Source: a candidate division FCPU426 bacterium
GTDB lineage: Bacteria > Oederibacteriota > JAAXVQ01 > JAUVAV01
Assembly: GCA_030637655.1 (NCBI GenBank)
Contig: DAOWGI010000092.1
Span: 26,161-90,160, forward strand
Direction: 5' to 3'
Length of the DNA stretch: 64,000 nucleotides
This document shows positions 1 to 64,000 of the stretch, piece by piece. Positions within the stretch are counted from its first letter, which is position 1; each line of letters opens with the position of its first letter. The notes beneath the pieces were generated by a model that saw nothing but the letters and a program-made list of their open reading frames with translations, was not told the DNA's origin and made no database searches. A program made the translations under genes and the position numbers.

Positions 1-3000
1 TTTTGAATTTTTTCGGATTATAGTCAGCAGATGGTTTAGATTTAACAACCTGGTTAGTCTTGGAATCATATCCAATTACCACAGGTGCGGCACCGACTTT
101 TCCCCTTAACAACTTCTTTATTTTTCCCGCTGGAAGAAACACATGGCAAACAGGAGGATTTTCAAATGAAGTAAAAGTCTCGGTTTTATCTTCAATATCA
201 AATACGTATTGTTGTGTTTTAGATTCGATTGCTTTTCGTGCGTATTCCTTCTGCTTTTTATTGTATTCCTGAATCGGTTTATCAGCGCGTTCAAACCCAA
301 CATTGGGAATAATTGTCCGATCACCGGTTGGTATTCCAAAAACATTTAATATATCAACATCAAATCCCCAACAGTTATCGCCAAACAGTTTATCGTACAA
401 AATATACGGCCCATTTATTTTTCCCTTTGCCATTTCAATAATCTTCGTATCAGTCGCCGGATCGGTCAAAATAACCTGAACCCGGTCATATCCAGGATGT
501 GCTGCAAAAAATTCACCTAATGTTGGATATGGTTTTTCGGGGTGCGTATTCAAATGATTTTCAGCTTTCAAGTGATTACCCAATCCATATTGGCCCAAAT
601 AATATTTCAAAGCTATTACATCCATCTGCTTGCCGTCTTTGCTGAAATAATGCCAGCCGCGCACATCATCGCCGACAAGTAAAGCGCTATGGCCTGCATA
701 GCCCCATGGCAAGGGAACTGCGTTCGAATTATTAAGTACTATTGTATATAATCCAAAGGGATCCATATAATTCACAGAATTATTTTCTGCAAATTCATAG
801 AGATTCTGCCCGCCATAATACCCAATCGGATCTGATTGAATAAACCTTCCCAGCACAGGATCATAATGCCTGGCCCGGAAATAATAGAGACCTGATTCCC
901 GGTCATATTCCCGGCCTGTAAACAGGTATCTGTTTGCAGCCTTTGGTTTTTGTGCCGGCTGTCCAAAAGTATCATACGTATATTTTTCTAAAATCCCGGT
1001 CTCATCCATCACAGCCGAAATGGATTTTTGCGCATCTTTTAAGTAATAATATTGTTTGTCTTTACTGATTTTAATCAGCAGGTCATCCACGCCGGGAGCA
1101 TATACATACTTGGCAATAATGTTATTTTGGTTGTCCAAATCAGCAATAATATTGTGCTGAGCATAGACATACTGTTCCTTTATTTCATCATTGACAGCTC
1201 TTTTTGTCCGCCTGCCAAAGCCATCGTAAGAATAAGCATATTTCCCTGAATTCGTCCGTATTTCCAGCAAGCGATTTTCAAGGTCATATTTATATTCCTT
1301 TTTATTCTTCCCGCTTCCGCTTAGCACAAGATTTCCATTTTGATCGTAAGCCAACCGGCTGGAATTGACTCGCATATATTGATTCAAAGAATTGGCTTGA
1401 TAATTAAATTTAGTATTCCCTATTTTTGTCTTAACCCTGTTTCCCAGGGCGTCATATTGATAGGACTCAACCGGGCGATCAGGCTTCCCGGCCTGGATCA
1501 CTTGATATTTATCATCGTATATATATTGCGTCATACCTTCATCACTATATTTTCTGGTCACATTTCCTATTTCGTCGTAATCATAACGCACAAAGGATAT
1601 TTGCTTACCCTTGAAGTAATTTTTAATTTCTTTAATCCAGGAAGTATTATAATAGAGATAGGATGTCCGGATATTTTCACCAAGATATAGAAATTTCCTC
1701 CTGGACAGCTCATCCCATTCCATTTTCACAAGCTGCTTACCCGCCGGATCACTTATTTGAACCAACCGATCTGAAGCATCATAGGAATATGTAAGATAAT
1801 ATCCATCCGGATAGGTCAAACGGCTGATATTGTTGCTGCCAGCATAATAATAGGATACTCTCATCTTCCTGTGATCAGTAACATTTTCAATCCGGCCCAA
1901 GTCATCATAAATATATTTCAATATTCCTTCACCATCATTTATTTGTTCAATCTGTGATTTCCAGTTGTAGGTATAGCTGATTATTGCTTGATCGGCATAT
2001 TGTTTTTCAATCAACCGGTTCAATTTGTCATATTTCAGAATCTGTTTTTTTCCATTACGATCTGTTTGGGATATGACATTGCCATAGCGGTCATACTCCA
2101 AGCGCTCGCTTGATCCATCCGGATAGGTTATTTTGATCAATTGATTATTATCATCGTATAAATACAGGGTTTTATTGTTTTTAGGATCTGTAATGGAAAG
2201 AATATTGCTTTTTCCTGAAAGCAGGTTATCCGCTGTTTCGTAGGTATACTGTGTGCTATATCCCAGAGGATTTGTAAATGTAACCACATTTCCAAACACA
2301 TCATATTCATATTTTGAGCTATTGCCTTTGGGATCTTTAACCTGACTGAGATTGTTCATGGCATCAAATTCATATTCAATGCTGTTTCCCGCAGGTTTTA
2401 TCTGCTTTGCCAATTGTCCCTGTCGATCATATTCAAAACGCGTTATTTCACCGGCTGCATTTGTTTTTTTTGATATTTTACCAAATTTGTTATAGCTATA
2501 CGTCTCCTGGGTGTTGTCCGGAAATATTCTTCTCGTCACCTCGCCCAGCTCATTGTACTCAATCCGCGTGGCATGGCCTTGGGAATTAATGATTTCTATT
2601 GGTTGGCCGTATTGATTGTAAGTAATTTTTGTTTCCCGGCCCAGGGCATCAATGACTTCAATCAAATTGCCCTGTTTGTCATATTTATATAGAGTTTTAT
2701 TGTTTTGCGGGTCTGTAACCAAAACCGGCCGGCTGCTTCCCTTCTGATATTGATATTTCAGCACCTGGTCTAAAGCATCTTTTTTCACAAGAATATTTCC
2801 GAGTGAGTCATATTGATATCGCGTTACTCGTTCGCCGCTTTCCCTCAATTCCAACAAATTATTATTGTCATCCCAGACATGCGTAGTCGGCACTTCATTT
2901 TTCAGACTGCCGGTTATGGCTTTGATTCTATTTCTTCCATCAAAATAATAATTGGTTTTCCGTCCTAAGTTATTGCTTACCATAACTACTGCGTCGCCAT

Positions 3001-3916
3001 ATATCAGCGTGGTAAATTGCTTCAAAGGATCGAGTAAACGCGTCACTTTCCCCTGACTGTTGTATTCAATTCCATATTCCCCCTCATTTTGTCCCATATA
3101 TTTGACAAGCCGCTGTTGGGCATCATATTCATATCGAATGGATTTCCGCAAAGAATTCGTGACTTTGACCAGCAATTGATTTTCATTATAGAAATACCGC
3201 CATTCGCGGCCGGCCGGGTCCTTCATTTTCCATAATTTTCCATCCGTATTATAATCAAGTTTAAAAACCCGGCCGACTGTATCAACTATTTCCTCTGGTA
3301 ATTTATTTTTATATCGAACTGTAATTTGGTTGTTGTTTCTGTCTTTTATGCTAATTATTTCCCCTTGTTTAGCATAGACTGTTTCGTTCCCATTTTTATC
3401 AATTCCGGCGAAGCCTATGGAAGTTTCTTTTATTTTTGTATAAACTCCTCTCGGAGTTATATATCCTCCATTCGCAGCAAGTTCATAGTAATCCATACCG
3501 CCATCAAGCTTATAGACAGACAAGCCGCCAGTGGTATGTTTAATCACTTTTTGGTCTAAAAATGTAGTCCAACCTCTTCCGCATATATTTTTCCCGGCTT
3601 TTTCCAATATTTCCCTATTCGTTTGTTGGCGACTGTTGTAAATACGATGAAATGCCATATCCAGACCACGGCCTGGAAAAACCATATCTTCTGAAGTTAT
3701 AATCAAATTCCCGTTAAACAACGTCACCGGCAAAGTCGTATTTGGTTGGCAAGGCTGATAGCCGGTTTTGTTATGAGTAATTTCTTTGCTCAATGTTTCC
3801 TCAATTTGATTGGATTTTCCAGACAGGTTTGTTGCTGCCTCCCTTGCATGGCAAGCGGATATGAAACTGCAAAACAACGAAACCATCATCAATAAGACAA
3901 TTTGTTTTAGTTTCAT
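1..3916 (-). CDS. RHS/YD-repeat polymorphic toxin, lipoprotein-type N-terminus; partial, C-terminal toxin domain continues past window start
   Basis: ATG at 3916 (MKLKQIVLLMMVSLFCSFISACHAR, signal peptide with Cys). No stop in this frame down to position 1, so the ORF is absent from the track because it runs off the edge. Many YD/RHS repeats of the type RYxYDxxGN. The RHS core end NYMDPFGLY is encoded at about 750-775. A C-terminal domain of about 250 aa of unknown family follows it. Region GC is roughly 35%, against roughly 50% elsewhere in the window. Confidence 0.85.
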   Translation of the reverse strand, partial: MKLKQIVLLMMVSLFCSFISACHAREAATNLSGKSNQIEETLSKEITHNKTGYQPCQPNTTLPVTLFNGNLIITSEDMVFPGRGLDMAFHRIYNSRQQTNREILEKAGKNICGRGWTTFLDQKVIKHTTGGLSVYKLDGGMDYYELAANGGYITPRGVYTKIKETSIGFAGIDKNGNETVYAKQGEIISIKDRNNNQITVRYKNKLPEEIVDTVGRVFKLDYNTDGKLWKMKDPAGREWRYFYNENQLLVKVTNSLRKSIRYEYDAQQRLVKYMGQNEGEYGIEYNSQGKVTRLLDPLKQFTTLIYGDAVVMVSNNLGRKTNYYFDGRNRIKAITGSLKNEVPTTHVWDDNNNLLELRESGERVTRYQYDSLGNILVKKDALDQVLKYQYQKGSSRPVLVTDPQNNKTLYKYDKQGNLIEVIDALGRETKITYNQYGQPIEIINSQGHATRIEYNELGEVTRRIFPDNTQETYSYNKFGKISKKTNAAGEITRFEYDRQGQLAKQIKPAGNSIEYEFDAMNNLSQVKDPKGNSSKYEYDVFGNVVTFTNPLGYSTQYTYETADNLLSGKSNILSITDPKNNKTLYLYDDNNQLIKITYPDGSSERLEYDRYGNVISQTDRNGKKQILKYDKLNRLIEKQYADQAIISYTYNWKSQIEQINDGEGILKYIYDDLGRIENVTDHRKMRVSYYYAGSNNISRLTYPDGYYLTYSYDASDRLVQISDPAGKQLVKMEWDELSRRKFLYLGENIRTSYLYYNTSWIKEIKNYFKGKQISFVRYDYDEIGNVTRKYSDEGMTQYIYDDKYQVIQAGKPDRPVESYQYDALGNRVKTKIGNTKFNYQANSLNQYMRVNSSRLAYDQNGNLVLSGSGKNKKEYKYDLENRLLEIRTNSGKYAYSYDGFGRRTKRAVNDEIKEQYVYAQHNIIADLDNQNNIIAKYVYAPGVDDLLIKISKDKQYYYLKDAQKSISAVMDETGILEKYTYDTFGQPAQKPKAANRYLFTGREYDRESGLYYFRARHYDPVLGRFIQSDPIGYYGGQNLYEFAENNSVNYMDPFGLYTIVLNNSNAVPLPWGYAGHSALLVGDDVRGWHYFSKDGKQMDVIALKYYLGQYGLGNHLKAENHLNTHPEKPYPTLGEFFAAHPGYDRVQVILTDPATDTKIIEMAKGKINGPYILYDKLFGDNCWGFDVDILNVFGIPTGDRTIIPNVGFERADKPIQEYNKKQKEYARKAIESKTQQYVFDIEDKTETFTSFENPPVCHVFLPAGKIKKLLRGKVGAAPVVIGYDSKTNQVVKSKPSADYNPKKFK

Positions 3917-4309
3917 TTATTTTTCTCCATCAATTTTGATATTATCATCTTTTTTAATTAAGTAATAAATCCCAGAAACAAAAATATAATAACTGACTCT
4001 GATTACATATAGGTTAATTGTCTTCGCATCAAACTGTAAAACTTCTCCTTTGTAAAATCTGATTAAATAATCAGCTATTTCAATTTGTATTAATCCAGTA
4101 AACATTATCAAGGCAGACACAGATGAGGATAGCCTCATTAACTTTGATATATTGATATTCAACAAAATATAGACAGCCGGATAAATAACAAATATGATCA
4201 AAATCATTATTAATAATTTTATATCTGTTAACTCCCCCCTCCGGCTATGCATAAATATCATAAACAAGATCGGAAATAAATAATTGACAATTAGCAATAT
4301 CCTCCCCAT
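3917..4309 (-). CDS. small polytopic membrane protein (about 130 aa, ~4 predicted TM helices), translationally coupled to RHS gene
   Basis: The ORF track gives 3917..4324. The first ATG (MRRCD) reads ATGAGGAGGTGTGAC, which is itself an AGGAGG Shine-Dalgarno placed 6 nt before the second ATG (MGRILLIVNYLFPILF...). The start is therefore probably at 4309. The stop TAA abuts the RHS ATG as TAAATG. The sequence is highly hydrophobic and AT-rich, like the RHS gene. Confidence 0.5.
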   Translation of the reverse strand: MGRILLIVNYLFPILFMIFMHSRRGELTDIKLLIMILIIFVIYPAVYILLNINISKLMRLSSSVSALIMFTGLIQIEIADYLIRFYKGEVLQFDAKTINLYVIRVSYYIFVSGIYYLIKKDDNIKIDGEK

Positions 4310-4523
4310 GTCACACCTCCTCATTCATGCTTATTAGTCGTCCATCCCAGACCGCATATAGTTTCAGATGTCCTACCGTCTATTTCCGTATCAGTCTGCC
4401 ACAGGTTGATTTGAAACCATTTACGCCTCCTTTTTTTGACGTAAACAGTTTGTCTTTCTTCGCTACCTTCCTGAAATTCTAATTGTCGTTGACAGGATTT
4501 TTAATTGCCGCTCATCACTACCC

Positions 4524-6050
4524 TCACAACCAGTCATCTACATACCTCTGGCAACCTTTGGAATGCAAACAGCCCATTCGAAATCCGGGCGGCAAACTGC
4601 CTGAAGGTAATATCCAATGCCATACGAAAATCGCTACAGCGTACACGACGATTCCCGCCATTAGCTTGGCGCCCAGGCCCAACCACCCGTCGAGAGGTAC
4701 CAGCCGGACTCCCAAGACCATGATGCTTCCGGAAAATAAATATACCGCAAGCTGCAGCCAATTTGGAAACAAATTAAAGTGAATTTTAATAAAACTCCAG
4801 TACAATCCCCCGCTCACTGCCATGGCCAGGGCAATAGCCATACCGGCACCCAAAATACCAAAACGCGGGATCAGAAACCAGTTCAAGCCGGCATTCACGA
4901 GCAGCACTACAGCCACAATGCCTACTACTACCTGTGGCTTGTCCTGGGAAAAAAAGACCGCGCCGGAATTGATCTGACAAGCCCAAAGCAAAGCATATAT
5001 CGCCAAGTAGAAAAAGAGCGGTTGAGCGCCCGCGAATTTGGCGCCCAAAAACAATTGGACCAAATCCGGGGCAATGGCCCACAGCCCCAGGGCTAAAGGA
5101 ATAGCGAACATGGCAATCAGACTGGTGGAAAAATGATAGTGATGGGCAAAGGCAGCGGAATCATTTTCTCCAACCGCTTCCACCAAACGTGGATAGACCA
5201 GCACGGCAATATAGGCAGGCAAGAGATAGACCACGCCAAAAAAGGCCAGCGCTCCGGAATACAACCCCGCGGATTCAGCATCTGTGAGCAAGCGGACCAG
5301 AAAAACATCCAAACGCTGGACCATGGTCTCCAACACCGCCAATAAAATCATCCACTTGCCAAAGCGGATCAGGTTGGAATAAAAATTTGGTTCAGGCGCT
5401 AATCGCGCGCGCCACAGATCCTGTCCCAAGCGCCAGGCCGGCCAGGCGCTTAATAATATGGGCGCTGCCATAAATATCAGATAGATACTTTTCGTGTTCA
5501 AGAGACCCAGGACAACCAAAACCCCGACCAATCCCAAACGCAGGGTATTAAAGGAGAGCACCAAATTGTAGGCTGTATAATTGTCCTCAGTTTGTGCCAC
5601 CGCAGAGAGAAATTGGCAGTAACTGATAAGCAGTCCGGTAAACATACCCAGAATAAAATACCAGCGCACAACCGGCAGCAATACATAACTAAGCATTGCC
5701 AGTACCACAAAAACACTGATCCCCAAGAGTGTTTTCAAGCGCAGCACAGCAGCATAATACTTTAGTTTCTCGGAAATTTCTCCGCGCGCCTGGTGAAAAG
5801 CGGAATAGCGCAGCAGGGTTCGGGTGAGTCCAAAATCAAACAGGATGGTTGCCACCAAGGCCGTAGATACAAAAAAGAAAAAATCTCCAAAAACTTCCGG
5901 ACCTACCAACCGGGCAATAAGAATGTTGATAAAAAACGCGCTGGCCGAATTAATAAGTTGGAAAAACGAAACGTGCCGGAAATTTTTCAGAAAAGTTTTG
6001 GTCTGTTGTTGCCGCGTTTCAGAAGCGCTCAACTCAAACGTACCCGCCAA
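4524..6050 (-). CDS. wzx: polysaccharide/O-antigen flippase (Wzx, MOP superfamily)
   Basis: A 508-aa polytopic membrane protein with 12 or more hydrophobic segments and a typical Wzx-like N-terminus (FFQLINSASAFFINILIARLVGPEVFG). The annotated start is TTG, so the exact start is uncertain. It sits within a sugar-nucleotide cluster. Confidence 0.7.
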   Translation of the reverse strand: MAGTFELSASETRQQQTKTFLKNFRHVSFFQLINSASAFFINILIARLVGPEVFGDFFFFVSTALVATILFDFGLTRTLLRYSAFHQARGEISEKLKYYAAVLRLKTLLGISVFVVLAMLSYVLLPVVRWYFILGMFTGLLISYCQFLSAVAQTEDNYTAYNLVLSFNTLRLGLVGVLVVLGLLNTKSIYLIFMAAPILLSAWPAWRLGQDLWRARLAPEPNFYSNLIRFGKWMILLAVLETMVQRLDVFLVRLLTDAESAGLYSGALAFFGVVYLLPAYIAVLVYPRLVEAVGENDSAAFAHHYHFSTSLIAMFAIPLALGLWAIAPDLVQLFLGAKFAGAQPLFFYLAIYALLWACQINSGAVFFSQDKPQVVVGIVAVVLLVNAGLNWFLIPRFGILGAGMAIALAMAVSGGLYWSFIKIHFNLFPNWLQLAVYLFSGSIMVLGVRLVPLDGWLGLGAKLMAGIVVYAVAIFVWHWILPSGSLPPGFRMGCLHSKGCQRYVDDWL

Positions 6051-6976
6051 TCGTGAAGCAGCGCCTCCAGGGTTTGCGACAAAGGAATATGCGGCTGCCA
6101 GCCTGTATCCCGCTTCACTTTGGTAATCGCGGCGACTTTGCGCAGTTTTTCATCCCTGATCTTCTGATGTTTCACATCCACTTTGATCGTGACGTGCGTC
6201 TTAGAAAGCATTCCCTCCAGCAAGCGGCGGACAGTCACGCCTTTTCCGCTTCCCAGATTGTAGACCTCCCCAGGTTTGCCGGATTCCATCAAGGCCCAGT
6301 ATCCGGCCACAATATCCCGCACATCTGAAAAATCACGTACCACATCCAGATTACCGACCTCCATGATCGGGACCTTTCTTCCCTTTTCAATGGAAACAAT
6401 CTGAGACGCAAAATCCGTGGCCACAAAGCCGAGCGCCTGGCGCGGCCCAATATGATTGAAAGGACGCGTGCGGATTACATGCAATCCGAAATTTTTAAAA
6501 TACGCTAAACCCATTAAATCCTGGCTGACTTTGGAAACCGCGTACGGACTGTCCGGACTGAGTGCTTGAGTCTCACGAATATGTTTGACCTTGGAATCCA
6601 CTCCTCCGTATTCATCCGCGCTGCCCACAATCAAGACCCGGGTGTGCAAGTCCTGCTCCCGGGCTGCTTCCAACACATGCAGATTGCCCAACACATTCAC
6701 GCGCAAGGTTGTTTCCGGGTCCTGGCGCGAACGGCTGGGATTGCTCTGCCCGGCCAAGTGAAAGATCCAGCGTGGTTTCACCTGCCGTACTACACGGGAA
6801 AAGGCAGCCTGGTCGGTAATGTCTACAGGATGTATTTTGACAGCTTTGGTATGTTCCAGATTACGCAAGGAAGCACCCGGATAAGCAGTGCCATGCACTT
6901 CTGCTTTTTTATTAAGCGCATATTCAGCCAGATGGCTGCCCACAAAGCCTTCCATTCCGGTAATCAATATTTTCAT
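6029..6976 (-). CDS. NAD-dependent epimerase/dehydratase family (short-chain reductase; plausible GDP-4-keto-6-deoxy-D-mannose reductase, Rmd-like)
   Basis: MKILITGMEGFVGSHLAEYAL is a Rossmann GxxGxxG motif. The protein has an SDR fold with the YxxxK segment PYAVSK. gmd lies nearby. Confidence 0.75.
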   Translation of the reverse strand: MKILITGMEGFVGSHLAEYALNKKAEVHGTAYPGASLRNLEHTKAVKIHPVDITDQAAFSRVVRQVKPRWIFHLAGQSNPSRSRQDPETTLRVNVLGNLHVLEAAREQDLHTRVLIVGSADEYGGVDSKVKHIRETQALSPDSPYAVSKVSQDLMGLAYFKNFGLHVIRTRPFNHIGPRQALGFVATDFASQIVSIEKGRKVPIMEVGNLDVVRDFSDVRDIVAGYWALMESGKPGEVYNLGSGKGVTVRRLLEGMLSKTHVTIKVDVKHQKIRDEKLRKVAAITKVKRDTGWQPHIPLSQTLEALLHDWRVRLS

Positions 6977-6999
6977 GGCAGCCTCATTGATAAAATATA

Positions 7000-8055
7000 T
7001 TACCCAATCGTCTTTGCTTCGGGATTAATTACTTCTGTGTCAACTGATTCTTTGGATACTTTCAGCATGGAAACATTCATTTGCACGGCAAATATCCAGC
7101 CCATCAGAATAATGATGATATACTGCATCATGTGTGTGACAAAACCAATACCCAGGGCCACCTCTTTAGCCACGCCAAATTTAGCCAAAGCCAGGATAAC
7201 CATAAATTCAAAAACACCCAAACCACCGGGCGAGGATGGTATCATCAAGCCAAAATTCAAAACCACAATTACAAACACCGCGGCGAACATGGGCAAATCC
7301 AAACCAGCGGCTTTTATGCAGCAATGGATAACCAGAATCCACGCCACCCAGGAAAGCAGAGAACAGCCAAAAGCTTGAAAAAATTGCTGCGGACTCTTGA
7401 TCAGTTTTAAGCCATCTAAAAACTTATCGATCTGCCGATGGAGCCAGTGACCAATGTTGCCCGGTAATTTTTGTAACGGTTTTTCGATAAAATCCAGCAC
7501 ATGCCCGCCGTACCGGTAGTTTAAAATCACGACCACAAAAAAACCCATTCCCACACCGGCCAGAATCAAACCCGATAATTTCAACCAGTTTTCAAAAGGA
7601 ATAAAACACATGAGCAAAATAAAAAATATCAGCATGGCAATCAAATCCATGCCACGCTCCAGGACTACTGTCCCAATGGCCGTACTGGTCGGGATGTTTT
7701 CGGTTTTACTTAACAGCCAGGCCCGGATCACTTCCCCTAATTTGAGTGGAAACACAAAGTTGCCAAAATAACCAATAAATATTATTCTAAAAAAATTCCA
7801 GATATGCGGTGGACAACATTTTTTTAACAATTGATACCACAGCAAAGCACGCATATAAATCGCCGCAAAGATAAAAACTCCACTAAGCAAAAGCCAGCCA
7901 ACATTCATCTGCTTTACAGTTTTCCAGAGTTTTACAAAGTCAATGTTGTAGATCGCCAAACCAAGGAAAACAATACTGATAAGTATTCCCAGAGCAATTT
8001 TCCAGCCGGTTTTAGGCGCTTTCTTCTCTGTTACTGTTTTATTCACTGGCGTCAT
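7000..8055 (-). CDS. flippase-like membrane protein (lysylphosphatidylglycerol synthase TM-region family, UPF0104-like)
   Basis: A 351-aa multi-pass membrane protein. Its architecture is typical of the LPG_synthase_TM-family proteins that are encoded next to glycosyltransferases. Confidence 0.6.
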   Translation of the reverse strand: MTPVNKTVTEKKAPKTGWKIALGILISIVFLGLAIYNIDFVKLWKTVKQMNVGWLLLSGVFIFAAIYMRALLWYQLLKKCCPPHIWNFFRIIFIGYFGNFVFPLKLGEVIRAWLLSKTENIPTSTAIGTVVLERGMDLIAMLIFFILLMCFIPFENWLKLSGLILAGVGMGFFVVVILNYRYGGHVLDFIEKPLQKLPGNIGHWLHRQIDKFLDGLKLIKSPQQFFQAFGCSLLSWVAWILVIHCCIKAAGLDLPMFAAVFVIVVLNFGLMIPSSPGGLGVFEFMVILALAKFGVAKEVALGIGFVTHMMQYIIIILMGWIFAVQMNVSMLKVSKESVDTEVINPEAKTIG

Positions 8056-8112
8056 GTGTTACCTGCTTACTTTCTTGTAATATGTCAGTAAACTGCGCAG
8101 TTAAACAAAGAT

Positions 8113-8186
8113 TGTCATTCCCGAGGGTTTAATCGGGAATCTGGTTTTTTAAACCATATCCCCGATACAAGCATTCGGGGATGACA
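8113..8186. repeat. MITE-like 74-bp palindromic element, copy 1
   Basis: Sequence: ttgtcattcccgagggtttaatcgggaatctggttttttaaaccatatccccgatacaagcattcggggatgacaa. It has imperfect terminal inverted repeats (TGTCATTCCCGAG / TTCGGGGATGACA). A near-identical copy lies at 26176-26251. Confidence 0.8.
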
Positions 8187-8229
8187 AACAAAAAAAACAT
8201 GACTGACCTGTTACATTTTCTTGGTTATT

Positions 8230-9102
8230 TTAATTGACTGCCATCTGGGAAATAGTGTATTCCAAGGCAGTGTCCAAATCCCAGAGTTTATTTTCAGTTA
8301 ATACACTCTGCGCTTTATCTATGTTCAAACCACTGTTTAAGGGGCGGGGCGCCTTTTGTTTGAATTCGGCTGTGGTCACGCTTTTAACGCTTTCCGGGTC
8401 TCCACCCAGTTTGGCAACAATCCGCCGGGCCAATTCATCTTTACCCACCCGGGTTGAACCCACGGTATGATAAATGCCGGTACACTCTTTTTCAATCAAC
8501 TCCGTTACCACGCGTGCCAGATTGACCGCCTGGGTGGGATTTCCAATTTGATCGCCGGGCACAGTAATGGGTTCACCGCAATTGACACGCTTTAATATTT
8601 GCATGAAAAAATTCATGGAATTGGGTAAAAAGGAGAAAACAAACATAGGCCGTACCACCAGATGTTTTTCCACTATATCCGCGACAATTTTTTCGCCTTC
8701 TAATTTGGTTTGCGCATACACGGATTTCGGATTAGGCGTATCGGTTTCGCTATAGGGACCCTGGTCTCCGGCAAAAACATAGTCAGTCGAAAAAAAGGTC
8801 AGGCCGGCTTTGATCTGTTGGCAAGCCTGGGCCACGTTTTTGGCGCCCTGTACATTAATGGCTTCTGCTTCATCCGGTTTTTCTTCACACCGGTCCACAT
8901 GAGTCATGGCCGCTGTTAAAATAACCTGTTCCGGTTGAACTTCCCGCAAATGTCGTGTTACCGCCGGCGCATCCCGAATATCCAAAGGCGGGAGCTGATT
9001 GCCCGGCAGCATGGCTGTGCCAAAAACCTGATGCTTAGCTGCCGGCGCGCGCAGAAAAAAGGTTCCGACCTGCCCTTCAGCGCCAATAACCAATATTTTC
9101 AC
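8230..9102 (-). CDS. rfbD: dTDP-4-dehydrorhamnose reductase
   Basis: GTG start with a GGTGAAGG SD. MKILVIGAEGQVG Rossmann motif. Homology to RmlD/RfbD runs along the full length. Confidence 0.85.
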   Translation of the reverse strand: MKILVIGAEGQVGTFFLRAPAAKHQVFGTAMLPGNQLPPLDIRDAPAVTRHLREVQPEQVILTAAMTHVDRCEEKPDEAEAINVQGAKNVAQACQQIKAGLTFFSTDYVFAGDQGPYSETDTPNPKSVYAQTKLEGEKIVADIVEKHLVVRPMFVFSFLPNSMNFFMQILKRVNCGEPITVPGDQIGNPTQAVNLARVVTELIEKECTGIYHTVGSTRVGKDELARRIVAKLGGDPESVKSVTTAEFKQKAPRPLNSGLNIDKAQSVLTENKLWDLDTALEYTISQMAVN

Positions 9103-9153
9103 ACCTTCACCTCATTCCGGCTGTGTACCCGGTTTTGTGTTTTTCAGTTCATC

Positions 9154-9300
9154 CTAGCAGCCTGTCGGACTTTACTCATTCTCCCCCTTTTGTAAAGGGG
9201 GCAGGGGGGATTTAATCAACAAAACGCCCGCTTTCATATGCAAAATCCCCCTCAATCCCCCTTTTTCAAAGGGGGAAGAATGCTTAAAACCTGCTTTTAT
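9154..9300. repeat. MITE-like element with 18-bp imperfect terminal inverted repeats and internal G5/C5 hairpins
   Basis: Left arm cctagcagcctgtcggactt, right arm aagtccgacaggctcctagcg. The interior holds the hairpins cccccttttgtaaaggggg and ccccctttttcaaaggggg. It lies in the rfbD-gmd intergenic region. Confidence 0.6.
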
Positions 9301-9319
9301 GCCTAAGTCCGACAGGCTC

Positions 9320-11393
<2,074 letters not shown>

Positions 11394-11401
11394 GGGTTTT
11401 A

Positions 11402-12154
11402 TTACCTCTTTCTTTTTTTCTTGGTCATCTCGCTGTGCATCATCACATTGGCCTCAAACCAGGAATCAATGGATTCTCCGGCATCAGCCCAGTGCTCTTT
11501 AAGTATTCCGTATTGCATCTTTTGGCGGCGAATATAGGCATTGTTCACATCAGTAATTTCAAGTTCTCCACGCCCTGAGGGTTTTAAGGTTTTAATGATT
11601 TTAAAAACCAGAGCATCATAAAAATAAATTCCAATCACAGCATAGGGTGAGGGCACTTTTTTGGGTTTCTCAACAATGCCGGTAATGGTCTTGCCTTTGA
11701 ACTTAGGCACACCGTAGGAGGATAAATTGCCGACTTCTTTCAAGAGAATCATACCGCCCTGCGTTTTTTTACTAAATTGCCGCACATACGGTTTCAAAGA
11801 ATCGTAGACCATGTTGTCTCCTAAAAAGACCATAATCGGATGTCCTTCGGAAAACTCTTCTGCCAGCCCTAAGGCTTCGGCAATACCGCCTTCGCCTTTT
11901 TGATAAGTATATTGCAAGCGTTTGATGCCAAACTGACGTCCATCCCCGATCAAACGCAAAAAATCGCCGGCGTTGTTCCCGCCGGTTACCAGCATGATCT
12001 CATCAATACCGGCTTCCACCATCTTCTTCAACGGATGAAAAATCATGGGCTGGTTGTACACCGGCAGCAAATGTTTATTAGTAATGTCAGTCAATGGTTT
12101 CAAGCGTGTACCCAAGCCACCGGCTAAAATAACTCCTTTTACCTTTTTGGACAT
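11402..12154 (-). CDS. rfbA: sugar-phosphate nucleotidyltransferase, likely glucose-1-phosphate thymidylyltransferase
   Basis: KGVILAGGLGTRLKPLT...LLPVYNQPMI is the RmlA-type N-terminal motif. The gene is adjacent to rfbB. Confidence 0.75.
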   Translation of the reverse strand: MSKKVKGVILAGGLGTRLKPLTDITNKHLLPVYNQPMIFHPLKKMVEAGIDEIMLVTGGNNAGDFLRLIGDGRQFGIKRLQYTYQKGEGGIAEALGLAEEFSEGHPIMVFLGDNMVYDSLKPYVRQFSKKTQGGMILLKEVGNLSSYGVPKFKGKTITGIVEKPKKVPSPYAVIGIYFYDALVFKIIKTLKPSGRGELEITDVNNAYIRRQKMQYGILKEHWADAGESIDSWFEANVMMHSEMTKKKRKR

Positions 12155-12183
12155 AGTATTTCTCCTAACCTGCTTTTTAAATT

Positions 12184-13473
12184 TTATTTTCTACCTACAC
12201 CCTGATAAGTAAACCCTAGGGCTTTTGTTTTTTGCGGATCATAAATGTTGCGGCCATCCACAATCACCGGGGTTTTCATTAAGCTTTTGACTCGCTGCAA
12301 ATCCATCTCTTTGAATTCGTTCCACTCCGTAAATATCACCAGGCAGTGAGCGCCTGCTACCGCTGTGTAGGCATCATCAGCCAATTTGACTCCAGGTAAT
12401 TCTTTTTCCGCGTGTTCCAAAGCAGCCGGATCATAAACGCGCACCCTGGCTCCGTTTTCCTGCAACAACCGGATAACCTCCACCGCCACCGCCTCGCGCA
12501 AATCATCAGTGTCCGGTTTAAAAGAAAGTCCCAGGGCCGCAATCTGTTTGCCTTCCAGCGGCCCCAACACATCCTTAATCCTGGCTAACATGGAACGTTT
12601 TTGATACGCGTTGGCCTCAACCACGGCATTGAGCACCTTGAAATCATAGCCTTCTTTCTTGGCTTTCTGAATCAAAGCGGAAACATCTTTAGGAAAGCAG
12701 GAACCGCCGTACCCGGCGCCGGCATTGAGAAACGCGGGCCCTATGCGGGAGTCCATTCCCATACCGTGCGCCACTTTGATCACGTCCGCGTCCACTTTTT
12801 CGCAAAGATTGGCAATCTCGTTGATAAAGGTAATCTTGGTTGCCAGAAACGCGTTGCTGGCGTATTTGATCATCTCAGCGCTGCGCAGATCAGTTACCAT
12901 AATCTCGGCTTCCAAGGGTTTGTACAGTTCGCTCACCCGTTCGGCGGCAACACCATCATTGGTGCCGATCAGTACCCGGTCCGGATGCATAAAATCATGC
13001 ACAGCCGATCCTTCCCGCAAAAATTCCGGATTGGAAACCACATCCACTTTATGCTCTAAGCCGCCGTGTTCCTCAATAATGCTGGCCACCAGATCACCCA
13101 TGCCAACCGGAACCGTGCTTTTGTCCACCACAATCTTACTGCCATTGAGGTGCTCACCAATACCGGCTGCCACCTGCTTGACAGCGCTCAAATCCGCTTC
13201 GCCGCCTTCAGCTTGCGGGGTCCCGACCGCAATAAAAATAAATTCCGATTGTTCAACACCCTGCTTCAAATCAGTGGTGAAGGTCAGACGTTTATGCAAA
13301 TTATGATCAATCAATTCTTTGAGTCCGGGCTCATAGATGGGTATACTACCCTGCTGCAATTTTTTAATTTTAGCCTGGTCAACATCCACGCCAATGACCT
13401 CATTGCCCAAATCCGCAAAACAGGCGCAGGTGACCAGCCCGACATATCCGGTTCCAACCACACATATTTTCAC
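12184..13473 (-). CDS. ugd: UDP-glucose 6-dehydrogenase
   Basis: The track start is TTG at 13479. The GTG at 13473 gives a canonical MKICVVGTGYVGL N-terminus with a GGGAG SD. Active-site motif GGSCFPKD is present. Confidence 0.9.
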   Translation of the reverse strand: MKICVVGTGYVGLVTCACFADLGNEVIGVDVDQAKIKKLQQGSIPIYEPGLKELIDHNLHKRLTFTTDLKQGVEQSEFIFIAVGTPQAEGGEADLSAVKQVAAGIGEHLNGSKIVVDKSTVPVGMGDLVASIIEEHGGLEHKVDVVSNPEFLREGSAVHDFMHPDRVLIGTNDGVAAERVSELYKPLEAEIMVTDLRSAEMIKYASNAFLATKITFINEIANLCEKVDADVIKVAHGMGMDSRIGPAFLNAGAGYGGSCFPKDVSALIQKAKKEGYDFKVLNAVVEANAYQKRSMLARIKDVLGPLEGKQIAALGLSFKPDTDDLREAVAVEVIRLLQENGARVRVYDPAALEHAEKELPGVKLADDAYTAVAGAHCLVIFTEWNEFKEMDLQRVKSLMKTPVIVDGRNIYDPQKTKALGFTYQGVGRK

Positions 13474-13622
13474 AGCCAATCTCCCTTCCCTGGTTACTGA
13501 AATGTTATTTTCACTTTAAAAACAGGAATAACTCCATATTTATATAAAAAGAAAGGAATTATAGCATTTCTCTTATTATCCAACAAGTTTAAACCCGTTT
13601 TTTTCCTGACTTGGTAAAGCGT

Positions 13623-15803
13623 TTATTCTCCGATCGAGACGCCCTCAGCGCCTCCCATGCCCAGTTTAAATTCAGGAAAGGCCTTAAGATTTATACCTAA
13701 TCCTACTTCCATATTTCCGTCCGAGTAAACTTTGACACCGGCATTCATGGCCCAGCAGTGCAAGTCCCGGGAAAGACTGAGCGAGAAATTGGTGAATTCC
13801 TTTTTTACTGCATCGTACTGGAGCACACTGTTTAAAGAGACGCCGGTTCCGGGCCGGAAACCGGCACTCAAGGTGCCAAATAAGGAATGATCCCGAATCG
13901 CGGTCCCGATATAGGAATACGAACCACTTATGGTCAGATTCCAAATCTTGCCATACATACTGCTGGACAAATAGGCGGAGGTAATACGTTCCCGCACCCA
14001 GGAGTGTTGTCCTTGCCCGGTTATGGATATCTGCGGACTGATAGTAGCTCTGCCATTAAAGGTCAAGATATCCATACGCTCACGCCAATTGTGGTTCTCT
14101 TCAAAATCAAGCAAATTATATCCGGTTGAGGTTTGTAAGGTTATAAAATTGCCCATGTAATAGTCAGTGGCTAGTCCCACACGATGGGATGTGATCCCAG
14201 CCCTTGGCAGACTGATATCCGCCAGCATGGGAAACTTGCGCGTGAACTCATGCGAGATACGGGTCTGCAGCAAGTGCGTTGGTTTAGTATAACGGTAATT
14301 GACCCATTTGTTGGTTAAGGTGACACGCGTGCTGTACGCGGCGTCCAATTCAGTTTGCCGGGTATCATAATCAGCATAAAAGGTTTCACGATACACCCCG
14401 GCAATCGGCAAATTCAAAGAGCCGGACAGACTGGGCTGGGTCACCACCCACACCGGTAGTGTGAGGGTCTGAGTAAAACCGGGTCTGACACTAAATGTGT
14501 CGCGGTATCGATAACGAATAGCTTCTGTCCCAATACGATCATAGGCGCGGTTAACAGAAGAATTAAAATTAAAATAAATGGGATAACGCATGTCCGCGAC
14601 TTTGCGGGAAGATAGCGAAAAATTTACCGTCGGCAATTCGCGGCTGGAAGTATAGTATTGATCCCGTTCCGGATCCAGGCTTTCCACATCACTGGCTCTC
14701 ATACTAAAATAGTAACCATCTCCACGATGCGAATACGCGAGATAGGATTTCTGCTGGAAAGTATCCACCAGATCGTATGAAAATTCACGGTTAAAGGTGC
14801 GGTCTGAGAGATAGTCCAGATTGAGCTGCAAGAGATCCCGATCCGTAAATTCATGCCGGTTGGACATATTCGCGGTCCAGCGTTCAACACCCTGTTCCTT
14901 ATCATTAACATACATGGCCAAAAGATCACCAGCGCCTTTTCCGTAGAATTCATATTCCAGATGATGGTCCAGCCCCACACCCACACCTTTTTTCTCCATA
15001 AAATCCAGTAAGATGCCGCCATAACTTTCTTTCCAGAGGTAATAATTAAAACGCAGTTTGGTAAAAAAACCCTCAAAATCATTGTATCCAATCCGGATCG
15101 AGAATGGCGTCCGGTTGTCTTTTAAAGAACGGCGGATCCAGGGCAGATAAAAGAGCGGCGTGGTTCCCACATACACAATGGCATGGTGCGCGGTTAAAGA
15201 GTCATTGAGGATAATATCGATCTGATCGGCTGTCAGGTGATAATGCGGATGACGGGCATTGCAGGTGGTAAAACGCGCGGCGCGAATAGTTACCTTGTCT
15301 TCGCCCTCTTTTTCCACGGATGCCCCTTGATAATACCAAGGATGCGTGGCAAACAAAATTCCCTGCATTTTAGCGCTGCGGGTTTCCAAATCATAATCCA
15401 ATTTGACACACCTGATTTTCCGCTGTTTTTCAATCAGCACCACATTACCTCTGGCATGTACCCAATTGGTTTCCATATTTGCTTGCGCTTGGTCGGCATT
15501 TAAGGTCACATTGGCATACCACACGCGAACATTACCCACTGCGGTGAGCACGCTATTTGCTTCCTCGTAATGAAAACGATCCGCAAACAAGGTGACTTTA
15601 TCAGGCGCTAAAACCTTGCCAACAGCCGTGTTGGACTCCGCCTCCGGTATAACCGGCGCTTCAGCCTGCACGACTGTTGGCACCAACACCGGCAGTGCCA
15701 AAATCAGCAGTAAAAAAAGTGGCGTGCCGCTATGCGACACGCCGGTCATCAGTTGTCTCATGGTATGCTCTCGACCCGGATGGCAGCAGTCGCCCGGGGA
15801 CAT
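13623..15803 (-). CDS. lptD: LPS-assembly outer membrane protein LptD (OstA family)
   Basis: N-terminal OstA-like domain (FADRFHYEEANSVLTAVGNVRVWYANVTLNADQA) plus a large C-terminal beta-barrel. Signal peptide MRQLMTGVSHSGTPLFLLLILALPVLV. An alternative ATG is at 15761. The ATG at 15803 overlaps the TAA of the upstream ABC gene as TAATG. Confidence 0.8.
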   Translation of the reverse strand: MSPGDCCHPGREHTMRQLMTGVSHSGTPLFLLLILALPVLVPTVVQAEAPVIPEAESNTAVGKVLAPDKVTLFADRFHYEEANSVLTAVGNVRVWYANVTLNADQAQANMETNWVHARGNVVLIEKQRKIRCVKLDYDLETRSAKMQGILFATHPWYYQGASVEKEGEDKVTIRAARFTTCNARHPHYHLTADQIDIILNDSLTAHHAIVYVGTTPLFYLPWIRRSLKDNRTPFSIRIGYNDFEGFFTKLRFNYYLWKESYGGILLDFMEKKGVGVGLDHHLEYEFYGKGAGDLLAMYVNDKEQGVERWTANMSNRHEFTDRDLLQLNLDYLSDRTFNREFSYDLVDTFQQKSYLAYSHRGDGYYFSMRASDVESLDPERDQYYTSSRELPTVNFSLSSRKVADMRYPIYFNFNSSVNRAYDRIGTEAIRYRYRDTFSVRPGFTQTLTLPVWVVTQPSLSGSLNLPIAGVYRETFYADYDTRQTELDAAYSTRVTLTNKWVNYRYTKPTHLLQTRISHEFTRKFPMLADISLPRAGITSHRVGLATDYYMGNFITLQTSTGYNLLDFEENHNWRERMDILTFNGRATISPQISITGQGQHSWVRERITSAYLSSSMYGKIWNLTISGSYSYIGTAIRDHSLFGTLSAGFRPGTGVSLNSVLQYDAVKKEFTNFSLSLSRDLHCWAMNAGVKVYSDGNMEVGLGINLKAFPEFKLGMGGAEGVSIGE

Positions 15804-16918
15804 TAAACAATAGTTTGCTCTGTAGCTCTGTCAAAAAAGTGGGCCTTACTCATATCAAAAACCAGATCAATGTCCTGGTTGACTTCCAACTGCTCGTATG
15901 AAGCTACCCGAGCCATAAAAGGACTTTTGCCGGTGGTCAAATACAAATAGGCTTCTGCGCCCATGGGTTCCACCACTTCCACGGTTGCGGTAATGGTGTT
16001 GTCCGGCGAGGCATTGGAAGCATACACTTTATCAAAAATATCCTCCGGCCGGATCCCTAAGGTTAAATCTTTGCCCATGTATTCTTCCAGCGTGGAAATG
16101 TGATCATCATGGACTTTTACTGTAAAATTCTCTTCAGAAAAATAAACCGCATCTTTTTTCTTAATCAATGACCCTTCCATAAAGTTCATAGCAGGAGATC
16201 CGATAAACCCGGCCACAAATTTGTTGGTGGGTTGATCATACAAGGTAATAGGATCGGCAATCTGTTGGATCAACCCGTCTTTCATGACCACAATACGATC
16301 ACCCATGGTCATGGCTTCAACCTGATCGTGCGTAACATAAATCATGGTAGCTTGCAAACGGGTGTGCAATTTGCTAATCTCAGCACGCATCTGGACACGC
16401 AATTTGGCGTCCAAATTGGATAGCGGTTCGTCAAAGAGAAATACTTTGGGTTTCCGAACAATAGCTCTGCCCACAGCCACACGCTGCCGCTGACCACCGG
16501 AGAGCACTCTGGGTTTCTTCTCTAAAATGTCAGTAATCCCGAGAATATCCGCGGTTTCCAAAACCCGCTGCTGGATCTCTTCTTTGGGCAATTTCTTTAA
16601 TTTCAAACCAAACGACATGTTTTCATACACATTCATGTGCGGATAGAGCGCGTAATTCTGAAAAACCATGGCAATGTCACGATCTTTAGGAGGCATATCA
16701 TTGACTAACTTGTCTGCAATCATAATTTCGCCTTCAGTGATATCTTCCAAACCGGCAATTAAACGTAAAGTAGTTGATTTTCCGCATCCGGACGGACCGA
16801 CCAAGACAATAAATTCTTTGTCTTCACAACTTAAATTGACATTTCTAACTGCTTCCTTAGGTTTTCCGGGCTTATCCGGAAATCTTTTCCAAACATTTTT
16901 AAGAACCACACGTGCCAA
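15803..16918 (-). CDS. ABC transporter ATP-binding protein, MalK/UgpC/MsmX type with C-terminal TOBE-like regulatory domain
   Basis: Walker A GPSGCGKST, signature LSGGQRQR and Walker B VFLFDEPLSNLD. GGAGG SD upstream. No permease or binding protein is adjacent. Confidence 0.85.
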   Translation of the reverse strand: MARVVLKNVWKRFPDKPGKPKEAVRNVNLSCEDKEFIVLVGPSGCGKSTTLRLIAGLEDITEGEIMIADKLVNDMPPKDRDIAMVFQNYALYPHMNVYENMSFGLKLKKLPKEEIQQRVLETADILGITDILEKKPRVLSGGQRQRVAVGRAIVRKPKVFLFDEPLSNLDAKLRVQMRAEISKLHTRLQATMIYVTHDQVEAMTMGDRIVVMKDGLIQQIADPITLYDQPTNKFVAGFIGSPAMNFMEGSLIKKKDAVYFSEENFTVKVHDDHISTLEEYMGKDLTLGIRPEDIFDKVYASNASPDNTITATVEVVEPMGAEAYLYLTTGKSPFMARVASYEQLEVNQDIDLVFDMSKAHFFDRATEQTIV

Positions 16919-16946
16919 GGTACTACCTCCTCAAATGATGCAATAT

Positions 16947-16981
16947 ATAAATAGGAACAATGTTACTTTGTTCCTATTTAT
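16947..16981. other. perfect 14-bp-stem hairpin (ataaataggaacaa / ttgttcctatttat, 7-nt loop) between argH and the ABC ATPase gene
   Basis: Seen directly. On the minus-strand transcript it lies about 20 nt upstream of the ABC gene SD. It is followed by AUAUUGCAUCAUUU, so it could be a weak terminator or attenuator, or an mRNA stabiliser. Confidence 0.45.
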
Positions 16982-17068
16982 ATTGGATCTTGATAAAAAA
17001 CGATTTTAAATACAAAAAATAATAGGTTTTCGCTATTTTACAGACGTTACCTATTCACTGTCAATCAT

Positions 17069-18514
17069 TTATTTGCCCTTTTTGGCCTTTTTAGCCGTAA
17101 AAAGACGGTTCCGGACTTTCTTTAGTGCTGCTTTAACTCGGCTGGACGCTGTTCCACCCAATGATTTTTTACGTTCAATACTATTTTGCAGACGAACAAC
17201 CTGTAAAATCCCTGCTTGAAATTGAGGATGAAAGTTTCTCCACTTAGCTAAGCTAAGCTGCTCCAACTGCAACCCTTCTTGGGCAGCATAGGTCACTGCC
17301 CGGCCAACCACCGCATGCGCCTCCCGAAATGGCACCCCCTGAGCAACCAAATGATCAGCAGCTTCTGTGGCAGTGGGAAAACCGTGCTGACAAGCTGATT
17401 GCATGGCCTCCTGGTTTAACCGCATGCTCTCCAACATGGGTGCCAACACAATGAAGGTCTGAATCAATATGTCGGACGTATTGAATATTGGTTCCTTATC
17501 TTCTTGCAAATCACGATTGTAGGTCATAGGCAAACCTTTGAGTACAGTCAAGAGTGTGACTAAATTACCCACAATCTTACCGCTTCGGCCGCGAATCAAT
17601 TCCGCAATATCCGGATTACGCTTTTGCGGCATAATTGAAGATCCGGTGGAAAATCCTTGATTTAAGGTAATAAATTGGTATTCACTACTGGAGAACCACA
17701 CAATTTCTTCAGCCAGACGCGAAGTGTGAATCGCGCAAATCGCGGCTGCATTTAAAAACTCCAAACAGAAATCGCGATCGCCTACCGTATCCATCGAATT
17801 CGCGGTAACTCGTGAAAAACCAAGATATTTCGCTACCTGTTGCCTGTCAATAGGATGCGTAGTCCCGGCTAAAGCAGCAGATCCCAAAGGTAATTCATCC
17901 AAACTACCAAACAGGAGTCGGGTAAAACGCGTTTCATCCCGCACCAAGGCTTCCAAATGCGCCAGCAGCCAGTGTGAAACCAAAACCGGTTGTGCTACCT
18001 GCATATGCGTATACCCGGGCATAACCCAGCCCATATGTTTCTCCGCCAATTTCAAGAACACCTTCTGGATGGTGCGCAAGCCTTGGATGATTTCTTCACA
18101 CTCATCCTGCAAATACAATTTTACATCAGTAAGCACCTGGTCATTGCGTGACCGCGCAGTATGCATTTTTCCTGCTACACTGCCGATGATCTCATACAAG
18201 CGTCTTTCCACCAGCATGTGCACATCTTCATCCTGAGAGGTAATTTTAATGCTTCCCTTTTCCCATTCTTGCAGAATCTTTTGCAGACCCTGCTGTATTT
18301 TCCGCGCTTCCGTCCGGCGTAGTATTTTTTGCCTGCCCAGCATTTCCACATGCGCTTGACTGCCAATAATATCATATGGCAACAAACGGATGTCCACCGC
18401 CAGCGAAGATGAGTAGGCTTCCGCCCTGGGATCCGGCCCTTGGGTAAAGCGTCCGGACCAGGCTTTGCCAGGTGCTTTGGTTTTCATTTTTTTTGGTTTG
18501 GGGGTCATGGTCAT
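17069..18514 (-). CDS. argH: argininosuccinate lyase
   Basis: Full-length ArgH homology (WSGRF..., fumarate-lyase signature GSSIMPQKRNPD). The start may be one of the downstream in-frame ATGs. Confidence 0.9.
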   Translation of the reverse strand: MTMTPKPKKMKTKAPGKAWSGRFTQGPDPRAEAYSSSLAVDIRLLPYDIIGSQAHVEMLGRQKILRRTEARKIQQGLQKILQEWEKGSIKITSQDEDVHMLVERRLYEIIGSVAGKMHTARSRNDQVLTDVKLYLQDECEEIIQGLRTIQKVFLKLAEKHMGWVMPGYTHMQVAQPVLVSHWLLAHLEALVRDETRFTRLLFGSLDELPLGSAALAGTTHPIDRQQVAKYLGFSRVTANSMDTVGDRDFCLEFLNAAAICAIHTSRLAEEIVWFSSSEYQFITLNQGFSTGSSIMPQKRNPDIAELIRGRSGKIVGNLVTLLTVLKGLPMTYNRDLQEDKEPIFNTSDILIQTFIVLAPMLESMRLNQEAMQSACQHGFPTATEAADHLVAQGVPFREAHAVVGRAVTYAAQEGLQLEQLSLAKWRNFHPQFQAGILQVVRLQNSIERKKSLGGTASSRVKAALKKVRNRLFTAKKAKKGK

Positions 18515-18530
18515 TCGTCCTTTTCATGAC

Positions 18531-18680
18531 GGGCGACCGCGAGGGTCGCCCCTACATTTTTCTTGGGCAAATCGTCCTTCTGCCAGGGCGCTGCTAGCTG
18601 CACCCCTACATTTTTCACGAGCCATACGTTGCAATGGGTCACGGACACACGGACGAATACAAGATTCGCCCCTACATATT
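18531..18680. repeat. cluster of three REP-like units each ending in CCCCTACAT(T)TT
   Basis: Units are gggcgaccgcgagggtcgcccctacattttt, ...ctgcacccctacattttt and ...ttcgcccctacatattt. They sit in the argG-argH intergenic region at irregular spacing. Confidence 0.7.
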
Positions 18681-19888
18681 TATTTGCGTCTTTTCAATCC
18701 CGCTCTTACCTTCATTGGCAATCCATACAGGGAAATAAAACCTGTGGCATCGGATTGTTGATACACATCATCTTCTCCAAAGGTAGCCAAGGCTTCGGAA
18801 AAAAGTGAATTTTCCGATCGCCGTCCCAGCACTGTGGCCAGACCACGATACAACTGCATGCGCACCTCTCCCGTAGCCGGCTCCATCACCTGATTCATGA
18901 AAGCATCCAAGCTCTCACGCAAATGAGTAAACCATTGACCATTGTAAACCAGGTCAGCGTATTTCAGCGCCAATTGATTCCGCACGTGCATGGTCTCACG
19001 ATCCAGGACCAGGCTGACCAACTCATGCACGGCGGCAACCAAAATGGTTCCGCCCGGAGTTTCATAAGCGCCGCGTGATTTCATGCCCACCAGACGGTTT
19101 TCCACCAAATCCGAACGTCCGATACCATGTTTCCCACCCAATTGGTTTAAACGCTGAATGATTTTCACGAGATCCATTTTTATACCATTGAGACTGACTG
19201 GTTTTCCGGCTCGAAAACCAATGGTAACCTGGCCCGGCTTGGCCGGCGCTTTTTGCGGATCTTGGGTGAGCATCCACACCGGCTTGTTGGGAGCAGCCCA
19301 AGGGTCCTCCAATTCACCACCCTCATGACTTATGTGCCATAAATTTCGGTCACGCGAATACAAATTCTTTAAGGACTGCGAGACCGGAACTTTTTTCTGC
19401 TTCGCGTAGCGCAAAGCATCTTCGCGCGAACGCAAATCCCAACGTGGATCACGCCAGGGTGCTACGACTTTCAAATTCGGCGCCAGCGCCTGAAAGGTCA
19501 ATTCAAAGCGAACCTGATCATTGCCTTTGCCGGTGCATCCGTGCGCTAAAGCATCGGCTCCCTCTCTTTTCGCAATCGCAACCTGGTGCTTGGCTATTAA
19601 TGGCCGCGCAATCGCGGTGCCCAGTAGATATTTATTCTCATACACGGCTCCGGATTTCAGCATAGGCAGAATGTAGTCTTCGGCAAATTCTTTTTTCAAA
19701 TCAAGCACATAACATTTTGACGCGCCGGTTTTCTTGGCTTTGGCCGGCAATCCTTTCAGTTCTTCTTCCTGTCCTACATCCGCGGCAAAAGCAATGACCT
19801 CGCAATGGTAATTATCTTTTAACCAAGGAATAATCACCGAGGTGTCCAAACCACCGGAATAGGCCAAAACAATTTTTTTAATTTTCAT
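18680..19888 (-). CDS. argG: argininosuccinate synthase
   Basis: N-terminal motif AYSGGLDTS with full-length ArgG homology and an ATG start. Confidence 0.95.
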   Translation of the reverse strand: MKIKKIVLAYSGGLDTSVIIPWLKDNYHCEVIAFAADVGQEEELKGLPAKAKKTGASKCYVLDLKKEFAEDYILPMLKSGAVYENKYLLGTAIARPLIAKHQVAIAKREGADALAHGCTGKGNDQVRFELTFQALAPNLKVVAPWRDPRWDLRSREDALRYAKQKKVPVSQSLKNLYSRDRNLWHISHEGGELEDPWAAPNKPVWMLTQDPQKAPAKPGQVTIGFRAGKPVSLNGIKMDLVKIIQRLNQLGGKHGIGRSDLVENRLVGMKSRGAYETPGGTILVAAVHELVSLVLDRETMHVRNQLALKYADLVYNGQWFTHLRESLDAFMNQVMEPATGEVRMQLYRGLATVLGRRSENSLFSEALATFGEDDVYQQSDATGFISLYGLPMKVRAGLKRRK

Positions 19889-19918
19889 GCTACCTACCTT
19901 CTTTCATACCTCTTGGTT

Positions 19919-19976
19919 GTAGGGGCACGGCATCCGACTTCGCTAAAGCGATGTCGGACAAGCATAATGCCCCTAC
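19919..19976. repeat. REP-like compound palindrome GTAGGGGCACGG...GCCCCTAC
   Basis: Sequence: gtaggggcacggcatccgacttcgctaaagcgatgtcggacaagcataatgcccctac. It lies between the GT2 gene stop and the argG start. Confidence 0.7.
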
Positions 19977-19978
19977 CT

Positions 19979-20689
19979 TCATCCAAAAATTCCATACCGC
20001 AAGATGCAGTACAAAGCCCGCAACGCATCTTTGGCCTGAATTTTCTTGCCTTCTTGATAGGTCCGGCCATGGTAGGAAATACCGACCTCATAAAAAATAC
20101 ATTTCTTCCGTGCCACTTTGATGGTCACCTCAGGTTCAAAACCAAAGCGTTTTTCTTTGAGTGGTATGTTCTGCAAAATTTCGCGGCGAAACATCTTGTA
20201 ACAAACTTCCATATCGGTCAGACAAAGATTGGCAAACATGTTGCACAACTGGGTTAGAAAACGATTGATCACATAATGCCAAAAAAATAGAACTCGCCGG
20301 CTTTTGGTAGTCAAAAAACGACTGCCGTACACTACATCCGCTTCACCCTTTGCGATGGGCAAAAGCAAATCCTGATAATCGACCGGATCGTATTCCAGAT
20401 CCGCATCCTGAATAATAATCACATCGTTTTTAGCGTGTCTAATACCCTCCTGCAACGCCGCCCCTTTGCCGCTGTTCTTGGGAAGACGATAGACCCTCAG
20501 GTCTTTGCCGGCCGCCGCCTTGAGCACTTCGGACGTGTTGTCGGTTGAGGCATCGTCCACTACAATTATCTCTTTGGGAATGGCAATGGCCCGGACCCGG
20601 CGCAGTATTTCAGCCATAGTTTTTTCTTCATTATAAACCGGAATAACCACTGACAGCGTCGGCCATTGCCTGGAATTTAAACCTGGCAT
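19979..20689 (-). CDS. family 2 glycosyltransferase (DPM1-like polyprenol-phosphate sugar synthase type)
   Basis: SVVIPVYNEE ... DDASTDNT ... QDADLEYDP are the GT2 DxD-region motifs. The track ORF starts at a GTG inside a REP element (20740). The ATG at 20689 (MPGLNSRQWPTLSVVIPVYNE) is preferred. Confidence 0.8.
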   Translation of the reverse strand: MPGLNSRQWPTLSVVIPVYNEEKTMAEILRRVRAIAIPKEIIVVDDASTDNTSEVLKAAAGKDLRVYRLPKNSGKGAALQEGIRHAKNDVIIIQDADLEYDPVDYQDLLLPIAKGEADVVYGSRFLTTKSRRVLFFWHYVINRFLTQLCNMFANLCLTDMEVCYKMFRREILQNIPLKEKRFGFEPEVTIKVARKKCIFYEVGISYHGRTYQEGKKIQAKDALRALYCILRYGIFG

Positions 20690-20732
20690 TAAATCATTCC
20701 TTTCGAACAGTTCTTCTATTGAACAATTTACC

Positions 20733-20755
20733 GGGCGCACTCAGTGCGCCCCTAC
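20733..20755. repeat. REP element, family A (gggcgcactcagtgcgcccctac)
   Basis: An 8-bp GC stem with loop tca, followed by the CTAC tetranucleotide. Identical units occur at 46920-46942 and 62131-62153. Further ccctacc-containing palindromes lie at 20775-20872 and overlap the argF stop. Confidence 0.8.
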
Positions 20756-20864
20756 ATAATACTTTTCTGCCGGGTTTCAAATGGGCGGACACAGGGGACC
20801 GCCTTTTACGGGCGAACATCCGCCTTCGTTCCTGCGGAACTATGGCGTGACAAGCAGTGGGTCC

Positions 20865-21845
20865 CTACCGGCCTAATAATAATTTCAAGATTGCTTTTTG
20901 GGCATGCAGGCGGTTTTCCGCTTGATCAAACACTATTGATTGTTCCCCGTCCATCACTTCATCAGTTACTTCTTGTCCGCGATGCGCCGGCAGACAGTGC
21001 ATAAATACCGCATCCGGAGCGGCATGTGACATCAGTTTTTCATTCACCTGATATTTTTTCAAGGCACGTACGCGCTGTGACTGCTCTTTCTCCTGGCCCA
21101 TGGAAACCCAAACATCCGTATATACTACATCCGCATGCGAGACCGCGCGATTTGGATCCATGGTCATGTACAAGGCTCCACCACTTTTACGCCGGTCATT
21201 TTCACTTAATTCGATGGTATGTTTGTCAATCTCGTATCCCAAGGGAGAAGCAATGGCTAATTCAATACCGGTTTTGGCTGCGCCAAAAATCAATGAACGT
21301 GCCACGTTATTACCGTCACCCACATATGCCACACGCAAGCGTTTCAATTTACCGAAACGCTCTTTTAATGTTAACAGGTCTGATAACACCTGACAGGGAT
21401 GCGCGTAATCAGTCAAAGCATTGATCACCGGAATCGAAGCGTCACGTGCCAATTCCACTATTTTCTTATGTGCGTCTGTGCGAATTATAATCCCGTTCAC
21501 ATACCGCGAGAGCACTCGGGCCGTGTCCGCGATAGTCTCGCCTCGTCCCAACTGTAAATCCCGGCCGGCCAGGTACAACATGGTACCACCCAATTGGTGC
21601 ATGGCGATTTCAAAGGATACGCGTGTTCGGGTTGAACTTTTCTCAAAAATAGCAGCCAATACTTTCCCTTTCAGCATCTGATCATGCTTGTTCTTTTTGG
21701 CGCTGTTTTTAAGTTCAGCCGCTGTTTTAAGAATCAGCTCAACATCACTCGCGCTCAATTGAGCAATAGTTAACAGGCTATCTACTGACATCTCTTTATT
21801 GGATACTTTTTTCACTGTGGTCTTTTTCTTCTTGGTCACTGGCAT
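20865..21845 (-). CDS. argF: ornithine carbamoyltransferase, with an 18-aa Lys-rich N-terminal extension
   Basis: STRTR and HCLPAHRGQEV motifs. The ATG at 21845 has a strong GGAGG SD at 5-nt spacing, which supports the extended form (MPVTKKKKTTVKKVSNKE...). The canonical start would be the ATG at 21791 (MSVDSLL). Confidence 0.9.
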   Translation of the reverse strand: MPVTKKKKTTVKKVSNKEMSVDSLLTIAQLSASDVELILKTAAELKNSAKKNKHDQMLKGKVLAAIFEKSSTRTRVSFEIAMHQLGGTMLYLAGRDLQLGRGETIADTARVLSRYVNGIIIRTDAHKKIVELARDASIPVINALTDYAHPCQVLSDLLTLKERFGKLKRLRVAYVGDGNNVARSLIFGAAKTGIELAIASPLGYEIDKHTIELSENDRRKSGGALYMTMDPNRAVSHADVVYTDVWVSMGQEKEQSQRVRALKKYQVNEKLMSHAAPDAVFMHCLPAHRGQEVTDEVMDGEQSIVFDQAENRLHAQKAILKLLLGR

Positions 21846-21865
21846 TTTCCCCTCCCCTTAAATGA

Positions 21866-23086
21866 CTACTGTTCTTTCAAAATCGCTTGCAAGACTTTTC
21901 TCATGATCAGCACGGCGTAATCCACTTCTTGTGCTGTTATGGTAAGCGCGGGTAAAAAGCGCAATACGTTGTCGGCAGTGCAATTGATCACCAAGCCCTG
22001 TTCCAAAGCGTTCCGAACCGCCGACGGACCGTGATCTTTGAGCTCCATACCCCACATCATACCAATTCCGCGCACTTCAATCACCAGCTGCTTAAATTCA
22101 CCGGCTAGTTGCCGCAATTGCCCGCCCAGATAGACTCCGGTAGTTTTAACTTTGTCCAGAAACCCTGTAGCAGTCAATTCTGTTAATAACGCATTCCCGC
22201 CGGCAGCAGCAACGGGATTCCCGCCAAAGGTTGAGCCATGATCTCCTACTGCCAAGGCAACAGCCACATCCCCCCGGGTCACTAAAGCAGAGAGTGGTAA
22301 GCCACCGCCCAAAGGTTTTCCCAACAAAAGCACATCCGGCACGACCTCAAAGTGTTCATAGGCATGCAGGCACCCGGTTCTACCCAAGCCGCATTGGATC
22401 TCATCAAAGATCAACAATAATTTGTTCCGGTCGCACAGATCCCGCAAATCTTGCATAAATTTCTTAGTGCCTTGATGGATTCCACCCTCGCCCTGAACAG
22501 GTTCAATCATAATCGCGCAAGTCTTGTTGGTAATTGCCGAAGCAGTGCCGGCAAAATTGTTCAAGGTTACATGTTTGAATCCCGGCAACATAGGATCAAT
22601 CCCTTGATGATATTTATCCTGCCCAGTGGCCGAGAGTGCGCCATAGGTTCTGCCGTGAAACGCGTCCCGAAAGGTAATTATTTCATATTGATTTTCCTGC
22701 GGTCTTTCTTTCCGGGCCCACTTCCTGGCTAATTTGATGGCCAATTCAACAATTTCCGCGCCACTATTTGAAAACAGCACCTTGTCTCCAAACGATTTCT
22801 CGACCAGTGCTTTGGCCAAGGCTACTTGAGATTCCAGGTAATAGAGATTTCCGGTATGCGCGCATTTTTCCAGTTGGGCTTGCATGGCTGCCTGCTGTTT
22901 TGGATGTCCGTACCCCAGGTTCATCACCGCATGCCCGGAAAAGAAATCCAAATATTCTTTTCCGTCCTTATCCCAAAGCCGGCTCCCGGTCCCGCGTTCC
23001 CATACCACCGGTTGCCGATTGAATGTTTTGGCAAAATACTTCGCTTCCGTCTCAATAATTTCCGTAGTGCTCAACTTCGTTTCCAC
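21866..23086 (-). CDS. argD: acetylornithine aminotransferase (class III PLP aminotransferase)
   Basis: GTG start with an AGGAGG SD. The PLP-lysine region DEIQCGLGRTG is present, with full-length homology. Confidence 0.9.
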   Translation of the reverse strand: METKLSTTEIIETEAKYFAKTFNRQPVVWERGTGSRLWDKDGKEYLDFFSGHAVMNLGYGHPKQQAAMQAQLEKCAHTGNLYYLESQVALAKALVEKSFGDKVLFSNSGAEIVELAIKLARKWARKERPQENQYEIITFRDAFHGRTYGALSATGQDKYHQGIDPMLPGFKHVTLNNFAGTASAITNKTCAIMIEPVQGEGGIHQGTKKFMQDLRDLCDRNKLLLIFDEIQCGLGRTGCLHAYEHFEVVPDVLLLGKPLGGGLPLSALVTRGDVAVALAVGDHGSTFGGNPVAAAGGNALLTELTATGFLDKVKTTGVYLGGQLRQLAGEFKQLVIEVRGIGMMWGMELKDHGPSAVRNALEQGLVINCTADNVLRFLPALTITAQEVDYAVLIMRKVLQAILKEQ

Positions 23087-23134
23087 CGGACCTTCGCCTC
23101 CTTAAAGCTACTGCCAAGGTGAGTGTTCTGCCTT

Positions 23135-24004
23135 TTACGCAGACGCTTTCACCATTTCGGTTCCTATCCCTTGATCTGTAAATATTTCCAGCAATAGGGC
23201 GTGCGCCACGCAGCCATTGATAATATGTGTCTTGTTCACTCCCTGATTTAAGGCTTTCTCACACGCTCGCACCTTGGGCAGCATGCCGCCCTGAATCACG
23301 TTTTTACTGATTAATTCCTCAATTTCAGTAATCTGCAGGGCGGAAAGCAAGGTAGTCTCATCCTTGGGATCTTTCATGATTCCCGGAACATCAGTCATGA
23401 GTATCAGTTTGTCGGCTTTTAAGGCAATTGCTATTGCTGCCGCCACATCATCAGCATTGTTGTTGTATGTTTGTCCCGCCGCGTCCACACCAATGGGCGC
23501 GATCACCGGAATGAATTTTTCCTGGTCCAGAATATCAATCACTTCCGGCGCAACCTTACATATCTCACCGACAAAACCCAGATCCACATCCGGCTCATTA
23601 TGTTTCCGGGCTGTCAGCAAACCACCGTCTTTGCCGGAAAGACCGACCGCTTGACCGCCATGCCAGTTGATGGCTGCCACAATCTCCTGGTTAACTTTCC
23701 CGACCAAGACCATTTCCGTTATTTCCATAGTTTCCTGGTCTGTGACCCGCCGTCCTTTGACAAACTCCACTTTTTTTCCCATCTTCTCCATGACCCGGGT
23801 AATTTCCGGTCCGCCGCCATGCACTATGACCGGTTTCATGCCAACGTATTTCATGAGTACCAGATCCTGCATAACCTTCTCTTTCAAATCAGCATCGGTC
23901 ATGGCCGCACCGCCGTACTTGACAACCACGGTTTTGCCGTAAAATGCTTTAATGTATGGCAGTGCTTCAATTAAAATATTTGCTCTGGAAATAAGTTCCT
24001 CCAT
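23135..24004 (-). CDS. argB: acetylglutamate kinase
   Basis: GKTVVVKYGGAAM...VIVHGGGPEI motifs. The track ORF begins at a TTG at 24073 and would overlap a REP palindrome. The ATG at 24004 (MEELISRANIL) is preferred. Confidence 0.9.
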   Translation of the reverse strand: MEELISRANILIEALPYIKAFYGKTVVVKYGGAAMTDADLKEKVMQDLVLMKYVGMKPVIVHGGGPEITRVMEKMGKKVEFVKGRRVTDQETMEITEMVLVGKVNQEIVAAINWHGGQAVGLSGKDGGLLTARKHNEPDVDLGFVGEICKVAPEVIDILDQEKFIPVIAPIGVDAAGQTYNNNADDVAAAIAIALKADKLILMTDVPGIMKDPKDETTLLSALQITEIEELISKNVIQGGMLPKVRACEKALNQGVNKTHIINGCVAHALLLEIFTDQGIGTEMVKASA

Positions 24005-24032
24005 GGCAATGTCTCCTGATACAAGTATAGTG

Positions 24033-24104
24033 TAGGGAACGGTCGCAACCGAAGGAAATCCCTTACTATTCAATAATCCTTCCGGTCGGGGGACCGTTCC
24101 CTAC
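24033..24104. repeat. REP-like long palindrome gtagggaacggtc ... gaccgttccctac
   Basis: 13-bp perfect inverted arms with GTAG/CTAC ends and an internal sub-palindrome. It lies in the hslU-argB intergenic region. Confidence 0.7.
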
Positions 24105-24124
24105 GGGAGGTATCAACCATTCGT

Positions 24125-25531
24125 TTACAATATATATTTACTCAAATCCTGGTCTTTTAAAAGATTACTAATCCGCTCTTGCACATACTCAGGTGTAATC
24201 CGCACTGTATTTCCCGGCATTTCCGAAGCATTAAAACTAACCTCTTCCAAAACCCGTTCCATCACCGTATGCAAGCGCCGGGCTCCAATATCTTCCGAGA
24301 GTTGATTGGCACGATAAGCTACCTGAGCCAGTTCCTCAATGGCTTCCTGCGTAAAATCCAGTTCCACACCTTCGGTTTCCATCAACGCTTTGTACTGCTT
24401 GGTCAGGGCCTGACGCGGTTCAACCAGGATGCGTTTAAAATCTTCGGCCTTAAGCGAGGTCAATTCCGCCCGCAAAGGAAAACGGCCCTGCAGTTCGGGT
24501 ATCAAATCCGAAGGTTTGGAAACATGAAAGGCGCCGGCGGCAATAAACAGGATGTGGTGAGTTTTTACCTCTCCGTGCTTGGTATTCACTGTGGTCCCCT
24601 CAACGATGGGCAGGAGATCTCGTTGCACACCTTCGCGTGAAACGTCCGGACCGCGGTTTTGTTCCCGGCCGGCGACTTTATCCAATTCATCGATAAAAAC
24701 AATGCCCAGCTCTTCCACGCGTTTTACCGCCTCGGATTTTATTTCCGCCATATCCACCATCTTGTTTAACTCTTCCTGCACGATTTGACGGCGTGCTTCG
24801 GATACCTTGATTCTCCGTTGCCGTGGCGAACCGCCGCCACCGGGCATAATATTTTGCATCATGTCTTGAATGTTCATACCCAATTCTTCCATGTTGGCTC
24901 CGGAAAATATTTCCACCATGGGCATGGGTTGTTCTTTGGCTTCAAATTCCACGGCCTCATCATCCAATTCCCCGGCCAACAGCTGTGTTCTGACTTTTTC
25001 GCGCGCTTCGCTGTGCAACCGATCCTGCGCTTCGGTTTTCTCATACGTGACCGGAGTTGCAGCCATAGTACTTTTACGTTTGCCCAAGGGTGGAACCAAC
25101 AGATCGATTACCCGTTCGACGGCTTGTTCTTCCGCTTTTTCCCTAACCTGATTGCAGCGTTCTTCCCTCACCAAGTTTACCGCCTGGTGCACCAGATCCC
25201 GGATCATAGATTCAACATCCCGGCCAACATATCCGACTTCTGTGTATTTGGATGCCTCTACTTTTACAAAGGGCGCGCGCACTAAAGCGGCCAAACGCCG
25301 TGCCACCTCGGTTTTGCCCACCCCGGTGGGACCGATAAGAATAATATTCTTGGGCGTTACTTCCTCGCGCATGGACTCTGCCAAACGGCGGCGGCGCAGG
25401 CGATTGCGCAAGGCAATGGCCACAATCCGTTTGGCCTGAGCCTGTCCAATAATATATTTATCCAATTCCGCCACGATTTGTTGCGGTGTCAATTCCCATT
25501 CACTTTCGTTTTTCTTTTCTTTCTTTTTCAT
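24125..25531 (-). CDS. hslU: ATP-dependent protease ATPase subunit HslU
   Basis: Walker [10 protein letters not shown]. Full-length HslU with the intermediate I-domain. ATG start; the ATGA overlaps the hslV stop. Confidence 0.95.
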
Positions 25532-26067
25532 AACTCTTCCACCATAATTTCCTTATTGGTATAAATACAAATATCCGCCGCAATCAGCATAGCCTCCCTG
25601 GCAATCTCACTTACCGATAGTTGGGTATGTTGCAGCATAGCCCGGGCAGCGGCCAAAGCATACGCTCCTCCGGAGCCAATGGCCACAGCCGCCTCATCCG
25701 GTTCGATCACTTCTCCGGAACCGCTAATAACCAACGAGCGTTCCTTATCCGCGATAATTAACAGAGCATCCAAACGCCGCAAATATTTATCAGTCCTCCA
25801 ATCCTTGGCCAACTCTACTGCCGCGCGTGTCAGATTGCCATGATACTGCTGTAGTTTTTCTTCAAAGCGTTCAAACAGTGTGAAAGCATCCGCCGCGGAT
25901 CCGGCAAAGCCGGCCAGTATCTTTCTTTCACCCAGCCAACGAATCTTTTGGGCTTTCCGTTTCATCATAATATTGCCTAAAGTTACTTGTCCATCCCCGG
26001 CCAAGGCCATTTGATCCTTACGGCGCACGGATAAAATAGTAGTAGCACGAAATTGTTCATTTGTCAT
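25528..26067 (-). CDS. hslV: ATP-dependent protease subunit HslV (with short N-terminal extension before the Thr-Thr catalytic N-terminus)
   Basis: ...[31 protein letters not shown]... shows HslV homology. The ATG at 26067 was chosen. The track ORF extends to 26151. Confidence 0.88.
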
Positions 26068-26175
26068 AACCAATCTGCCTTTCTCTTTTTTAATCGTCAT
26101 TTTATGGGTTGTCATTCCCCAACCGGAAATGAATATTGAATGCCGGTACACTTTAGGCAGTCCGCATGCTTTCTT

Positions 26176-26251
26176 TTGTCATTCCCGAGGGTTTAATCGG
26201 GAATCTGGTTTTTTAAACCGTATCCCCGATACAAGCATTCGGGGATGACAA
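26176..26251. repeat. MITE-like 74-bp palindromic element, copy 2, plus partial copy at 26302-26334 and REP-B fragment at 26283-26299
   Basis: The 75 bp differ from the copy at 8113-8186 by 1-2 nt. The half copy reads atccccgacaaaatcattcggggatgacaaac. Confidence 0.8.
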
Positions 26252-26354
26252 CTTAAAAAATACCCTTTCCGCAACAGAAACTAATTAAACGCCCCTACCA
26301 CATCCCCGACAAAATCATTCGGGGATGACAAACATGAATTGTGACAGAGCCTCT

Positions 26355-27218
26355 TCATGCCCGGGGATGTGCTTTGCGATAGACGGACTTCAGTTTTTCT
26401 GCTGTGACATGCGTATATATTTGCGTAGTGGTCAAATTGGCATGCCCCAACAACTCTTGCACTGAACGCAAATCCGCGCCATTATCCAGCAAATGCGTCG
26501 CAAACGAGTGGCGCAAACTGTGCGGTGACAAACCGCGTTTGGCGCCCACTTGCCGAATATATTTATCCGCCAAGCGTTCCACGCTTCGCGGTGTGAGTGT
26601 GCCACCGCGCGCGTTTCTAAACACGTTCGCTCCCATAGGCGACGGATCAGCTTGTAAATATCTCTGCAAAGCCGCAATGGCCGGTTCACCCAGTGGAACA
26701 ATGCGTTCCTTACGCCGTTTGCCCAGCACCCGAACCAATCCGCAGGCAAAATCAATAGCCTCCGGTTTTAGGGTTGTCAATTCGGACAACCGCATACCGG
26801 TTGAATACAAGGTCTCCAGAATCGCACAATCCCGTTTTCCTAAACGTGTTTGTGTATCCGGCGCTTGCAACAATGCCAGTATACTTTTCCGGTCAAAAAA
26901 ACGCGGTAGACGGTGTTCCCCTTTAGGTGTGCTTACCGTGGCAGCCGGATTCTCCAACACGATACCTTGCCGGAGCAAAAACCGATAAAACGTTCTCAAG
27001 CCGGCCAGGCGTCTGACAATGCCGGCTCGCGCACTCTGACGTTCGCTGAGTTTAGCTAAATAAGCACGTATGATACGAAATGTCACTTCGCGAGGAAATA
27101 ATTTACCGGCAAAAACCTGGAAATCACGCAAATCCTGACCATAGGCCCTGATGGTATGTACAGAGGCATTGCGACCGTGCTGTAAATAATCAAGAAACGC
27201 CTGTACGGCATCGTTCAC
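26355..27218 (-). CDS. xerC: tyrosine recombinase XerC/XerD family (CodV-like)
   Basis: Catalytic R...HxxR...Y motifs (HSLRHSFATHLL, LGHANLTTTQIYTHV). GTG start with GTGA overlap onto the upstream ORF. Conserved synteny with hslVU. Confidence 0.85.
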   Translation of the reverse strand: MNDAVQAFLDYLQHGRNASVHTIRAYGQDLRDFQVFAGKLFPREVTFRIIRAYLAKLSERQSARAGIVRRLAGLRTFYRFLLRQGIVLENPAATVSTPKGEHRLPRFFDRKSILALLQAPDTQTRLGKRDCAILETLYSTGMRLSELTTLKPEAIDFACGLVRVLGKRRKERIVPLGEPAIAALQRYLQADPSPMGANVFRNARGGTLTPRSVERLADKYIRQVGAKRGLSPHSLRHSFATHLLDNGADLRSVQELLGHANLTTTQIYTHVTAEKLKSVYRKAHPRA

Positions 27219-28363
27219 GAACTTGCCTCCGCCTGGAATTTTTCCAGCAGTCGCGAAAATTCATACAAAAATTTAATAATGGAAAAATTACCTTGGTAAT
27301 TCTTTTTACTAGTGGTAATTTTTTCGTTCAATTCCTTCAGGCCATGAACAAAAATAGTAGTCGGCAATTTTTTCTTCATCGCACTCAGACGAAAACCAGC
27401 CAGATCATTCATGCCCTTCTGTAATTTCTCATCGCGTTGATCCAAAGGCAGACTGTTTTTAGCTTTTAAGATCAACTCAAAATTAACCTGTCCTCCCGGC
27501 AACAATGATCCATCATCGCGTTTGTCCACCCCTTGGAAGAGTCCCGGGTGTTTGCTGCGGGCTTGTGCGAAACACTCCGTAAACATGAGATCAATCTCGG
27601 TGGACTCCAAATGCTTGGCACTGGTTTGTGACATGATACGATACAATTCTTCATAAATGGCCGTCAAACAGAGATCCAAAATCTCAACCGCAAACTGATC
27701 TTTTTTCTCATCTGCCTTAAGCTCCGGTTCCGGCGGTGGTGCGAAACGGGCACTGCGGTCATCGTGCAATTCTTCTTCACCGACCGATTCATACACGGAT
27801 ATTTTACCACGCTCATCGGAATTTTCCACCATTTCAGTAACCCACTTCACCGGAAATTTCATTTGTTCAGGACTGACTTGTTCGGAAAAATAACCCTCCC
27901 GTGGCTGTCCTCCCAAGAAAGTAAGATAATTCAACGCGTTGTTTATTTTTACTTCCAAATAACCGGTAAACCGTTTGCGCGCGAACAGACTGAGCAGTTG
28001 CTTGAAATTGATCAGTTTGGTTTTCAATCCACAGTGTGTGGGCTCAAAAATAAAGGTGCCCATAATCACGATCATCAGAAGTTTGGACGTTTCGTAAAAA
28101 CTGATCGTCCCTTCCTTTTCAGTTCGCAATTTGTTGAGCGCTTCACTCACGGTCATGATTTCGCGGCCATCAGGATAAAAGCGGCCGGCTTTGACACCTT
28201 TACCGCCCAGTAAAAAAATAATATCCTGAGAATCTTCATAGCGCACATCCAAATAACTGGCCACCCTACTCTGACTTTCCGCCAGGATTTTATCCAGTTT
28301 CGCTGTTGCCAAAGGAATGTTTTCCACCACCGTGCGCATGGCTGGGAGTTTCAAATGATTCAT
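27215..28363 (-). CDS. hypothetical protein, no confident family (weak resemblance of two segments to DUF4388-type motifs)
   Basis: A 382-aa ORF with an ATG start whose ATGA overlaps the topA stop. It is co-oriented with, and tightly packed between, topA and xerC. It has no recognisable catalytic motifs. The central region is acidic. Confidence 0.5.
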   Translation of the reverse strand: MNHLKLPAMRTVVENIPLATAKLDKILAESQSRVASYLDVRYEDSQDIIFLLGGKGVKAGRFYPDGREIMTVSEALNKLRTEKEGTISFYETSKLLMIVIMGTFIFEPTHCGLKTKLINFKQLLSLFARKRFTGYLEVKINNALNYLTFLGGQPREGYFSEQVSPEQMKFPVKWVTEMVENSDERGKISVYESVGEEELHDDRSARFAPPPEPELKADEKKDQFAVEILDLCLTAIYEELYRIMSQTSAKHLESTEIDLMFTECFAQARSKHPGLFQGVDKRDDGSLLPGGQVNFELILKAKNSLPLDQRDEKLQKGMNDLAGFRLSAMKKKLPTTIFVHGLKELNEKITTSKKNYQGNFSIIKFLYEFSRLLEKFQAEASS

Positions 28364-30669
28364 GCGGTTTCACCCTCCCCGGATTCTGCCGGCTGTTCCA
28401 AGCGTGTGTAGTCACATCCTTCCACCGGACATACCAAGGCATCCCCCGTACGTTTGGAATGTTTGCGCGCCAAATATGGATTGTCGCATTTGGGACATTT
28501 TTCCAATACCGGTTTATTCCAGGAAACAAAATTGCATTTGGGATAACGACTGCAACCAAAAAACATACGTCCCCGCCGGCTTCGGCGTTCGATAACTTGG
28601 CCGTCACAATCCGGCAAAGGACAATCCAAACCAATCTCTTTGTTGATGGATTTGGTAAATTTGCATTCCGGATACTTGCTGCAGGCTAAAAATTTACCAA
28701 ATCTACTGTATTTAATATGCAAAGGACTTCCACAGGTTTCACATTTCTCATCAATGGTTTCTTCGTCTTTGACCACAATATTGCCTTGCTCATCCTTGCC
28801 CATGGGCTTGGTATTCCGGCAGGCCGGATACTTGGAGCAGGCAATAAATTTTCCGTGCCTCCCCCACTTCACCGTCAATTTGGCGCCGCATTTTTCACAA
28901 ATCTCATCCAATTCCACTTCCACTTCTGATTTGATATCCTGCATATGCTTTTGCGCCTTGTCCAAATCCTGCTGGAATGATTGGTAAAACTTTTTTAAGA
29001 CTGCGATCCACTTGGCGTTGCCGGTTTCAATCTCATCCAGCTCATTTTCCATGGAAGCGGTAAATTCGATATCCAAAATATCCGGAAAACTTTCCACCAG
29101 CAGATCATTAATAATAATGCCTATTTCTACCGGAGCAAACCTTCCGTTCTTGCGTTCAATGTAATTACGGACCAAAATTGTACTAATAATCGGCGCGTAC
29201 GTACTCGGCCGCCCAATATTATTTTCCTCCAATGCCTTCACCAAGGTAGCATCATTGTACCGTGGCGGCGGTTGGGTAAATTTCTGTTCAGGCCGAATTT
29301 CCTGCATCCGCACTGCTTGTTGCTCTTCCAAGAGCGGCAATAACTTATCGTCGTCCTTGGAATTCGTTTCAGCTTCTCCGTTGTTGACCGGTTCTTCGCT
29401 TTCAATATATACGGACATAAAGCCTTTAAACTTCATAATAGAACCGCCGGCCCGCAAGGTATACGCTCCGGCTTGAATATCCACCAGGGTGGCGTCAAAA
29501 CGGGCCGGGGTCATTTGCGAAGCCACAAAACGCCGCCAAATGAGCCGGTATAACTTAAATTGATCAGGTGTCAGGTGCTTTTTAAGCGCATCGGGTGAAT
29601 TTTCTTCCAAAATATACGTCGGACGAATCGCTTCGTGCGCATCCTGCACCTGCCGCTTGGCTTTGTATTTCGGTGGTTTGGCCGGCATGTATTCTGCGCC
29701 GTACGTCTGAGTAATAAAATCACGCGCTTGCGCCTGCGCTTCCTCATTGACCCGCACCGAGTCCGTGCGCATATAAGTAATCAAACCGATTGGCCCTTCG
29801 CTGCCAATATCCAACCCTTCGTACAACTGCTGAGCAACCATCATGGTTTTCTTACCCGTAAACCGCAGCTTATTGGCAGCTTCTTGTTGGAGCTTACTGG
29901 TAATAAAAGGAGGCGCCGGCATCCGCCGCTGCTCTTTTTTTTCAACCTTAACAACTTGATAGGATGCTTGCTCTAAATCCTCAACCACCTGCCGGCTTTC
30001 CGCTTCATTGCACAGCTCCAGTTTGGCATGGTCTTTTTGCGTTACCAGGGCCGTAAAACTTTCCTTGGCCTCTGTTTCCAGGGAAACCTCGATCTTCCAA
30101 TATTCCCGCGGCTCAAAGTTCTCGATTTCGCGCTCCCGGTTGACCACTAAGCGAACGGCTACGGACTGTACGCGCCCAGCGGAAAGTCCCTTGCGAACTT
30201 TTTTCCACAGTAATGGCGACAACGAATAGCCCACAATACGGTCCAGGATTCTTCGTGCCTGTTGTGCGTTGACCATATTGTCATCTATGGCTTGCGGCTG
30301 CTCAATGGCAAGGCCTACCGCCTTCTTGGTAATCTCATTGAACATGATCCGAAACACCTTCTTGTTCTTACTCTCAAGCTCATGTTTCAAATGCCAGGCA
30401 ATGGCTTCCCCTTCCCGATCCGGGTCAGGAGCCAAGTAAATGTTATCCGCAGAGCCGGCCAGACGTTTCAGTTCTTTTAATATCTTGGAACGGGAACGAA
30501 TGGTTATATAATGTGGTTTAAACTCATTCTCAAGATCTACCCCCAATTTACTCTTGGGCAAATCACGCACATGCCCCATGGAAGCTTTGACCAAAAACTT
30601 TTTCCCTAAAAACTTATTAATTGTTTTCGCTTTTGCCGGTGATTCAACAATAACCAGACTTTTTCGCAT
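28360..30669 (-). CDS. topA: DNA topoisomerase I
   Basis: TOPRIM N-terminus (LVIVESPAKAKTI). Several C-terminal Cys4 zinc-ribbon motifs (CEKCGAKL...CSKYPAC, CETCGSPL...). Confidence 0.95.
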   Translation of the reverse strand: MRKSLVIVESPAKAKTINKFLGKKFLVKASMGHVRDLPKSKLGVDLENEFKPHYITIRSRSKILKELKRLAGSADNIYLAPDPDREGEAIAWHLKHELESKNKKVFRIMFNEITKKAVGLAIEQPQAIDDNMVNAQQARRILDRIVGYSLSPLLWKKVRKGLSAGRVQSVAVRLVVNREREIENFEPREYWKIEVSLETEAKESFTALVTQKDHAKLELCNEAESRQVVEDLEQASYQVVKVEKKEQRRMPAPPFITSKLQQEAANKLRFTGKKTMMVAQQLYEGLDIGSEGPIGLITYMRTDSVRVNEEAQAQARDFITQTYGAEYMPAKPPKYKAKRQVQDAHEAIRPTYILEENSPDALKKHLTPDQFKLYRLIWRRFVASQMTPARFDATLVDIQAGAYTLRAGGSIMKFKGFMSVYIESEEPVNNGEAETNSKDDDKLLPLLEEQQAVRMQEIRPEQKFTQPPPRYNDATLVKALEENNIGRPSTYAPIISTILVRNYIERKNGRFAPVEIGIIINDLLVESFPDILDIEFTASMENELDEIETGNAKWIAVLKKFYQSFQQDLDKAQKHMQDIKSEVEVELDEICEKCGAKLTVKWGRHGKFIACSKYPACRNTKPMGKDEQGNIVVKDEETIDEKCETCGSPLHIKYSRFGKFLACSKYPECKFTKSINKEIGLDCPLPDCDGQVIERRSRRGRMFFGCSRYPKCNFVSWNKPVLEKCPKCDNPYLARKHSKRTGDALVCPVEGCDYTRLEQPAESGEGETA

Positions 30670-30707
30670 AATATGTTGCCCATTCCTTATTTTGATACTG
30701 AATTATA

Positions 30708-30736
30708 ATTTAAGCATAGGCCGGTTTTAAAGTCAA
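30708..30736 (-). promoter_or_regulatory. putative sigma70-type promoter for topA (-35 TTGACT, 17-nt spacer, -10 TTAAAT)
   Basis: Read on the minus strand about 40-65 nt upstream of the topA ATG. It is a sequence match only. Confidence 0.3.
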
Positions 30737-30792
30737 TAAAAAGGAAAACCGCTTTAATTCAAGGGTTTTTAACTATTATGTGACCTATGCCG

Positions 30793-31578
30793 TTAAAACC
30801 GCAAAAGCAAGGTGCCGAGTAAGCTGCCGGATTTGATGGTTAATCTGGATATCTCTCCCAAAGCATTCCCTTCAAACCAACGGAATTGATAAAGAAAATC
30901 CAATCCCCACCCGGCTGAATCCCGGTACTCCATTTTCAAGCATCCCTGCCATTGTGTGCCCACTCCGGCTTCCTGGTATTCTGTGACCAGAAAATCATCC
31001 TCAATAAAATACAGACTCTTATAAAAATCCACTACTGCCCGCGGAGCGTACACTACGGCTATAGAGGCAGTAACATCCTGCGCCTGTAGAAATTCCCACT
31101 CCACTAATCCCGTAATTGACTGTAACTGATAATACATGAAACGATAGCCGGTACGCCCGGAATAATGCTCCAGAGTCCGACTTGAAAACTGCAGACCAAC
31201 AGCCATGGCTCCCCAAAACTGATATTTACCTTCCAACACTATGCTCTCTTGACCGGCCCAAAAAAAGGGATCTATGGAAATGGTATCCAGATTTGTCCCC
31301 TTCCATTCCCCGCTCACATTCCACTTCGAAGTGCCGGCCTGTAAGCGTGCAAACCAAGGCCTTTGAGCATACGTTATTTGCACTGACGCCAAAGTACTCT
31401 GCAACATAGTATGATAGTATTCTCCCTGCACGTCCTCCACCATGACTTTGACCGTATAATACTCCATGCCGGCCCCGGCTGTTACCTCAGCCCGGCTTGA
31501 GGCGGAAAAAAGCATGCTCAATAGCACAACCGTTACATGCAGTCCGGATTTTAGGGCCTTTATCCTACGTTTATGCAT
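30793..31578 (-). CDS. outer-membrane beta-barrel protein (porin-like), signal peptide, C-terminal Phe
   Basis: The ATG at 31578 gives the signal peptide MHKRRIKALKSGLHVTVVLLSMLFSASSRA. Alternating amphipathic beta-strands end in ...LLLRF. The longer track ORF would overlap dprA by 124 nt. Confidence 0.55.
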   Translation of the reverse strand: MHKRRIKALKSGLHVTVVLLSMLFSASSRAEVTAGAGMEYYTVKVMVEDVQGEYYHTMLQSTLASVQITYAQRPWFARLQAGTSKWNVSGEWKGTNLDTISIDPFFWAGQESIVLEGKYQFWGAMAVGLQFSSRTLEHYSGRTGYRFMYYQLQSITGLVEWEFLQAQDVTASIAVVYAPRAVVDFYKSLYFIEDDFLVTEYQEAGVGTQWQGCLKMEYRDSAGWGLDFLYQFRWFEGNALGEISRLTIKSGSLLGTLLLRF

Positions 31579-32687
31579 TTTTCCCCCACCCAATGATAGA
31601 ATTGACCAGGCGCACATTGTACCATACCTTGCAGCTCCAAAGACAACAGACTCTCCAGCAGTGCCGGCAAAGGCAGTTGGCATTGAATAAGCAATTGATC
31701 AATATGCAGCGCTCCGCTTTCCAACGCTTGACAAATCTTCTGGTTTTCCGGGGATAGTAATGGGATGGCTTTTTCGCGCTGGTTGGGTTGCATTGAACTT
31801 GTATGCTTCTCGTTGATTTTGGGCAACTCCTGCAATATATCTTCTACCTGAGTAACCAATTTGGCGCCATCTTGAATCAACGCATGCGTGCCCTGCGAAA
31901 GCGACGACTGAAAAGAACCCGGAACAGCAAACACGTCCTTTCCTTGTTCGCTTGCCCACCGCGCGGTAATCAGCGCTCCGGAACGAACACGTGCCTCAAC
32001 CACTAATACTCCTTGGGACAAACCGCTGATCACGCGATTGCGTCTGGGAAAAAGCTGTGGTACTGCGGGTTGGGCCATAGGAAATTCGGATATGACGGCA
32101 CCCTGCCGCGCGATGCTGTGCCATAGTTCTTTGTTTTCCGGAGGATACACATGGGAAAGACCGTGTGCTACCACGGCCAATGTGCGCCCATTATTTTGCA
32201 AGGCCGTCATATGCGCCTGCGTATCAATCCCTAAAGCCAGGCCGGAAACAATAGTCAGACCCTGTCGGACTAAATCTCTGACCAATAACTTCGTTGCCGT
32301 AATACCATAAGCACTGGGCCGTCGGCTGCCCACCACAGCCAAGGCCTTGCTGTCCTCCGGCAGCCAATTCCCCAGAACATAGAGCACTGGCGGAGAAAAA
32401 TCAATGGAACGCAATACCGCAGGATATGTTTTTTCCTCTAAGGTCACAATACGAGCGCCACACGCCCGGCTTTTTTTCAATTCTTCCTCAGCCACTTGCT
32501 CCCAGGCTGTGCCGCAAATCCGTTCTGCCAGTTCCGGACTAATATGTCGCATCGCGGCCAAATACCGGCTCGGTTGCGCAAAAACCTTGCCGGCTGAACC
32601 AAACTGTTCCGCCAAGCGCCGGGACAAGACCGGCCCTACTCCGGCAATACTATTTAAAGCAATCCAAGCATATGAATTTTTAGTCAT
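31560..32687 (-). CDS. dprA: DNA processing protein DprA/Smf
   Basis: Rossmann-like DprA core (LAVVGSRRPSAYG...ALGIDTQAHM) with ATG start. Confidence 0.85.
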   Translation of the reverse strand: MTKNSYAWIALNSIAGVGPVLSRRLAEQFGSAGKVFAQPSRYLAAMRHISPELAERICGTAWEQVAEEELKKSRACGARIVTLEEKTYPAVLRSIDFSPPVLYVLGNWLPEDSKALAVVGSRRPSAYGITATKLLVRDLVRQGLTIVSGLALGIDTQAHMTALQNNGRTLAVVAHGLSHVYPPENKELWHSIARQGAVISEFPMAQPAVPQLFPRRNRVISGLSQGVLVVEARVRSGALITARWASEQGKDVFAVPGSFQSSLSQGTHALIQDGAKLVTQVEDILQELPKINEKHTSSMQPNQREKAIPLLSPENQKICQALESGALHIDQLLIQCQLPLPALLESLLSLELQGMVQCAPGQFYHWVGEKCINVG

Positions 32688-32692
32688 GGGAA

Positions 32693-34837
32693 TTAGCCGA
32701 AAAAAATTTCAATCCGAGATCCATTTTTGAGTGGTGTGGTAAATGCCGCTTTTTGTCCATCCACCATCAATTGTATGGTCCCGGCATTGGGAGGTGGTGT
32801 GAGATCCAGACCCTCCAAAATATGTGACAACGTCGGAGAATAACTTTCTTTTTTTTCTATCACAATCTCAGCATTTTCAGGAACTAAGGCATCAGGTGTT
32901 GCTCCCTCACCATTGATGGTTATCCTCTTGCCGCCGCTATCCAACATTTTGGTTTTTCCATTTACGGCGACTGAAATCTGATTGGACGGTGGAAGTTCAA
33001 TTCCTAAATCGCGCATGCGCAGTTCAACCATATCCGTCTGTTTCCATTCAATCCGGTCATTGGGACGAGGACAATAGTCAATAGTTACGTTTTGCCGGTT
33101 GGCGAGAATAACTGTTCCGTATTCCCGGTGAACTTGCTTTTGTTCTCCATTCACAAAAAACCGGACCTGTTTCGAAGTGGCGGCAACCGCGGATAATTCC
33201 GGCATCAATTCTCCCAAGGTTTTTTGTGAGCCCCAGTTCAACTCAGCCCGATCCGGGATTTCCGCCTCTGGATCAACCGGTTGATCTTGCTGCCTCAGCA
33301 CCGGTTCCAACTCCAGGTTGTGTCCATTACAGGTACACCAAAAAGGACCCCCTGGACGAGGAACATCTACCGCCTTTAAACGCGCGGCCCGTCCATTCAC
33401 AGCAGCCGTCAGTTCAATGTCATCACCAGCCTGAACTACGGTATCCAACGTGGCTGGTTTGGAATTGAGTTTTATTTCCGCCAAGGTTCCGAGGGTCCCG
33501 GGAACGGTCATCAGACGGCCGGCCAAAGTATAGGTTATAGCCTGGCCAGGCCGCGGATGCAGTGATTTCATCTCTTTGCCGGCTGAGAGCAGCGCTTCAA
33601 AAACCGTCGGCTTACTACTTAAGGCTAAAAGCTGAATCGGTTGTTTATTAACATAAGCAGTAATAAAACGGAGTCCTTTGCCACGCGAAGCCAGCAACGC
33701 GATTCCCAAGGGGGTTATCCCCTCAATGCCTTTGAGTGTGGGTGTGGGGTTTTCCAGTTCAGGGATGGTTTCCGGTCCCCGACATCCGACCCGTGACGGA
33801 TCCAGTTTTAGAGCTTCTGCCACGCTTGGTCCCAAGCCCGGTGTCGCGCTGCCGCCGCCTACCATGACCACTGCCCGAGGAACAGCTCCGTTTAATTTTA
33901 TAATGGTATCGGCAATAGCTTTGGCCAGTTTTTTCACATCAGGTTGGAGGTTCTGCCGGATTTCTGCGGCAGAAACATTCATTTTTTGGCCAAGAATGGT
34001 GGTAAAGCCCAGCCGGGCATCCCCGGCTGTTTCCAATGCGCGTTTTACTTTCTCAGCCTCATTGAATTCCAAAAGGTAATGTTCGCACAAGCGCTCGGTA
34101 ATTTCGTCACCGGCGTGTGTGACCATGGCATAAGCAAAAACCGAGCCATTGCGAGTAATGGCAATATCCGAGGTTCCCGCGCCCACATCCACCAGGGCAA
34201 TATTCATTCTCCTTAGATCATTCGGAATGGTCGCTTCAATCGCCGCAATAGGCTCCAAGGTCAAACTGCGTGCGGCCAGATTCGCACGTCGCAAAACCGC
34301 CATGAGCGAATCCACCACCTGACGCGGCAGAAAGGTAGCCAACACTTCAACTGACATTTCCTGCCCTTGATGTCCCACTAAATCATCCAACACTTCATTG
34401 TCCAGCCTAAAACGAATAGTGGAAAACCCAACACAATGCAATTGATGTTTGTTACCCTGGGAGTGTAAAGCTGTTTGCGCGGCCCGGGCGGCAGACAACT
34501 CCAAGGCCAGAACATCCTCTCGCGTAATTTCGGTCCTGGCAGGGAAATAGCGTTTTTGTTCGGCGGATTCGGTTAATAAAGCGCGACCCGCGGCAGCCAC
34601 GGCTGCTTCGGTCAATGTAATTCCCAGCTCTGCTTCCAACACCGCTTTGACCTGAGACACAACTTTGGCCACTGCTTCCACGCGATGCACCTGTCCACCC
34701 AGCATCGCACGATCAGGGTGTTCGTGTACACACGCAGCCAATACTTTCAGGCCCTGCTTGTGTTGCTTGACCACCACACCGGCAACTTTTCTGGTTCCAA
34801 TGTCCAAAATAAAAATAGTATCGTGCTTAGGACTCAC
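32693..34837 (-). CDS. actin-like (ASKHA; FtsA/EutJ/PilM-type) ATPase domain fused to 4-5 tandem ThiS/MoaD-like beta-grasp repeats; unknown function
   Basis: The N-terminal ~370 aa carry the phosphate-1 motif (FILDIGTRKVAGVVV) and phosphate-2 motif (ALVDVGAGTSDIAI). The C-terminal ~340 aa contain repeated modules of the form phi-x-phi-x-VNG...L..GD-IE-phi. Examples are ISVAVNGKTKML...AEIVIEK and IQLMVDGQKAAF...SRIEIFFG. GTG start with GTGA overlap onto the cheC stop. Confidence 0.6.
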   Translation of the reverse strand: MSPKHDTIFILDIGTRKVAGVVVKQHKQGLKVLAACVHEHPDRAMLGGQVHRVEAVAKVVSQVKAVLEAELGITLTEAAVAAAGRALLTESAEQKRYFPARTEITREDVLALELSAARAAQTALHSQGNKHQLHCVGFSTIRFRLDNEVLDDLVGHQGQEMSVEVLATFLPRQVVDSLMAVLRRANLAARSLTLEPIAAIEATIPNDLRRMNIALVDVGAGTSDIAITRNGSVFAYAMVTHAGDEITERLCEHYLLEFNEAEKVKRALETAGDARLGFTTILGQKMNVSAAEIRQNLQPDVKKLAKAIADTIIKLNGAVPRAVVMVGGGSATPGLGPSVAEALKLDPSRVGCRGPETIPELENPTPTLKGIEGITPLGIALLASRGKGLRFITAYVNKQPIQLLALSSKPTVFEALLSAGKEMKSLHPRPGQAITYTLAGRLMTVPGTLGTLAEIKLNSKPATLDTVVQAGDDIELTAAVNGRAARLKAVDVPRPGGPFWCTCNGHNLELEPVLRQQDQPVDPEAEIPDRAELNWGSQKTLGELMPELSAVAATSKQVRFFVNGEQKQVHREYGTVILANRQNVTIDYCPRPNDRIEWKQTDMVELRMRDLGIELPPSNQISVAVNGKTKMLDSGGKRITINGEGATPDALVPENAEIVIEKKESYSPTLSHILEGLDLTPPPNAGTIQLMVDGQKAAFTTPLKNGSRIEIFFG

Positions 34838-35448
34838 CGAGGCACCTGAGTAGCGCGCAGGATAACATCCAAAGATACTTTATCCGGCATTAAAAAAAAG
34901 TAGCCTTGAATCACCCGGGCGGATTCCATAAACTCGGTTTCAATACAAATGACTTCCATATTAGCCGGAAATCCCTTGGACAGCTCACTGATTACAGCTT
35001 CCGCCATATCAAATATCAACTGCGGAACAGATTGTAACAACAAGAGCCCTAAAAATTCGGTCAAGGCATTGAGATACGCGCCGGCCAGAATATTCCCGGC
35101 CTCTTTGATGGCTGAGTGCTCCATCATGGTAAGTATTTGTCGCTCTTCGGTATCTTGTTTGGTTAATAAGCCGGCCATCTGCAGGGCGCTTTTACGCGGA
35201 AGGATCAAAACGATCTTGGCGGAAATGTCCCCCAAGACGTGCATGGTAACTCCGGCAATAAGCGACTGCGCCCCACCTACCAAATGCACCACTTTTTCCA
35301 TAGGCAAACACAGCACCTTGGGAACGGTAATCATAATCTTTTTTTCAATGAGTTGCGAGAGAGCCGTAGCCGCATGTCCGGCCCCTATGTTTCCTACCTC
35401 GCGTACGGCATCCAATTGTATATCTGTGAGAGCTCGGATATTAGGCAA
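34834..35448 (-). CDS. cheC: CheC-family chemotaxis phosphatase
   Basis: Two CheC-type E-x2-N motifs (REVGNIGAGHAATALSQL and KEAGNILAGAYLNALTEF). 204 aa. TTG start as annotated. Confidence 0.75.
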   Translation of the reverse strand: MPNIRALTDIQLDAVREVGNIGAGHAATALSQLIEKKIMITVPKVLCLPMEKVVHLVGGAQSLIAGVTMHVLGDISAKIVLILPRKSALQMAGLLTKQDTEERQILTMMEHSAIKEAGNILAGAYLNALTEFLGLLLLQSVPQLIFDMAEAVISELSKGFPANMEVICIETEFMESARVIQGYFFLMPDKVSLDVILRATQVPR

Positions 35449-35472
35449 AACGTCTCACCCCCTTACTAAAAT

Positions 35473-37536
35473 CTACTGAACTAATGTGGGTACATCCAAA
35501 ACCAAAGAAATCCGGCCGTCACCCAAAATGGTCACTCCCGAGAATCCTTTAACACTTTTCAACATCTGTCCCAGGGACTTAATCGCGATTTCTTGTTGTC
35601 CCAAGACTTGATCCACCAATAACCCAACCCTCATTTCTCCGACTTCGGTTACCAGAACCGCACGATCAATGCTTTTTGATTCTTCACCCGGGACCTCCAG
35701 GATTCTATGCAGCCGTAATAAAGGCAACACACTATCCCGGTACATAACAACTTCACCCTGCTGTACAAACTTAACGTCTGATTCAACAAACTCAATGGTC
35801 TCGACCGTATTGATGACCGGCAAGGCATACACTTCCTTGCCCACGCTAAACAACATGGCTTGAATAATAGCCAAGGTCATAGGCATACGCATAATAAAAA
35901 CGCTGCCTTGGCCCGGATCGCCCTCAATACGCAAACTCCCGCCAAAGGATTCAATCTTGGTGCGCACGGCATCCACGCCCACACCGCGTCCGCTGATCTC
36001 GGTAACCTCTTGGAGGGTGGTAAATCCCGGCAGGCTGATCAGATTGACGGCCTCCTGGTCGGTTAAGCGCTCGCTTTCCTCCGGACTCATCATCCCGCGA
36101 TCCACAGCCGTTTGCCGCAATTTTACCGGATCGAGACCTATCCCGTCATCAACCACTTTTATAATAACATGATTCTTCTCCCGCATGGCAGTTAAACGCA
36201 CGGATCCCTGCCGTGCTTTTCCCTTCTGTATACGAACCTCCGGTATTTCAATACCATGATCCACGGCATTGCGGAGCAGGTGCACTAAAGGATCATTGAT
36301 TTCATCCAAAACCGTCCGATCCAATTCGATCTCTTTGCCTTCCATTTCCAATTCGATCTCTTTGCCGCTCTCTTTGGCCAAATCACGAATCATACGCGGA
36401 AAACGATTAAAAATATGCTCCATGGGAACCATACGTACTTCGGTAACTTCATCCTGCAGATCATTGGTAATCCGATCAAATTGAATCAGCGCTTCTTTCA
36501 ATTCTTTCATGCTGTGTTGTTTGGAAATTTGTGTTAGCCTGATTTTATTGATGACCAATTCTCCGACCAAATTCTGCAGATTGTCCAAACGTTCAATGTT
36601 CACACGGATACTTTGGACCGCACGACCGGTAGTATCCCGATTCTTCCTTTTGCTCGCTTGCCGTGAGGGGGCCACCAATATTTTCGCTTTGGCTTTGGTG
36701 TCACCAAAAAAGTCTTCAATCCGTTCTATGGTCAGAGATTCTATCTCATAGGACTCAAGTTCAGCAATATTTTTCAAGCTACGCTGTAATAATTCTTGCT
36801 TGCGTTGGGACAAAACCAGCAATAAAAATTCCAGATCAAATTCACCTTCCTGCAGGGCCTGCGGATCGGGAAAACTGGCGACAATTTCACCGTATTCGGA
36901 AAGTGCTTTGTACACCATGAAGGCACGAACCCCTTTAAAAGAACAGGACGCAGCTACCCGAACCCGGACACCATAGGTCAAGTACCCTTCCGCATCCGCT
37001 TGGGCGATTAATTCCTCCATATGTTCTATGTTCAAATCCTCTTCAGCGCTCTTGCTCCCGCCAAACAATTTTTTCTCTTCACTTTTCTCTTTTTTCTCCG
37101 GGACCTCCGCAGATGTTGTCAACAGGGCTTTTTTGTCTTCTAAAGTCGGCTCGCTATCTCTCTGGTAAAAATCCTTTAGTTTTTTCAGCAACGGATCAAC
37201 ATCAATATTTTTCAGTTCCGAGGTTGATATTTCTTCAATCAGCATACCCAGGGTATCCAGACATTCAAATAAAACGTCTACAATGGGTGAGGTAATGGTC
37301 TGCTGACGGGCACGCAATTTATCAAGAACATTTTCCATTTGGTGGGTAAGTTCTGTGATCTGATCAAACCCCATAGTGGCGGCCATGCCCTTGAGCGTAT
37401 GGGCGGTGCGAAAAATATCATTCAGGGATTGCTGATCTGAAGTGTCTTTTTCCAACGCCAATAAGGCCTGATTGAGGCGGTCAAGGTGTTCGAGGGATTC
37501 ACTTATAAATAAATCTTTATATTCTAATGTATCCAT
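35473..37536 (-). CDS. cheA: chemotaxis histidine kinase CheA
   Basis: HPt domain (FRTAHTLKGMAATMGF), HATPase region (HLLRNAVDHGIE ... GRGVGVDAV) and a C-terminal CheW-like domain. Confidence 0.9.
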   Translation of the reverse strand: MDTLEYKDLFISESLEHLDRLNQALLALEKDTSDQQSLNDIFRTAHTLKGMAATMGFDQITELTHQMENVLDKLRARQQTITSPIVDVLFECLDTLGMLIEEISTSELKNIDVDPLLKKLKDFYQRDSEPTLEDKKALLTTSAEVPEKKEKSEEKKLFGGSKSAEEDLNIEHMEELIAQADAEGYLTYGVRVRVAASCSFKGVRAFMVYKALSEYGEIVASFPDPQALQEGEFDLEFLLLVLSQRKQELLQRSLKNIAELESYEIESLTIERIEDFFGDTKAKAKILVAPSRQASKRKNRDTTGRAVQSIRVNIERLDNLQNLVGELVINKIRLTQISKQHSMKELKEALIQFDRITNDLQDEVTEVRMVPMEHIFNRFPRMIRDLAKESGKEIELEMEGKEIELDRTVLDEINDPLVHLLRNAVDHGIEIPEVRIQKGKARQGSVRLTAMREKNHVIIKVVDDGIGLDPVKLRQTAVDRGMMSPEESERLTDQEAVNLISLPGFTTLQEVTEISGRGVGVDAVRTKIESFGGSLRIEGDPGQGSVFIMRMPMTLAIIQAMLFSVGKEVYALPVINTVETIEFVESDVKFVQQGEVVMYRDSVLPLLRLHRILEVPGEESKSIDRAVLVTEVGEMRVGLLVDQVLGQQEIAIKSLGQMLKSVKGFSGVTILGDGRISLVLDVPTLVQ

Positions 37537-37790
37537 GCAATCCTCTGGGCAGAGTGCTCTATGGTTTTTTCCCTACCCCCAAAACATATAGAGGGAAATG
37601 GTGTATGTTAAGTTAAATTATGTTATCAAGAAAACCAGACCCACGCAACCACCTTTTTTCTCCCGCCAATACACCACTTATTACTACAGTATCTCTAGGT
37701 TCGACGAAAACTAACATATCTATAGGATAGAATTAATACTCCTGACCGAATCGTGGCCCCTCAACTCACCCCTAGTATTCTTTTTTCCGA

Positions 37791-38999
37791 CTATATGACC
37801 TTGCCCAAAATGCAATTCAAATACCGGCTTTCCGGTAATTGTGACTTCTCCGGATGGTCCCGGTCCGGACCAAATTGAGTAATTATTTTTAATTTCCTTC
37901 CGGTGTTACTCACTCCTTGTAAGGCAATTTCCGCAAAAGCCTTGCGTGTGACATGATGAGAGCACGAACACGTCAAGAGGAGTCCTTGTGGATGTAATAA
38001 TTGGGAGGCCCGTCGATGCAATTCCCGATATCCGCGCATCGCGTCTGCCAGCTCTGCTTTAGAGCGCGTGAAGGGCGGCGGATCCAGTATAATGGTTGAG
38101 TACTTCTTTTTTTGCTTTACCGCTTCGGACAAATAGGCAAATGCATTTTCTTTTCGGACGTGAATGGCATGCTGCATCCGGTTGAGCCTGGTATTTTGCT
38201 CTAAGTGCGCCAAAGCTTGCGCCGATGTGTCCAGAGCCAATACTTGACTGGCACCGGCCCACACCGCTGCCAGGGAAAACCCGCCGGAATTGGCAAAAAC
38301 ATCCAGTGCGATACCGTTTATTTTTTGCTCTCGTAAACAACGGCGTGCAGCACGCTGATCCAAATAAAAACCGGTTTTTTGACCTTTTGCTAAATTCACC
38401 CGGTACTTTATCGGACCCTCAAAAATTTCAGTTTCCGGTTCCGGCGCTGCCTCCCCGGGAAACCAAATCCACCCTTGTTTGGCAGGAAGTCCTTCCAGCC
38501 TGCGACCGTGTCCATCACTTCGTTCGTAGATTCCTGCCGGTTTGCAACGCGATATCAGCCAGTCGACAATATAATTTTTACGTTTTTCCATCCCCTGAGT
38601 AATAAACTGTACTACCAGAAAAGGCGCATAATAATCGCAAATCAATCCTGGCAAACCGTCGGCTTCCGACCACACCAAACGCCAAGCATTGGTCTCCTTT
38701 GTCAGAAATACTCGCTGTGAACGAGCCCGGTCCAATTTCCGTCCCAGCTCCCTTGCTTCGTCCGGAATCCCACTACCCAGGCGAGCAATAGGTGTATATA
38801 ACATGCGTATACCAATCTGTGACAAAGGATTGACATATCCATACCCCAAACACTGCTGTTGCTCAGAATGGACCTCTACCAAATCCCCGGGACAAATACC
38901 GGCCGGCCAGGTCTGAATTTGATGGGCAAGCACCCAAAGATAACCCTGGTGTAGACGTTGGGAAGCGATTGCATTGATAACGACTTTGGCAGGAACCAC
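37791..38999 (-). CDS. rlmI: class I SAM-dependent rRNA (cytosine-C5) methyltransferase, RlmI/RlmK-like (PUA + MTase)
   Basis: The SAM-binding motif (GIALDVFANSGGFSLAAVWAGASQVLALDTS) and the DPPPF motif are present. GTG start. Confidence 0.8.
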   Translation of the reverse strand: MVPAKVVINAIASQRLHQGYLWVLAHQIQTWPAGICPGDLVEVHSEQQQCLGYGYVNPLSQIGIRMLYTPIARLGSGIPDEARELGRKLDRARSQRVFLTKETNAWRLVWSEADGLPGLICDYYAPFLVVQFITQGMEKRKNYIVDWLISRCKPAGIYERSDGHGRRLEGLPAKQGWIWFPGEAAPEPETEIFEGPIKYRVNLAKGQKTGFYLDQRAARRCLREQKINGIALDVFANSGGFSLAAVWAGASQVLALDTSAQALAHLEQNTRLNRMQHAIHVRKENAFAYLSEAVKQKKKYSTIILDPPPFTRSKAELADAMRGYRELHRRASQLLHPQGLLLTCSCSHHVTRKAFAEIALQGVSNTGRKLKIITQFGPDRDHPEKSQLPESRYLNCILGKVI

Positions 39000-39013
39000 T
39001 CGCGTTGTCTTCC

Positions 39014-39910
39014 TTAGGCCGCCAGACAGGCGACTGCTATAGCATAAAAACGATTATCCACATTGTCTGCCCGGGAATTCAAAACCATTGGCACTTTAGC
39101 TCCCACAGCAATCCCACCCAGCGGTCCTTCCGCTAAAAACGTCTGCGATTTGGAGAGCATATTGCCGCACTCGATATTCGGAACCAAAAGAATATCCGCA
39201 TCACCTTGAATCGGTCCCTCAATTTGTTTTTCTTTACAAACCCATTTCGAAAGCGCGTCATCCAGAGCAAAGGGGCCAACCACATGCGCTCCGGTTATTT
39301 TTCCCTGGGCCGCGAGCTCTACTAACTGGGCCGCTTCTACGGTCACCGGCATTTTTTCAGTCACATATTCCACAGCAGCCAGGATGGCGGCTTTGGGTTG
39401 CTGGTAGCCCAAACGGCGCGTAAAATCAATGGCATTCTGTAAAATATCCGCTTTGCGCTGTAAATCCGGAGCAATGTTGACCGCTGAATCAGTCACAAAC
39501 AGCAAACGACCGCAGGGCTTGCTCTCTAAAACAAAAATATGTGAGATAGGTTTATTATTGCGTAATCCAAATTCTTTGTTCAACAACGCGGACAAAATAG
39601 TGCTGGTCTTCAAGTTACCTTTCATTAAAACCTGCGCTTTTCCTTCAGCAATATATTTCACCGACTCCATTGCTGCCAGATGTTCATCTGTGGTATCCAC
39701 CAGCGCTTTGATCGGAAAATCCACTTTCAAGTCAGTACGCAGTTGCTCGATCTTGCTCTTTTCTCCGGCTAGAGCAATTTCAGCAAATCCGGTCTCATAA
39801 ACACGCTGAAGCGCAAGCATAATCTCCTTGGTTTCCGGCACAGCCACGGAAATGGTTTTTTTAGGCGCGCCTTTGAGTTGTTCTACAATTTCGGCAAAAT
39901 TTTTCAACAT
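39014..39910 (-). CDS. phosphate acetyl/butyryl-transferase (Pta/Ptb family)
   Basis: Full-length homology to phosphate butyryltransferase and short-form phosphotransacetylase. Confidence 0.8.
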   Translation of the reverse strand: MLKNFAEIVEQLKGAPKKTISVAVPETKEIMLALQRVYETGFAEIALAGEKSKIEQLRTDLKVDFPIKALVDTTDEHLAAMESVKYIAEGKAQVLMKGNLKTSTILSALLNKEFGLRNNKPISHIFVLESKPCGRLLFVTDSAVNIAPDLQRKADILQNAIDFTRRLGYQQPKAAILAAVEYVTEKMPVTVEAAQLVELAAQGKITGAHVVGPFALDDALSKWVCKEKQIEGPIQGDADILLVPNIECGNMLSKSQTFLAEGPLGGIAVGAKVPMVLNSRADNVDNRFYAIAVACLAA

Positions 39911-39929
39911 AACAAATACCCTTCCTGTG

Positions 39930-40454
39930 CTAAGAAGCTTTAGCTTCTTGCCATTGTACTATAGTATTCACAATCATTGGCACGGTCCGCTTATTGGTAT
40001 CACACGTCCAATCAGCCTTCGCATAATAGATTTCGCGTTGCGCCAATAATGTTTGAATTCTTTCCCACGCCTCGGCGCGCGTTCCGGCCAACAAGGGCCG
40101 GTCTTGGGCCTTGCCCACGCGTTGCAGAATGCTTTCCGGATTGGCGCCCAGACAAATCACATCGCCGAGCCTGCGCAACAAAGGCCAGTTGTGCTCTGCC
40201 AGAACAATCCCACCGCCTGTGGAAATAACCTGCTTGCCTAACGGCTGCCCGGTTAAATATCGTAATAACTCCGTCTCTAAGGCACGAAACGCAGGTTCTC
40301 CGTCATCGGAAAAAATGTTTGAAATGAATTTACCGGCACGCTGCGTAATAAGCTCATCGGTATCCACAAAAGTATACTGTAGCCGCGCAGCCAGAGCTTG
40401 TCCCACAACCGTCTTTCCGGTTCCCATAAAACCCACTAAAACAACAGAAGTCAT
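39930..40454 (-). CDS. aroK: shikimate kinase
   Basis: Walker A (VVLVGFMGTGKT). ATGA overlap with the aroC stop. Confidence 0.85.
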   Translation of the reverse strand: MTSVVLVGFMGTGKTVVGQALAARLQYTFVDTDELITQRAGKFISNIFSDDGEPAFRALETELLRYLTGQPLGKQVISTGGGIVLAEHNWPLLRRLGDVICLGANPESILQRVGKAQDRPLLAGTRAEAWERIQTLLAQREIYYAKADWTCDTNKRTVPMIVNTIVQWQEAKAS

Positions 40455-41623
40455 CGCTTAGCCAGATACTTTTGGTATGTTTTCCAATGGGAACGAATTT
40501 CTGAGATCGAATCACCGCCAAATTTCTCCTGCCAGGCGGTCACCAGCGTTATGGCCAGCATTGCCTCGCCCACGACCGCGGCTGCCGGCACAGCGCAGAT
40601 ATCCGAGCGTTCATAACCGGCGGCTGAGCGTTGTTTGCTCGACATGTCAATCGATAGTATTGGTTTTTTCAGGGTGGCAATCGGTTTCATGGCCGCTTGC
40701 ACTAAAATCACTTCTCCGGTACTAATGCCGCCTTCCACACCTCCGGCATGATTGGTCTTCCGGCCAAAACCTCCATTGCTTGCTCCTTTATGATATGTAA
40801 TACTATCATGCACTTGAGAGCCTGCCAGAGTAGCCGCTTGAAATCCCAGGCCAAACGCAACCCCTTTAATAGCAGGAATACTCATTATTGCACCGGCCAG
40901 GCGCATATCCAAACGCCGGTCCCAATGCACATGACTGCCCAAACCGGGCACCAACCCCCAGGCAGCTATTGAAAAAATTCCGCCCAGAGTATCACCCGCG
41001 TTCTGGGCCTTAGTAATGGCTCGGCGCATATGTTCAGCGCTCTTTTCATCCGGGCAATGGACATCAGACTTCTCAGCCCTTGCTGCCAGCTGCTTGACTG
41101 CGCCTGTCAGCTGCGGTGCGCGCGCAGCTCCGATCTGGGTTACCCACGATCCCAGTGCAATATCAAAACATTCTAAAAAAACTTTAGCCACTGCGCCCAC
41201 TGCCACCCGGGCAGCGGTTTCCCGGGCCGAGGCTCTCTCCAAAATATCCCGAAAATCCTGACGGTCATACTTCAATGCCCCCACCAGATCAGCATGCCCG
41301 GGACGTGGACACCGCACAACGCGCTTACCGCGAGCTGACGGTTTTTTTTCAACAGCCATAATATCCTGCCAATTCAACCAATCGCGATTCTCGATGCTCA
41401 TGGCCAAAGGCGTGCCCAAAGTCTGTCCATGGCGCAAACCCGCTGTGATCTGCACTTGATCTTTTTCAATCAACATGCGGCCACCCCGACCATACCCGCG
41501 CTGTCTCCGGGCCAATTCCCGGTTGATGCGCTGTGAACTCAGTGACATTCCGGCCGGCAGCCCCTCAATGATCATACTCAATGCTTGGCCGTGAGATTCC
41601 CCGGCCGTTAAATAACGAAACAT
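40451..41623 (-). CDS. aroC: chorismate synthase
   Basis: MFRYLTAGESHGQAL start with full-length AroC homology. Confidence 0.95.
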   Translation of the reverse strand: MFRYLTAGESHGQALSMIIEGLPAGMSLSSQRINRELARRQRGYGRGGRMLIEKDQVQITAGLRHGQTLGTPLAMSIENRDWLNWQDIMAVEKKPSARGKRVVRCPRPGHADLVGALKYDRQDFRDILERASARETAARVAVGAVAKVFLECFDIALGSWVTQIGAARAPQLTGAVKQLAARAEKSDVHCPDEKSAEHMRRAITKAQNAGDTLGGIFSIAAWGLVPGLGSHVHWDRRLDMRLAGAIMSIPAIKGVAFGLGFQAATLAGSQVHDSITYHKGASNGGFGRKTNHAGGVEGGISTGEVILVQAAMKPIATLKKPILSIDMSSKQRSAAGYERSDICAVPAAAVVGEAMLAITLVTAWQEKFGGDSISEIRSHWKTYQKYLAKR

Positions 41624-41662
41624 AAGTCGTGCTCACTTTCCAGTATGAATGTGGATATCCAG

Positions 41663-41690
41663 TAGGGGCGCGATTAATCGCGCCCTTACC
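41663..41690. repeat. REP element, family B (gtaggggcgcgattaatcgcgcccttacc)
   Basis: A GC stem with an ATTAAT loop and a GTAG...CTTACC frame. Related units are 49879-49906 (tagagacgcgattaatcgcgtctctacc) and 46896-46917 (gcgtttaattaaacgcccttac). Confidence 0.75.
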
Positions 41691-41695
41691 ATGCC

Positions 41696-44035
41696 TCATT
41701 CCAAAATATGCGTGGTTAAAAACACAACCAATTCAACCTTATTCTTCGTGCTTACATTGCTCCGAAATAAAAAGCCCAGCAAGGGGATATCTCCCAGCAA
41801 AGGAACTTTAGACTCCCGCATACTTTCTTCATCCCGTACCATACCACCGATCACAATGGTTTCGCCGTCATCCACTAACATTTGCGTGGTCGCAGATCGT
41901 GTACTGGTAATAGGCGGCGAGCCTGTTCCCACCACTGTGGCTACTTCCAGGGTCATAGGATTCAGCAGGACTTGACCCTCTTTGGTGATCTGAGGCTTGA
42001 CTGTCAGACTTATCGGCAGTTCCAGATAATTTACCACATTGGAGACAACACCATTGCTGACATTGCTGGTTGCATAAGGAATGTTCTGACTGGCTTTTAA
42101 AACAGCACTCTTATTGTTCAAAGTGGCAATTCGCGGATTTGAGATGGTATTCACCTTACCCTTGGATTCAAGCGCTGATAAAGTCGCATTCAAATCAATA
42201 CCCTCTTGCAAGGTACCTATAATAATCTGTCCGACTTGTCCTACAGCATCCGGATTGGTACTGGCTGTGAATTGAGGGTCTATGCTCGAACTGATGCTTC
42301 GAGCAGTCCAATTGACACCTAAATCCCGCTGATTGGAGCGTGAGACCTCAACAATCCTGGCTTCAATCATCACTTGCTGCGCTTTAGTATCCAAACTGCG
42401 TATTATTTTAGCGATATGGGTGACCTTTCCCGGGATATCATTAACCACCAGCGAATTTTCGGAATTATTCTCTTGTATGGATCCCAAAGAGGATAGCATG
42501 GGTTGAATCGCGGGCAAGATTTTTTCGGCCTGTGAATAACTCAATACAAAGGTTCGGGTAACCAAACGCCGTTCCACATCCATGCGACGAATGACCTCGC
42601 GCACACGAACCATATCGCTGGGAATGGCGGAAACAATAATGCGATTAGCCGTGGATTCCAATACCACTTTGCCTTTTGCTCCATCTGTCAGAATGGCTTC
42701 TATGGAATCTTTTACATTGGAATCTTTTACTTCCATATTTTTCATAGTAAAGACTCGCGTCTCCACCGGAAATTCAGAAGCCAAACCAATACGCAGGGTA
42801 TTGCCGCTTACCACATAGGCCATTTGGCGGGAACGCAAAATGAAATCCAAAACCGTATTGAACGCCTGTTCCTTAATCGAGAGTGTGACCAGAGCTTGCG
42901 ATTCCTCGATTTTTTCCATACCCGGAGTCAGGACCATGTCAAAACCGGCCTCTGCGGCCAGGGCACGCAACACAGCTCTTAAATCAGCGTTTTGCAAATC
43001 CACGGAAATACGCGAGGTAATATTACCGCGTTTACCAGTGGCTTGAACAGAACCCGGATTATTGAATTCAACTAAAATTTGATTTTGATCTTTAAAAACC
43101 AAATAGGGTGTGGTTTGCGATAACCGCAGGGCAATTTGCACAACCGGTTCTCCCATCACTGTTTTTTGGGCCGCCTTAACACTGCGCACCACACCAATGG
43201 GCAAACGAGGAATCCGTCCATGCCAGGTCAAGTCCGCGCCATGGATTTTGAGAACAAACTTCTTTCCCTGATTGGTTCGTTCCACACGATACCGGACTTG
43301 TCCATTGGTGGTAACGGTAATCCGTGTTTTTTCCCCAAAATCCTGCGCAGTCACATCCACCACTTGATAACCGACTATATCGGTAGTCATTATGGATTTG
43401 CTGTAATGGCTGTTTTTCTTGCTTGCTTGGGGTTTGGCAATAACTGCCTCGCTGCGGGCAGAACCAAATTTCCCGGCATACCGTGCCGGCAAACGCAAGG
43501 TAATACCGCGGCGATGGGTTTCCCGAATCCATTTAACACTCTCATCCAAATCCAAAACCACCCAAACGTTTTCGTCATGCTGCGCCGAACGAATTCTTTT
43601 CAAGGGTGTTTGATTTACCGACAGTCGTGTCGTCTTCCAGGTTAGTAAGGTGTCGTGTACTTTTAAAAGCATCCGGTTTGGTTTGGACAGATAGCTCATG
43701 CTGCTGCTGACTTTCTGCGAGGTAGTAATTTTCACCACCGGCAAACCGTTTTCCGTCTCTACCTGAACCTTAGTTAAGCGCGCGGACCAGGTTGGTTCGG
43801 TGTCGGCTTCAGCTTCCGCCCTGTCTTCAAATCCGCCTTCGTACGGTTCACTCGCGTCGAACTCCCCGGCGGCCGAGGCATCGGCCACCTGTTCAATGCC
43901 AACACCAATAGTACCCTCGGTAGTCACATCATCCAGAGCCCATACCCTAACCGGTGATTGACCTAACCAAAGCACGCTCAACGCTACTATCACGAAGTTC
44001 AGGAATTGTCTCCCCTGCCTTCCAGTTGTATGCAT
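41696..44035 (-). CDS. pilQ: type IV pilus secretin PilQ
   Basis: Signal peptide. C-terminal secretin domain (VPLLGDIPLLGFLFRS...VFLT). Confidence 0.9.
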   Translation of the reverse strand: MHTTGRQGRQFLNFVIVALSVLWLGQSPVRVWALDDVTTEGTIGVGIEQVADASAAGEFDASEPYEGGFEDRAEAEADTEPTWSARLTKVQVETENGLPVVKITTSQKVSSSMSYLSKPNRMLLKVHDTLLTWKTTRLSVNQTPLKRIRSAQHDENVWVVLDLDESVKWIRETHRRGITLRLPARYAGKFGSARSEAVIAKPQASKKNSHYSKSIMTTDIVGYQVVDVTAQDFGEKTRITVTTNGQVRYRVERTNQGKKFVLKIHGADLTWHGRIPRLPIGVVRSVKAAQKTVMGEPVVQIALRLSQTTPYLVFKDQNQILVEFNNPGSVQATGKRGNITSRISVDLQNADLRAVLRALAAEAGFDMVLTPGMEKIEESQALVTLSIKEQAFNTVLDFILRSRQMAYVVSGNTLRIGLASEFPVETRVFTMKNMEVKDSNVKDSIEAILTDGAKGKVVLESTANRIIVSAIPSDMVRVREVIRRMDVERRLVTRTFVLSYSQAEKILPAIQPMLSSLGSIQENNSENSLVVNDIPGKVTHIAKIIRSLDTKAQQVMIEARIVEVSRSNQRDLGVNWTARSISSSIDPQFTASTNPDAVGQVGQIIIGTLQEGIDLNATLSALESKGKVNTISNPRIATLNNKSAVLKASQNIPYATSNVSNGVVSNVVNYLELPISLTVKPQITKEGQVLLNPMTLEVATVVGTGSPPITSTRSATTQMLVDDGETIVIGGMVRDEESMRESKVPLLGDIPLLGFLFRSNVSTKNKVELVVFLTTHILE

Positions 44036-44074
44036 AGGTTGGCGAACGCTCCTTTCATTTTGGTGAAAACGCTC

Positions 44075-44512
44075 TCAGTTCGAGCGAAGCTTAAAAACAA
44101 TCCGCTTCTCATCTTGTATTAATACCACTTCTTTGGGATTCAACACTTTCCCGGTAATCCCCGGAATCGCTTGATGATTTTCGCGGAACAGTTTATTGTC
44201 CTGCAAAATATAACCGAATTTAGTGCCTGTTTGCGAAGCAAATAAGGCCATGGCTTGCTTCGGATTTCGGATCACCCCGGTTAAACGCAAATTCTCAATA
44301 TTCACCTTCTCAATCACATGATGCAAACGACCGGCATACGGTTGCACAAAAGGATCCCGCCGGCCGTGGGCCTCATACTTTATTTTTTTTTGCCGCGGAA
44401 ACGTTTGGGGATCACCAAATCCCGCTACCACCGGCAAGGCAATTCCTGGCAGCAGCAACAATGCGATTGTCGCGTATCCGAATTGCAAACATTTACTGCG
44501 TACGTCGCACAT
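44075..44512 (-). CDS. pilP: pilus assembly protein PilP-like
   Basis: Hydrophobic N-terminus. Conserved GRRDPF motif. Located between pilO and pilQ. Confidence 0.55.
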   Translation of the reverse strand: MCDVRSKCLQFGYATIALLLLPGIALPVVAGFGDPQTFPRQKKIKYEAHGRRDPFVQPYAGRLHHVIEKVNIENLRLTGVIRNPKQAMALFASQTGTKFGYILQDNKLFRENHQAIPGITGKVLNPKEVVLIQDEKRIVFKLRSN

Positions 44513-45035
44513 AAGTCACCAAGGTTATTTGGGCTGAGATGGAATCCGTAGTACCGGTCTTATCCCGGCCTGATATTTGAAAATCTTGTGTGGTTACCAA
44601 ACGCGGCAATGCGTCCAATTTGCCGACAAACATGCCCAAGGCATGATAATCACAGGTAATGGTCAATTGAATCGGTTGTATGAAATAATTTTCTTTTACC
44701 GCCACGTTCTGCGGAGCAAATTGAAAGTCTTTAATATTGCATTCCGCGGCCACGCGAGTGACGTCCTTCAACAATTCCGGCATTCTGGGTTGGCTCGGAA
44801 CACAGTCCTCCAGATTTTGTATTTCCATTTGCAGTTTTCCCATACGTGCCGTGAACTCATCATAACGGGCCACTAATTCCTGGGCTGTAGCCAATTGTTT
44901 CTGTTGGACAACATACGCAGCGTTACGTTCGGCCATACGTTTATGCAACGGCACAAAAGCAAACAGCACATAAAGCACCAGGACCACAACCGCACCGAGA
45001 CCAATGATGATGTAATTCAACAGGTCTTTATTCAT
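44493..45035 (-). CDS. pilO: pilus assembly protein PilO
   Basis: Single N-terminal TM, a coiled coil, and a position consistent with PilO. Confidence 0.65.
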   Translation of the reverse strand: MNKDLLNYIIIGLGAVVVLVLYVLFAFVPLHKRMAERNAAYVVQQKQLATAQELVARYDEFTARMGKLQMEIQNLEDCVPSQPRMPELLKDVTRVAAECNIKDFQFAPQNVAVKENYFIQPIQLTITCDYHALGMFVGKLDALPRLVTTQDFQISGRDKTGTTDSISAQITLVTYVRRTQ

Positions 45036-45612
45036 CCTTTTTCTCCTGAGGTGCCAATTTTTGCGCGTATTCCATTTTCAACTTAAACTGCACTTGCGGT
45101 GTCTGATTGACCTTGGTTTCGGTCAAAGCTTCCAAAGTCACGTTGGTAAACAGTTGCGAATTTTCCAACATAGTCAAGAAATCAGCCACAGCTATTTTAT
45201 GATACGCTTCTCCCTCCAACATCAGTACTAAGACCTGCTCTTTTTCCTCGCGTTGGGAGAGCACTTTGGTCAACCACATGTCGGCCTGGATCTGATCTGC
45301 CAGTTCATCCAGAATGGTTATCCAAACCGGTTGTTCCCGGGTCAATTCTCGTACCATGGCCTGTACGACTGCAATTTTTTTTTCCTGCTCCACCAATCCC
45401 ATTAAGGGACCGGCTTTTTCCGCCACTAATGCTTCAGCTGCTTTTGATTTTCGAATCTTCATCTCAATACGTTTGGTCTGTGCCAGGATGCCCAATAATA
45501 TAAATATCATTATTATTGCCGCCATGGACCCGGTGATAATAATATACGTGTAAAATCGCAGAGCGACTTTGGTCTTCCGTACTTTTGAGGGAAGTAAATT
45601 AATTTGTACCAC
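45028..45612 (-). CDS. pilN: pilus assembly protein PilN
   Basis: N-terminal INLLP motif followed by a TM helix. GTG start. Confidence 0.75.
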   Translation of the reverse strand: MVQINLLPSKVRKTKVALRFYTYIIITGSMAAIIMIFILLGILAQTKRIEMKIRKSKAAEALVAEKAGPLMGLVEQEKKIAVVQAMVRELTREQPVWITILDELADQIQADMWLTKVLSQREEKEQVLVLMLEGEAYHKIAVADFLTMLENSQLFTNVTLEALTETKVNQTPQVQFKLKMEYAQKLAPQEKKDE

Positions 45613-45615
45613 GCA

Positions 45616-46722
45616 TTACTCCATTTGTCTCAGGGCGAGTCCCACCCCAATGTTAAACTTCTGCGCTTGCTCAAAAATAAACTCATGATCAAATTCTTTG
45701 TCCGGAATGATAATCTCGCGAAACGGATCATTGATCTCGACAGCCATATCAAATTTATCCGCTAAATATTTATCCAAACTTCTCAGCTTGCCGGAACCGC
45801 CGGACAGCACAATCCGGGAAATGGATTTCTTGCGAATGGAGCTTTCGTAATAATCAAACGAACGTTGAATCTCTGCGACCAGCTTGTTGAGCACCGGAGT
45901 AATAGCCTCGCCAATGCGCGCCGCATTGTCGTCTTCTTTGGGGATCGACATCTGCATAATATCTTCGGATTCAATCAAGACCTTACCGTCGGTTTTTTTC
46001 AAAGCCTCGGCATCCGCAAAGGTGATATCAAACTCGCGTTGGATTTCACGCGTAAAATTATTTCCTGCCACCGCCACATCACGGGTTAAGTGCGTCACAC
46101 CGTCTTCCAAAACATTAATAGTGGTCAGTTTGGCGCCGATGTTAATCAAACAGATGGTTTCCCCTTCATTCAACCCATAATTTAATTTATAAGAATTCTG
46201 CAGGGCAAAAGTGTCCACCTCAATAGCAATTGGATTTAATCCGACCAATCGAAGCAACTGGACATGCATATCAATAATTTCTTCCTTGGCCGCAACCAGC
46301 AACACCTCTATTTTTTGAATCCCCTCTTCTTCCACTTCTCCCAGAATGAAAAAATCCAAAACTACTTGATCAATGGCCAACGGTATGTACTGTTCCGCTT
46401 CCAGGGAAATAACATTTTTTAGTTCTTCCTCTGACATGAGCGGAAGTTTCACATAACGCACAATCACAGAATCACCGGCAATGGAAGAGACCACGTTTTT
46501 ACAGGTAATTTTATTTTCTTTGAGCACGCTTTTTATTGCTTCGGCGAGCATCTCATTACGCAAGGCAGGATCCGCTTCTTCTTGAATTTCAGAAGCAATT
46601 TGCATGCTGGCCAGGCTCTCCAGACGTTGCCGCTCGCCTTTTTTCTGGAGCTGAACAACTTTCACTGTATGACTTCCGATATCCAAACCAATCAGTTTTC
46701 GGCTTTTAAAGAAATCTAACAC
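45616..46722 (-). CDS. pilM: type IV pilus assembly ATPase-like protein PilM
   Basis: Actin-like fold (IGLDIGSHTVKVVQL). GTG start with an AGGAGG SD 5 nt upstream. Confidence 0.85.
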   Translation of the reverse strand: MLDFFKSRKLIGLDIGSHTVKVVQLQKKGERQRLESLASMQIASEIQEEADPALRNEMLAEAIKSVLKENKITCKNVVSSIAGDSVIVRYVKLPLMSEEELKNVISLEAEQYIPLAIDQVVLDFFILGEVEEEGIQKIEVLLVAAKEEIIDMHVQLLRLVGLNPIAIEVDTFALQNSYKLNYGLNEGETICLINIGAKLTTINVLEDGVTHLTRDVAVAGNNFTREIQREFDITFADAEALKKTDGKVLIESEDIMQMSIPKEDDNAARIGEAITPVLNKLVAEIQRSFDYYESSIRKKSISRIVLSGGSGKLRSLDKYLADKFDMAVEINDPFREIIIPDKEFDHEFIFEQAQKFNIGVGLALRQME

Positions 46723-46895
46723 CCGCGCCTCCTTGTTCTTCTACAACGCAGGTCCCGGTAGCAAAAATTGGGACTGCTGAAAAACCCGAAAAATCCCCTT
46801 TTCTAATTCTAGAGCACATACTTCATGATTTTCTGCCTAGCCCTCGAATAACCTAACACGTACTGGAACTTTTTTCAGCTTCCCAAACGGTAAGA

Positions 46896-46975
46896 GCGTT
46901 TAATTAAACGCCCTTACACGGGCGCACTCAGTGCGCCCCTACAATATCCCCGATTAAAGTCTTCGGGTATGACAA
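46896..46975. repeat. composite repeat: REP-B variant + REP-A unit + half MITE arm
   Basis: gcgtttaattaaacgcccttac is followed by gggcgcactcagtgcgcccctac. The arm atccccgattaaagtcttcgggtatgacaa is homologous to the right half of the 74-bp MITE-like element. Confidence 0.75.
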
Positions 46976-47140
46976 CCCTTTCAGAAAATAACCTTTCCGT
47001 AATAGAAACCAAATCTGCTCCGGAAAATTTTCGACCTTGTACTTTTTATAAGTTTTTTGTTAAAGCTTATTAACGTTCTGCTTTTTTCTTATTATACATC
47101 TTTTTTTGGATTATAAAGACGAATCTCAGAAAAATCAAGA

Positions 47141-47185
47141 AAAAAAGAGCATTCCCGAACTCAGAAAAAATGCTCTTTTCATTTT
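47141..47185 (-). terminator. rho-independent terminator downstream of the pilin gene (bidirectional)
   Basis: 10-bp perfect stem aaagagcatt / aatgctcttt (47145-47178). On the minus-strand transcript it is followed by UUUUUUCUUGAUUUUU. A T-run follows it on the plus strand as well. Confidence 0.6.
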
Positions 47186-47213
47186 TTTACTACATTATCC
47201 TGTGGTTAATAGA

Positions 47214-47708
47214 CTACTGATACCCATACGTTGTGTAAGATATTCCGCTCGTATCAGTGCACGAACTATTGACCCAAATTCGTCCGGTGTTGGATTGCTC
47301 AGGTCCATCATAACGCCATCCAGTACCATAAGTGTTTGGGCATCCCAGGCTGGGTTCATCGGTGAATGATTTATTCGTCACTTCATTTCCTGCCGGACTT
47401 TTTTCAGGATCAGCCGGATAGGTAACCAAGACCTTTGGCATTGCCGGCAAATAATCGCCAAAACCATACCCTGGTGTTTTATCGGAGACATCCAAGGTTG
47501 TGGGCCAGACACCTTCATGATCACCATAATAAATCGAGATGGCTGCTTTGATGGCACTAATATTGGATTTGGTGGCAGCCTCCCGGGATTTTTCCTGCCA
47601 TTCCTGAATATACGGATAGGCCAACGCGGCCAAAATACCTAAGATCGCCACAAACATGGCCCACTCCAAATACGTAAACCCCTGTTGCAATTTAAATACG
47701 TTCCGCAT
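47214..47708 (-). CDS. pilA: type IV pilin (prepilin with class III signal peptide)
   Basis: MRNVFKLQQG / FTYLEWAMFVAILGILAALA shows a 10-aa leader, a G|F cleavage site, Glu at +5 and a hydrophobic helix. AGGAG SD. Confidence 0.8.
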   Translation of the reverse strand: MRNVFKLQQGFTYLEWAMFVAILGILAALAYPYIQEWQEKSREAATKSNISAIKAAISIYYGDHEGVWPTTLDVSDKTPGYGFGDYLPAMPKVLVTYPADPEKSPAGNEVTNKSFTDEPSLGCPNTYGTGWRYDGPEQSNTGRIWVNSSCTDTSGISYTTYGYQ

Positions 47709-47747
47709 ACCTGCTTACTCCTTCTCTTTTTCTATTTTACCTGTCTG

Positions 47748-47774
47748 TAGGGGCACGGCATGCCGTGCCCCTAC
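47748..47774. repeat. REP element, perfect 27/28-bp palindrome gtaggggcacggcatgccgtgcccctac
   Basis: Seen directly. Both the GTAG and CTAC ends are present. It lies between pilT and the pilin gene. Confidence 0.8.
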
Positions 47775-47822
47775 AGATGATGATTATAATTATTTGTGGC
47801 AATTGAAATAAATGTTGTGTCC

Positions 47823-48887
47823 TTACATCGTACCTTTGACAAGCTGTTGCAAATCACGAGGATCCGTGGTGCGCGAAAAAATCTCGTTGTAGGTAACCAG
47901 TTGTTTTTGATATAAATCAAAGAGTGCCTGGTTCATGGTCTGCATCCCATACTCACTGCCGGTTTGCATCACAGAAGTAATCTGATGTTCCTTTTCTTCG
48001 CGGATTAACTTGCGCACCGCCGATGTAGGAACAAGTATCTCACACGCCAGAACGCGTCCGGAAGAATATCCGCGCGGCAATAATTGTTGTGCCAATACGG
48101 CTTGCAACACAATGGACAATTGCATACGCGCTCGAATTTGTTGATGCGGTTCAAAAGCATCAATTAATTTATAAATAGCCTGCACCGAATCCGTGGACTG
48201 CATAGAGGCAAACACCAGGTGCCCGGTTTCCGCCAGATTCAAAGCAGCCTGAATGGTTTCGCGTGTAGTCAACTCGCTGATCAAAACCACATCCGGATCC
48301 GAGCGCATTGCGTGATTCAGTCCTATAATACTTTCCCGGGTGTCAGTCCCAACCTCTCGTTGATTCACAATGGATTTCTGATGATGAAAAATGTATTCCA
48401 CCGGTTCTTCCACGGTCAAGACATGCACAGTCTTGTTGTGGTTAATCCAATCCACCATAGCTGCCAGCGTAGCGGACTTGCCGGAACCTGTTGGTCCGGT
48501 TACCAACACAAACCCTTTTGGCAATTGCACGATGTCCACGATGATAGGGGGCAATCCCAGTTCATCAAAACTCATGCTCTCACCGGGAATACGACGAAGA
48601 TTAGCCGCAATCGTACCCCGTTGTTTAAAAATATTCATCCGCACGCGGCCAATCTTTTCAATCTCAAAAGAGATGGTCAATTCATTATCATGTTCTAATT
48701 TTTCCCGCTGGTCATCGGTCAACACTCTATGTACCAAGGAATTGCACACTTCGGGTTTCAATTTTTCCAAATCGGTTTTAACAATCTCTCCGTCTATGCG
48801 CAAGGCAGGTTCGGCATCCGCTGTAATATGTAAATCTGAAGCATTTTTCTCAAACAGCATGCGAATCAGAGTATCAATAGTTATCAT
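47823..48887 (-). CDS. pilT: twitching motility ATPase PilT
   Basis: Walker A GPTGSGKS. 354 aa. PilT-type C-terminal motif (MQTGSEYGMQTMNQAL). AGGAG SD. Confidence 0.9.
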   Translation of the reverse strand: MITIDTLIRMLFEKNASDLHITADAEPALRIDGEIVKTDLEKLKPEVCNSLVHRVLTDDQREKLEHDNELTISFEIEKIGRVRMNIFKQRGTIAANLRRIPGESMSFDELGLPPIIVDIVQLPKGFVLVTGPTGSGKSATLAAMVDWINHNKTVHVLTVEEPVEYIFHHQKSIVNQREVGTDTRESIIGLNHAMRSDPDVVLISELTTRETIQAALNLAETGHLVFASMQSTDSVQAIYKLIDAFEPHQQIRARMQLSIVLQAVLAQQLLPRGYSSGRVLACEILVPTSAVRKLIREEKEHQITSVMQTGSEYGMQTMNQALFDLYQKQLVTYNEIFSRTTDPRDLQQLVKGTM

Positions 48888-48939
48888 CGGTTTGCTCCTC
48901 TTAAAAAAATTAATTCATTATAGCAAATTTCTGAAGTTT

Positions 48940-49815
48940 TTAAATCGCTATTAATCCTCCGGCTGCCATTAAAGCTGCTTGCATCTTTTGGATCGGAGGT
49001 TTTTTATTGGTCCATAAATAAAACGCTTCCGCGCCCTGGAGCAGCAACATTTTCCAACCAGGAATAAGTACATTTCCTTGCTTTTTCGCAGCGTTCAGAA
49101 AGGGGGTCGGCTTCTTTCCATAGACCAGATCCATGACACATTTCTTTTTTGGCATCCACGCCATTGGCAACGGCAGGGGATCAGTCGCTTTTAATCCCAG
49201 CGGTGTGGCATTGATGACCAAGTCTGCTCTGGCAGCCACAGTCTGCAACGCTGCTGTAAGAGGTTTGACCCCGGCAACTCTGGAAAACCCATTTTTTTTA
49301 ATGTCTCCTATTAACTTGCTTAAACGCCTTTGATCAACATCAACAATGGTAAGACACTTGACTTTGGCTTTTGCCAGTGAAATCGCAACTGCCCGACCGG
49401 CACCACCGCCGCCCAAAAGCAGAGCATTCTTGGCACGTGGTTGAATCACACCTTTGAGACTTTCTAAAAAGCCGTAGCCATCGGTATTGTGACCGATCAT
49501 TTTTCCTTCTTTAAAAACAATAGTATTCACCGCACCGATTTCTTTGGCACTGCCGGCGAAACCATTCAAACTCGTCATTACTTTTTCTTTATATGGAATA
49601 GTGACATTCACGCCCCAGGCATTCATTGCTTGCAGCGATTTCAGCAAGGGTACCAATCCTGCTGCCGGTACACCCAGGGGAATATAAACCGCATCAAGTC
49701 CGTGATGTTCAAAAGCAACATTTTGCATAGCTGGTGATAAAGTATGTTCAATTGGCCAGCCGATCACTCCGGCAATACGGGTTGATCCGGTGATAGCTTT
49801 GGCTTTTAGCATCAT
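48940..49815 (-). CDS. aroE: shikimate dehydrogenase
   Basis: AroE N-terminal substrate motif (GVIGWPIEHTLSPAMQN) and NADP Rossmann motif (LLLGGGGAGRAV). Confidence 0.85.
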   Translation of the reverse strand: MMLKAKAITGSTRIAGVIGWPIEHTLSPAMQNVAFEHHGLDAVYIPLGVPAAGLVPLLKSLQAMNAWGVNVTIPYKEKVMTSLNGFAGSAKEIGAVNTIVFKEGKMIGHNTDGYGFLESLKGVIQPRAKNALLLGGGGAGRAVAISLAKAKVKCLTIVDVDQRRLSKLIGDIKKNGFSRVAGVKPLTAALQTVAARADLVINATPLGLKATDPLPLPMAWMPKKKCVMDLVYGKKPTPFLNAAKKQGNVLIPGWKMLLLQGAEAFYLWTNKKPPIQKMQAALMAAGGLIAI

Positions 49816-49878
49816 AGCGTTTTCCTCATTTTCCGAGTATATTTGTCGGCATTATATCAAACCTCTGGATAAAAACCT

Positions 49879-49906
49879 TAGAGACGCGATTAATCGCGTC
49901 TCTACC
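49879..49906. repeat. REP element, family B (tagagacgcgattaatcgcgtctctacc)
   Basis: Perfect palindrome with an ATTAAT centre and a CTACC tail, immediately downstream of rsmE. Confidence 0.75.
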
Positions 49907-49933
49907 TAAAACAATCTCTGGGTTCTCTGCGCC

Positions 49934-50695
49934 TCAGCGGTACTTTCTCCCCCCAAGATCTCCCCATACAAATTGGGCCAGGGTGACGGCCGTGATGCCG
50001 GCAGTCTCGGACCGCAACACGCGCGAACTCAGTCCAATGGTATATAGGCCTTGCTCCCGCGCTTGGTGTACTTCCTGTTTTGAAAAACCACCCTCTGGCC
50101 CGACCCAGAGTGAAACAGCTTGGACCGGAGCCAGGGAGCGTAATTGGTTCTCCCAATTTTCATGTTCGGGTGATGTTGTAGAAAAAAGAATCCCCACGGA
50201 TGTCTCTAATTTGTGTTCCAGACTCTCTGAAAAAGAACACGGAGATGCAATTTCCGGCAATTGAATCCGACCCGATTGACGCACTGCCTGCCGGGCGATC
50301 TCCTGCCACCGATCCCGGCGATGTTCACGTTCAGCCTTGGGTTTGATTTGCGAATACTCTGAAATCACAGGTACAATCCTGGAAACTCCCAATTCAGTGG
50401 TTTTTTGAATCACCAAATCGAGTTTGCTCCCCCGGGCAAATCCCTGATAAAGGGTAATGGCCAGCCATGATTCCGGATTACGCTGGGTTTCCTCCAACAG
50501 TTCCAGTTCCACCCCGTACTTTACAAACCGAATGACACGGGCAATATATTCTTTTTTCCGACCATCAGAAACAAAAACACGTTCATTAACCTTTAATCGC
50601 AAGGTTTGACAGTGATGAGCATCCGTGCCGGACAAAACCACAGGTCTGTGTTGGAGTGCTTCCGGAGTTAAGATGAAACGAGCTTGGCTACTCAT
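49934..50695 (-). CDS. rsmE: 16S rRNA (uracil1498-N3)-methyltransferase RsmE
   Basis: PUA-like N-terminus plus SPOUT-fold C-terminus (LWVGPEGGFS). Confidence 0.85.
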   Translation of the reverse strand: MSSQARFILTPEALQHRPVVLSGTDAHHCQTLRLKVNERVFVSDGRKKEYIARVIRFVKYGVELELLEETQRNPESWLAITLYQGFARGSKLDLVIQKTTELGVSRIVPVISEYSQIKPKAEREHRRDRWQEIARQAVRQSGRIQLPEIASPCSFSESLEHKLETSVGILFSTTSPEHENWENQLRSLAPVQAVSLWVGPEGGFSKQEVHQAREQGLYTIGLSSRVLRSETAGITAVTLAQFVWGDLGGRKYR

Positions 50696-50707
50696 AGAAT
50701 ATCATTT

Positions 50708-51769
50708 TTACCAATGCGGATCAAAGCAGGAGCCGGTATGAGTGATCTGCTTCTGCCTGGTTCCGTCAATGTTCATCACCCAAACATCGGATTGCACGAG
50801 TTGATCTCCGGATCCTACCTGACCTTCCTTGGTTTTTTCCATAATGCAGGCCATGTATTTGGCGGTCGGTGAAAACGCGGGTCCGGACAATTCCGCGGCA
50901 AAATCCTGAGGAGTCAATGGATAGACCTCAAAATTAATACTGAACCGTTTGGACATAACTATTATTATTTTATCCAATTCAAAGGCAATCAAAGCGCCAT
51001 CATAATTCCATATTACAGTACCCAGATGATACGGCACTTTCTGAAAAGGTTTCATAAGATCCGCTTCCATTCTGCCGTCTACCCGAATAGTGCCGATATG
51101 TATCACATGATCATGCTTGGTTGGACCTGCGCCGGCTAGAAATTTCATATCCGGAGATAATGAATGCACCTCGGTCATAAAACTGGTTTTGGGCAAACGA
51201 ATGGTTTCCACCGGTTTTCCGGTTTCAACACTATATCCATACAAGATAGTGGGAAAATCCATTTCCTGAAAATAGATAACACTGCTGTCCGGCTTCCAGC
51301 TTATTCTCATCTTCCTGGCTTTGATTTTTTTATCCGTCACCAGAGTCCGGGTATCTGTTCCATCTGCATTGACGACCATAATGGATACCCTGTCCCCTAA
51401 CGGTTGATCTTTCGGATACTGAAAAAAAGCTATTTTGGTATGCGGCAGATTCCAGGAAGGCCGGCACTTGTAGCCGGAGGTGTCGCTAATTTGCTTTGCA
51501 TTTTGTCCGTTTGGCTCAATGGTATGAATTTGCGTTTTTTCATTGACTACCGCAACATACACGATGCGCGAACTGTCATCCACGCCGTCCATGTGCCTGG
51601 TAATACCAATCTTTTTCATATAGGTTTTGCGTTTGACGTCACTCACACTTTTGATTTTTTTACGAAATTGCTCCTGGATTTTTTTTCCGCACCCGGAGGC
51701 TAAAAAACCCATACAGACAATCATAGCAATAGTAAAAAGGTATTTGCATTTTAACCTTGCTCGGAACAT
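50708..51769 (-). CDS. TolB-like / PD40 beta-propeller lipoprotein
   Basis: Lipobox signal peptide (MIVCMGFLASGC). Repeated PD40-like segments (SWNLPHTKIAFF, ISWKPDSSVIYF, SLSPDMKFLA, AFSPTAKYMA). AGGAGG SD. Confidence 0.55.
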   Translation of the reverse strand: MFRARLKCKYLFTIAMIVCMGFLASGCGKKIQEQFRKKIKSVSDVKRKTYMKKIGITRHMDGVDDSSRIVYVAVVNEKTQIHTIEPNGQNAKQISDTSGYKCRPSWNLPHTKIAFFQYPKDQPLGDRVSIMVVNADGTDTRTLVTDKKIKARKMRISWKPDSSVIYFQEMDFPTILYGYSVETGKPVETIRLPKTSFMTEVHSLSPDMKFLAGAGPTKHDHVIHIGTIRVDGRMEADLMKPFQKVPYHLGTVIWNYDGALIAFELDKIIIVMSKRFSINFEVYPLTPQDFAAELSGPAFSPTAKYMACIMEKTKEGQVGSGDQLVQSDVWVMNIDGTRQKQITHTGSCFDPHW

Positions 51770-51934
51770 TGGTCCCTCCTCCTTTTACGCCGGCTGGATC
51801 ACATCTTCCGGACTACTTCCCGGTTTGCCTTCCCTGTTTGGAGCAGAGGCAAAACTGCCTAAATTGTACCCTGGAAACTATGTTCTGTCTAGATTTGAGG
51901 GCCGGAGAAAATCGAGTATGCTTGAAACCTGCTG

Positions 51935-53065
51935 CTACAGACGTTTAATGGCATCCAAAAATTGCCTCACAACCGGATAGGCATCATTGCCGGTCAACTT
52001 TTCAAATTCTTTTAGCAGCGATGCTTGTTTACTGTTTAACTTGGTGGGTGTTTCCACTTTTGCGGTCACTAAATGATCCCCTGTTCCCAAACCTCTTAGA
52101 TTCGGGAATCCTTTCCCCCGCATGCGAAATGTCTTACCGGTCTGGGTTCCAGCCGGTATTTTCATGGTCACCCGGCCATTTAAGGTTGGCACCTCAATCT
52201 CACCACCCAACACGGCCGTGGTCAGGGGAACCGGAACTTCACAGAGCACGTCCTCCTCATCGCGCGAAAAAATAAGGTGCGGCTCTACCTGGATCACAAT
52301 ATGCAAATCACCACGCGGTCCGCCATTGATCCCCGCCTCGCCTTCGCCTGAAATTTTTAAGCGGCTGCCGGTATCCACACCAGCCGGTATCTTCACGGTT
52401 ATTTTACGAATAACCCGCTTGCGACCCTCCCCACGGCAAACCATACAAGGCTGTTCAATCACATACCCTTCACCCTGACAAGTAGGGCAGGTTCTCATAA
52501 CCGAAAAAAATCCCTGTGTCATCCGGACTTGACCGGTTCCCTGGCAGGCTGAACAGGCTTTTTTCCTGGTACCGGCTTTGGCCCCGGTTCCTTGACAGGA
52601 ATCACAGGTTTCCATGCGCGGCACTTCCAGATTTACCTCAGTCCCATGAGCGCTATCTATAAAATTGATAGTTAAATCGTAACGCAAATCAGATCCGCGG
52701 CGAGCACGGGACTGTGTTCCACCCCGGGAACGTCCAGAGGTTCCACCAAAAAAGCCCTCAAAAATTTCAGAGAACATATCGCCCATGTCTCCAAAATCAC
52801 TGAATCCGCCGCCCCCCGGGCCCCCTGCAGATCCTGCCTTTACACCCGCGTGCCCGAATTGATCATAGGCACTGCGTTTTTTTCCGTCTTTCAAGACTTC
52901 GTAGGCTTCATTCACTTCTTTAAATTTTTCTTCAGCCGTTTTATTACCGGGATTGGCATCCGGATGATATTTTTTAGCCATGCTCCGATACGCACGTTTC
53001 AGCTCATCATCACCGGCTGAGCGCGAGACACCTAAGATTTCATAATAATCACGTTTACTTGCCAT
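51935..53065 (-). CDS. dnaJ: molecular chaperone DnaJ
   Basis: J-domain (DYYEILGV...HPD) and four CxxCxGxG zinc-finger repeats. The ATG at 53065 is preferred. The track ORF begins at an upstream GTG. Confidence 0.95.
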
Positions 53066-53176
53066 TGCTTCACCTCGTAAGGATGAAAAGACCGCAACCA
53101 CCCCGGCGTATTCAACACCGGTTTTTTAGTCGCGGCCTCATCCCGATCCTAGCAGCATCCGATATCATCGGATGTA

Positions 53177-55090
53177 TTATTTTTTTGCTTTGCTCTCGTC
53201 TTCGCCCTCGTACTCGGCTTCCACGACCTCTTCCTCATCCTTTTTCCCGGCTTGGGAAGTATCGGCCTGCTCAGCCTCCTCTTTTTTGCCGGTAGTTTTA
53301 GCATACACGGCTTCGCCCAGCTTTTGTGCCATTTTTTCTAACTTTTCGCAGGCTGCCTCAATGATTTCGGTATCCTTTCCTTCCAATGCTTTTTTCAATT
53401 CAGCAATAATTTTTTTGATTTGTTCGCGTGTGGTTTCGTCTAATTTATCACCATGCTCCACCAACACTTTGTCAGTATTGTATACCAGCGAATCAGCCCG
53501 ATTACGGACTTCCACACTCTTACGGCGGTTTTTATCCTCATCCGCGTTAACTTCCGATTCTTTTAGCATGCGTTCAATTTCCGCATCATCCAAACCGGAA
53601 CTGGCGGTAATAGTAATTTTTTGTTCCCGGCCGGTTCCCATATCTTTGGCAGAAACATGTACGATACCATTGGCATCAATATCAAAAGTCACCTCAATTT
53701 GCGGGACTCCGCGCGGTGCCGGAGGAATTCCGGTCAAATCAAACTGACCCAAGGTGCGGTTATCGTCCGCCATTTCACGCTCACCCTGAAGCACGCGGAT
53801 TGAAACCGTGGGTTGACTGTCAGCGGCTGTGGAAAAGGTCTGGCTTTTTTTAGTCGGAATAGTTGTGTTTCTTTCGATCAGTTTAGTGCATACACCGCCC
53901 AATGTCTCAATTCCCAAAGAGAGTGGTGTTACATCCAGCAGCAGTACGTCTTTGACATCACCTTTCAATACACCGGCTTGAATGGCGGCGCCGATGGCCA
54001 CTACCTCATCCGGATTAACCCCTTTGTGCGGTTCACGCCCAAAAAAATCTTTGATTTTTTGCTGCACCATAGGCATCCGCGTTTGACCGCCAACCATGAT
54101 TACTTCATCGATATCCCCGGCTTTAAACCCGGCATCTGCCAAGGCTTTTTTCATCGGTTCAATCGTACGTTCCACCAGATGCCCGGCCAATTGCTCAAAG
54201 CGGGAACGGGTCAGGGTCATATTCAAATGCTTGGGACCGGTCGCGTCCGCCGTAATAAACGGCAAATTAATCTCGGTCTGCATCGTGCTGGAGATTTCGC
54301 ACTTGGCCTTTTCCGCCCCTTCTTTCAAACGCTGCAAGGCCATTTTGTCTTGGCGCAAATCAATGCCTTGCTCTTTTTTGAATTCTTCGGCCAGCCAATC
54401 AATGATCACTTGGTCAAAATCATCACCACCCAGATGCGTGTCACCATTGGTGGACTTGACTTCAAATACACCATCGCCCAATTCCAGAATGGAAATATCA
54501 TAGGTGCCGCCCCCCAGATCATATACCGCGATTTTCTGGTTTTTCTTCTTATCCATACCATAGGCCAAAGCCGCTGCCGTGGGTTCGTTCACAATACGCA
54601 ACACATCCAATCCGGCAATTTTACCGGCATCCTTGGTGGCTTGACGCTGACTATCGTTAAAATAGGCAGGCACAGTAATTACGGCTTCCGTTACGCTTTC
54701 ACCCAAAAAGGCTTCAGCATCGGTTTTTGCTTTTTGTAAAATCATGGCTGAGATTTCCGGCGGCGCGTATGCTTTTCCCATGACCTCAACCCGCACATCA
54801 CCATTGGAGGCAGCTGAAGTTTTGTAAGGAACCATTTTTTCCTCATCAGTGGCCTCAGCAAACCGTCTTCCCATAAAGCGTTTAATGGAAAAAATGGTGT
54901 TCTCCGAATTGGTCACAGCCTGCCTTTTGGCAATTTGCCCCACCAGACGTTCATTGTTTTTACTAAAAGCCACAATCGAGGGGGTCGTTCGTGTTCCCTC
55001 GGCATTGGAGATGACCACAGCTTCTCCACCTTGCATAACCGCAACGCAGGAATTAGTTGTCCCCAAATCAATTCCAATAACTTTACCCAT
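53177..55090 (-). CDS. dnaK: molecular chaperone DnaK (Hsp70)
   Basis: [21 protein letters not shown] and full-length Hsp70 homology. Confidence 0.97.
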
Positions 55091-55140
55091 AATGCTTACC
55101 CATCCTTTCTTTTGCTTGTACTTGTATCAAATTTACCGGC

Positions 55141-55806
55141 TTAGTGTTTGGCCACTTTGACCATGGCCGGCCGGACGACTTTCCCATTGAGTGTGTATCC
55201 CTTTTGCAAAATCACGACCACCGTATCATCCGGAACACTTTTATCCTCCACCCGCTGCAGTGCCTGATGTACTGCCGGATCAAAAATACAGGGGGCTTTA
55301 TCAATTCGGGACACACCGGATTTTTCCAGTGATTTCACAAACTGCCGATAAATGAGTTCAATACCCTCGGTCACTTTTTTCACATCCGTGGTCTGTCCGG
55401 TATGCTCCAGAGTCCGCTCCAAATTGTCCACCACCGGTAGAATCTCCAGCAGAAGATCCTCGCCGGCATAGCGCAGCAACTCCGTCCGGTCGCGGTTCAT
55501 TCGCTTTTTATAATTTTCCAATTCTGCTAAAGCCCGCAAGTACCGGTCATAATTCAAATTGGACTTTTCTTCCAATTGTTTGATGGTTTTTTTCAGGACT
55601 TGTACCTCATCGTCGGTGACTTGTCCTCCGGGCATGGTGTCATCATCATCAAATGCCTTGGTCGGGTCACTGCCTGAAAAAGCGCTGCCAACCGCACTGC
55701 TTACACCCTGGGTAACACTGTGCGAAGCGGTTCCCTCTGCTTCTGTTTCTGCTTTTGCTTTTTCCTGTTGTTTATTTATTTTTTCATTTTCATTGTCATA
55801 CCACAT
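55141..55806 (-). CDS. grpE: nucleotide exchange factor GrpE
   Basis: GrpE core (ELENYKKR...DPAVHQAL...). Acidic low-complexity N-terminus. Confidence 0.9.
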   Translation of the reverse strand: MWYDNENEKINKQQEKAKAETEAEGTASHSVTQGVSSAVGSAFSGSDPTKAFDDDDTMPGGQVTDDEVQVLKKTIKQLEEKSNLNYDRYLRALAELENYKKRMNRDRTELLRYAGEDLLLEILPVVDNLERTLEHTGQTTDVKKVTEGIELIYRQFVKSLEKSGVSRIDKAPCIFDPAVHQALQRVEDKSVPDDTVVVILQKGYTLNGKVVRPAMVKVAKH

Positions 55807-55835
55807 ATGCCTTACCTCCGCTTACCCAATTTCAC

Positions 55836-56867
55836 TTACAACCTAACCCGAACCAGCGCTTCTGCCGTATCCTGCACCAAAGCAATTACTTTAGGATACG
55901 CCATTCGTTGGGGTCCAATAATACCAATACGCATAGTTTGCCGTCCATTCAATGCTACGTCCTCAGTAACCAAAGAGAGTGCCGGCAACGGCTCTTTCCA
56001 AGGAGCCTCGGCAATAACCACGCGAACCCCGGAGCGCTCAATACCGGGGATGGAAAAAAAACGAATTAATTCATCTCCCTGATCCAGCATTGCCACCAAT
56101 TGCCGCATGGCAGAAATATTATTAAACTCCGGTTGCAGAATCAAATTGGAGGCACCCTCAATTGCCAGTTCCTCCTGCGCCGGAGCAGACAAATTCACAC
56201 TCGCCCAATGGAGCGCTTGCCGCAGCAGCCCCCACAGCCGGCAATCCAGACCCGACCAATCAGCCCGTGCCAGCAGTTCCAGTTCTGAAGCGGTTTTACC
56301 TTGGCCATGCCGATTAACCCAGTGATTGACCTTTTTCACCAACTGCAATCCCAGGGTTGCTTCCAGAGTAAATACCTGATGAAATTCTTCTCCGGAAGTA
56401 GTCTGTACAATAAGCAACATCCGCTGCGACATCAAGCTAATTAATTGTATTCGGGCCAACCGTTCTTCACTGCCGCCGAGCAACCAAGTCACTGCCAGCA
56501 ATTGCGAGGTCACAGCCAGGACTTTGGCAGCCAAACTCACAATTTTATCTGTTTCCTGCGCTTCTTGCAATATCTCAAATCGTTTTTTTCGCTGCACCCG
56601 GTTCCAGCTTGGTTGGCTTCCCAGTAAACGTTCCACCAAATACCGATACGCTTTGACGGTTGGCACTTTCCCGGCTGATGTATAGGGACGATTTAAAAAT
56701 CCTCCGGCTTCCAAGCGAGCTAATACATTACGCACGGTAGCAGAACTCCACTTAAATCCGTAGGCGGCGCACAATTGCTGTGAACTCACCGGTTCTGCCG
56801 TAGCAATGTAATGCTCAATAACCGCAACCAAAACAGTCTGTTCTCTGGCAGATAAAATCGAAATCAT
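55836..56867 (-). CDS. hrcA: heat-inducible transcriptional repressor HrcA
   Basis: The N-terminal winged-helix region (LSAREQTVLVAVIEHYIATAEPVSSQQL) is characteristic of HrcA. The track ORF begins at a TTG at 56969. The ATG at 56867 is preferred. Confidence 0.85.
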   Translation of the reverse strand: MISILSAREQTVLVAVIEHYIATAEPVSSQQLCAAYGFKWSSATVRNVLARLEAGGFLNRPYTSAGKVPTVKAYRYLVERLLGSQPSWNRVQRKKRFEILQEAQETDKIVSLAAKVLAVTSQLLAVTWLLGGSEERLARIQLISLMSQRMLLIVQTTSGEEFHQVFTLEATLGLQLVKKVNHWVNRHGQGKTASELELLARADWSGLDCRLWGLLRQALHWASVNLSAPAQEELAIEGASNLILQPEFNNISAMRQLVAMLDQGDELIRFFSIPGIERSGVRVVIAEAPWKEPLPALSLVTEDVALNGRQTMRIGIIGPQRMAYPKVIALVQDTAEALVRVRL

Positions 56868-56907
56868 ACTTCCCTCTATTCCTTCAGGGGCGGCCTGCCT
56901 ATGAATT

Positions 56908-58497
56908 TTATGAGTAAGATTTATATATTTGATAATCAATATCGGGAAATATATTATCTTTGTACTCAATATCCGACAGCCAATCCAAATCCAGACAATG
57001 GTGTTTTAAATCGTTGTACAACCGGGTAAAACGTCCAATATGATCACGGGTCCGCTTGATAGCATACTCCACCATGGTTCCGGTTTTCATAATAAAGGCC
57101 CAATCCGAGCTTTGCGCCAACAGCAATTCGCGAGCCGCTTGATTAAGGCCCCGGCGTTCAAGGTAGGTTGGTTCCCTGAAAATATCCGCCAATTCAATCA
57201 TGTGTTCCGCCATCTTATGCAGATGGCGGTAGATCCAATCATTGCTGTTGTCCAGCCATTGTTCATGGTAGCCTTTATATCCCCAGGAGGAGGCGCAAGG
57301 ACGCACTACCTGCAATTTGGGGTTTTCCGTCATATATTCCGTGGCTGTCACGGTCCGAATCTCATCCTGATCATAATGCAGTTTCCGGAAAAGAAATCCC
57401 AGAAACTCCGGTCCTTCGTACCACCAGTGTCCGTACAGTTCCGCGTCGTAAGGAGATACGATTAAAGGATTTTTTCCCATTATCCCCTTTAAATATTCAA
57501 TCTGTTTTTGCCGGTTAAACATAAAGTTTTCAGCATGCGAAGCAGCTCTATCCCGGGCAACTCCCGGATCATATGGCGCTTTATGGTCCGAATCTCCGGT
57601 GATACGGTAATACTTAATACCCGTCGGAATTCTAAAACCATCTCCATGAATGTACGGCCGTATGTACTCGTACTCCAAATCAAAACCAATGTCACGATAA
57701 AACTCCCGGTAGGCAAAGTCTCCGGGATACCCTTCTTTGGAACTCCAAACCTGTTTGGATGATTCCACATCACGTCCGAACGCGGCTGTCCCGCACCGGG
57801 TATATACCGGCGCGTAGATTCCGTATTTGGGTCGCGGAGTACCGTGAAATATACCGTGCGTATCCGTGTAAAAAAAACGAATTCCCTGATCGCGTAATAA
57901 TTCATCCACCCCTGATTCAAAACCGCATTCCGGCAGCCAAATTCCGCGCGGCCGCGCACCCAGGCAACGCTCGTGAGTCTGAGCAGCCACAATAATCTGA
58001 GCCCGTTGGGCAATACGATTCACCATCAAAGGTAAATATCCATGCGTGGCACCGCACGTAATAATTTCCAAATAGCCCAAATCCTGAAATTTGCGGAATG
58101 CGGCAGCCAAATTACGGTGATATTTTTCTTCAAAAAGCCAACGGGCGTGACGAAACCGGTGTAAATACATCCGCGCTGTGTCGTTGAATTCCGGCTGCCA
58201 CCGTGTTCGTTCCACCTCTTTTTCCGCTAATTCAATTAATTTGGAAATATGGGACAAGTACCGTTCCTGCAGCAACTGATCCGTAAACATGGTGAGCAAA
58301 GGCGGTGTCAAGGACATAGTCAGGCGAAAGTAAACACCATCATTTACCAACTGCTCACACATATCAATCAGCGGAATATAAGTCTCGGTAATGGCTTCAT
58401 AAAACCAATCTTCTTCTAAAAAGTCATCATGTTCCGGATGTCGCACATACGGCAAGTGGGCGTGCAACACTATCATTAAATAGCCGTTTTCAGCCAT
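56908..58497 (-). CDS. glycoside hydrolase family 57 1,4-alpha-glucan branching enzyme
   Basis: GH57 hallmarks are present: HAHLPYVRHPE, WLPECGF and SPYDAELYGHWW. ATG start. Confidence 0.9.
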   Translation of the reverse strand: MAENGYLMIVLHAHLPYVRHPEHDDFLEEDWFYEAITETYIPLIDMCEQLVNDGVYFRLTMSLTPPLLTMFTDQLLQERYLSHISKLIELAEKEVERTRWQPEFNDTARMYLHRFRHARWLFEEKYHRNLAAAFRKFQDLGYLEIITCGATHGYLPLMVNRIAQRAQIIVAAQTHERCLGARPRGIWLPECGFESGVDELLRDQGIRFFYTDTHGIFHGTPRPKYGIYAPVYTRCGTAAFGRDVESSKQVWSSKEGYPGDFAYREFYRDIGFDLEYEYIRPYIHGDGFRIPTGIKYYRITGDSDHKAPYDPGVARDRAASHAENFMFNRQKQIEYLKGIMGKNPLIVSPYDAELYGHWWYEGPEFLGFLFRKLHYDQDEIRTVTATEYMTENPKLQVVRPCASSWGYKGYHEQWLDNSNDWIYRHLHKMAEHMIELADIFREPTYLERRGLNQAARELLLAQSSDWAFIMKTGTMVEYAIKRTRDHIGRFTRLYNDLKHHCLDLDWLSDIEYKDNIFPDIDYQIYKSYS

Positions 58498-58512
58498 ACT
58501 AACCTCTGAAAA

Positions 58513-59610
58513 TCATTCGGTATGTTTTTCAACAACAGGCGTGACTTTCCGTTCCTGTGTGCCCTCGACATTAACTGCCTGCACAACAATAGTCTGTTTG
58601 CCGTCAGGCAGAGCGTAACGGACGGAAAAAGTTCCATCCTGGTTTAAGCGTAGTGGTTGGCCTTGAACAGTAACTGACGCGTCCGGTTCTGTTGCTCCGT
58701 AGACAATGAGTTCAGTATTGGCCGCCAACCAGAAATCCCCTGCTTTAGCCGGTTTTGGCCGGCCGCCTTCAGAACCCATGCTCGCAAACCCTCCGGAGGT
58801 GACATCTGCCCGAACACGTTTAAGCATATATTTAGTAATGGCTTCGGACGAGCGGCCCAATTCAGCTGCCCCGGCAGTCTGATATAATTTGTCAAAGGTT
58901 TGGTCCACCACCATCCATTCCTCATCCACTACCGGAGAGACCGAATCTCTGGGTGTGGTGACCACATTGGAACGCGCCAAAACAATAAAATGACCATCCG
59001 GATATACCAGACCCAAATCCACGCAATACGCGCGATCCGCTGCCCACACATTGATGTACCAATTGTTGGCTGCGGCAGAAATCTCAATATCCATGTTACG
59101 ATGCGCATTATTGCCGTCAAATTCAATATCCGTAATATCATACACACGCAAGATTAATTTGGCGGCCTTGGCTGGGATTTCTCTATGTATTTCTTCATGA
59201 CGATCCGAAGACAAATCCCAGTAAATATAGCACCAGTACGGATCGCGTATCATGAGTACACAGCGATTGTCTCCGTATTGGTCTTGCCAAGGATACTGCT
59301 CTTCAGCCACCGGCGGATGTGGTGCCATAGAATGCGCGACCGGCATTGGGGTACTCGGTGAAGCCGCAGCTTGTAGAGCTGGTGCAGACAGCACTTCTTT
59401 TTTCGGCTTAACTGCCTTTTTCGCGATTTTGGTGACAAGTGTTGATTTCACTTTGCTACTGTCAGCTTTAGACACGATTTTCTTGGTAACCGTTTTTTTG
59501 GCTGACGCGGAAGATTTTTTTACTATCTTTTTGATAACTGCTTTTTTAACAGTTTTCTTTGTTACAGCTGCTTTGGTATTTTTTTTAGTCGCCTTTTTCT
59601 TTTTAGTCAT
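58513..59610 (-). CDS. DUF4912-family protein with N-terminal Lys-rich (histone H1-like) tail
   Basis: A ~90-aa KKxxKKxVxKK low-complexity N-terminus. The C-terminal domain resembles the DUF4912 proteins that are commonly encoded next to GH57 branching enzymes. The stop lies 13 nt from the GH57 ATG. Confidence 0.6.
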   Translation of the reverse strand: MTKKKKATKKNTKAAVTKKTVKKAVIKKIVKKSSASAKKTVTKKIVSKADSSKVKSTLVTKIAKKAVKPKKEVLSAPALQAAASPSTPMPVAHSMAPHPPVAEEQYPWQDQYGDNRCVLMIRDPYWCYIYWDLSSDRHEEIHREIPAKAAKLILRVYDITDIEFDGNNAHRNMDIEISAAANNWYINVWAADRAYCVDLGLVYPDGHFIVLARSNVVTTPRDSVSPVVDEEWMVVDQTFDKLYQTAGAAELGRSSEAITKYMLKRVRADVTSGGFASMGSEGGRPKPAKAGDFWLAANTELIVYGATEPDASVTVQGQPLRLNQDGTFSVRYALPDGKQTIVVQAVNVEGTQERKVTPVVEKHTE

Positions 59611-59722
59611 AACGCAGCCTCCTACAATTTAAAATTCGCCAGGACATAGTTTGACTTCTTAACTAATACCAATTATATATAAAGACAATTCGTTTTAAAT
59701 CAGCCTTATAAATTGTACATTT

Positions 59723-59995
59723 TTACTGTACAATCTCTTTTAATTCTTTCCCCGGACGGAATTTCGGAGCTTTTTTAGCCGGTACTTGAACCGATTCTCC
59801 GGTCTTGGGGTTTCTTGCTATACGTGCTTTTTTCTCTTTTACTACAAATGTACCCAATCCTGCTACAGATACTTTTTGTCCGGCTTTAAGTGCGTTTTGA
59901 ATTGTTGAAATTAATTTTTCCAACATTTTCTCTATTTCGCGCTTGGGCAGACCCAATCCTTCGGCAACTTTGTCAATTAATTCAACTTTTGTCAT
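59723..59995 (-). CDS. hup: DNA-binding protein HU
   Basis: A 90-aa protein with the HU/IHF fold signature (GLGTFVVKEKKARIARNPKTGESV). AGGAGG SD. Confidence 0.9.
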   Translation of the reverse strand: MTKVELIDKVAEGLGLPKREIEKMLEKLISTIQNALKAGQKVSVAGLGTFVVKEKKARIARNPKTGESVQVPAKKAPKFRPGKELKEIVQ

Positions 59996-60032
59996 GCAAG
60001 ACCTCCTCGTCGGAAATTAGTGCATTTTTGAG

Positions 60033-60062
60033 TAAACTACCATGTTTGAACAGAAATCGTCA
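60033..60062 (-). promoter_or_regulatory. putative sigma70 promoter of hup (-35 TTGACG, 18-nt spacer, extended -10 TGgTAGTTT) with AT-rich upstream tract 60100-60230
   Basis: A sequence match only. An extremely AT-rich UP-like region lies upstream. Confidence 0.3.
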
Positions 60063-60240
60063 AGCTGAAAATCAAAAATTTTGCCTATAAAATAATCAGA
60101 TTCTCAAACTCCACTCTTTGTCGCACTGCCTGAATATAACTCAAAGTTATATTATTTAATTATATTTTAATAAAATTTTTATTTTACCTGGAATAGCAGC
60201 GATCGGCGGACAGGCGACGAAAACAAAAAAATCCTTATAC

Positions 60241-61395
60241 TTACAAGATTTCCCGAAAAACCAGATTGGATAAAAGCATCCCTTGGTCAGTCAAACGCAA
60301 AGTGTTGTTCGTAGCTAACAGGAGTCCTCGGGCTGCCATTTCCCTGATAGGCCGGGTAAAATCCTGAGCCCAGGTTTTTTCATAATAGTCCTGAATCTCT
60401 TGCGTATTCACACCAGAAGTCAGACGCAATCCCACAATAAGCTGCTCAGCAATTTTAGCGCGTCCCTGCAACTGTTCTTCGCCGCTTTGCGCTGAGTGGT
60501 TGGCCTCTATTTTTTCCATATAGTGTTTAACTTGATTCTCATTCCATTTGCGGACTCCTTGTTCAAAAGAATGCGCCGCAGCTCCTAATCCCAAATAATC
60601 CTGGTTTTTCCAATAGATTGTGTTGTGTTGGCATTCGAAGCCCGGTTTTGAAAAACTGCACAGTTCATACTGGAAAAATCCGTTTTGCGCCAGATACTCC
60701 TTGGCCCAGGTATACATCTCAGCAGCAAGATCATCATCCAACAGTGGCAGGGTACCAGTTCGCACCTTAGCTTCCAAGGGAGTCTTTTCTTCCAAACTCA
60801 AAGCATACATGGAAATATGCTCAGGATTCCAGGCCAAAAGAGTATGCAGATCCTGCTGAAATTCCAGAAGTGTCTGTCCGGGCAGACCGTAAATCAAATC
60901 GCAGGAAAGATTCTCAAAATTGTTAGCACGAATATCCTTAACACTTTGCGCAGCCTGCTCTGCCGTATGCGAGCGTCCCAGCAACTGGAGATACTTGTCT
61001 TGCGTGCTCTGCACACCCAGGGCAATTCGATTGATGCCCAGCTGCCGAAATTGGGTTAATTTGTTTTGATTCACTGTGGCTGGATTGGCTTCCAGCGTCA
61101 TCTCTATTCCTTTTTCCAAGTGCATGCGCCGGGCCAAAACACCCAACACACTGGACAACTGTTCAGGCTCAGCCAGAGAAGGTGTCCCGCCTCCAAAATA
61201 GAGAGTCCGTGCCATACCGTGCGCACGTTGCTGGATTTCCTTGTTCAACAGAAAAAAATAATGTTGTATCTCATCTGAAGCTGCGGCCGGTTGCGAGGCA
61301 AAATCACAATACAGACATTTCTTTTGGCAAAATGGGATGTGAACATACACCCCATACGCTTCCCGCGCCGTGGACTTTATTTGATTGATCGCCAT
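60241..61395 (-). CDS. hemW: radical SAM heme chaperone HemW (HemN-like, oxygen-independent coproporphyrinogen oxidase family)
   Basis: CxxxCxxC radical-SAM motif (HIPFCQKKCLYCDF) and an HemN C-terminal domain. The ATG at 61395 is preferred over the track TTG at 61410. Confidence 0.85.
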   Translation of the reverse strand: MAINQIKSTAREAYGVYVHIPFCQKKCLYCDFASQPAAASDEIQHYFFLLNKEIQQRAHGMARTLYFGGGTPSLAEPEQLSSVLGVLARRMHLEKGIEMTLEANPATVNQNKLTQFRQLGINRIALGVQSTQDKYLQLLGRSHTAEQAAQSVKDIRANNFENLSCDLIYGLPGQTLLEFQQDLHTLLAWNPEHISMYALSLEEKTPLEAKVRTGTLPLLDDDLAAEMYTWAKEYLAQNGFFQYELCSFSKPGFECQHNTIYWKNQDYLGLGAAAHSFEQGVRKWNENQVKHYMEKIEANHSAQSGEEQLQGRAKIAEQLIVGLRLTSGVNTQEIQDYYEKTWAQDFTRPIREMAARGLLLATNNTLRLTDQGMLLSNLVFREIL

Positions 61396-62057
61396 CGCGT
61401 GACAGGCCAATAAATAACCCAGGCTTTGCCTTTAATTAATTTGCGCGGCAAAAACCCCCAAAAACGCGAGTCTGCCGAAAAATCACGGTTGTCTCCCATC
61501 ATAAAAAAATGCTCTGCCGGTATAGTAACCGGACCGTAGTTATCCCGCGGACTAATTTCCGGCGGCAAAACGCGCATGTCCCGAAACCCGGCATAACCGT
61601 CATTTTGGGGCTCATTATTCACATACAAAATTTTATTTTTTACTTCAATGACATCTCCAGGTACACCCACGCAGCGTTTGATAAAATCGCGGCGCGGATT
61701 TTCCGGATATTTAAAGACCAGAATATCTCCTTGCCTGGGATCTCGAATTTTAATGATCCTTTTGTCGGTAAACGGAACCTGGAGACCATACACTAATTTG
61801 TTGACCAAGAGATGATCACCAATAAGCAGGGTGTTTTCCATGGATCCTGAGGGGATTTTGAAGGCTTGTAGAAAAATGGTCCGGATGATCAAAGCCAGAA
61901 TAATGGCAATAAAACCGGAATCTACGTATTCCATGTAAATATTGGTCTTGGGTAACTTGACAAGATAACGCAGAATGACTTCTGCCAAAGTCAGGCCCAC
62001 CAATAGTCCGTAAAAAATCAGTTCCGCTGCTTCAGCGGTTTTAATCCATTCAATCAT
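61377..62057 (-). CDS. lepB: signal peptidase I
   Basis: Catalytic Ser (PSGSMENTL) and Lys box (GDNRDFSADSRFWG). Confidence 0.9.
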   Translation of the reverse strand: MIEWIKTAEAAELIFYGLLVGLTLAEVILRYLVKLPKTNIYMEYVDSGFIAIILALIIRTIFLQAFKIPSGSMENTLLIGDHLLVNKLVYGLQVPFTDKRIIKIRDPRQGDILVFKYPENPRRDFIKRCVGVPGDVIEVKNKILYVNNEPQNDGYAGFRDMRVLPPEISPRDNYGPVTIPAEHFFMMGDNRDFSADSRFWGFLPRKLIKGKAWVIYWPVTRWRSIK

Positions 62058-62096
62058 AATGTTTTTACCTTTCTTTAATTATTAAAATAATTGCCG

Positions 62097-62153
62097 GGCG
62101 ACCGCAAGGATCGCCCCTACGGTTAATCACGGGCGCACTCAGTGCGCCCCTAC
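62097..62153. repeat. tandem REP elements: family C (gggcgaccgcaaggatcgcccctac) + family A (gggcgcactcagtgcgcccctac)
   Basis: Seen directly. The terminal CTA of family A forms the lepA TAG stop codon (62150-62152). Confidence 0.8.
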
Positions 62154-63952
62154 TCATCACCCAGTTTCAGTACTGCCAAGAACGCCTTTTGCGGGATTTC
62201 AACATTACCCACGTGCTTCATCCGTTTTTTACCCTCTTTTTGATTCTCCAACAATTTCCGTTTGCGCGTAATGTCACCGCCGTAACATCTGGCAATAACA
62301 TCTTTTCGCAGCGCACGAATACTCTCGCGCGCAATGACCTTCGCGCCGATCGCTGCTTGAATCGGCACCTCAAACTGCTGGCGCGGTATGATTTTTCTTA
62401 ACCGGCCGGCCAATACCCTGCCCCGGCCTTCGGCAAAATTACGATGGCACATAAAAGAGAGCGCGTCCACAGGCTCCCGATTGACCAGGATATCCACTTT
62501 TACCATATTCTCCCGACGGTATCCGGCCGGTTCATAATCCATGCTCGCGTAACCGCGGGTGCGTGACTTGAGTTGATCAAAAAAATCCGCGATCACCTCA
62601 ATCAAGGGCAAATGATAGGCAATCTTAACACGTGTGGTATCCAGGTACTCGGTATTCTCATACACCCCGCGGCGTTCCTGCGCGAGCTGCATAACCGCTC
62701 CCACATACTCCGAAGGCACCAAAATAGTAACATACATATACGGTTCTTCAATATAATCAATCTCATCCAAGGGCGGCAGCTTGGCTGGATTGTCCACTTC
62801 CAGCACATCCTTATTGGTTTTGTGCACCCTAAAAATCACGGAAGGCGCGGTAGCAATCAAATCCAAGTTAAACTCACGCTCCAGGCGTTCCTGAATAATT
62901 TCCATATGCAACAGACCCAGGAATCCGCAACGGAAACCAAACCCCAAAGCAGTAGAATTTTCCGGTTCGTAAAAAAGTGAGGCATCATTGAGTTTTAATT
63001 TTTCCAGGGCCGTACGCAGATTTTCAAATTCTCCGGCTTCAATCGTAAAGAGACCGCAAAAAACCATGGGCTTGATCTCGCGAAAACCTACTAGCGCTTC
63101 TATGGTTGGACGTTTGTCCTCTGTGACCGTATCGCCCACTTTGACATCTGAGATATTCTTAATACCGGCAATCAGATACCCAACCTCACCGGCGGAGAGC
63201 TTATCCACCGGCTGGGCATTGGGAGTAAATATACCAACCTCATCCACTTCATAGGCCGTATCTGTTGACATCATACGGATGGTCATACCCTTTTTGATCC
63301 GGCCGTCCATAATCCGCATATACACAATAACCCCGCGATAGGTATCAAAATGAGAATCAAAAACCAGGGCTTTTAAGGCTGCGTTCTCGTCCCCGCCGGG
63401 CGCGGGGACCTTGCGCACAATAGCCTCCAGAATTTCTTCAGTCCCTTGACCGGTCTTAGCAGACGCGACCATAGCCTCATCTCCGGGTATTTGGAGCACT
63501 TCCTCAATCTGATGGATAATCTCATCCGGACGCGCAGCCGGCAGATCAATCTTATTTAATACCGGCAGCAAAACCAGGTCATGCAAGATGGCTAACTCAG
63601 CATTTGACAGGGTCTGAGCTTCAATACCTTGCGCCGCATCCACCACCAGCAAAGCTCCTTCGCACGCAGCCAAAGAGCGGCTCACTTCATAATTAAAGTC
63701 CACGTGACCTGGCGTATCAATGAGATTGAACTGATAGGTCTGCCCATCTTTAGCGTGATACATCAAGCGCACAGCTTTAGCCTTGATGGTAATCCCGCGT
63801 TCCCGCTCCAGATCCATGTCATCCAAGATCTGTTCACGCATATCGCGTTTGGAGACCGTATGGGTAAATTCCAAAATACGATCAGCCAGAGTGGATTTCC
63901 CGTGGTCAATGTGCGCGATAATACTGAAATTCCGAATATTTGGATTAGCCAT
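62150..63952 (-). CDS. lepA: elongation factor 4 (LepA)
   Basis: G-domain motifs ([21 protein letters not shown]). LepA-specific C-terminal domain. Confidence 0.95.
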
Positions 63953-64000
63953 AATTACTTCTTACGTGCTCCTTCTGATTTCCCGGTCCGCGTATTTCCC

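Follow-up and report, generated by a model that had tools for sequence, protein, structure and literature searches.

The first 4.4 kb of a 64,000-nt stretch of DNA (hereafter the window) from an uncultured diderm bacterium of a South China Sea cold seep carry the greater part of an Rhs/YD polymorphic toxin gene, whose product is a predicted lipoprotein with a putative TseH-like cysteine hydrolase domain at the beginning of its C-terminal tip. This gene stands between two related genes for small membrane proteins, TM130 and TM138, and members of the same family at other loci are likewise joined to pieces of Rhs genes. We think it somewhat probable that this family consists of immunity proteins. 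The toxin type itself is ordinary; what is unusual is that its putative protector genes are embedded between repeated starts of the toxin gene.

Composition and Genomic Setting of the Island

Positions 1 to about 4420 of the window would represent the larger part of an island of about 5.5 kb that was acquired horizontally and inserted into a gene cluster for cell-surface polysaccharide. The part of the island beyond position 1 was read from an identical metagenome contig (L001), which differs from the window by 4 mismatches in 14,309 nt, all of them outside the island, the island itself being identical. The same locus is nearly unchanged in three samples.

The GC content of positions 1–4400 is 0.380, as against a minimum of 0.440 and a mean of 0.472 (sd 0.015) in the remaining 4.4-kb windows, a deficit of about 6 sd relative to the rest of the window (38.0% vs 47.2%), with a step at about 4250–4750. 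GC3 is 0.376 in Rhs and 0.32 in TM130 (0.29–0.38 in the island genes overall), compared with 0.48–0.58 in host genes. The compositional shift from which a first-pass annotation of this DNA had proposed horizontal acquisition is therefore real, but smaller than its figures of 35% and 50%, and the island is compositionally foreign in both GC and GC3. The adjoining genes (a Wzx-like flippase, epimerases and the Pfam family LPG_synthase_TM) are polysaccharide genes, and the extension on the identical contig carries a methyltransferase and an epimerase on the far side of the island. Thus, the O-antigen-like cluster described earlier does exist, but the island lies inside it and not beside it.

Table 1. 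Features of the island within the window; all are on the minus strand.
Feature	Position (nt)	Strand	Basis or remark
Rhs lipoprotein toxin gene	1..3916	-	First 1,305 of 1,394 codons; last 89 codons and stop past window position 1
Predicted signal peptide with lipobox, MKLKQIVLLMMVSLFCSFISAC, Cys22	3851..3916	-	Lipobox regex match ISAC, aa 19-22
DUF6531, N-terminal end of shell, aa 63-139	3500..3730	-	Pfam PF20148, E 9.5e-09
YD/RHS-repeat shell, about aa 180-980	977..3379	-	Pfam RHS_repeat x13; NCBIfam YD_repeat_2x, partial RHS_core
Rhs-associated core, aa 981-1056, ends DPFGL	749..976	-	TIGR03696 (Rhs_assc_core), E 2.1e-23; PDB shell matches end here
Putative TseH-like permuted papain-fold His/Cys toxin domain, aa 1057 to about 1221	254..748	-	
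C-terminal tail, about 173 aa (aa 1222-1394), first half	2..253	-	Continues beyond window
TM130, 130 aa, four hydrophobic segments, putative immunity protein	3917..4309	-	ORF; paralogue of TM138
Shine-Dalgarno GGAGGTG of TM130	4314..4320	-	Read from sequence
Rhs 5' relic, codons about 88-117, ends ...ICG-GWTT, reading frame lost	4314..4413	-	nhmmer E 3.1e-08; alignment
Remaining spacer between flippase stop and island; island left edge, presumed promoter region	4414..4523	-	GC step; weak promoter-like matches only

Anatomy of the Rhs Protein

The Rhs ATG lies at 3916–3914 with the frame open to window position 2, and the full-length protein of 1,394 aa is encoded at 10394–14578 of L001 by an ORF of 4,185 nt, which is uninterrupted in AT-rich sequence and keeps all catalytic and boundary motifs. 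Its N-terminus has an n-region rich in K, then a hydrophobic core, and then ISAC, a tetrapeptide that fits the lipobox pattern [LVI][ASTVI][GAS]C. The lipoprotein-like signal noted in the first-pass annotation is thus borne out, and Rhs is predicted to be a lipoprotein on this signal-peptide pattern. Lipobox-type N-termini are also present on related Rhs starts or stubs at the loci L006 (LAGC) and L011 (MGC).

Among solved structures, the shell has homologues in the Rhs shells of T6SS toxins (PDB 7q97, E 6e-59). Pfam RHS_repeat matches it in 13 stretches (E 4.7e-86), NCBIfam YD_repeat_2x matches it with E 2.6e-68, and 19 motifs of the Yx[YF][DN] type were counted in the protein, so that the repeats are confirmed but the "dozens" first reported are a mild overstatement. 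The expected autoproteolytic boundary, NYMDPFGLY, which had been placed at about nt 750–775, was located with DPFGL at aa 1052–1056 (nt 749–763). With YD repeats, DUF6531 and Rhs core detected by Pfam, NCBIfam and PDB shell homology, and with a DPxGL core and a separate tip, the original assignment to the RHS proteins holds, and the gene is supported as a genuine Rhs/YD polymorphic toxin.

The Toxin Tip

Every PDB match to Rhs shells stops at aa 1055–1061, and the 338 aa after DPFGL (aa 1057–1394) fall outside shell homology, which agrees with the earlier view of this region as a distinct toxin domain and not a part of the shell. Rhs proteins that differ in other respects carry homologues of the tip at their ends. 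The first-pass annotation had described about 250 aa of unrecognised sequence running off the window; the continuation is correct, the length is not, and the first half is now assigned to a putative TseH-like permuted papain fold. The tip is absent from the domain libraries Pfam and NCBIfam, a search the annotation had suggested, and has no PDB sequence match either.

A rare family of His/Cys domains accounts for the first ~165 aa of the tip, and all of its inspected members directly follow the DPxG boundary of Rhs proteins. One His and one Cys are invariant in 21 sequences of the family; in the present protein, His1076 and Cys1182 are candidates for the catalytic residues, Cys1182 lying in an NC motif. 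The conserved His precedes the conserved Cys, as in permuted papain-fold and NlpC/P60 proteins (YiiX C92, PPPDE, LRAT-like). An AF2 model from a 6-sequence alignment (pLDDT 72.9, pTM 0.72; Foldseek E 0.1) suggests that the domain shares the fold of the TseH crystal structure (PDB 6v98). Pfam TseH (PF25218) gives weak, sub-threshold, end-to-end matches to 2 of 21 relatives (best E 0.048), one of which, P0014, reaches 12 bits where the cut-off is 27; the window toxin sequence has no match to PF25218, and none of the 21 relatives reaches the Pfam gathering threshold. The C-terminal tail has no Pfam or PDB sequence match and is missing from other members of the toxin-domain family.

In other lineages, the gene that lies 5–17 nt after the toxin domain, or overlaps it, encodes a protein of 127–167 aa with 4–5 membrane segments at four of five distant loci. 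No homology between these proteins and the TM family was detectable (hhalign probability <1%), and the argument for immunity from the distant loci is therefore one by analogy only.

A Membrane Protein Family between Rhs Starts

Upstream of Rhs, the first-pass annotation had recognized a 130-aa gene with four membrane segments and a stop against the Rhs ATG; TM130 does have four hydrophobic segments, and its TAA (3917–3919) abuts that ATG. Its start was set at the ATG at 4309 because of the position of the Shine-Dalgarno sequence, and public assemblies record the 130-aa product, a 135-aa reading not being on record. TM130 matches no known family in Pfam or NCBIfam. Extension along the identical contig, as the annotation had advised, revealed TM138 downstream, a gene of 138 aa beginning 304 nt past the Rhs stop, with an 11-codon stub of an Rhs start behind it. 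TM138 shares 38% identity with TM130 (E 5e-25) and is its paralogue; therefore the two form one family, rather than one accessory and one immunity gene, and the former distinction between an unusual upstream partner and a downstream immunity gene has to be abandoned. The prediction of an immunity gene just beyond position 1 fared better, since a gene of immunity type is present there, but it is not tightly linked to the tip: the 304-nt spacer contains terminator-like hairpins and an Rhs 5' relic. This separation counts against an immunity reading, as does the upstream, translationally coupled position of TM130, which is atypical for an immunity gene.

The six intact members of the family have dN/dS values of 0.14–0.44, with purifying selection in all pairs, including TM138/TM137, which have no intact Rhs behind them. 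A profile made from three intact Rhs 5' regions and searched with nhmmer recovered relics and stubs with E values of 3e-08, 1e-07, 1.5e-09 and 3.5e-23. Rhs 5' sequence lies on both sides of every TM-family gene: upstream as a relic of codons ~80–117, and downstream as an Rhs start that overlaps or abuts the TM stop. The relic junction of TM130 is repeated upstream of TM138, TM137 of L006 and TM134 of L011. At two other metagenomic loci, the Rhs sequences beside intact TM genes are 5' stubs, with one that reads off a short contig end excluded; L006 has three intact TM genes beside stubs of 54, 115 and 34 codons, and TM134 of L011 follows a stub ending in a stop. A single full-length Rhs of this lineage is on record, and its records show no informative variation. 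The L006 paralogues are 42–46% identical, whereas the adjoining junction DNA is 76–80% identical. Divergent intact paralogues that persist also after toxin loss, the mark of orphan or tandem immunity arrays, are found in L006 and L001.

Possible Immunity Role and Alternative Explanations

The paralogy of TM130 and TM138, the stubs beside intact TM genes, the purifying selection, the divergence within L006 and the distant loci together incline us, if cautiously, towards immunity. The cognate protector may be the upstream coupled TM130 or the downstream TM138, with roughly equal chances. The main rival is that TM130 is a dedicated accessory of Rhs, helping at the membrane with its export, anchoring, maturation or release, and comparable to MafA before MafB or to the Eag/DUF1795 chaperones before T6SS Rhs. 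In that case, TM138 would have served a second unit, now decayed, in the same accessory role, and the real immunity gene would be missing or not recognised. The upstream position, with a TM stop that abuts or overlaps the Rhs start in every unit, fits such a role, as do the equal numbers of TM genes and Rhs starts in L001 and L006, the precedent of MafA, whose gene precedes every full-length toxin gene as an accessory (PMC3482391), and the TM family's lack of homology to those putative immunity proteins that accompany this toxin family at other loci. However, the TM genes are intact and under purifying selection where the partner Rhs has been cut to 11–115 codons, and the first ~30 residues of the L006 Rhs stubs are nearly alike even though the three TM copies have diverged, a pattern contrary to the one expected of a specific partner of that N-terminus. 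Moreover, Rhs has a Sec/lipoprotein signal of its own, and the island holds no other candidate immunity gene. We therefore regard an accessory role as unlikely.

Two further explanations are much less probable. A decaying remnant without current function, in which Rhs happens to have remained intact and past duplications have left the TM genes and relics as debris, would account for the relics and the 11-codon stub, and for the extreme rarity of the TM family in public data, which amounts to four sequence clusters and two further copies read on L006, with no matches in GTDB species genomes or JGI metagenomes. Such decay is very improbable in view of a 4,185-nt ORF that is unbroken despite its AT-rich sequence and retains all its motifs, of TM dN/dS values well below 1, and of a locus almost unchanged across three samples. 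The TM proteins might also be small holin-like or pore-forming release factors for Rhs or its freed tip, in the way that Tc and other large toxins are released by lysis cassettes (type 10); their size (130–138 aa), several membrane segments, charged C-terminal tail (KKDDN...) and position next to a large toxin gene would suit this function. Yet Rhs bears a signal peptide, the island has no endolysin or spanin partner, Pfam gives no holin-family match, and L006 keeps several divergent intact copies without a toxin gene, and we consider release by such factors extremely improbable.

Comparison with Known Systems

The protein resembles other Rhs/YD toxins (Photorhabdus Rhs1 7q97, Vibrio RhsP 8h8b, Tse5, WapA, TcC) in its YD shell, DUF6531 and DPxGL core, in a variable tip outside shell homology, and in its adjacent small protector-type genes and foreign composition. 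Unlike T6SS-delivered Rhs, it begins with a lipoprotein signal, has no PAAR domain (Pfam) and shows none of the PAAR/VgrG/Eag features; PAAR, VgrG and other T6SS genes or families were not found in the 36 scanned ORFs of the window. The usual leftovers of Rhs loci are orphan 3' tip/immunity cassettes, whereas those described here are 5' stubs joined to membrane protein genes.

TseH of Vibrio cholerae lyses cells and is lethal only when it acts from the periplasm (PMC4453574). It is a stand-alone T6SS cargo of 223 aa, in contrast to the present domain, which is the tip of an Rhs protein with an extra 173-aa tail and whose similarity to TseH stays below the Pfam threshold; compared with TseH/TsiH, the putative protectors are here four-segment membrane proteins. 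Tandem immunity arrays (esaG, tsaI and tipC of T7SS loci, and orphan immunity islands) likewise place divergent paralogues of small protectors beside a polymorphic toxin, with conserved sequence blocks that permit recombination, loss and expansion, and TsaI neutralises a membrane-acting toxin (PMC9484751). In the present case, by contrast, the conserved blocks are 5' pieces of the toxin gene itself and do not lie inside the immunity genes, and one member is coupled upstream of the toxin gene. In the MafA-MafB loci of Neisseria, each full-length polymorphic toxin gene is likewise directly preceded by an envelope-protein gene (PMC3482391), but MafA is a conserved, non-polymorphic lipoprotein, and the TM proteins are polytopic, highly divergent and kept without the toxin.

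Proposed Mechanism and Implications

Under the proposed mechanism, the Rhs precursor would be exported by Sec and lipidated, its shell would enclose the tip, and autoproteolysis at the core would free it. The tip would then act, like TseH, as a permuted-papain cysteine hydrolase (NlpC/P60 superfamily) and harm the envelope of a competitor, at its peptidoglycan or lipid, from the periplasmic side, and the membrane proteins would neutralise it at the inner membrane. Homologous recombination between the Rhs 5' direct repeats could delete the Rhs body and spare the immunity genes, leaving toxin-less, immune arrays such as L006. As a tentative and rather doubtful generalization, these loci may represent an "immunity-first", T6SS-independent Rhs system of a diderm bacterium, in which polytopic immunity genes precede a lipoprotein Rhs gene to which they are translationally coupled, each of them flanked on both sides by direct repeats of the 5' end of the toxin gene, and in which N-terminal recombination, and not the classical C-terminal displacement, toggles lineages between armed-and-immune and disarmed-but-immune states and shuffles cassettes between genomes. 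If this is true, immunity cassettes would have moved between very different genomes, those of hosts with 47% and about 68% GC.

The Rhs Gene and Its Low-GC Island

The Rhs gene can be read for 1,305 codons before it leaves the window, and an identical extension of the low-GC island on the metagenome contig L001 completes a protein of 1,394 aa (NCBI MCK5240863.1, 'RHS repeat protein [bacterium]'). What the first-pass annotation observed is confirmed, and its interpretation, namely an AT-rich RHS toxin module coupled to a 130-aa membrane protein, is borne out in part. The lipoprotein-like signal and the DPxGL boundary which it described are both found, as are YD repeats, although 'dozens' of them is a mild overstatement. 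The Rhs protein matches solved type VI secretion system (T6SS) shells and their kin, including 7q97 (6e-59), 8h8b, 8qjb, Tse5, Tse15, teneurin-like proteins and TcC. All of these matches end at aa 1055–1061, and the 338-aa tip is therefore not shell; the C-terminal region had rightly been set apart, but at a length of about 250 aa. No PAAR domain was found in the Rhs protein, and no T6SS genes among the 36 window ORFs scanned, with about 70 kb of the genome covered. The protein itself bears a Sec/lipoprotein signal.

Windowed GC is 0.31–0.42 from position 1 to about 4400, as against about 0.45–0.52 after 4500. Over 1–4400 it is 0.380, compared with 0.440–0.505 in the other 4.4-kb windows (mean 0.472, sd 0.015), so that the proposed shift is present and sharp, though not of the size first stated (roughly 35% against 50%). 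Third-position GC is 0.376 in the Rhs gene and 0.32 in the gene for the 130-aa protein (TM130), and 0.48–0.58 in the neighboring polysaccharide genes and in dnaK, lepA and topA. The exact TM130 protein is recorded on five metagenome contigs, from samples of the Site-F cold seep, South China Sea (PRJNA707313; PMC9357000); the longest of these, L001, differs from the window by 4 mismatches in 14,309 nt, none inside the island. Extension past position 1, which had been recommended as a check, shows that the Rhs stop is followed by 304 nt with terminator-like hairpins, then by TM138, a 138-aa paralogue of TM130, and then by methyltransferase and epimerase genes. The island therefore interrupts the polysaccharide cluster and does not merely border it, as the earlier description of an adjacent O-antigen-like cluster had it. 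A conserved insertion site was considered and rejected, as the epimerase beside a related array (L006) is not orthologous to those of this cluster (≤30% identity, in short stretches).

The remaining window is ordinary chromosome, with dnaK, dnaJ, lepA, topA, hslU, argG/H, aro genes, cheA and type IV pilus genes; a PilQ secretin is among the latter, and the host is therefore diderm. The host is a deep lineage, whose LepA reaches no more than 65% identity with that of any of 185,579 species-representative genomes, the best matches being spread over Bacillota, Acidobacteriota, Nitrospirota and others. The whole window (1–64000) is a single co-directional block, with 44 of its 46 ORFs of ≥200 aa on the minus strand and both plus-strand ORFs overlapping longer minus-strand ones. 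No RNA families were found in it by Rfam. Other features include a 726-aa ORF without a Pfam match at E ≤ 1e-5, and a 714-aa protein with a PilM/FtsA-like ATPase fold and a weak ThiS-like C-terminus, distinct from the canonical PilM. On L001, a second low-GC patch (0.36–0.38) lies in a region with genes for a Polbeta-type nucleotidyltransferase and for an Unstab_antitox-family protein plus small partner, resembling toxin-antitoxin modules.

Features of the Rhs locus, its relatives and its surroundings (aa positions are those of the Rhs protein)
Feature	Location	Strand	Setting	Source or E value
Rhs ORF	window, ATG 3916, still open at position 2	-		
RHS_repeat	13 stretches of Rhs ORF	-		Pfam
YD repeats	Rhs ORF	-		NCBIfam
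Lipobox ISAC	aa 19-22	-		sequence motif
DUF6531	aa 63-139	-		Pfam
Rhs-associated core	aa 981-1056	-		NCBIfam
DPFGL	aa 1052-1056, nt 749-763	-		sequence motif
TM130 gene	window, ATG 4309	-	GGAGGTG seven bases upstream	
Relic of Rhs codons ~80-117	window 4314-4413		directly upstream of TM130	E 3e-08
Relic of Rhs codons ~80-117	L001 14744-14853		directly upstream of TM138	E 1e-07
(TA)n run	L001 15033-15058		inside TM138 coding sequence	
Hairpin element	L001 15355-15440		~1.1 kb beyond window position 1, just past TM138 stub	
Second low-GC patch (region containing it)	L001 17338-19185		3-5 kb beyond window position 1	
TM/stub array	L006		TM136, Rhs stub (54 codons), TM133, Rhs stub (115 codons), TM137, Rhs stub (34 codons)	
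~51-nt direct repeat	L006 21-71 and 2362-2412		brackets whole array	
Treponema-like loci	L092 1-4982; L094 1-5220			
726-aa ORF	window 13623-15803	-	polysaccharide genes on one side, ABC-transporter ATPase on the other	
714-aa protein	window 32693-34837	-	adjoining cheA	
PilM, 368 aa	window 45616-46722			
LepA	window 62150-63952	-		

A Predicted TseH-like Toxin Tip

The C-terminal domain had been called unrecognised, and at the level of sequence this description holds: neither Pfam and NCBIfam nor the PDB sequences match the 253 codons past the DPFGL boundary. Searching a word index with the single tip sequence likewise gave no matches. Exhaustive phmmer over 1.84 billion representatives returned the tip itself and five weak relatives (E 2e-07 to 9e-04), all five of them Rhs ends starting directly after a DPxG motif. 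A profile built from the relatives recovered 42 proteins, mostly short ORFs, none with a Pfam domain for the region, and the few named by source are from Treponema; against PDB sequences the profile had no matches. Invariant in a 21-sequence alignment are His27 and Cys133 (in an NC motif), which correspond to His1076 and Cys1182 of Rhs. In the Treponema-like metagenome loci, a short orphan ORF located downstream of a large Rhs gene makes up the homologous toxin domain. Of these Rhs genes, one bears TcdB_toxin_midN and another a Phage_lysozyme tip; a separate small membrane-protein gene accompanies each orphan, and in L092 a PemK toxin-antitoxin pair is inserted between cassettes.

Single-sequence AF2 of the tip was unusable (pLDDT 30). 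From the predicted model of the tip domain, the fold is assigned to the His-before-Cys, permuted branch of the papain/NlpC-P60 superfamily; its relatives (figures in brackets) are YiiX (9.2), a YiiX-like Bacillus cereus peptidase (8.1), the MARTX RID acyltransferase domain (7.6), PPPDE/DeSI (6.3) and CLN5 (6.3), along with Aichivirus 2A and PLAAT4. TseH ranks first in Foldseek too (prob 0.91, TM 0.53, E 0.1). Two family members match the Pfam TseH model PF25218 below threshold, one nearly end to end (profile positions 34–161 of 167), but by Pfam's criterion the tip domain lies outside that family. As modeled, the first ~165 aa of the tip are a distant TseH-like cysteine hydrolase, most likely one acting on the envelope. 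TseH is toxic solely when targeted to the periplasm; it makes cells round up and lyse, and the product of the neighboring gene neutralises it (PMC4453574); its catalytic mutant was H64A (bioRxiv 10.1101/2021.05.27.445954). The last 173 aa of the tip have no Pfam or PDB sequence match and are missing from the relatives.

Membrane-Protein Genes between Pieces of Rhs

As first described, the stop codon of TM130 (TAA) directly abuts the Rhs ATG. A 135-aa reading of the gene (from ATG 4324) was set aside, since it is not recorded and the 130-aa reading with its Shine-Dalgarno sequence is. TM130 and TM138 are 38% identical over their full length (E 5e-25), and a putative periplasmic loop of the TM proteins holds an invariant D-x-K-T-x-N. 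A word-index search with TM130 found itself and only two relatives (55–59% identity), in other metagenomes, and TM138 is recorded as a separate cluster; two recorded variants of the latter (P0004 and P0005) differ solely by I51Y, at the (TA)n repeat encoding an IYIYINIII segment. The TM family was found neither in GTDB species genomes nor in JGI metagenomes, it has no Pfam, NCBIfam or PDB family match, and a search of JGI metagenomes with the Rhs N-terminus gave no matches.

Two further metagenome loci are decisive for the anatomy of the locus. L006 (3.5 kb, seen in five sequencing runs, host ~68% GC) carries three TM genes alternating with Rhs 5' stubs, the 115-codon stub having a weak DUF6531 match and TM137 being the TM138 orthologue (65% identity). 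In L011, TM134 is preceded by an Rhs stub whose end reads ...ICGRGW and followed by an Rhs start running off the contig. On L001, the TM138 stop overlaps an ATGA which opens an 11-codon stub, MKKSAVLLLGA*. A DNA profile of three intact Rhs 5' regions further detected a relic of the Rhs 5' region upstream of both TM130 and TM138. All four junctions share one endpoint, ...ICG-GW(TT), which lies some 15 nt ahead of the Shine-Dalgarno sequence, so that the unit which repeats can be written [Rhs codons up to ~117][TM gene][Rhs codon 1...]. DNA conservation between units is highest where the 3' end of the TM gene passes into the 5' end of Rhs (76–80% over 189–257 nt in L006; 71% over 84 nt in L001). 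The direct repeat that brackets the L006 array (80% identity) holds a CACCCCGG-GAAA-CCGGGGTC hairpin and a TGGATTCCGGCT motif, and L001 has a similar hairpin element; it may represent either an interspersed repeat or a boundary of the island.

Proposed Recombination and Horizontal Spread

The relic upstream of TM138 repeats codons ~80–117 of the intact Rhs gene in direct orientation, at a distance of about 4 kb. Were the two copies to undergo homologous recombination, the Rhs body would be lost and TM130, Rhs(1–117) and TM138 would be left, an order which parallels TM133, the 115-codon stub and TM137 in L006. Such recombination would be a simple route to disarmed-but-immune variants, and would account for the shared breakpoint. 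Tandem paralogous immunity genes evolving by recombination through conserved blocks are known in type VII secretion (T7SS) esaG and tipC arrays (PMC9484751), whereas the conserved blocks here are pieces of the 5' end of the toxin gene. Hosts of 47% and ~68% GC both carry the module, and it is AT-rich in each of them, which indicates that it spreads horizontally.

Putative Function of the Membrane Proteins

On balance, we lean towards the TM proteins being immunity proteins. TM136, TM133, TM137 and TM138 are intact genes beside mere Rhs stubs, and all pairwise dN/dS values are 0.14–0.44, the orthologue pair TM138/TM137 included; plain decay of the island is less likely. TM copies within the L006 genome are only 42–46% identical, and the first ~30 residues of their Rhs stubs are nearly alike, a pattern which, at the sequence level, would fit a diversified repertoire of protectors and not a specific partner of the Rhs N-terminus. 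A partner in export, anchoring or maturation, comparable to MafA or Eag proteins, is the chief rival, which we regard as rather improbable; the features counted against immunity are that TM130 is upstream of and translationally coupled to Rhs, a position atypical for an immunity gene, and that TM138, behind its hairpin-bearing spacer, has no close linkage to the tip. The structural model suggests that the toxin acts in the periplasm, which would favor the immunity reading, and envelope-located protectors are expected for toxins of this kind (PMC3482391). A holin-like release factor is less likely.

A gene overlapping or directly following a toxin domain occupies the classical immunity slot. 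In four of five distant loci with this toxin domain, that slot holds a small membrane protein with 4–5 segments (127, 137, 158 or 167 aa), whose gene overlaps the domain or starts 5–17 nt after it; in the fifth, the next gene begins only after 113 nt, and its 122-aa product is soluble. These membrane proteins form two sequence families, and the notion that they and the TM proteins are one family was dropped, as profile-profile comparison detected no homology of the TM130 family to them. The toxin type pairs recurrently with small polytopic membrane proteins, which bears on TM immunity by analogy because of this lack of detectable homology. As for the cognate protector, TM130 is a candidate in being coupled to the Rhs start and in keeping with the equal numbers of TM genes and Rhs starts, and TM138 in lying on the canonical downstream side; strain variation offered no informative differences for pairing tip and TM protein, the five contigs being nearly identical.

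Significance of the Locus

Rhs toxins, with their protectors, are among the chief means of bacterial warfare, and knowledge of them comes mostly from T6SS-linked proteobacterial loci. The present toxin is of the Rhs class and new in its Pfam-less, TseH-like tip, and the locus adds a toxin domain family missing from domain libraries and distantly tied to TseH, together with a new family of tiny membrane proteins behaving like putative immunity genes. Also new are the paralogous immunity-like membrane genes that flank the toxin gene, all of them set between Rhs 5' repeats, and the N-terminal stub arrays elsewhere, a design in which pieces of the toxin-gene start flank each protector gene and the weapon may be lost and the shield kept by recombination. 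The arrangement is unusual and statistically supported, and does not overturn what is known of polymorphic toxins. Immunity-gene finding usually assumes 'the gene just downstream'; if confirmed, the locus would broaden the rules for finding immunity genes, and would show the workings of lipoprotein Rhs toxins exported by Sec in diderms.

What the first reader, a model, noticed from the sequence alone, without database searches (positions are those of the whole stretch)
8113..8186. 74-bp MITE-like element present in two near-identical copies plus degraded half-copies
8113-8186 and 26176-26251 are identical apart from 1-2 nt. Each is bounded by 13-bp imperfect terminal inverted repeats (TGTCATTCCCGAG ... 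TTCGGGGATGACA) and contains an internal hairpin (ttcccgagggtttaatcgggaa). Half-copies of the right arm occur at 26302-26334 and 46946-46975, each fused to REP units. Near-identity of the two full copies implies recent mobility or gene conversion. Both lie in 5' regions, of rfbD and of hslV.
Basis: seen in the sequence. Interest (0 to 1): 0.5.

Follow-up and report, generated by a model that had tools for sequence, protein, structure and literature searches.

The report
Gene-less Ssn nuclease cassette hairpin doublet
The 74-bp repeat is a pair of inverted hairpin motifs that matches the two ends of a small cassette, widespread across bacterial phyla, that carries a GIY-YIG (Ssn-type) single-strand nuclease gene, but here the gene is missing; it is a real repeat of a kind already described, not a classical transposon-derived MITE.

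Summary
8113-8186 and 26177-26250 are 73/74 identical. Single right-arm-type units lie at 26302-26330 and 46946-46974. A profile search finds exactly these six units in the 64 kb.

Each arm is a complete unit: a TGTC tag, an 8-bp stem starting with AT, an 8-9 nt loop and a 3-nt tail. This is the CGTC/TGTC-tagged REP superfamily (Di Nocera 2013), which includes Neisseria dRS3/NTS and the Ssn-related motifs of Chenal 2025. The 74-mer is a dimer with both tags facing outward.

The same units bracket about 98-aa GIY-YIG (Ssn-like) genes in 80 metagenome loci: 81% have one upstream, 82% one downstream, each in a fixed orientation. The window element aligns to the two ends of one such cassette (L215) at 36/36 and 35/39, with the internal 308 bp, including the whole gene, absent.

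102 dimers show no target-site duplication. Syntenic relatives lack the units. Five contigs from independent assemblies end in or beside the doublets.

No ssn gene lies in the window. A matching cassette exists in the same metagenome sample, but I could not assign it to this genome. Mobilisation by Ssn is inferred, not shown.

Verdict: a new member of a known kind; moderate interest.

The parts
8113..8186 (.). Doublet copy 1: a dimer of two TGTC-tagged hairpin units with both tags facing outward, 17-nt spacer CTGGTTTTTTAAACCAT
   Evidence: Folds as ssDNA at -21.3 kcal/mol (z -5.2). 8112-8187 aligns to the ends of the L215 ssn cassette at 36/36 and 35/39.
8113..8140 (+). Left arm unit: tag TGTC, stem ATTCCCGA / TCGGGAAT, loop GGGTTTAA; tail CTG follows at 8141-8143
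   Evidence: Identical to the unit upstream of the ssn genes in L162 and L215.
8158..8186 (-). Right arm unit (read on the - strand): TGTC, ATCCCCGA, loop ATGCTTGTA, TCGGGGAT; tail ATG
   Evidence: 33/39 identical to the unit downstream of ssn in L213.
26177..26250 (.). Doublet copy 2, 73/74 identical to copy 1
   Evidence: Four independent assemblies break inside it, at 26199-26230. Absent from the orthologous xerC-hslV spacer of relatives.
26177..26204 (+). Left arm unit of copy 2
26222..26250 (-). Right arm unit of copy 2 (tail ACG)
26302..26330 (-). Solo unit with an intact hairpin: TGTC, ATCCCCGA, loop ATGATTTTG, TCGGGGAT, tail GTG
   Evidence: (-9.7 kcal/mol, z -4.0). 33/37 identical to the right end of the L213 ssn cassette.
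46946..46974 (-). Solo unit, slightly decayed: TGTC, ATACCCGA, loop AGACTTTAA, TCGGGGAT, with an A-G mismatch in the stem
   Evidence: (z -1.5)
26109..26135 (+). Possible remnant of a further unit (TTGTCATTCCCCAACCGGAAATGA); not significant
   Evidence: nhmmer E = 4
26281..26298 (-). Truncated GTAG-tagged REP (GTAGGGGCGTTTAATTAG) that starts 3 nt after the solo unit. It belongs to a different repeat family and is listed only because it abuts the unit.
46917..46942 (-). GTAG-tagged REP (GTAGGGGCGCACTGAGTGCGCCCGTG) that starts 3 nt after the solo unit. It belongs to a different repeat family and is listed only because it abuts the unit.
   Evidence: (family D7)

Best explanation
The 74-bp element is an outward-tagged ('head-head') heterodimer of two TGTC-tagged palindromic repeat units. 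The units belong to the CGTC-tagged REP superfamily, the class that contains Neisseria dRS3/NTS and the 'Ssn-related motifs'.

The dimer corresponds to the left and right ends of a roughly 380-bp cassette. In that cassette the same two units, in the same inverted orientation, bracket a roughly 98-aa single-domain GIY-YIG nuclease gene of the Ssn type. The window element is that cassette without its gene, so it is a non-autonomous, MITE-like derivative. The two 'half-copies' are solo units.

Proposed working, by analogy with the characterised Ssn enzymes: when the DNA is single-stranded, each arm folds into its own hairpin, on the strand where it reads TGTC-AT...AT. There it is bound by an Ssn nuclease encoded elsewhere, which nicks a few nucleotides 5' of the tag, just outside the element on each strand. 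The elements are dispersed, multi-copy, were gained in this lineage, and are shared nearly unchanged across phyla.

Shown here:
- the family identity of the units;
- selection for the hairpin;
- the bracketing of ssn genes;
- the correspondence between cassette ends and dimer;
- the absence of target-site duplication;
- absence from syntenic relatives.

Inferred:
- that an Ssn enzyme is present in this genome and acts on these particular units;
- that it, rather than recombination or another enzyme, spreads them.
For: 1. Unit anatomy. All six window units have the tag TGTC, an 8-bp stem beginning AT, and a 3-nt tail. These match the published description of CGTC REPs, including the TGTC variant and the predominance of dimers with tags outside (PMC3733652).

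2. Hairpin under selection. The pattern left two stem positions free. In 154 instances from other genomes they form Watson-Crick pairs in 151 (126 of 129 distinct sequences), using all four pair types.

3. Wide distribution. They come from Nitrospirota, Omnitrophota, Elusimicrobiota, Ignavibacteria, Dadabacteria, Desulfuromonadales, Syntrophus, Leptospiraceae, Anaerolineae and others. 107 outward-tagged dimers of 58-96 bp were found in the fetched loci. The closest, from a Nitrospirota MAG (L070), is 67/74 identical to the window element.

4. Cognate gene.
- In 80 metagenome loci that encode relatives of a 97-aa GIY-YIG protein, a + unit lies within 150 bp upstream in 58 of 72 evaluable loci. 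A - unit lies within 200 bp downstream in 54 of 66. Both are present in 38 of 58. The wrong orientations occur in 11 and 18 loci.
- The density of TGTCAY heads is about 20-fold above the far-flank background and depends on orientation.
- The proteins hit Pfam GIY-YIG at E 1e-14 to 1e-17.
- Their Tyr-Tyr-Glu spacing is 11 and 47 residues. This equals the spacing of the residues mutated in N. meningitidis SsnA (Y6, Y17, E64).

5. Cassette-to-dimer relation.
- Window 8112-8187 aligns to the L215 cassette as 8534-8569 (36/36) plus 8878-8916 (35/39), skipping the 308 bp that hold the whole ORF.
- Neighbouring L215 dimers keep relics of the 3' end of the ORF in their spacers (53/60 identical).
- L162 and L213 cassettes show the same ends.

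6. Dynamics.
- Syntenic relatives (HslV 79-85% identical) have a xerC-hslV spacer of about 65-80 bp, or 205 bp in one case. They carry no units in 15-20 kb, against 287 bp with three units in the window.
- Four assemblies break inside copy 2, and one ends 2 nt from copy 1.

7. Same sample. An ssn cassette whose ends are 33-34 of 39 identical to the window arms is in the same metagenome assembly as the window scaffold. It carries the REP variant GTAGGGGCGTTTAATTAAACGCCCC, seen otherwise only in the window lineage.
Against: - No ssn homologue is encoded in the 64-kb window (tblastn).
- The candidate cassette from the same sample has 37% G+C against 47% for the window. Its tetranucleotide correlation with the window is 0.81, against 0.91-0.97 for the window's own 10-kb chunks. 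Its protein is also not among the NCBI MAG's records. It cannot be assigned to this genome.
- The published search patterns do not match any window unit. The loops are 8-9 nt instead of 4-5 nt.
- The base after the palindrome is reported as the most critical for SsnA binding. It is C only in the two left arms; it is A or G in the other four units.
- I did not compare the GIY-YIG proteins directly with N. meningitidis SsnA or with the cd10448 model.
- No transposition by any Ssn enzyme has been demonstrated. The two predicted nicks lie on opposite strands, which fits no established transposition chemistry.
- The direction of the relation is not established. A gene may have been deleted from the cassette, or a gene may have been inserted into a dimer.
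Confidence: 0.72

Rival explanations
1. It is a REPIN: a doublet of inverted REPs mobilised in trans by a REP-associated tyrosine transposase (RAYT, IS200/IS605-like Y1 enzyme) acting on single-stranded hairpins.
For: - The architecture is the same. Two inverted hairpin repeats with a short spacer can fold either separately or as one long hairpin, and there is no target-site duplication.
- The genome also carries classical GTAG-tagged REPs, which implies RAYT-type activity in the lineage.
- One ssn locus (L216) has a Y1_Tnp gene 2.5 kb away.
Against: - The tag is TGTC, not GTAG.
- The published survey found no RAYT flanked by CGTC-type units (PMC3733652).
- In 80 loci the units bracket a GIY-YIG gene in an orientation-specific way.
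- No Y1 transposase recurs among the ORFs of the 119 unit-bearing loci.
- The L216 Y1 gene is not flanked by TGTC units.
- There is no Y1 hit in the window.
Confidence: 0.08
2. It is a classical MITE: an internally deleted DDE-transposase insertion sequence (IS630/Tc1, IS5 and similar) moved by cut-and-paste, with terminal inverted repeats and target-site duplications.
For: It is small, has inverted ends beginning TGT...ACA, occurs in several near-identical copies and sits in intergenic regions.
Against: - No direct repeat of 2-8 bp flanks the element at any of four boundary offsets in 102 dimers. Observed counts equal the permutation expectation. Neither window copy has one.
- Each 'TIR' is part of an independent hairpin unit that also occurs alone.
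- The gene-bearing counterpart encodes a GIY-YIG nuclease, not a DDE enzyme.
- No transposase family recurs near the units.
Confidence: 0.03
3. It is a host-selected structural or regulatory element (terminator, mRNA-stabilising hairpin or small RNA) that is not mobile. The two copies resemble each other because of functional constraint or gene conversion.
For: - All units are intergenic, mostly just downstream of a stop codon.
- The hairpins are stable.
- A terminator-like hairpin plus T-run is detected in the left arm.
- CGTC REPs have been proposed to act at the RNA level (PMC3733652).
Against: - The terminator-like signal is on the + strand, antisense to every neighbouring gene.
- The element is absent from the same intergenic spacer in four syntenic relatives, so it is not a conserved control element of xerC-hslVU.
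- 85-91% identity with dimers in unrelated phyla, next to unrelated genes, is hard to explain by local regulatory constraint.
- There is no Rfam match.
- A secondary effect on transcripts is not excluded.
Confidence: 0.07
4. The units are attachment or target sites for a site-specific recombinase, as Neisseria dRS3 is for the IS110-like integrase of filamentous phages. This would explain their association with the nearby xerC-like gene.
For: - dRS3, a member of the same superfamily, is a known phage integration target (cited in PMC11893778).
- A tyrosine recombinase gene lies 104 bp from copy 2.
Against: - The xerC-like gene and its position before hslVU are conserved in relatives that lack the units, so it is the housekeeping recombinase.
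- No IS110/Piv-like gene was seen in the window or recurring in the loci.
- This reading would explain use of the units as targets. It would not explain their origin, their dimer form or the bracketing of ssn. It is compatible with the main explanation rather than exclusive of it.
Confidence: 0.04

Closest known systems
CGTC-tagged REP superfamily (Di Nocera, De Gregorio & Rocco 2013, BMC Genomics 14:522; includes Neisseria dRS3 and Rickettsia RPE-4/RPE-6)
   Same: - An unpaired 5' tag; TGTC is a listed variant of CGTC.
- An 8-9 bp stem beginning with complementary A-T in positions 1 and 2.
- A short unpaired 3' tail.
- Mostly organised as dimers with the tags outside ('HH'), often heterodimers, with spacers that have complementary ends.
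- Intergenic, mostly downstream of ORFs.
- Can coexist with GTAG REPs.
   Different: - Loops are 8-9 nt (6-7 if a mismatched ninth pair is counted) instead of 4-5 nt.
- Window tails are CTG, ATG, ACG, GTG or ATT rather than CCA. CCA/CCAG is the usual tail of the same units in other phyla.
- The hosts are an unclassified lineage and many candidate phyla outside the five phyla listed in 2013.
- That paper concluded that these repeats lack a dedicated enzyme.
NTS / Ssn-related motifs and the Ssn family of GIY-YIG single-strand nucleases (Chenal et al. 2025, Nat Commun 16:2388)
   Same: - An oriented hairpin motif: GTCAT, palindrome, ATCYRG-like tail.
- The motif flanks a roughly 94-98-aa single-domain GIY-YIG gene on both sides in inverted orientation.
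- Present in many copies and across phyla.
- The catalytic Tyr-Tyr-Glu spacing of the associated proteins equals that of SsnA.
   Different: - The published SRM, NTS and dRS3 search patterns match none of the window units.
- The base after the palindrome is not C in four of the six units.
- The dimer as a gene-less copy of the cassette is not described in that paper. A text search finds no 'doublet' or 'REPIN', and 'mite' only inside another word.
- No biochemical data exist for this subfamily.
- No ssn gene lies in the window.
REPINs and RAYTs (Bertels & Rainey 2011; Nunvar et al. 2010; Ton-Hoang et al. 2012)
   Same: - A doublet of inverted REPs forming a long hairpin.
- A single-copy gene flanked by the same repeats.
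- No target-site duplication.
- Presumed action on single-stranded DNA.
- Solo units coexist with dimers; in REPIN systems solos are read as remnants of dimers.
   Different: - The tag is TGTC, not GTAG.
- The associated gene is a GIY-YIG nuclease, not a HUH/Y1 transposase.
- REPIN-RAYT systems are described as vertically inherited, whereas these dimers are about 90% identical across phyla.
Neisserial intergenic mosaic elements (NIMEs) built on dRS3
   Same: Hairpin units of the same superfamily, clustered in intergenic regions and interleaved with other repeat families. In the window, the solo units abut GTAG REPs.
   Different: - The dRS3 pattern ATTCCC-N8-GGGAAT is not present.
- There are no 50-150-bp RS blocks between units.
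- Only small clusters occur here.
Classical bacterial MITEs (for example Correia elements, MITEAba12)
   Same: Short and non-coding, with inverted ends, several copies, and a relation to a longer gene-bearing element that shares the termini.
   Different: - No target-site duplication.
- The termini are autonomous hairpins.
- The parent element encodes a nuclease whose role in transposition is unproven.

Membership tests
CGTC-tagged REP superfamily | Unpaired terminal tag CGTC (variants TGTC, CCTC) at one end of the palindrome | tested here: met
   All six window units carry TGTC immediately 5' of the stem. The variant is listed in PMC3733652.
CGTC-tagged REP superfamily | [quoted passage not shown] | tested here: met
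   Stems are ATTCCCGA/TCGGGAAT and ATCCCCGA/TCGGGGAT. The unit at 46946 has one A-G mismatch.
CGTC-tagged REP superfamily | Loop of 4-5 nt | tested here: not met
   Loops are 8 nt (left arms) and 9 nt (all other units), or 6-7 nt if a mismatched ninth pair is allowed. The 2013 paper does note exceptions with other loop lengths.
CGTC-tagged REP superfamily | Short unpaired 3' tail, consensus CCA | tested here: inconclusive
   A 3-nt tail position exists, but it reads CTG, ATG, ACG, GTG or ATT in the window. The same units in other phyla mostly read CCA(G/T).
CGTC-tagged REP superfamily | Predominant organisation as dimers with tags outside (HH) | tested here: met
   The window has two HH dimers and two solos. 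107 HH dimers were found in the fetched loci.
CGTC-tagged REP superfamily | Tens to thousands of copies per genome | not testable with these tools
   Only 64 kb plus flanks of this genome could be read, and it holds six units. Five contigs from independent assemblies end in or beside the doublets, which implies further copies.
Ssn-related motif (SRM) / NTS | Match to the published degenerate search sequence HGTCWYN(0-2)YYVSBRHN(0-5)WNVSBRGN(0-2)RNCYNB (or to NTS) | tested here: not met
NTS with up to 3 mismatches gives 0.
Ssn-related motif (SRM) / NTS | Oriented flanks: GTC just 5' of the palindrome (needed for cleavage) and C just 3' of it (needed for binding) | tested here: inconclusive
   GTC is present in all six units. 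The 3' base is C in the two left arms only, and A, A, G, A in the others. The cassette ends of the L213/L215 subfamily also carry A there.
Ssn-related motif (SRM) / NTS | Units flank a gene for a small single-domain GIY-YIG (Ssn) protein on both sides | tested here: met
   This was met in other genomes: 58/72 upstream, 54/66 downstream, 38/58 both. L162 and L215 carry the exact window left arm upstream of the gene.
Ssn-related motif (SRM) / NTS | An ssn gene in the same genome as the repeats | tested here: inconclusive
   None lies in the 64-kb window. A matching cassette is in the same metagenome assembly (L213), but its composition differs. It shares one REP variant with the window lineage.
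Ssn-related motif (SRM) / NTS | The associated protein belongs to the Ssn clade (cd10448) | not tested
   Only indirect support exists: Pfam GIY-YIG, 97-98 aa, single domain, and Tyr-Tyr-Glu spacing of 11 and 47 as in SsnA. No SsnA sequence or cd10448 model was available for comparison. There is no PDB relative.
Ssn-related motif (SRM) / NTS | Binding and cleavage of the single-stranded motif by the cognate Ssn | not testable with these tools
   This needs EMSA and nuclease assays.
MITE (classical, transposase-derived) | Terminal inverted repeats | tested here: met
   The first and last 12 nt match 11/12, and the arms are inverted over about 36 nt.
MITE (classical, transposase-derived) | Target-site duplication flanking the element | tested here: not met
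   None at either window copy. In 102 dimers, counts of flanking direct repeats (k = 2-8, four offsets) equal the permutation expectation.
MITE (classical, transposase-derived) | An autonomous element with the same termini that encodes a transposase | tested here: inconclusive
   A gene-bearing cassette with the same termini exists. Its product is a nuclease that has not been shown to transpose anything.
REPIN / RAYT | Two inverted REPs with a short spacer, able to fold into one long hairpin | tested here: met
   (minimum free energy -21.3 and -19.5 kcal/mol, z -5.2 and -4.3).
REPIN / RAYT | GTAG-type tag and a cognate RAYT gene flanked by the same REPs | tested here: not met
   The tag is TGTC and the flanked gene is a GIY-YIG. 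No Y1 transposase hit in the window and none recurring in the loci.
Neisseria dRS3 / NIME | ATTCCC-N8-GGGAAT | tested here: not met
   0 matches. The left arm reads ATTCCC-N12-GGGAAT.

The most novel reading that the evidence does not exclude
The unit-ssn-unit cassettes are a real class of mobile element driven by a GIY-YIG single-strand nuclease: they make no target-site duplication and have hairpin ends. The outward-tagged dimers, including the two in this window, are their non-autonomous derivatives. They are currently spreading both within genomes and horizontally between distant phyla. This would give CGTC-type REPs the dedicated enzyme they were thought to lack. It would also add a third enzyme class, beside HUH/Y1 and DDE, to the mobilisers of miniature bacterial repeats.
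Probability: 0.35. Interest if true: 0.65.

Novelty: new member of a known kind. Interest (0 to 1): 0.35.

Why it matters
The repeat class (CGTC/TGTC-tagged REPs) and its link to Ssn nucleases are already published, so the element itself is not a surprise. Three points may be useful to specialists.

1. The dimer can be aligned base for base to the two ends of an ssn cassette, and neighbouring dimers keep relics of the ssn reading frame. This is the IS-to-MITE type of relation. The 2025 paper raised it only as a resemblance, and the 2013 paper could not find it.

2. This long-loop variant escapes the published SRM search pattern, yet it is abundant in Nitrospirota, Omnitrophota, Elusimicrobiota, Thermodesulfobacteriota and other uncultured lineages. 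Published counts of Ssn-related motifs are therefore likely to be underestimates.

3. About 90% identity of a 74-bp non-coding element between unrelated phyla, absence from close syntenic relatives, and near-identity of the two local copies together argue for recent gain. That makes this subfamily a good candidate for testing whether Ssn enzymes move DNA.

In practice, these repeats break short-read assemblies and generate spurious N- and C-terminal extensions on called proteins.

Tried and rejected
- **Rfam.** The gathering search on the whole window gave no hit. An E-value search on 25900-26500 gave only chance-level hits.
- **Recurrent transposase next to the units.** I clustered 1,673 ORFs from 119 loci. 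Only ordinary housekeeping families recur.
- **Cognate genes in the window.** tblastn with three Ssn-like proteins and one Y1 transposase found nothing significant.
- **Target-site duplications.** None at four offsets and six lengths.
- **Terminator function.** The only terminator-like match is antisense to the genes.
- **Assigning the same-sample ssn scaffold (L213) to the window genome.** Composition was inconclusive: G+C 37% versus 47%, tetranucleotide r = 0.81. A shared REP variant is suggestive only.
- **Solved structures.** A sequence search with the L162 Ssn-like protein found none.
- **Supplementary tables of the Ssn paper.** They are not held, so I could not check whether this unit type appears in its lists.
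- **Window LPG-synthase protein as an anchor for other contigs.** It is not on record with that start.
Full report
**Observation**

The two full copies are at 8113-8186 and 26177-26250. They are 73/74 identical; the only difference is A at 8156 versus G at 26220. Right-arm-type copies lie at 26302-26330 and 46946-46974. None of these patterns occurs in dinucleotide-preserving shuffles of the window. A profile built from 132 units of other genomes finds exactly six significant units in the 64 kb (E 1e-9 to 8e-7). It finds nothing else apart from an insignificant fragment at 26109.

One point of gene context needs correcting. All neighbouring genes are on the - strand.
- Copy 1 lies 43 bp downstream of the rmlD/rfbD stop codon and 57 bp upstream of an LPG_synthase_TM gene.
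- Copy 2 lies between a xerC-like gene and hslV.
- The unit at 46946 lies upstream of pilM.

**Anatomy**

The element is not a simple pair of terminal repeats around a core. It consists of two self-contained units in inverted orientation. Each unit has a tag TGTC, an 8-bp stem that begins AT (ATTCCCGA or ATCCCCGA), a loop of 8 or 9 nt, the complementary stem, and a 3-nt tail. A 17-nt spacer with complementary ends (CTGGTTT...AAACCAT) joins the two units.

As single-stranded DNA each arm folds alone (-6.9 and -7.9 kcal/mol, z -3.0 and -4.6). The whole element folds either as one long hairpin or as a branched form (-18.5 to -21.3 kcal/mol, z -4.3 to -5.4). The two 'half-copies' are complete single units. 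The one at 46946 has one A-G mismatch in its stem.

**Distribution**

I scanned one genome per species for TGTCATNCCCGA-N8/9-TCGGGNAT. They come from very diverse, mostly uncultured lineages: Nitrospirota, Omnitrophota, Elusimicrobiota, Ignavibacteria, Dadabacteria, Desulfuromonadales, Syntrophus, Leptospiraceae, Anaerolineae, Calditrichota and others.

The two stem positions that the pattern left free form Watson-Crick pairs in 151 of 154 instances (126 of 129 distinct sequences). All four pair types are used. The hairpin is therefore under selection.

The closest, in a Nitrospirota MAG (L070), is 67/74 identical to the window element. Dimers from Syntrophus, a Schekmanbacteria MAG and an unclassified Proteobacteria MAG are 85-86% identical.

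**Cognate gene**

Clustering all ORFs of the 119 loci showed no recurrent transposase. A literature search on the sequence led to Chenal et al. 2025 (PMC11893778). That paper describes the following:
- Ssn, a family of roughly 94-aa single-domain GIY-YIG nucleases.
- These bind hairpin repeats (NTS in Neisseria, which contains dRS3, and more generally 'Ssn-related motifs') only as single-stranded DNA.
- They cut a few nucleotides 5' of the motif.
- Their genes are typically flanked by the motif on both sides.

One of the 119 loci (L014) has a 97-aa GIY-YIG ORF 50 bp from a unit. Its homologues number more than 8,000 in the protein collection. Many of the called products carry N- or C-terminal extensions that are translated repeat units.

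I fetched eighty metagenome loci that encode relatives of this protein.
- TGTCAY heads in the + orientation are concentrated within 100 bp upstream of the gene (8-10 per kb).
- Heads in the - orientation are concentrated within 150 bp downstream (6-10 per kb).
- The background further out is 0.4-0.5 per kb.
- With a hairpin-aware detector, 58 of 72 evaluable loci have the upstream unit, 54 of 66 have the downstream unit, and 38 of 58 have both. The wrong orientations occur in 11 and 18 loci.
- The proteins hit Pfam GIY-YIG (E 1e-14 to 1e-17).
- Their Tyr-Tyr-Glu spacing (11 and 47 residues) equals that of the residues mutated in SsnA (Y6, Y17, E64).

**Cassette and dimer**

In L162 and L215 the unit upstream of the gene is identical to the window's left arm, including the tail and the start of the spacer.

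Window 8112-8187 aligns to the L215 cassette as two blocks: cassette 8534-8569 (36/36) and 8878-8916 (35/39). The omitted 308 bp contain the whole 98-codon ORF.

Dimers next to the L215 cassette have longer spacers. These retain the last codons of the ORF and the sequence after it (53/60 identical). Dimers therefore exist with different internal breakpoints. This is the pattern expected if they arise from the cassette by internal deletion. The opposite direction, insertion of a gene into a dimer, is not formally excluded.

**Dynamics**

Syntenic contigs of relatives (HslV 79-85% identical) show a xerC-hslV spacer of about 65-80 bp, or 205 bp of unrelated sequence in one case. They contain no unit anywhere in 15-20 kb. 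The window spacer is 287 bp and holds a dimer, a solo unit and a possible remnant.

Four independent assemblies of the same strain break inside copy 2, at window 26199-26230. A fifth contig ends 2 nt outside copy 1. This is the behaviour of a repeat present at more places than the window shows.

In 102 dimers with readable flanks there is no target-site duplication at any of four boundary offsets or six lengths. The only conserved flanking base is T at -1 (86%).

**Is the enzyme in this genome?**

The window has no ssn homologue and no Y1 transposase. The source organism is an unclassified 'bacterium' MAG. Among its nearest HslV relatives is a protein annotated as from candidate division FCPU426.

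A close homologue of the L162 protein (P0255, 90% identical) is encoded on scaffold_2357 of the same metagenome assembly as the window's scaffold_25. It is flanked by TGTCATCCCCGAATGTTTTTATCGGGGATATGGTTTT and AACCATATCCCCGATAAGATCATTCGGGGATGACA. These are 34/39 and 33/39 identical to the window's right arm in its two orientations, and the second is 33/37 identical to the solo unit at 26302.

That scaffold has 37% G+C and a tetranucleotide correlation of 0.81 with the window, so composition does not assign it to this genome. It does carry the REP variant GTAGGGGCGTTTAATTAAACGCCCC. I regard same-genome origin as plausible but unproven.

**Comparison with what is known**

Di Nocera et al. 2013 (PMC3733652) defined two superfamilies of tagged REPs, GTAG and CGTC. 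They describe CGTC repeats as follows:
- the tag is sometimes TGTC;
- stems are 8-9 bp and begin AT;
- loops are 4-5 nt;
- tails are CCA;
- they occur mostly as dimers with the tags outside;
- they correspond to dRS3 and to RPE-4/RPE-6;
- they 'apparently lack a dedicated transposase'.

The window element fits this description except for its longer loops and its tails. The GTAGGGGCG repeats of the window belong to the other superfamily.

The operational definitions in the Ssn paper are not met. The base after the palindrome is reported as the most important for SsnA binding. It is C only in the two left arms. I therefore file the element as a member of the CGTC/TGTC REP superfamily. It works like, and is associated with, the Ssn system, but it is a long-loop subfamily outside the published search pattern. 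I did not compare the associated proteins directly with SsnA or cd10448.

**Mechanism and confidence**

Shown here:
- family identity;
- selection for the hairpin;
- orientation-specific bracketing of the GIY-YIG gene;
- base-for-base correspondence of the dimer to the cassette ends;
- absence of target-site duplication;
- absence from relatives;
- behaviour as an assembly-breaking repeat.

Inferred from the published enzymology: each arm is recognised as a hairpin on the strand where it reads TGTC-AT...AT, and is nicked just outside the element. For an outward-tagged dimer this places one nick on each strand, at the two outer boundaries.

Speculative: that these nicks lead to copying or movement. 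No Ssn enzyme has been shown to transpose DNA, and the geometry fits no established pathway. Alternatives that fit the same data are spread by recombination between incoming and resident DNA, or a role as cleavage marks that limit the integration of single-stranded DNA, as shown in Neisseria.

A terminator role is unlikely, because the only terminator-like signal is antisense to the genes. Rfam has no matching family.

**Verdict**

'MITE-like' is a fair label for its relation to a gene-bearing cassette. The proposed transposase families, the target-site duplications and the 'degraded half-copy' reading are not supported. The kind is already described in two papers. The incremental points are the explicit cassette-to-dimer relation, a long-loop variant missed by the published pattern, and evidence of recent gain and cross-phylum sharing.

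Noticed in passing
window, heads on the - strand at 18555, 18609, 18675, 20755, 26298, 46942, 62120, 62153 and on the + strand at 41662: A second repeat family: GTAG-tagged REPs (GTAGGGGCG, loop, CGCCC), the classical RAYT-associated type, with nine heads in 64 kb. One copy is conserved in the argG-argH spacer of relatives L206 and L208. Contig L120 starts inside one at 62145. No Y1 transposase is encoded in the window.
   Followed up: partly
window 26281-26330 and 46917-46974 (- strand): Both solo TGTC units are followed, after exactly 3 nt (the tail position), by the head of a GTAG REP. It suggests a preferred insertion point or a shared processing site.
   Followed up: partly
window 26109-26135 (+): TTGTCATTCCCCAACCGGAAATGA has a perfect 10-nt match to the unit head followed by a short bulged hairpin. 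It may be a decayed third unit in the xerC-hslV spacer, but the profile score is not significant (E = 4).
   Followed up: partly
L215 5829-9337 (Deltaproteobacteria MAG GCA_029860075.1): The ssn cassette (8534-8916) sits inside an array of at least six dimers of the same two unit types. Their spacers keep relics of the 3' end of the ssn reading frame. This locus appears to show the cassette and several deletion derivatives side by side.
   Followed up: yes
L061 1-1110 (Nitrospirales MAG OZ251550.1): Six tandem repeats of about 205 bp, each containing one 89-bp outward-tagged dimer. Here the dimers have been amplified as part of a larger tandem array.
   Followed up: no
alignment A1 (proteins P0001-P0114): Many called Ssn-like proteins have N-terminal extensions (MFLSGIQ..., ...LSFPWQRESS) or C-terminal tails (DWIPAKNMRE, DWIPDQVGDD, GFPLARE). 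These are translations of the flanking repeat units. They are gene-calling artefacts that inflate apparent sequence diversity.
   Followed up: partly
window 1-4000: A low-G+C stretch (38% versus about 47%) with internal direct repeats (families D2, D13, D16, D18). It overlaps a very long RHS/YD-repeat protein gene according to the gene calls on the matching scaffold.
   Followed up: no
L213 600-1110 and 8099-10461 (same metagenome sample as the window): Next to the ssn cassette lie an apparently disrupted transposase-like ORF pair (one with a weak HTH_Tnp_1 hit), a 2,032-aa ORF with no Pfam hit, and a type II restriction-modification pair (N6_Mtase/Eco57I and BsuBI_PstI). This looks like a low-G+C island.
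   Followed up: no
L203 9795-10000: In one relative the xerC-hslV spacer is 205 bp. It contains other hairpin-like sequences (CGTCATTGTGAGC..., CCCCAGTTTTATAGCTGCTGGGG). The same intergenic site may have been colonised independently by a different repeat.
   Followed up: no

Follow-up and report, generated by a model that had tools for sequence, protein, structure and literature searches.

GTAG-headed hairpins in a candidate phylum FCPU426 genome as probable REP elements of the RAYT-associated kind

The window, meaning the whole 64-kb stretch of FCPU426 DNA that was analyzed, contains approximately 15 GC-rich hairpins headed by GTAG(G)GGC, distributed over 10 of the intergenic gaps from 18.5 to 62.2 kb. 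We consider it highly probable that these hairpins are REP elements of the GTAG-tagged superfamily, of the RAYT-associated kind. The kind itself is already known; what is new is its occurrence in FCPU426, a candidate phylum without cultured members, for which no earlier description of REPs was found in the papers that were consulted.

The REP unit was 23-28 nt long and consisted of GTAG, a perfect GC-rich stem of 8-9 bp that nearly always started with GGGCG, and a loop of 2-5 nt. Fold z-scores compared to shuffles ranged from -2.9 to -7.6. The original prediction had described several stem families. Variants do exist, but they are less diverse than described, as nearly all elements have the frame GTAG-GGGCR...YGCCC and vary only in their loop and in 3-4 bp of the inner stem. 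GTAA stood in place of GTAG in the variants at 41689 and 46890-46917. Non-Watson-Crick pairs occurred singly, eight times as G.T on the GTAG strand and once as A.C; this asymmetry (8 vs 1) is an indirect hint that a RAYT may bind and cleave the hairpin of the GTAG strand. The elements were located as follows.

18531-18555, minus strand: REP of family C, GTAGGGGCGACCCTCGCGGTCGCCC, with a perfect 8-bp stem and a 5-nt loop; third of 3 head-to-tail copies in the argG/argH gap.
18586-18609, minus strand: degenerate REP, GTAGGGGTGCAGCTAGCAGCGCCC, with one G.T pair and one mismatch; middle tandem copy, with the 5' flank GAAAAAT in common with the neighboring copy.
18651-18675, minus strand: REP, GTAGGGGCGAATCTTGTATTCGTCC, with a single G.T wobble on the strand that has GTAG; 4 nt past the argG stop.
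19919-19976, unstranded: 58-nt long hairpin with termini GTAGGGGCA...TGCCCCTAC and GTAG outward on both strands (MFE -37.4 kcal/mol, z = -7.1); between the GT2 gene and argG, its left arm matching the palindrome at 47747.
20733-20755, minus strand: REP of family A, copy 1 of 3, GTAGGGGCGCACTGAGTGCGCCC, with an 8-bp stem and a 3-nt loop.
20859-20872, minus strand: GCCGGTAGGGACCC, a tag-like head without a convincing hairpin and of doubtful membership; its TAG is the argF stop (20865-20867).
24032-24104, unstranded: 73-nt long hairpin with termini GTAGGGAACGGTC...GACCGTTCCCTAC in the hslU/argB gap (MFE -39.1 kcal/mol, z = -5.3).
26283-26298, minus strand: truncated REP, GTAGGGGCGTTTAATT, the 5' half of a palindrome of the 46890 type.
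41662-41689, unstranded: symmetric 28-nt REP, GTAGGGGCGCGATTAATCGCGCCCTTAC, with a 9-bp stem and a 2-nt loop, GTAG on the plus strand and GTAA on the minus strand; 6 nt past the secretin stop.
46890-46917, unstranded: symmetric 28-nt REP variant, GTAAGAGCGTTTAATTAAACGCCCTTAC, in which each strand is tagged by GTAA.
46920-46942, minus strand: REP of family A, copy 2, head-to-tail with the element at 46890.
47747-47774, unstranded: perfect 28-nt palindrome, GTAGGGGCACGGCATGCCGTGCCCCTAC (z = -7.6), with pairing that runs on to 47744-47777.
49878-49905, minus strand: 28-nt variant, GTAGAGACGCGATTAATCGCGTCTCTAA; the only element followed by a sense-strand U-tract, terminator-like.
62096-62120, minus strand: variant REP of family C, GTAGGGGCGATCCTTGCGGTCGCCC, with a single T.G wobble on the strand that has GTAG; second of 2 head-to-tail copies in the lepA/lepB gap.
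62131-62153, minus strand: REP of family A, copy 3; its GTAG contains, as TAG, the stop codon of lepA (62150-62152).

The family A 23-mer, GGGCGCACTCAGTGCGCCCCTAC, had been predicted to occur in 3 identical copies, and it does (20733, 46920, and 62131), compared to 0 expected; the copies agree at 23 of 23 positions, and two of them share 26 nt. Family C likewise reads as predicted at 18531-18555 and 62096-62120. The family with ATTAAT-centered stems was recovered at 41662-41689 and 49878-49905, with TTTAATTAAA relatives at 46890-46917 and, in truncated form, at 26283-26298. A 28-bp palindrome had been placed at 47748; it is present at 47747-47774 and proved longer than claimed, with 34 nt at 47744-47777. 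Both stop codons said to coincide with an element were found to do so: the GTAG of a family A copy includes that of lepA, and GGTAGGGACCC includes that of argF (20865-20867). Of the proposed locus at 20733-20872 only the two ends matter, one being a family A copy and the other the GTAGGGACCC that coincides with the stop of argF; 20756-20872 folded no better than shuffles (z = -0.48). At 37565-37590, also listed as an element, we found GGGGGTAGGGAAAAAA without a hairpin, and this locus does not belong to the set. A hairpin repeat of another type, ATCCCCGA...TCGGGGAT, unrelated to these elements, has a copy directly adjoining the truncated REP at 26283-26298, and the ATCCCCGA repeat at 46941-46978 adjoins the family A copy at 46920-46942.

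The GTAG frame was non-random. GTAGGGG occurred 13 times on the two strands of the window compared to 4.5 +/- 2.0 times in dinucleotide shuffles, none of which reached 13, and all 13 sites were intergenic or on a stop codon. Among the 256 tetranucleotides that could stand directly 5' of GC-rich hairpins, GTAG ranked first (n = 9, vs a mean of 0.72 per tag), and in first-order Markov simulations GTAG preceded a GC-rich hairpin 0.07 times on average and never more than twice. A set of unrelated metagenome loci that together measured 767 kb contained no GTAGGGGCG hairpins. Two further variants lie just outside the window (L001/L002), and copy number per variant within it was low (3 or fewer), a point against the REP reading.

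The elements were restricted to intergenic DNA, 3' of genes and a few to a few dozen nt past stop codons, and some of them sit within the arg operon. Their spread had been overstated: instead of nearly every gap, approximately 10 of approximately 21 gaps of at least 39 nt contained an element between 18.5 and 62.2 kb, and the region from 4.5 to 18.5 kb contained none. In every asymmetric copy, the strand with GTAG was the sense strand of the genes; since the genes of the window all run in the same direction, this bias can be assigned neither to transcription nor to replication.

BIMEs and REPINs are inverted pairs. The elements of the window were instead singletons, direct head-to-tail tandems at the multi-copy loci (18531-18675, 46890-46942, and 62096-62153), and symmetric palindromes (4 self-symmetric 28-mers); the main inverted pairs and regular spacing of BIMEs and REPINs were not seen, and long hairpins with inverted termini occurred only at 19919-19976 and 24032-24104. 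The original prediction of an organization exactly that of REP/BIME elements therefore stands for the GTAG-tagged, RAYT-type REP architecture but not for the arrangement. REPs usually move as inverted doublets, and it counts against a REP-RAYT reading that such doublets do not predominate in the window while head-to-tail tandems, rare according to the literature, are common.

As had been predicted, no RAYT gene was found in the 64-kb window. All ORFs of at least 40 aa were searched with an HMM for which 120 RAYT homologues were used, and no match was obtained; none was found in approximately 5 kb beyond the window either. In other genomes, identical and related elements are associated with genes that appear RAYT-like by sequence. 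The locus L045, from an Acidobacteriota MAG, has a minus-strand ORF (1099-1656) that scored 24 bits with Pfam Y1_Tnp, just above the cut-off of 23 bits, and whose sole NCBIfam match was NF047646, REP-associated tyrosine transposase (E = 4e-17); it contains the motifs NHVHGI and YHEHVIR. The RAYT-like proteins scored 60-63 bits on NF047646, below the 80-bit equivalog cut-off. Two direct copies of GTAGGGGCGCAC(T/C)GAGTGCGCCC precede the L045 ORF and an inverted GGGCGTACTCAGTACGCCCCTAC follows it, so that a family A copy, exact or near-exact, lies inverted on both sides of the transposase gene. The ORF had 3264 homologues, several of them named RayT by JGI. Those of four further contigs, namely L108 and L109/L110 (approximately 47% identical) as well as L194 (Chloroflexota) and L195 (Zixibacteria), have GTAGGGGCG hairpins at their ends; in L194 and L195 the inner stem differs from that of the 23-mer, and the hairpin stem of L194 is GGGCGACC, as in family C. 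No TnpB was found beside the transposase genes of L045, L108, L109, L194, and L195, which stand alone. E. coli RayT matched the Acidobacteriota homologue only at E = 9e-4. The identical 23-mer was present in MAGs of FCPU426, Acidobacteriota, Desulfuromonadaceae, and Ignavibacteria, and compensatory stem variants (GCAC/GTGC to GTAC/GTAC) were present in the Acidobacteriota MAG. A sequence search with P0001, the only protein tested, found no solved structure. Two RAYT candidates, P0081 and P0036, stem from different samples.

A syntenic contig (37,087 bp) from a relative with 86% identical LepA had no elements, whereas the corresponding stretch of the window has 7. Because this relative has no copies in 37 kb of synteny, the family in the FCPU426 window appears to be a lineage-specific gain, or to have been lost in the relative. 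The copy at 41662-41689 is orthologous in the relatives L198 and L199, whose secretin is 77% identical, and its stem shows a compensatory change at that locus (GCGAT/ATCGC in the window vs GTGAT/ATCAC in the closer relative), which implies a probable long residence of this copy. The elements had been thought old enough to be fixed at gene ends. The orthologous copy agrees with this, but the absence of copies from the 86%-LepA relative and the identity of the family A copies do not.

By analogy with studied REPs, the hairpins would be non-autonomous DNA elements mobilized by a RAYT of this genome. The RAYT, a Y1 HUH transposase, would recognize the single-stranded hairpin on the GTAG strand, with GTAG as recognition and guide motif, then cut nearby and rejoin, and copies would build up in non-coding DNA; the GTAG strand, which is the G-rich one, may be the lagging-strand template. 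Because the GTAG strand is the gene-sense strand and the copies sit past stop codons, the elements would be transcribed as stable 3' hairpins without U-tracts. Their role, if any, would most likely be that of mRNA 3'-end protectors or partial barriers and not of full terminators.

More than one other explanation was weighed. The hairpins could be host-selected terminators or attenuators in which GTAG recurs by coincidence of TAG stops and G-rich stem feet, and their sense-strand position just past stop codons, the U-tract of the terminator-like element at 49878-49905, and a terminator-like call at 18531-18551 (antisense strand only) would fit such a role. However, 14 of the 15 elements have no sense-strand U-tract, just 2 of 15 GTAGs lie on a stop codon, and terminator-like sites were not above shuffles (16 vs 13.2 and 10 vs 11.5). 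Several elements also sit inside one arg cluster, argF-GT2-argG-argH, and canonical terminators with a hairpin and T-run are present elsewhere, such as downstream of the gene at 47214-47708. An identical 23-mer that is found in unrelated phyla and flanks a transposase gene is not expected of convergent terminators, and we judge this explanation very unlikely. The class of Rho-independent terminators was rejected, with the hairpin at 49904-49879, in the element at 49878-49905, being the only one that has a U-tract after it.

Alternatively, a RAYT-REP system could have entered the lineage, spread, and lost its transposase, leaving immobile relics kept where harmless or useful as RNA hairpins. 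Degenerate or truncated copies (18586, 26283, 49878, and 46890), the lack of a RAYT in the window or in the approximately 5 kb beyond, and the long residence implied by the orthologous copy are in keeping with relics. The 23/23 identity of the family A copies, with 26 nt common to two of them, suggests recent copying instead, and the absence of a RAYT from 64 kb says little since RAYTs are typically single-copy (PMC5581495); we consider relics unlikely. It is extremely unlikely that the hairpins are ends or miniature derivatives (PATE/MITE) of conventional IS200/IS605 elements (TnpA + TnpB) and not of a domesticated RAYT system. The associated protein does match Pfam Y1_Tnp, which is described as IS200-like, and the RAYT-like proteins fall under the RAYT equivalog cut-off; but the RAYT model was the sole NCBIfam match, the transposase genes named above have no TnpB neighbor, and the units are single hairpins of 23-28 nt, not pairs of left and right ends around a spacer. 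The IS200/IS605 class, in which distinct left and right subterminal hairpins bound tnpA, was also rejected, as single hairpins with no adjacent tnpB were found.

If the hairpins are REP elements of the RAYT-associated kind, they provide a small, clean case of REP evolution, absent in one syntenic relative and with one orthologous copy carrying a compensatory change in a closer one. For annotation, such hairpins would account for spurious ORF starts and short gene-end ORFs in MAGs of this type. The sole notable point is that several phyla have the same 23-nt REP and its GTAGGGGCG frame, together with RAYT-like transposases that are homologous. It is possible, although we hold this only tentatively and with some doubt, that one REP/RAYT lineage of the form GTAGGGGCG...CGCCC moves horizontally between phyla and that the FCPU426 lineage of the window gained the system after its split from the 86%-LepA relative. 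If true, such spread would bear on the persistence of "domesticated" transposase systems and would be contrary to the prevailing view of REPIN-RAYT systems as strictly vertical, lineage-specific residents.

Like the REP/BIME elements of E. coli with RayT (YafM), where the Y1 transposase recognizes one DNA strand, the window elements are GTAG-headed extragenic palindromes. E. coli REP/BIME elements also occur within operons and act as mRNA 3' hairpins. E. coli REPs are longer, with a required bulge and BIMEs of alternating orientation, whereas the window units are 23-28 nt and not BIME-organized. The Pseudomonas fluorescens REPINs of Bertels and Rainey (2011) are reportedly short palindromic repeats in the form of inverted REP doublets with a spacer, and a RAYT with a single gene copy replicates them. 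The window elements are likewise short palindromic repeats with an apparent long residence in a lineage, and the REPIN form is approached only by 19919-19976 and 24032-24104. For REPIN-RAYT systems, inheritance is described as mostly vertical (PMC5581495); in contrast, the 23-mer is common to several phyla and absent from a close relative.

The group-3 REP of Stenotrophomonas maltophilia has 23 nt, a perfect 8-bp stem, and a 3-nt loop, with GTAG as guide and recognition motif (PMC8266576), and inverted REPs lie on either side of RAYT genes (PMC2817692). The window elements resemble these SMAG/REPSm elements of group-3 REPtrons (PMC8266576; PMC2817692) in their 23-nt unit of GTAG followed by a perfect, GC-rich 8-bp stem with a 3-nt loop, in having several stem variants per genome and compensatory stem changes, and in a transposase gene flanked by inverted copies, which is seen here only in other genomes with the same element. 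They differ in that the host is the candidate phylum FCPU426 and not a gammaproteobacterium, the stem is GGGCG..., the elements are mostly head-to-tail tandems and singletons instead of inverted dimers, and the associated transposases are distant from the curated RAYT model (62 bits vs the 80-bit cut-off).

Di Nocera et al. (2013) gave 24 families in more than 80 species for the GTAG and CGTC superfamilies together (PMC3733652); the sections consulted do not mention FCPU426, and they name Acidobacteria only for transposase genes. It has head-to-tail dimers as absent or rare, unlike the three multi-copy loci of the window, which are head-to-tail. REPs of the GTAG superfamily lie mostly downstream of ORFs and often provide the stop codon through their TAG; one genome can contain several REP types, and G-T pairs are a hint of a role at the RNA level (PMC3733652). 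The window elements are like this superfamily, as there described, in the terminal GTAG, in stem length (6-13 bp) and loop size (2-3 nt), in the position mainly downstream of ORFs, in TAG as a stop codon, in G-T stem pairs and coexisting REP types, and in that some families are common to distant organisms.

The GTAG-framed, GC-rich hairpins are real, although the original prediction somewhat overstated them. The heptamer GTAGGGG occurred 13 times in the window compared to an expectation of 4.5 ± 2.0, a count reached by none of the shuffles, and all 13 sites were intergenic or on a stop codon, which bears out the enrichment within the window. The family A 23-mer was present in 3 identical copies. 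When the tetranucleotides directly preceding a GC-rich hairpin in the window were counted, GTAG ranked first (9 occurrences versus a mean of 0.72 per tag; its mean in first-order Markov sequences was 0.07). There were no GTAGGGGCG hairpins in an outside control of 767 kb of unrelated metagenome loci, which were taken from a metagenome scan with ArgG as the query that returned only relatives of at most 63% identity from other phyla. We counted 15 elements in 10 gaps in the window. Between 18.5 and 62.2 kb, roughly one gap in two was occupied, not nearly every gap as had been claimed; 37565-37590 was not an element, and the fold of 20756-20872 was not significant. Stems did vary, as the proposal of several families implied, but the differences were variants of the inner stem and loop within one frame, GTAG-GGGCR...YGCCC.

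On the gene-sense (minus) strand, each element reads 5'-GTAG, then immediately one arm of a GC-rich stem (GGGCG at its start in nearly all cases), a loop of 2-5 nt, and the second, complementary arm. The forms were as follows.

20733, 46920 and 62131, GTAG on the minus strand: family A, asymmetric form (23-25 nt; GTAG, 8-bp stem, 3-5-nt loop).
18531-18555 and 62096-62120, GTAG on the minus strand: family C, asymmetric form.
41662, 46890, 47747 and 49878: examples of the symmetric form, a 28-nt palindrome in which a 2-nt loop joins the two arms of a 9-bp stem, with the tag outside the first arm and the inverted tag outside the second.
19919-19976: longer hairpin of 58 nt with GTAGGG...CCCTAC termini, fold z = -7.1.
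24032-24104: longer hairpin of 73 nt with GTAGGG...CCCTAC termini, fold z = -5.3.

Every asymmetric copy had GTAG on the sense strand, and loci with several copies were head-to-tail tandems. At 18531-18675, 3 copies were spaced by 54 and 66 nt, with a GAAAAAT 5' flank common to two. The gene order around the densest cluster was xerC-hslV-hslU-argB-argD-argF-GT2-argG-argH; several elements are thus located inside a single arg cluster, between its genes. The predicted overlap with the ends of lepA and argF was correct, the stop codon of both genes being the TAG within GTAG. Two REP-free relatives have their lepA stop at the identical codon position, so the element left LepA length unchanged. A further stem variant, GTAGGGGCGGGTTCCGAACCCGCCC, was found in the same genome just past the right end of the window (loci L001/L002), so the family extends past the 64 kb. 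Separately, an 85-nt two-hairpin repeat (TTGTCATTCCCGAGGGTTTAATCGGGAATC... and ATCCCCGATACAAGCATTCGGGGATGACAA) was present twice with 95% identity, at 8112-8196 and 26176-26260. Its second hairpin occurred alone at 26297-26334 and 46941-46978, each time directly adjoining a GTAG element (TCGGGGATGTG joined to GTAGGGGCG, and TCGGGGATATT joined to GTAGGGGCG); this hairpin repeat is unrelated to the GTAG element.

The window has a G+C content of approximately 47% and a plus-strand GC skew below 0 throughout, and from 4.5 to 64 kb its genes are essentially all on the minus strand. Its LepA is identical to that of the NCBI MAG GCA_023139775.1, and the closest named LepA relatives (80-83% identity) are labeled "candidate division FCPU426", which on sequence grounds identifies the source as an uncultured FCPU426-like organism. 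Rfam at gathering thresholds returned no matches in the window. Positions 1-4000 were low in GC (38% versus approximately 47% elsewhere) and may have been horizontally acquired; the minus strand there carries an apparent coding sequence for a repeat-rich protein that runs past the left end of the window, and recurring YD-type motifs suggest the RHS/YD family. At 9103-9319, two CCCCCTTT..AAAGGGGG hairpins lie inside a MITE-like element of approximately 200 nt that is bounded by the terminal inverted repeat GCCTGTCGGACTT / AAGTCCGACAGGC.

Where a copy had a single non-Watson-Crick pair, that pair on the GTAG strand was G.T in 8 copies and A.C in 1 (one-sided binomial P ~0.02); it is therefore on this strand that the hairpin is important, whether as ssDNA or as RNA. 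Stem variants in an Acidobacteriota MAG were compensatory (GCAC/GTGC to GTAC/GTAC). A JGI contig from a relative with 86% identical LepA was syntenic with approximately 33-64 kb of the window over 37,087 bp and contained none of the elements, compared to seven in the matching part of the window. For the 46.7-47.2 kb gap, sequence divergence from a relative was too high for alignment to place insertion boundaries. A closer relative (secretin 77% identical; loci L198 and L199) carried an orthologous REP behind its secretin gene, with the same flanks, GTAGGGGCGTGATTAATCACGCCCCTAC versus GTAAGGGCGCGATTAATCGCGCCCCTAC in the window, with a compensatory C-G to T-A change. Taken together, the REP-free relative and the shared secretin site indicate that the family was gained after one split, unless the REP-free relative lost it, and that at least one REP copy has persisted since a later split. 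The secretin gene is 7 codons longer in the window (41696-41730 versus L199 2325-2365); the TAG stop of the relative is TTG in the window, where the ORF ends 6 nt before the REP.

As predicted, no RAYT gene was found within the window. Two candidates for the RAYT of this genome, P0081 and P0036, were rejected because both came from other samples. An ORF in the Acidobacteriota locus L045 matched Pfam Y1_Tnp, and its sole NCBIfam match, to the model for REP-associated tyrosine transposases (E = 4e-17), did not reach the equivalog cut-off. The ORF has an HUH-like motif (NHVHGI) and a tyrosine motif (YHEHVIR), with two direct family A copies before it and one inverted copy after it; flanking by inverted REPs is defining for RAYT genes (PMC2817692). 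The protein had 3264 homologues at E < 1e-5, several of them named RayT by JGI. Homologues approximately 47% identical to it (L108, L109/L110) had GTAGGGGCGCAC...GTGCGCCC at the gene ends, a Chloroflexota homologue (L194) ended in GTAGGGGCGACCGGCCGGTCGCCCCTAC, the stem of family C of the window, and a Zixibacteria homologue (L195) had GTAGGGGCGGACC... hairpins. No such hairpin was present at the locus of a Bacteroidota homologue (L196). The hairpins at the L045, L108, L109/L110, L194 and L195 transposase genes tie the GTAGGGGCG frame to a single broad clade of RAYT-like transposases. Just upstream of the full-length gene, L195 also has the N-terminal part of a truncated RAYT, interrupted by an internal stop (1160-1500); directly past the HUH motif, its reading frame enters a pair of GTAG hairpins.

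The family A 23-mer was scanned against 185,579 representative genomes and matched at least 100 stretches. Among the matches listed, most were in two Acidobacteriota MAGs, the loci of which held at least 81 and at least 19 exact copies, and single matches were in Vicinamibacteria, Desulfuromonadaceae and Ignavibacteria contigs of 60-467 kb; none of the listed loci resembled the window at the DNA level. Identity of the 23-mer across phyla may be due to horizontal spread of the system or to an old RAYT clade in which the sequence has been strongly conserved. Carriage by phage was considered, but the viral-contig scan gave no evidence for it, with one exact copy only (L193 166-188, in the 9.8-kb predicted viral contig IMGVR_UViG_3300009826_000139). 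In the PW8 Acidobacteriota loci, including L045 1650-1900, the family A hairpin forms the 3' portion of a longer repeat unit of approximately 100 nt (CTCCCCTG...TTTTTTGCAACCCACG...GTAGGGGCGCAC...), and hairpins in this MAG cluster 55-115 nt past stop codons, not directly behind them.

Conventional hairpin-plus-T-run terminators are present elsewhere in the window. We rejected this role for the elements because a U-tract followed on the sense strand only at 49904-49879 and terminator-like sites in the window were at shuffle level. TTAC is the insertion target of IS608. The idea that GTAG is likewise a target, attracting insertions to TAG stops, was dropped; GTAG is part of the element in published work, and the 5' flanks of the window elements had no common motif. 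Under the proposed mechanism, a RAYT whose gene lies, or once lay, in another part of the genome would bind the folded GTAG strand while it is single-stranded, cut nearby and rejoin, giving rise to new copies in non-coding DNA. The GTAG strand is the G-rich strand and would be the lagging-strand template, which fits the known behavior of IS200/IS605 relatives. A transcription-linked cause of the orientation is not separable from replication strand because all genes point the same way. Elements behind genes would be transcribed as stable hairpins without U-tracts and, by analogy with REPs of E. coli, their RNA-level effect would most likely be to protect 3' ends or to partly control read-through inside operons.

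The interpretation of the window hairpins as REP elements was right in kind, but their organization is not BIME-like, as multi-copy loci run head-to-tail. Group-3 REPs are 23 nt long with an 8-bp perfect stem and a 3-nt loop, and GTAG is their recognition and guide motif (PMC8266576); family A is an exact fit in length, stem, loop and GTAG. The published description of the GTAG superfamily (PMC3733652) already places its members downstream of ORFs, with the tag supplying TAG stops, several types in one genome, and G-T pairs in the stems, and the window elements share all four features with it.

Follow-up and report, generated by a model that had tools for sequence, protein, structure and literature searches.

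A conserved protein with PATAN-like modules in the trmFO position between topA and xerC of candidate division FCPU426 genomes

Between topA and xerC, the analysed DNA (a stretch of 64,000 nt, referred to here as the window) carries the gene of ORF382, a soluble cytoplasmic protein without detectable catalytic motif. The gene is a fixed operon member between its two neighbours, and it was found in the slot that is held by trmFO elsewhere, as the sequence-only reading had proposed. Profile comparisons suggest that the N-terminal half of the protein is a tandem duplicate of an alpha/beta module of ~90 residues, remotely homologous to the DUF4388/PATAN domain. This domain assignment is considered highly probable, together with the view that ORF382 is an adaptor and not an enzyme. 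TopA or XerC can be named as its partner only tentatively, and the best explanation as a whole, partner included, is offered with the same reserve.

The coding sequence (382 aa plus a TGA stop) was located from the ORF list and the sequence at 27215..28363 on the minus strand and starts with ATG. Its start codon overlaps the stop codon of topA in an ATGA junction (28360..28363, minus strand; 'tcat' on the plus strand), and its stop codon overlaps the GTG start of xerC in a GTGA junction (27215..27218, minus strand; 'tcac' on the plus strand); both overlaps had been read before and were confirmed in the sequence. Direct reading also located a GGAGG Shine-Dalgarno sequence 10 nt 5' of the ORF382 ATG, within the 3' end of topA (28374..28378, minus strand), and another one 7 nt 5' of the xerC GTG, within the 3' end of ORF382 (27226..27230, minus strand). 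The upstream operon partner, topA (28360..30669, minus strand), encodes a DNA topoisomerase I of 769 aa with the Pfam domains Toprim, Topoisom_bac and three copies of Zn_ribbon_Top1. The downstream partner (26355..27218, minus strand) encodes a XerC-type tyrosine recombinase of 287 aa (Pfam Phage_integrase and Phage_int_SAM_1), and is followed after a gap of 203 nt by hslV (listed at 25528..26151, minus strand; Pfam Proteasome) and hslU (24125..25531, minus strand; Pfam AAA_2/ClpB_D2-small). Since hslV homologues are 178-180 aa long, the true start of this gene probably lies near 26067. Together with dprA (31560..32687, confirmed by Pfam), these named families follow each other on one strand in the order dprA-topA-[slot]-xerC-hslV-hslU, which recurs in 12 species genomes. 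In the 123-nt gap 5' of topA, a consensus scan gave a sigma-70-like promoter match (TTTAAA-18-TATAAT; 30702..30731, minus strand) that may mark where a transcription unit of topA, ORF382 and xerC begins; in total, the promoter and terminator scans returned no more sites than in shuffled sequence.

Searches with the ORF382 protein gave no match at E<=0.1 in Pfam and NCBIfam and none in PADLOC. Its homologues form 36 clusters of full-length proteins with 41-100% identity. They are of similar length throughout and share 26 invariant alignment columns, and the orthologues are confined to MAGs of the candidate division FCPU426 type, an uncultured phylum. The order topA-ORF382-xerC-hslV-hslU was present in 12 out of the 12 species genomes found, and xerC and hslV likewise follow in the most divergent orthologue (P0037). 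The 4-nt overlap with topA is kept in 11 of these 12 genomes, which bears out the earlier view of ORF382 as an integral member of the operon, and the ORF382/xerC junction spans -8 to +18 nt among the relatives. This conservation refutes the idea that ORF382 is a spurious ORF or a recent insertion of a mobile or defence element. Apart from the absent annotation nothing speaks for that reading, and it is given practically no credence against the homologue clusters of near-equal length, the single fixed locus, the gene's own Shine-Dalgarno sequence, the confident predicted fold and the empty PADLOC result.

The usual occupant of the slot could be recognized from three outgroup contigs, located via TopA homologues. 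In all three, the gene directly after topA encodes a GIDA-family protein of 435-445 aa, and in the two outgroup contigs with DNA the slot protein scored above the cut-off of the NCBIfam equivalog TrmFO (TIGR00137 / NF003739), with 486-665 bits. Contig L027 has the order DprA-TopA-TrmFO-ArgB and shares its upstream order, CheA-CheC-FtsA-like-DprA-TopA, with the window, while the JGI contig reads DprA-TopA-GIDA (445 aa)-ArgB-ArgD-ArgF. Contig L028, from the Acidobacteriota, has the order DprA-TopA-TrmFO-XerC, with a 6-nt gap between topA and trmFO and a 4-nt overlap between trmFO and xerC. To judge from contigs of equal length, TopA and TrmFO appear to lie on common contigs in further outgroups too. 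In Bacillus subtilis, the corresponding gene string is smf-topA-gid-codV-clpQ-clpY. The assignment of ORF382 to a trmFO slot is thus supported, because the nearest outgroups share the upstream order and have TrmFO directly after topA. Among the best 120 relatives of the TrmFO of the nearest outgroup, none could be attributed to FCPU426. The order dprA-topA-trmFO-xerC-hslVU is among the more widely conserved bacterial gene orders, and its FCPU426 version, in which an unrelated gene has cleanly taken the place of one member throughout the candidate phylum, represents a well-defined natural experiment.

The likeness of ORF382 to TrmFO (Gid), the folate/FAD-dependent tRNA m5U54 methyltransferase, is one of position only, without similarity in sequence or fold. 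With a limit as lenient as E<=10, all 36 family members remained without a GIDA (PF01134), FAD or Rossmann match, and hhalign of the family profile against the two slot TrmFOs returned a probability of 0.1%. The AF2 models of ORF382 contain no Rossmann fold, no FAD domain and no nucleotide-binding motif, and the alignment of the 36 clusters shows neither a conserved GxGxxG nor a catalytic Cys. The sole Gly-rich stretch, GGK[GAP]VKAG (residues 53-60), departs from the GxGxxG pattern and is located in a predicted beta-hairpin. The sequence-only reading had described an unrelated protein without FAD/Rossmann motif; the hhalign result agrees with the former statement, the Pfam and NCBIfam searches and the structure model with the latter, and the profile searches identified neither a diverged TrmFO nor another well-known family. 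A diverged TrmFO is therefore refuted at the level of both sequence and fold. Even when a non-orthologous replacement performing tRNA U54 methylation is included, this explanation has a negligible probability; position alone, exactly the place of TrmFO in the outgroups, would speak for it.

The full-length AF2 model (pLDDT 86; N-terminal model pLDDT 92, pTM 0.85) predicts two modules with the topology beta-alpha-beta-beta-beta(-beta)-alpha-beta, followed by a helical domain. Module N1 (residues 1-105; 28049..28363, minus strand), a DUF4388/PATAN-like alpha/beta unit defined by pLDDT >90 and the hhalign comparison with P0090, includes the conserved GGK-VKAGR hairpin and a hydrophobic helix (residues 94-105) that is strongly conserved. 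Module N2 (residues 106-195; 27779..28048, minus strand), likewise DUF4388/PATAN-like by a sub-threshold Pfam match and by hhalign against P0097, carries the motif F-T-G-Y-L-E-L...L-N-Y-L-T-F..G. An acidic linker (residues 196-216; 27716..27778, minus strand) is predicted to be disordered, with pLDDT <50 at residues 195-216, and varies in length and sequence in the alignment, with a median net charge of -5. The remaining part (residues 217-382; 27218..27715, minus strand) is all-helical, with AF2 helices at 217-381, and this domain of ~165 residues carries no family annotation, belongs to no Pfam family and lacks a homologue of solved structure. No member of the family matched Response_reg (REC), the C-terminal domain being all-helical instead, and no ORF382 domain shows a clear net positive charge suggestive of DNA binding.

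The two internal segments in which a mutual similarity had been noticed were found at residues 48-69 and 132-152, and this similarity proved to be part of the tandem duplication. Based on a diverse alignment, N1 and N2 matched each other by hhalign with 97% probability (E 8.7e-11, 84 columns), whereas close orthologues alone gave a signal of only P=0.025. The proposed likeness to DUF4388 was also borne out by profile evidence, though it is sub-threshold in Pfam. The protein of the window scored 12.5 bits against PF14332 (E 0.16, residues 118-157), below the gathering cut-off of 25, and 12 of the 36 members matched this model at E<=10, the best with E 0.0025. The family profile retrieved two proteins with DUF4388 domains, P0090 (DUF4388 26.8 bits; library-wide E 3.6e-5) and P0097 (73 bits; E 8.3e-5), to which hhalign assigned probabilities of 96% (E 6e-9, query residues 33-145) and 92% (E 5e-7), respectively. 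DUF4388 is carried by 18 of the 55 N-type matches, with a best E of 2.6e-20. Nothing meaningful came from single-sequence and profile searches of the PDB, for which the queries were the complete family, its N-terminal region, the C-type proteins and one genuine DUF4388 protein.

Each ORF382 module can be aligned with PATAN/DUF4388 (PF14332; PatA of Anabaena, PixE/PixG of Synechocystis) at hhalign probabilities of 92-96%. They share a pattern of a helix, a 'hydrophobic-G-[YF]-L-x-[LV]' strand 1, strands 2-3 ending in G, a further helix and a final strand, and both look non-catalytic and occur fused to signalling domains. Unlike the PATAN/DUF4388 proteins, however, ORF382 carries its module sub-threshold, duplicated in tandem and packed as a single unit, in a topA/xerC context and not in chemosensory or pilus operons. 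Its model shows no alpha-clip insertion and ends in a different C-terminal helical domain, and it lacks the REC receiver of PatA-type response regulators, which combine PATAN with REC.

The closest relatives beyond the orthologue group are proteins of ~320-335 aa (P0038, P0040, P0041, P0046 and others) from MAGs labelled Candidatus Dependentiae and Edwardsbacteria. This ~330-aa family, all annotated as hypothetical and about 20-28% identical among themselves, has the overall architecture of ORF382: its members cover profile positions 4-192 (E 6e-26 to 1e-13), and their C-terminal part matches the ORF382 helical domain with an hhalign probability of 94.5%. They differ in being ~50 residues shorter; the long acidic linker is absent and the C-domain is reduced in length. 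Their genes occur in variable and unrelated contexts, such as after V-ATPase B/D genes or after a spermine-synthase-domain gene, so the module has no general tie to DNA enzymes. In two other relatives the module is fused to a signalling domain, namely Pkinase (Ser/Thr kinase) in P0078 and a GGDEF fragment in P0087. The helical domain was found alone in 36 'C-type' matches (P0059, P0061, P0064, P0070, P0072 and others), which share no common Pfam family and gave no solved relative in the PDB search. They match the profile at ~220-355 (E 6e-12 to 1e-3) and have the motif K-x-P-x-[LV]-[FL]-x...D-G-S-L...L-R-L-x-A in common with ORF382. Their N-terminal parts differ, with low-complexity or coiled-coil sequence and a D-x-x-x-I-F-G motif in place of PATAN-like modules. 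The N-type and C-type parts were also considered as separate neighbouring genes elsewhere, and this was rejected: two genes without annotation lie next to the C-type gene P0072, and neither is related to the N-terminal module. The tandem PATAN-like module, the ~330-aa paralogue family and the occurrence of the helical domain in at least two other architectures are all missed by current domain databases.

PATAN domains serve in protein-protein interaction and as output modules. The architecture shared by the relatives and the kinase and GGDEF fusions point to a regulatory or adaptor role. As PATAN is an interaction module and relatives are fused to signalling domains, ORF382 is best regarded as a probable adaptor or regulator and not an enzyme, one that would bind partner proteins. 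Through the overlapping stop and start codons, each with its Shine-Dalgarno sequence, it would be made jointly with TopA and XerC, and because of this co-production one of these two would be the likeliest specific partner. ORF382 might, for example, act at a membrane or division site, where it would position or gate the resolution of chromosome dimers by XerC or the relaxation of DNA by TopA. PatA is reported to interact with the divisome (PMC7380572).

Position is weak evidence of function here, because trmFO overlaps xerC by 4 nt likewise in the Acidobacteriota contig L028. This overlap also weakens the tie to recombination, topology or proteolysis that the sequence-only reading had suggested for ORF382, since TrmFO has no known link to any of these three processes. 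ORF382 may be a positional hitchhiker, an adaptor or regulator with PATAN-like modules that acts on a partner from outside the operon and about whose function its neighbours are uninformative. In this scenario, loss or relocation of trmFO would have freed a slot with high, constitutive expression in an old string of housekeeping genes, and ORF382 would have occupied it. Such an origin is possible, if doubtful, and is consistent with the equally tight junctions of the unrelated TrmFO in the outgroup slot, with the unrelated contexts of the paralogues and with the remainder of the gene string, a housekeeping mix (arg, aro, dnaK/dnaJ, pil, che) that lies entirely on one strand. It sits less well with the fact that the gene was never found off the topA-xerC junction despite divergence to 41-49% identity, with the ATGA overlap nearly always kept, since long persistence at this junction predicts, in general, a functional association.

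To our knowledge, the targets of all characterised PATAN proteins are type IV pili or cell differentiation, not DNA. A canonical role of this kind, with ORF382 as a regulator of type IV pili, competence or the chemosensory system that binds PilB, PilC or PilM-like proteins and modulates pilus assembly or DNA uptake, is judged unlikely. It could draw on Synechocystis, where PilB1 and PilC are bound by a PATAN domain that by itself suffices for output, although binding of the pilus motor by PATAN is known only from this organism (bioRxiv 10.1101/2021.06.11.447907). Two PATAN-domain proteins of Myxococcus, MXAN_3211 and MXAN_4965, are also listed with the candidates that were considered in work on MglA, SgmX, FrzS and SopA, regulators of T4aP (bioRxiv 10.1101/2024.03.11.584430). 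In the window, cheA, cheC, a 714-aa PilM/FtsA-like gene and dprA lie just upstream on the same strand, and pilQ, pilO, pilN, pilM and a PilT-like ATPase gene are found on this strand at a distance of 13-21 kb. Contig L027, however, has the same CheA-CheC-FtsA-like-DprA-TopA string with TrmFO and not ORF382, so the che/pil neighbourhood predates ORF382 and is independent of it. Further points against a pilus function are the missing REC domain, the tight coupling with topA and xerC but with no pil or che gene, and the aro and pta genes that part the pil cluster from the topA-ORF382-xerC block.

The preferred reading, an adaptor working with TopA or XerC, can be sharpened to a dedicated accessory subunit of these enzymes, in which PATAN modules would have been recruited to position or license DNA relaxation and dimer resolution. 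This version is rather improbable; its sites of action could be, e.g., the septum or a DNA-uptake pilus next to DprA. If true, PATAN would for the first time be linked to DNA transactions, and Xer or Topo I would gain an accessory factor of a new kind. Any joint action of ORF382 with TopA or XerC would give two universal DNA enzymes a hitherto unrecognized accessory factor, and the poorly understood PATAN domain a new task. If there is none, the locus is a clear warning that even translationally coupled positions in this string need not share a function, as is already the case for TrmFO.

Between dprA and topA, the window also contains an ORF of 296 aa without annotation (30793-31683). Judged by eye from its signal-peptide-like N-terminus and its final residue F, it may encode an outer-membrane protein.

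The ORF382 gene occupies positions 27215..28363 of the window on the minus strand, starts with ATG and encodes 382 amino acids. As the sequence-only reading had stated, both of its ends overlap the adjoining genes. Read on the coding strand, the topA stop and the ORF382 start share ATGA at 28360-28363 (-), and the TGA of ORF382 and the GTG start of xerC share GTGA at 27215-27218 (-). A GGAGG motif is present 10 nt 5' of the ORF382 ATG, inside topA, and another 7 nt 5' of the xerC GTG, inside ORF382. The neighbours identified in the window by Pfam are hslU, hslV, xerC (Phage_integrase and SAM-like N-domain), topA (Toprim, Topoisom_bac and three Zn ribbons) and dprA, with argB, argD and argF downstream of the block. 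Upstream of dprA, on the same strand, a 714-aa FtsA/PilM-like protein, cheC and cheA are encoded, followed still further upstream by pilQ, pilO, pilN, pilM and a PilT-like ATPase.

Among 5.8 billion proteins searched, 36 clusters of ORF382 homologues were found. Nearly all are 374-389 aa long, with a query coverage of 98-100% and 41-100% identity; one is a 313-aa fragment. Named sources were candidate division FCPU426 or unclassified 'bacterium' MAGs. The alignment contains 26 invariant columns, concentrated at residues 91-152. When one genome per GTDB species was scanned, the gene was found in 12 species, whose labels are FCPU426 except for one 'Firestonebacteria' and one 'Goldiibacteriota', and the order topA-ORF-xerC-hslV-hslU was present in all 12. 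The most divergent orthologue, P0037, has this same order, and three long contigs carry the extended order CheA-CheC-FtsA-like-DprA-hyp-TopA-ORF-XerC-HslV-HslU-ArgB-ArgD-ArgF. Of the 12 species, 11 retain the 4-nt topA/ORF overlap, and the ORF/xerC junction varies between -8 and +18 nt, whereas the xerC-hslV gap is looser (16-322 nt, apart from one 3.6-kb insertion), so the tight unit is topA-ORF-xerC. The insertion, of ~3.6 kb, lies at 8009-11640 of contig L016 from one FCPU426-type genome.

For comparison of the slot directly after topA, TopA homologues were retrieved from the nearest lineages outside the FCPU426 group (55-57% identity) and from Acidobacteriota (about 50%), and three contexts were read. 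These were CheB-CheA-CheC-FtsA-like(725 aa)-DprA-TopA-GIDA(435 aa)-ArgB on outgroup contig L027, DprA-TopA-GIDA(445 aa)-ArgB-ArgD-ArgF-ArgG on a JGI contig (3300047160) and DprA-TopA-GIDA(438 aa)-XerC on Vicinamibacteria contig L028. Two of these GIDA proteins, those with a DNA sequence, matched the NCBIfam equivalog TrmFO well over cut-offs. In the closest relatives, where the upstream synteny is shared, the gene after topA is therefore trmFO, and in FCPU426 its place is taken by ORF382, which bears out the earlier placement of ORF382 in the trmFO slot. The Firmicutes order used for that placement, smf-topA-gid-codV-clpQ-clpY, agrees with the Bacillus subtilis map. Contigs of matching length also suggest that TopA and TrmFO lie together in further outgroup lineages. 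The replacement of trmFO in this ancient gene string is clean and phylum-wide, a neat case that is now documented. In the nearest outgroups (L027 9451-11615; JGI 3300047160 contig) trmFO is followed directly by argB-argD-argF without intervening xerC-hslVU, whereas in FCPU426 the slot and argB are separated by xerC-hslVU; besides the exchange of its slot occupant, the block has thus been rearranged.

ORF382 as a TrmFO was ruled out. Even at E<=10 the models for GIDA and TrmFO matched no member of its family, profile comparison of the family with the two outgroup TrmFOs gave a probability of 0.1%, and the fold predicted by AlphaFold2 has no Rossmann domain, in agreement with the earlier description of an unrelated protein without an FAD/Rossmann motif.

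The full-length AlphaFold2 model, built on the family alignment, was confident (pLDDT 86, pTM 0.68), and the N-terminal 195 residues modelled alone reached pLDDT 92 and pTM 0.85. Two alpha/beta modules are predicted at residues ~8-105 (N1) and 106-195 (N2), each with the order strand, helix, three- or four-stranded meander, helix, strand. They are followed by a disordered acidic linker (residues 196-216, median charge -5) and a predicted all-helical domain (residues 217-381). With a diverse alignment, hhalign matched N1 to N2 over 84 columns (probability 97%, E 8.7e-11), whereas close orthologues alone gave only P=0.025; judged by profile comparison, N1 and N2 are a true duplication. The mutual resemblance of two internal segments seen earlier was thereby upheld, these being the equivalent strand 2-3 hairpins of N1 and N2.

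No Pfam domain was assigned among the 36 clusters; DUF4388, which is the PATAN domain (bioRxiv 10.1101/2021.06.11.447907), was the sole recurrent weak match (12 of 36 members, best E 0.0025), and the window protein reached 12.5 bits where the cut-off is 25. When 1.84 billion representative proteins were searched exhaustively with the family profile, 96 matches were obtained, only four of them full-length orthologues. About 55 covered the N-terminal tandem only, with DUF4388 in 18 of them (best E 2.6e-20) and archaeal DUF2226 in 4. Two matches exceeded Pfam's DUF4388 threshold: P0097, with two domains and 73 bits, which aligned with N2 at 92% hhalign probability, and P0090, with 26.8 bits, which aligned with N1 at 96%. 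The N-terminal half therefore consists of two divergent PATAN-type modules in tandem, and the weak DUF4388 likeness noted from the sequence, sub-threshold in Pfam, gains profile support. On these alignments the homology is at superfamily level and not membership by Pfam's criterion.

The best partial matches (E 6e-26 to 1e-13) were ~320-335-aa proteins of uncultured lineages labelled Dependentiae and Edwardsbacteria, every one annotated as hypothetical. At 94.5% probability the C-terminal part of these proteins is homologous to the helical domain of ORF382, which makes the complete architecture older than the FCPU426 orthologue group. Gene context varies among them, with V-type ATPase B and D genes or a spermine-synthase-domain gene preceding, or a PP2C phosphatase and a Ser/Thr kinase nearby. 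The helical domain is found by itself as well, in 36 C-terminal-only matches (36 clusters), behind low-complexity or coiled-coil N-termini. These proteins (P0059, P0061, P0064, P0070 and P0072; e.g. L023 8001-8948) share an N-terminal D-x-x-x-I-F-G motif. No common Pfam family and no PDB relative were found for them, and the helical domain is therefore an unannotated domain family. In P0078 (545 aa) the tandem PATAN-like module is fused C-terminally to a Ser/Thr protein kinase, and in P0087 (240 aa) a tandem-module match occurs with a GGDEF fragment; these fusions are hints that the tandem module may act in signalling.

Those relatives of the ORF382 modules that have been characterised function in protein interaction and output. 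In Synechocystis the PATAN domain by itself binds PilB1 and the N-terminus of PilC, is located at the membrane and causes a reversal of phototaxis (bioRxiv 10.1101/2021.06.11.447907), a divisome interaction is reported for PatA (PMC7380572), and a study of T4aP regulators lists two Myxococcus PATAN-domain proteins among its candidates (bioRxiv 10.1101/2024.03.11.584430). Since ORF382 has no catalytic signature, its modules are of the interaction type and relatives of these modules are fused to signalling enzymes, it probably serves as an adaptor or regulator that binds partner proteins. The PATAN/DUF4388 family is the closest known kind, and ORF382 is presumed to work like it. It differs from this family in scoring under the Pfam threshold, in its tandem duplicate, in the added unannotated helical domain and in its location in a DNA-enzyme operon, and from PatA-type regulators in having no REC domain. 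ORF382 defines unannotated domains, and nothing so far indicates an unusual mechanism.

TopA or XerC could be the partner of this adaptor, a tentative proposal made because the translational coupling is phylum-wide. The operon argument is tempered by L028, where TrmFO in the same slot overlaps xerC by 4 nt, and by L027, where the entire che-FtsA-like-dprA-topA string exists without ORF382; neither neighbourhood was therefore built around ORF382. An equally tentative proposal is that ORF382 is a positional hitchhiker with its partner outside the operon. Somewhat less likely as partner is the apparatus for type IV pili or competence, for which its standing as canonical target of PATAN and the proximity of dprA and pil/che genes speak.

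Several other genes of the window were also noted. An unannotated ORF between dprA and topA (30793-31683, -, 296 aa) had no match in Pfam or NCBIfam; its signal-peptide-like N-terminus and final residue F fit an outer-membrane beta-barrel. Its homologues measure 254-256 aa; in one relative the homologue is tandemly duplicated (L004 5913-7480), and in another it is followed by an inserted 2-phosphosulfolactate-phosphatase-family gene. The FtsA/PilM/MreB-like actin-fold protein of 709-725 aa (window 32693-34837 (-); L001 2433-4565; L002 3322-5457; L027 3674-5851) is always encoded between cheC and dprA, in FCPU426 and the nearest outgroup alike. It has a ~350-residue C-terminal extension with a weak ThiS/beta-grasp-like match at its end and no NCBIfam equivalog, and its architecture is unusual. 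Three more sizeable ORFs of 726, 353 and 164 aa (13623-15803, 50708-51769 and 47214-47708, all -) had no Pfam match under the thresholds applied. From 24125 to 63952 essentially all long ORFs lie on the minus strand, over at least 40 kb, and this unusually long co-directional housekeeping string holds arg, hslVU, topA, che, aro, pil, dnaK/dnaJ/hrcA and glycogen genes.
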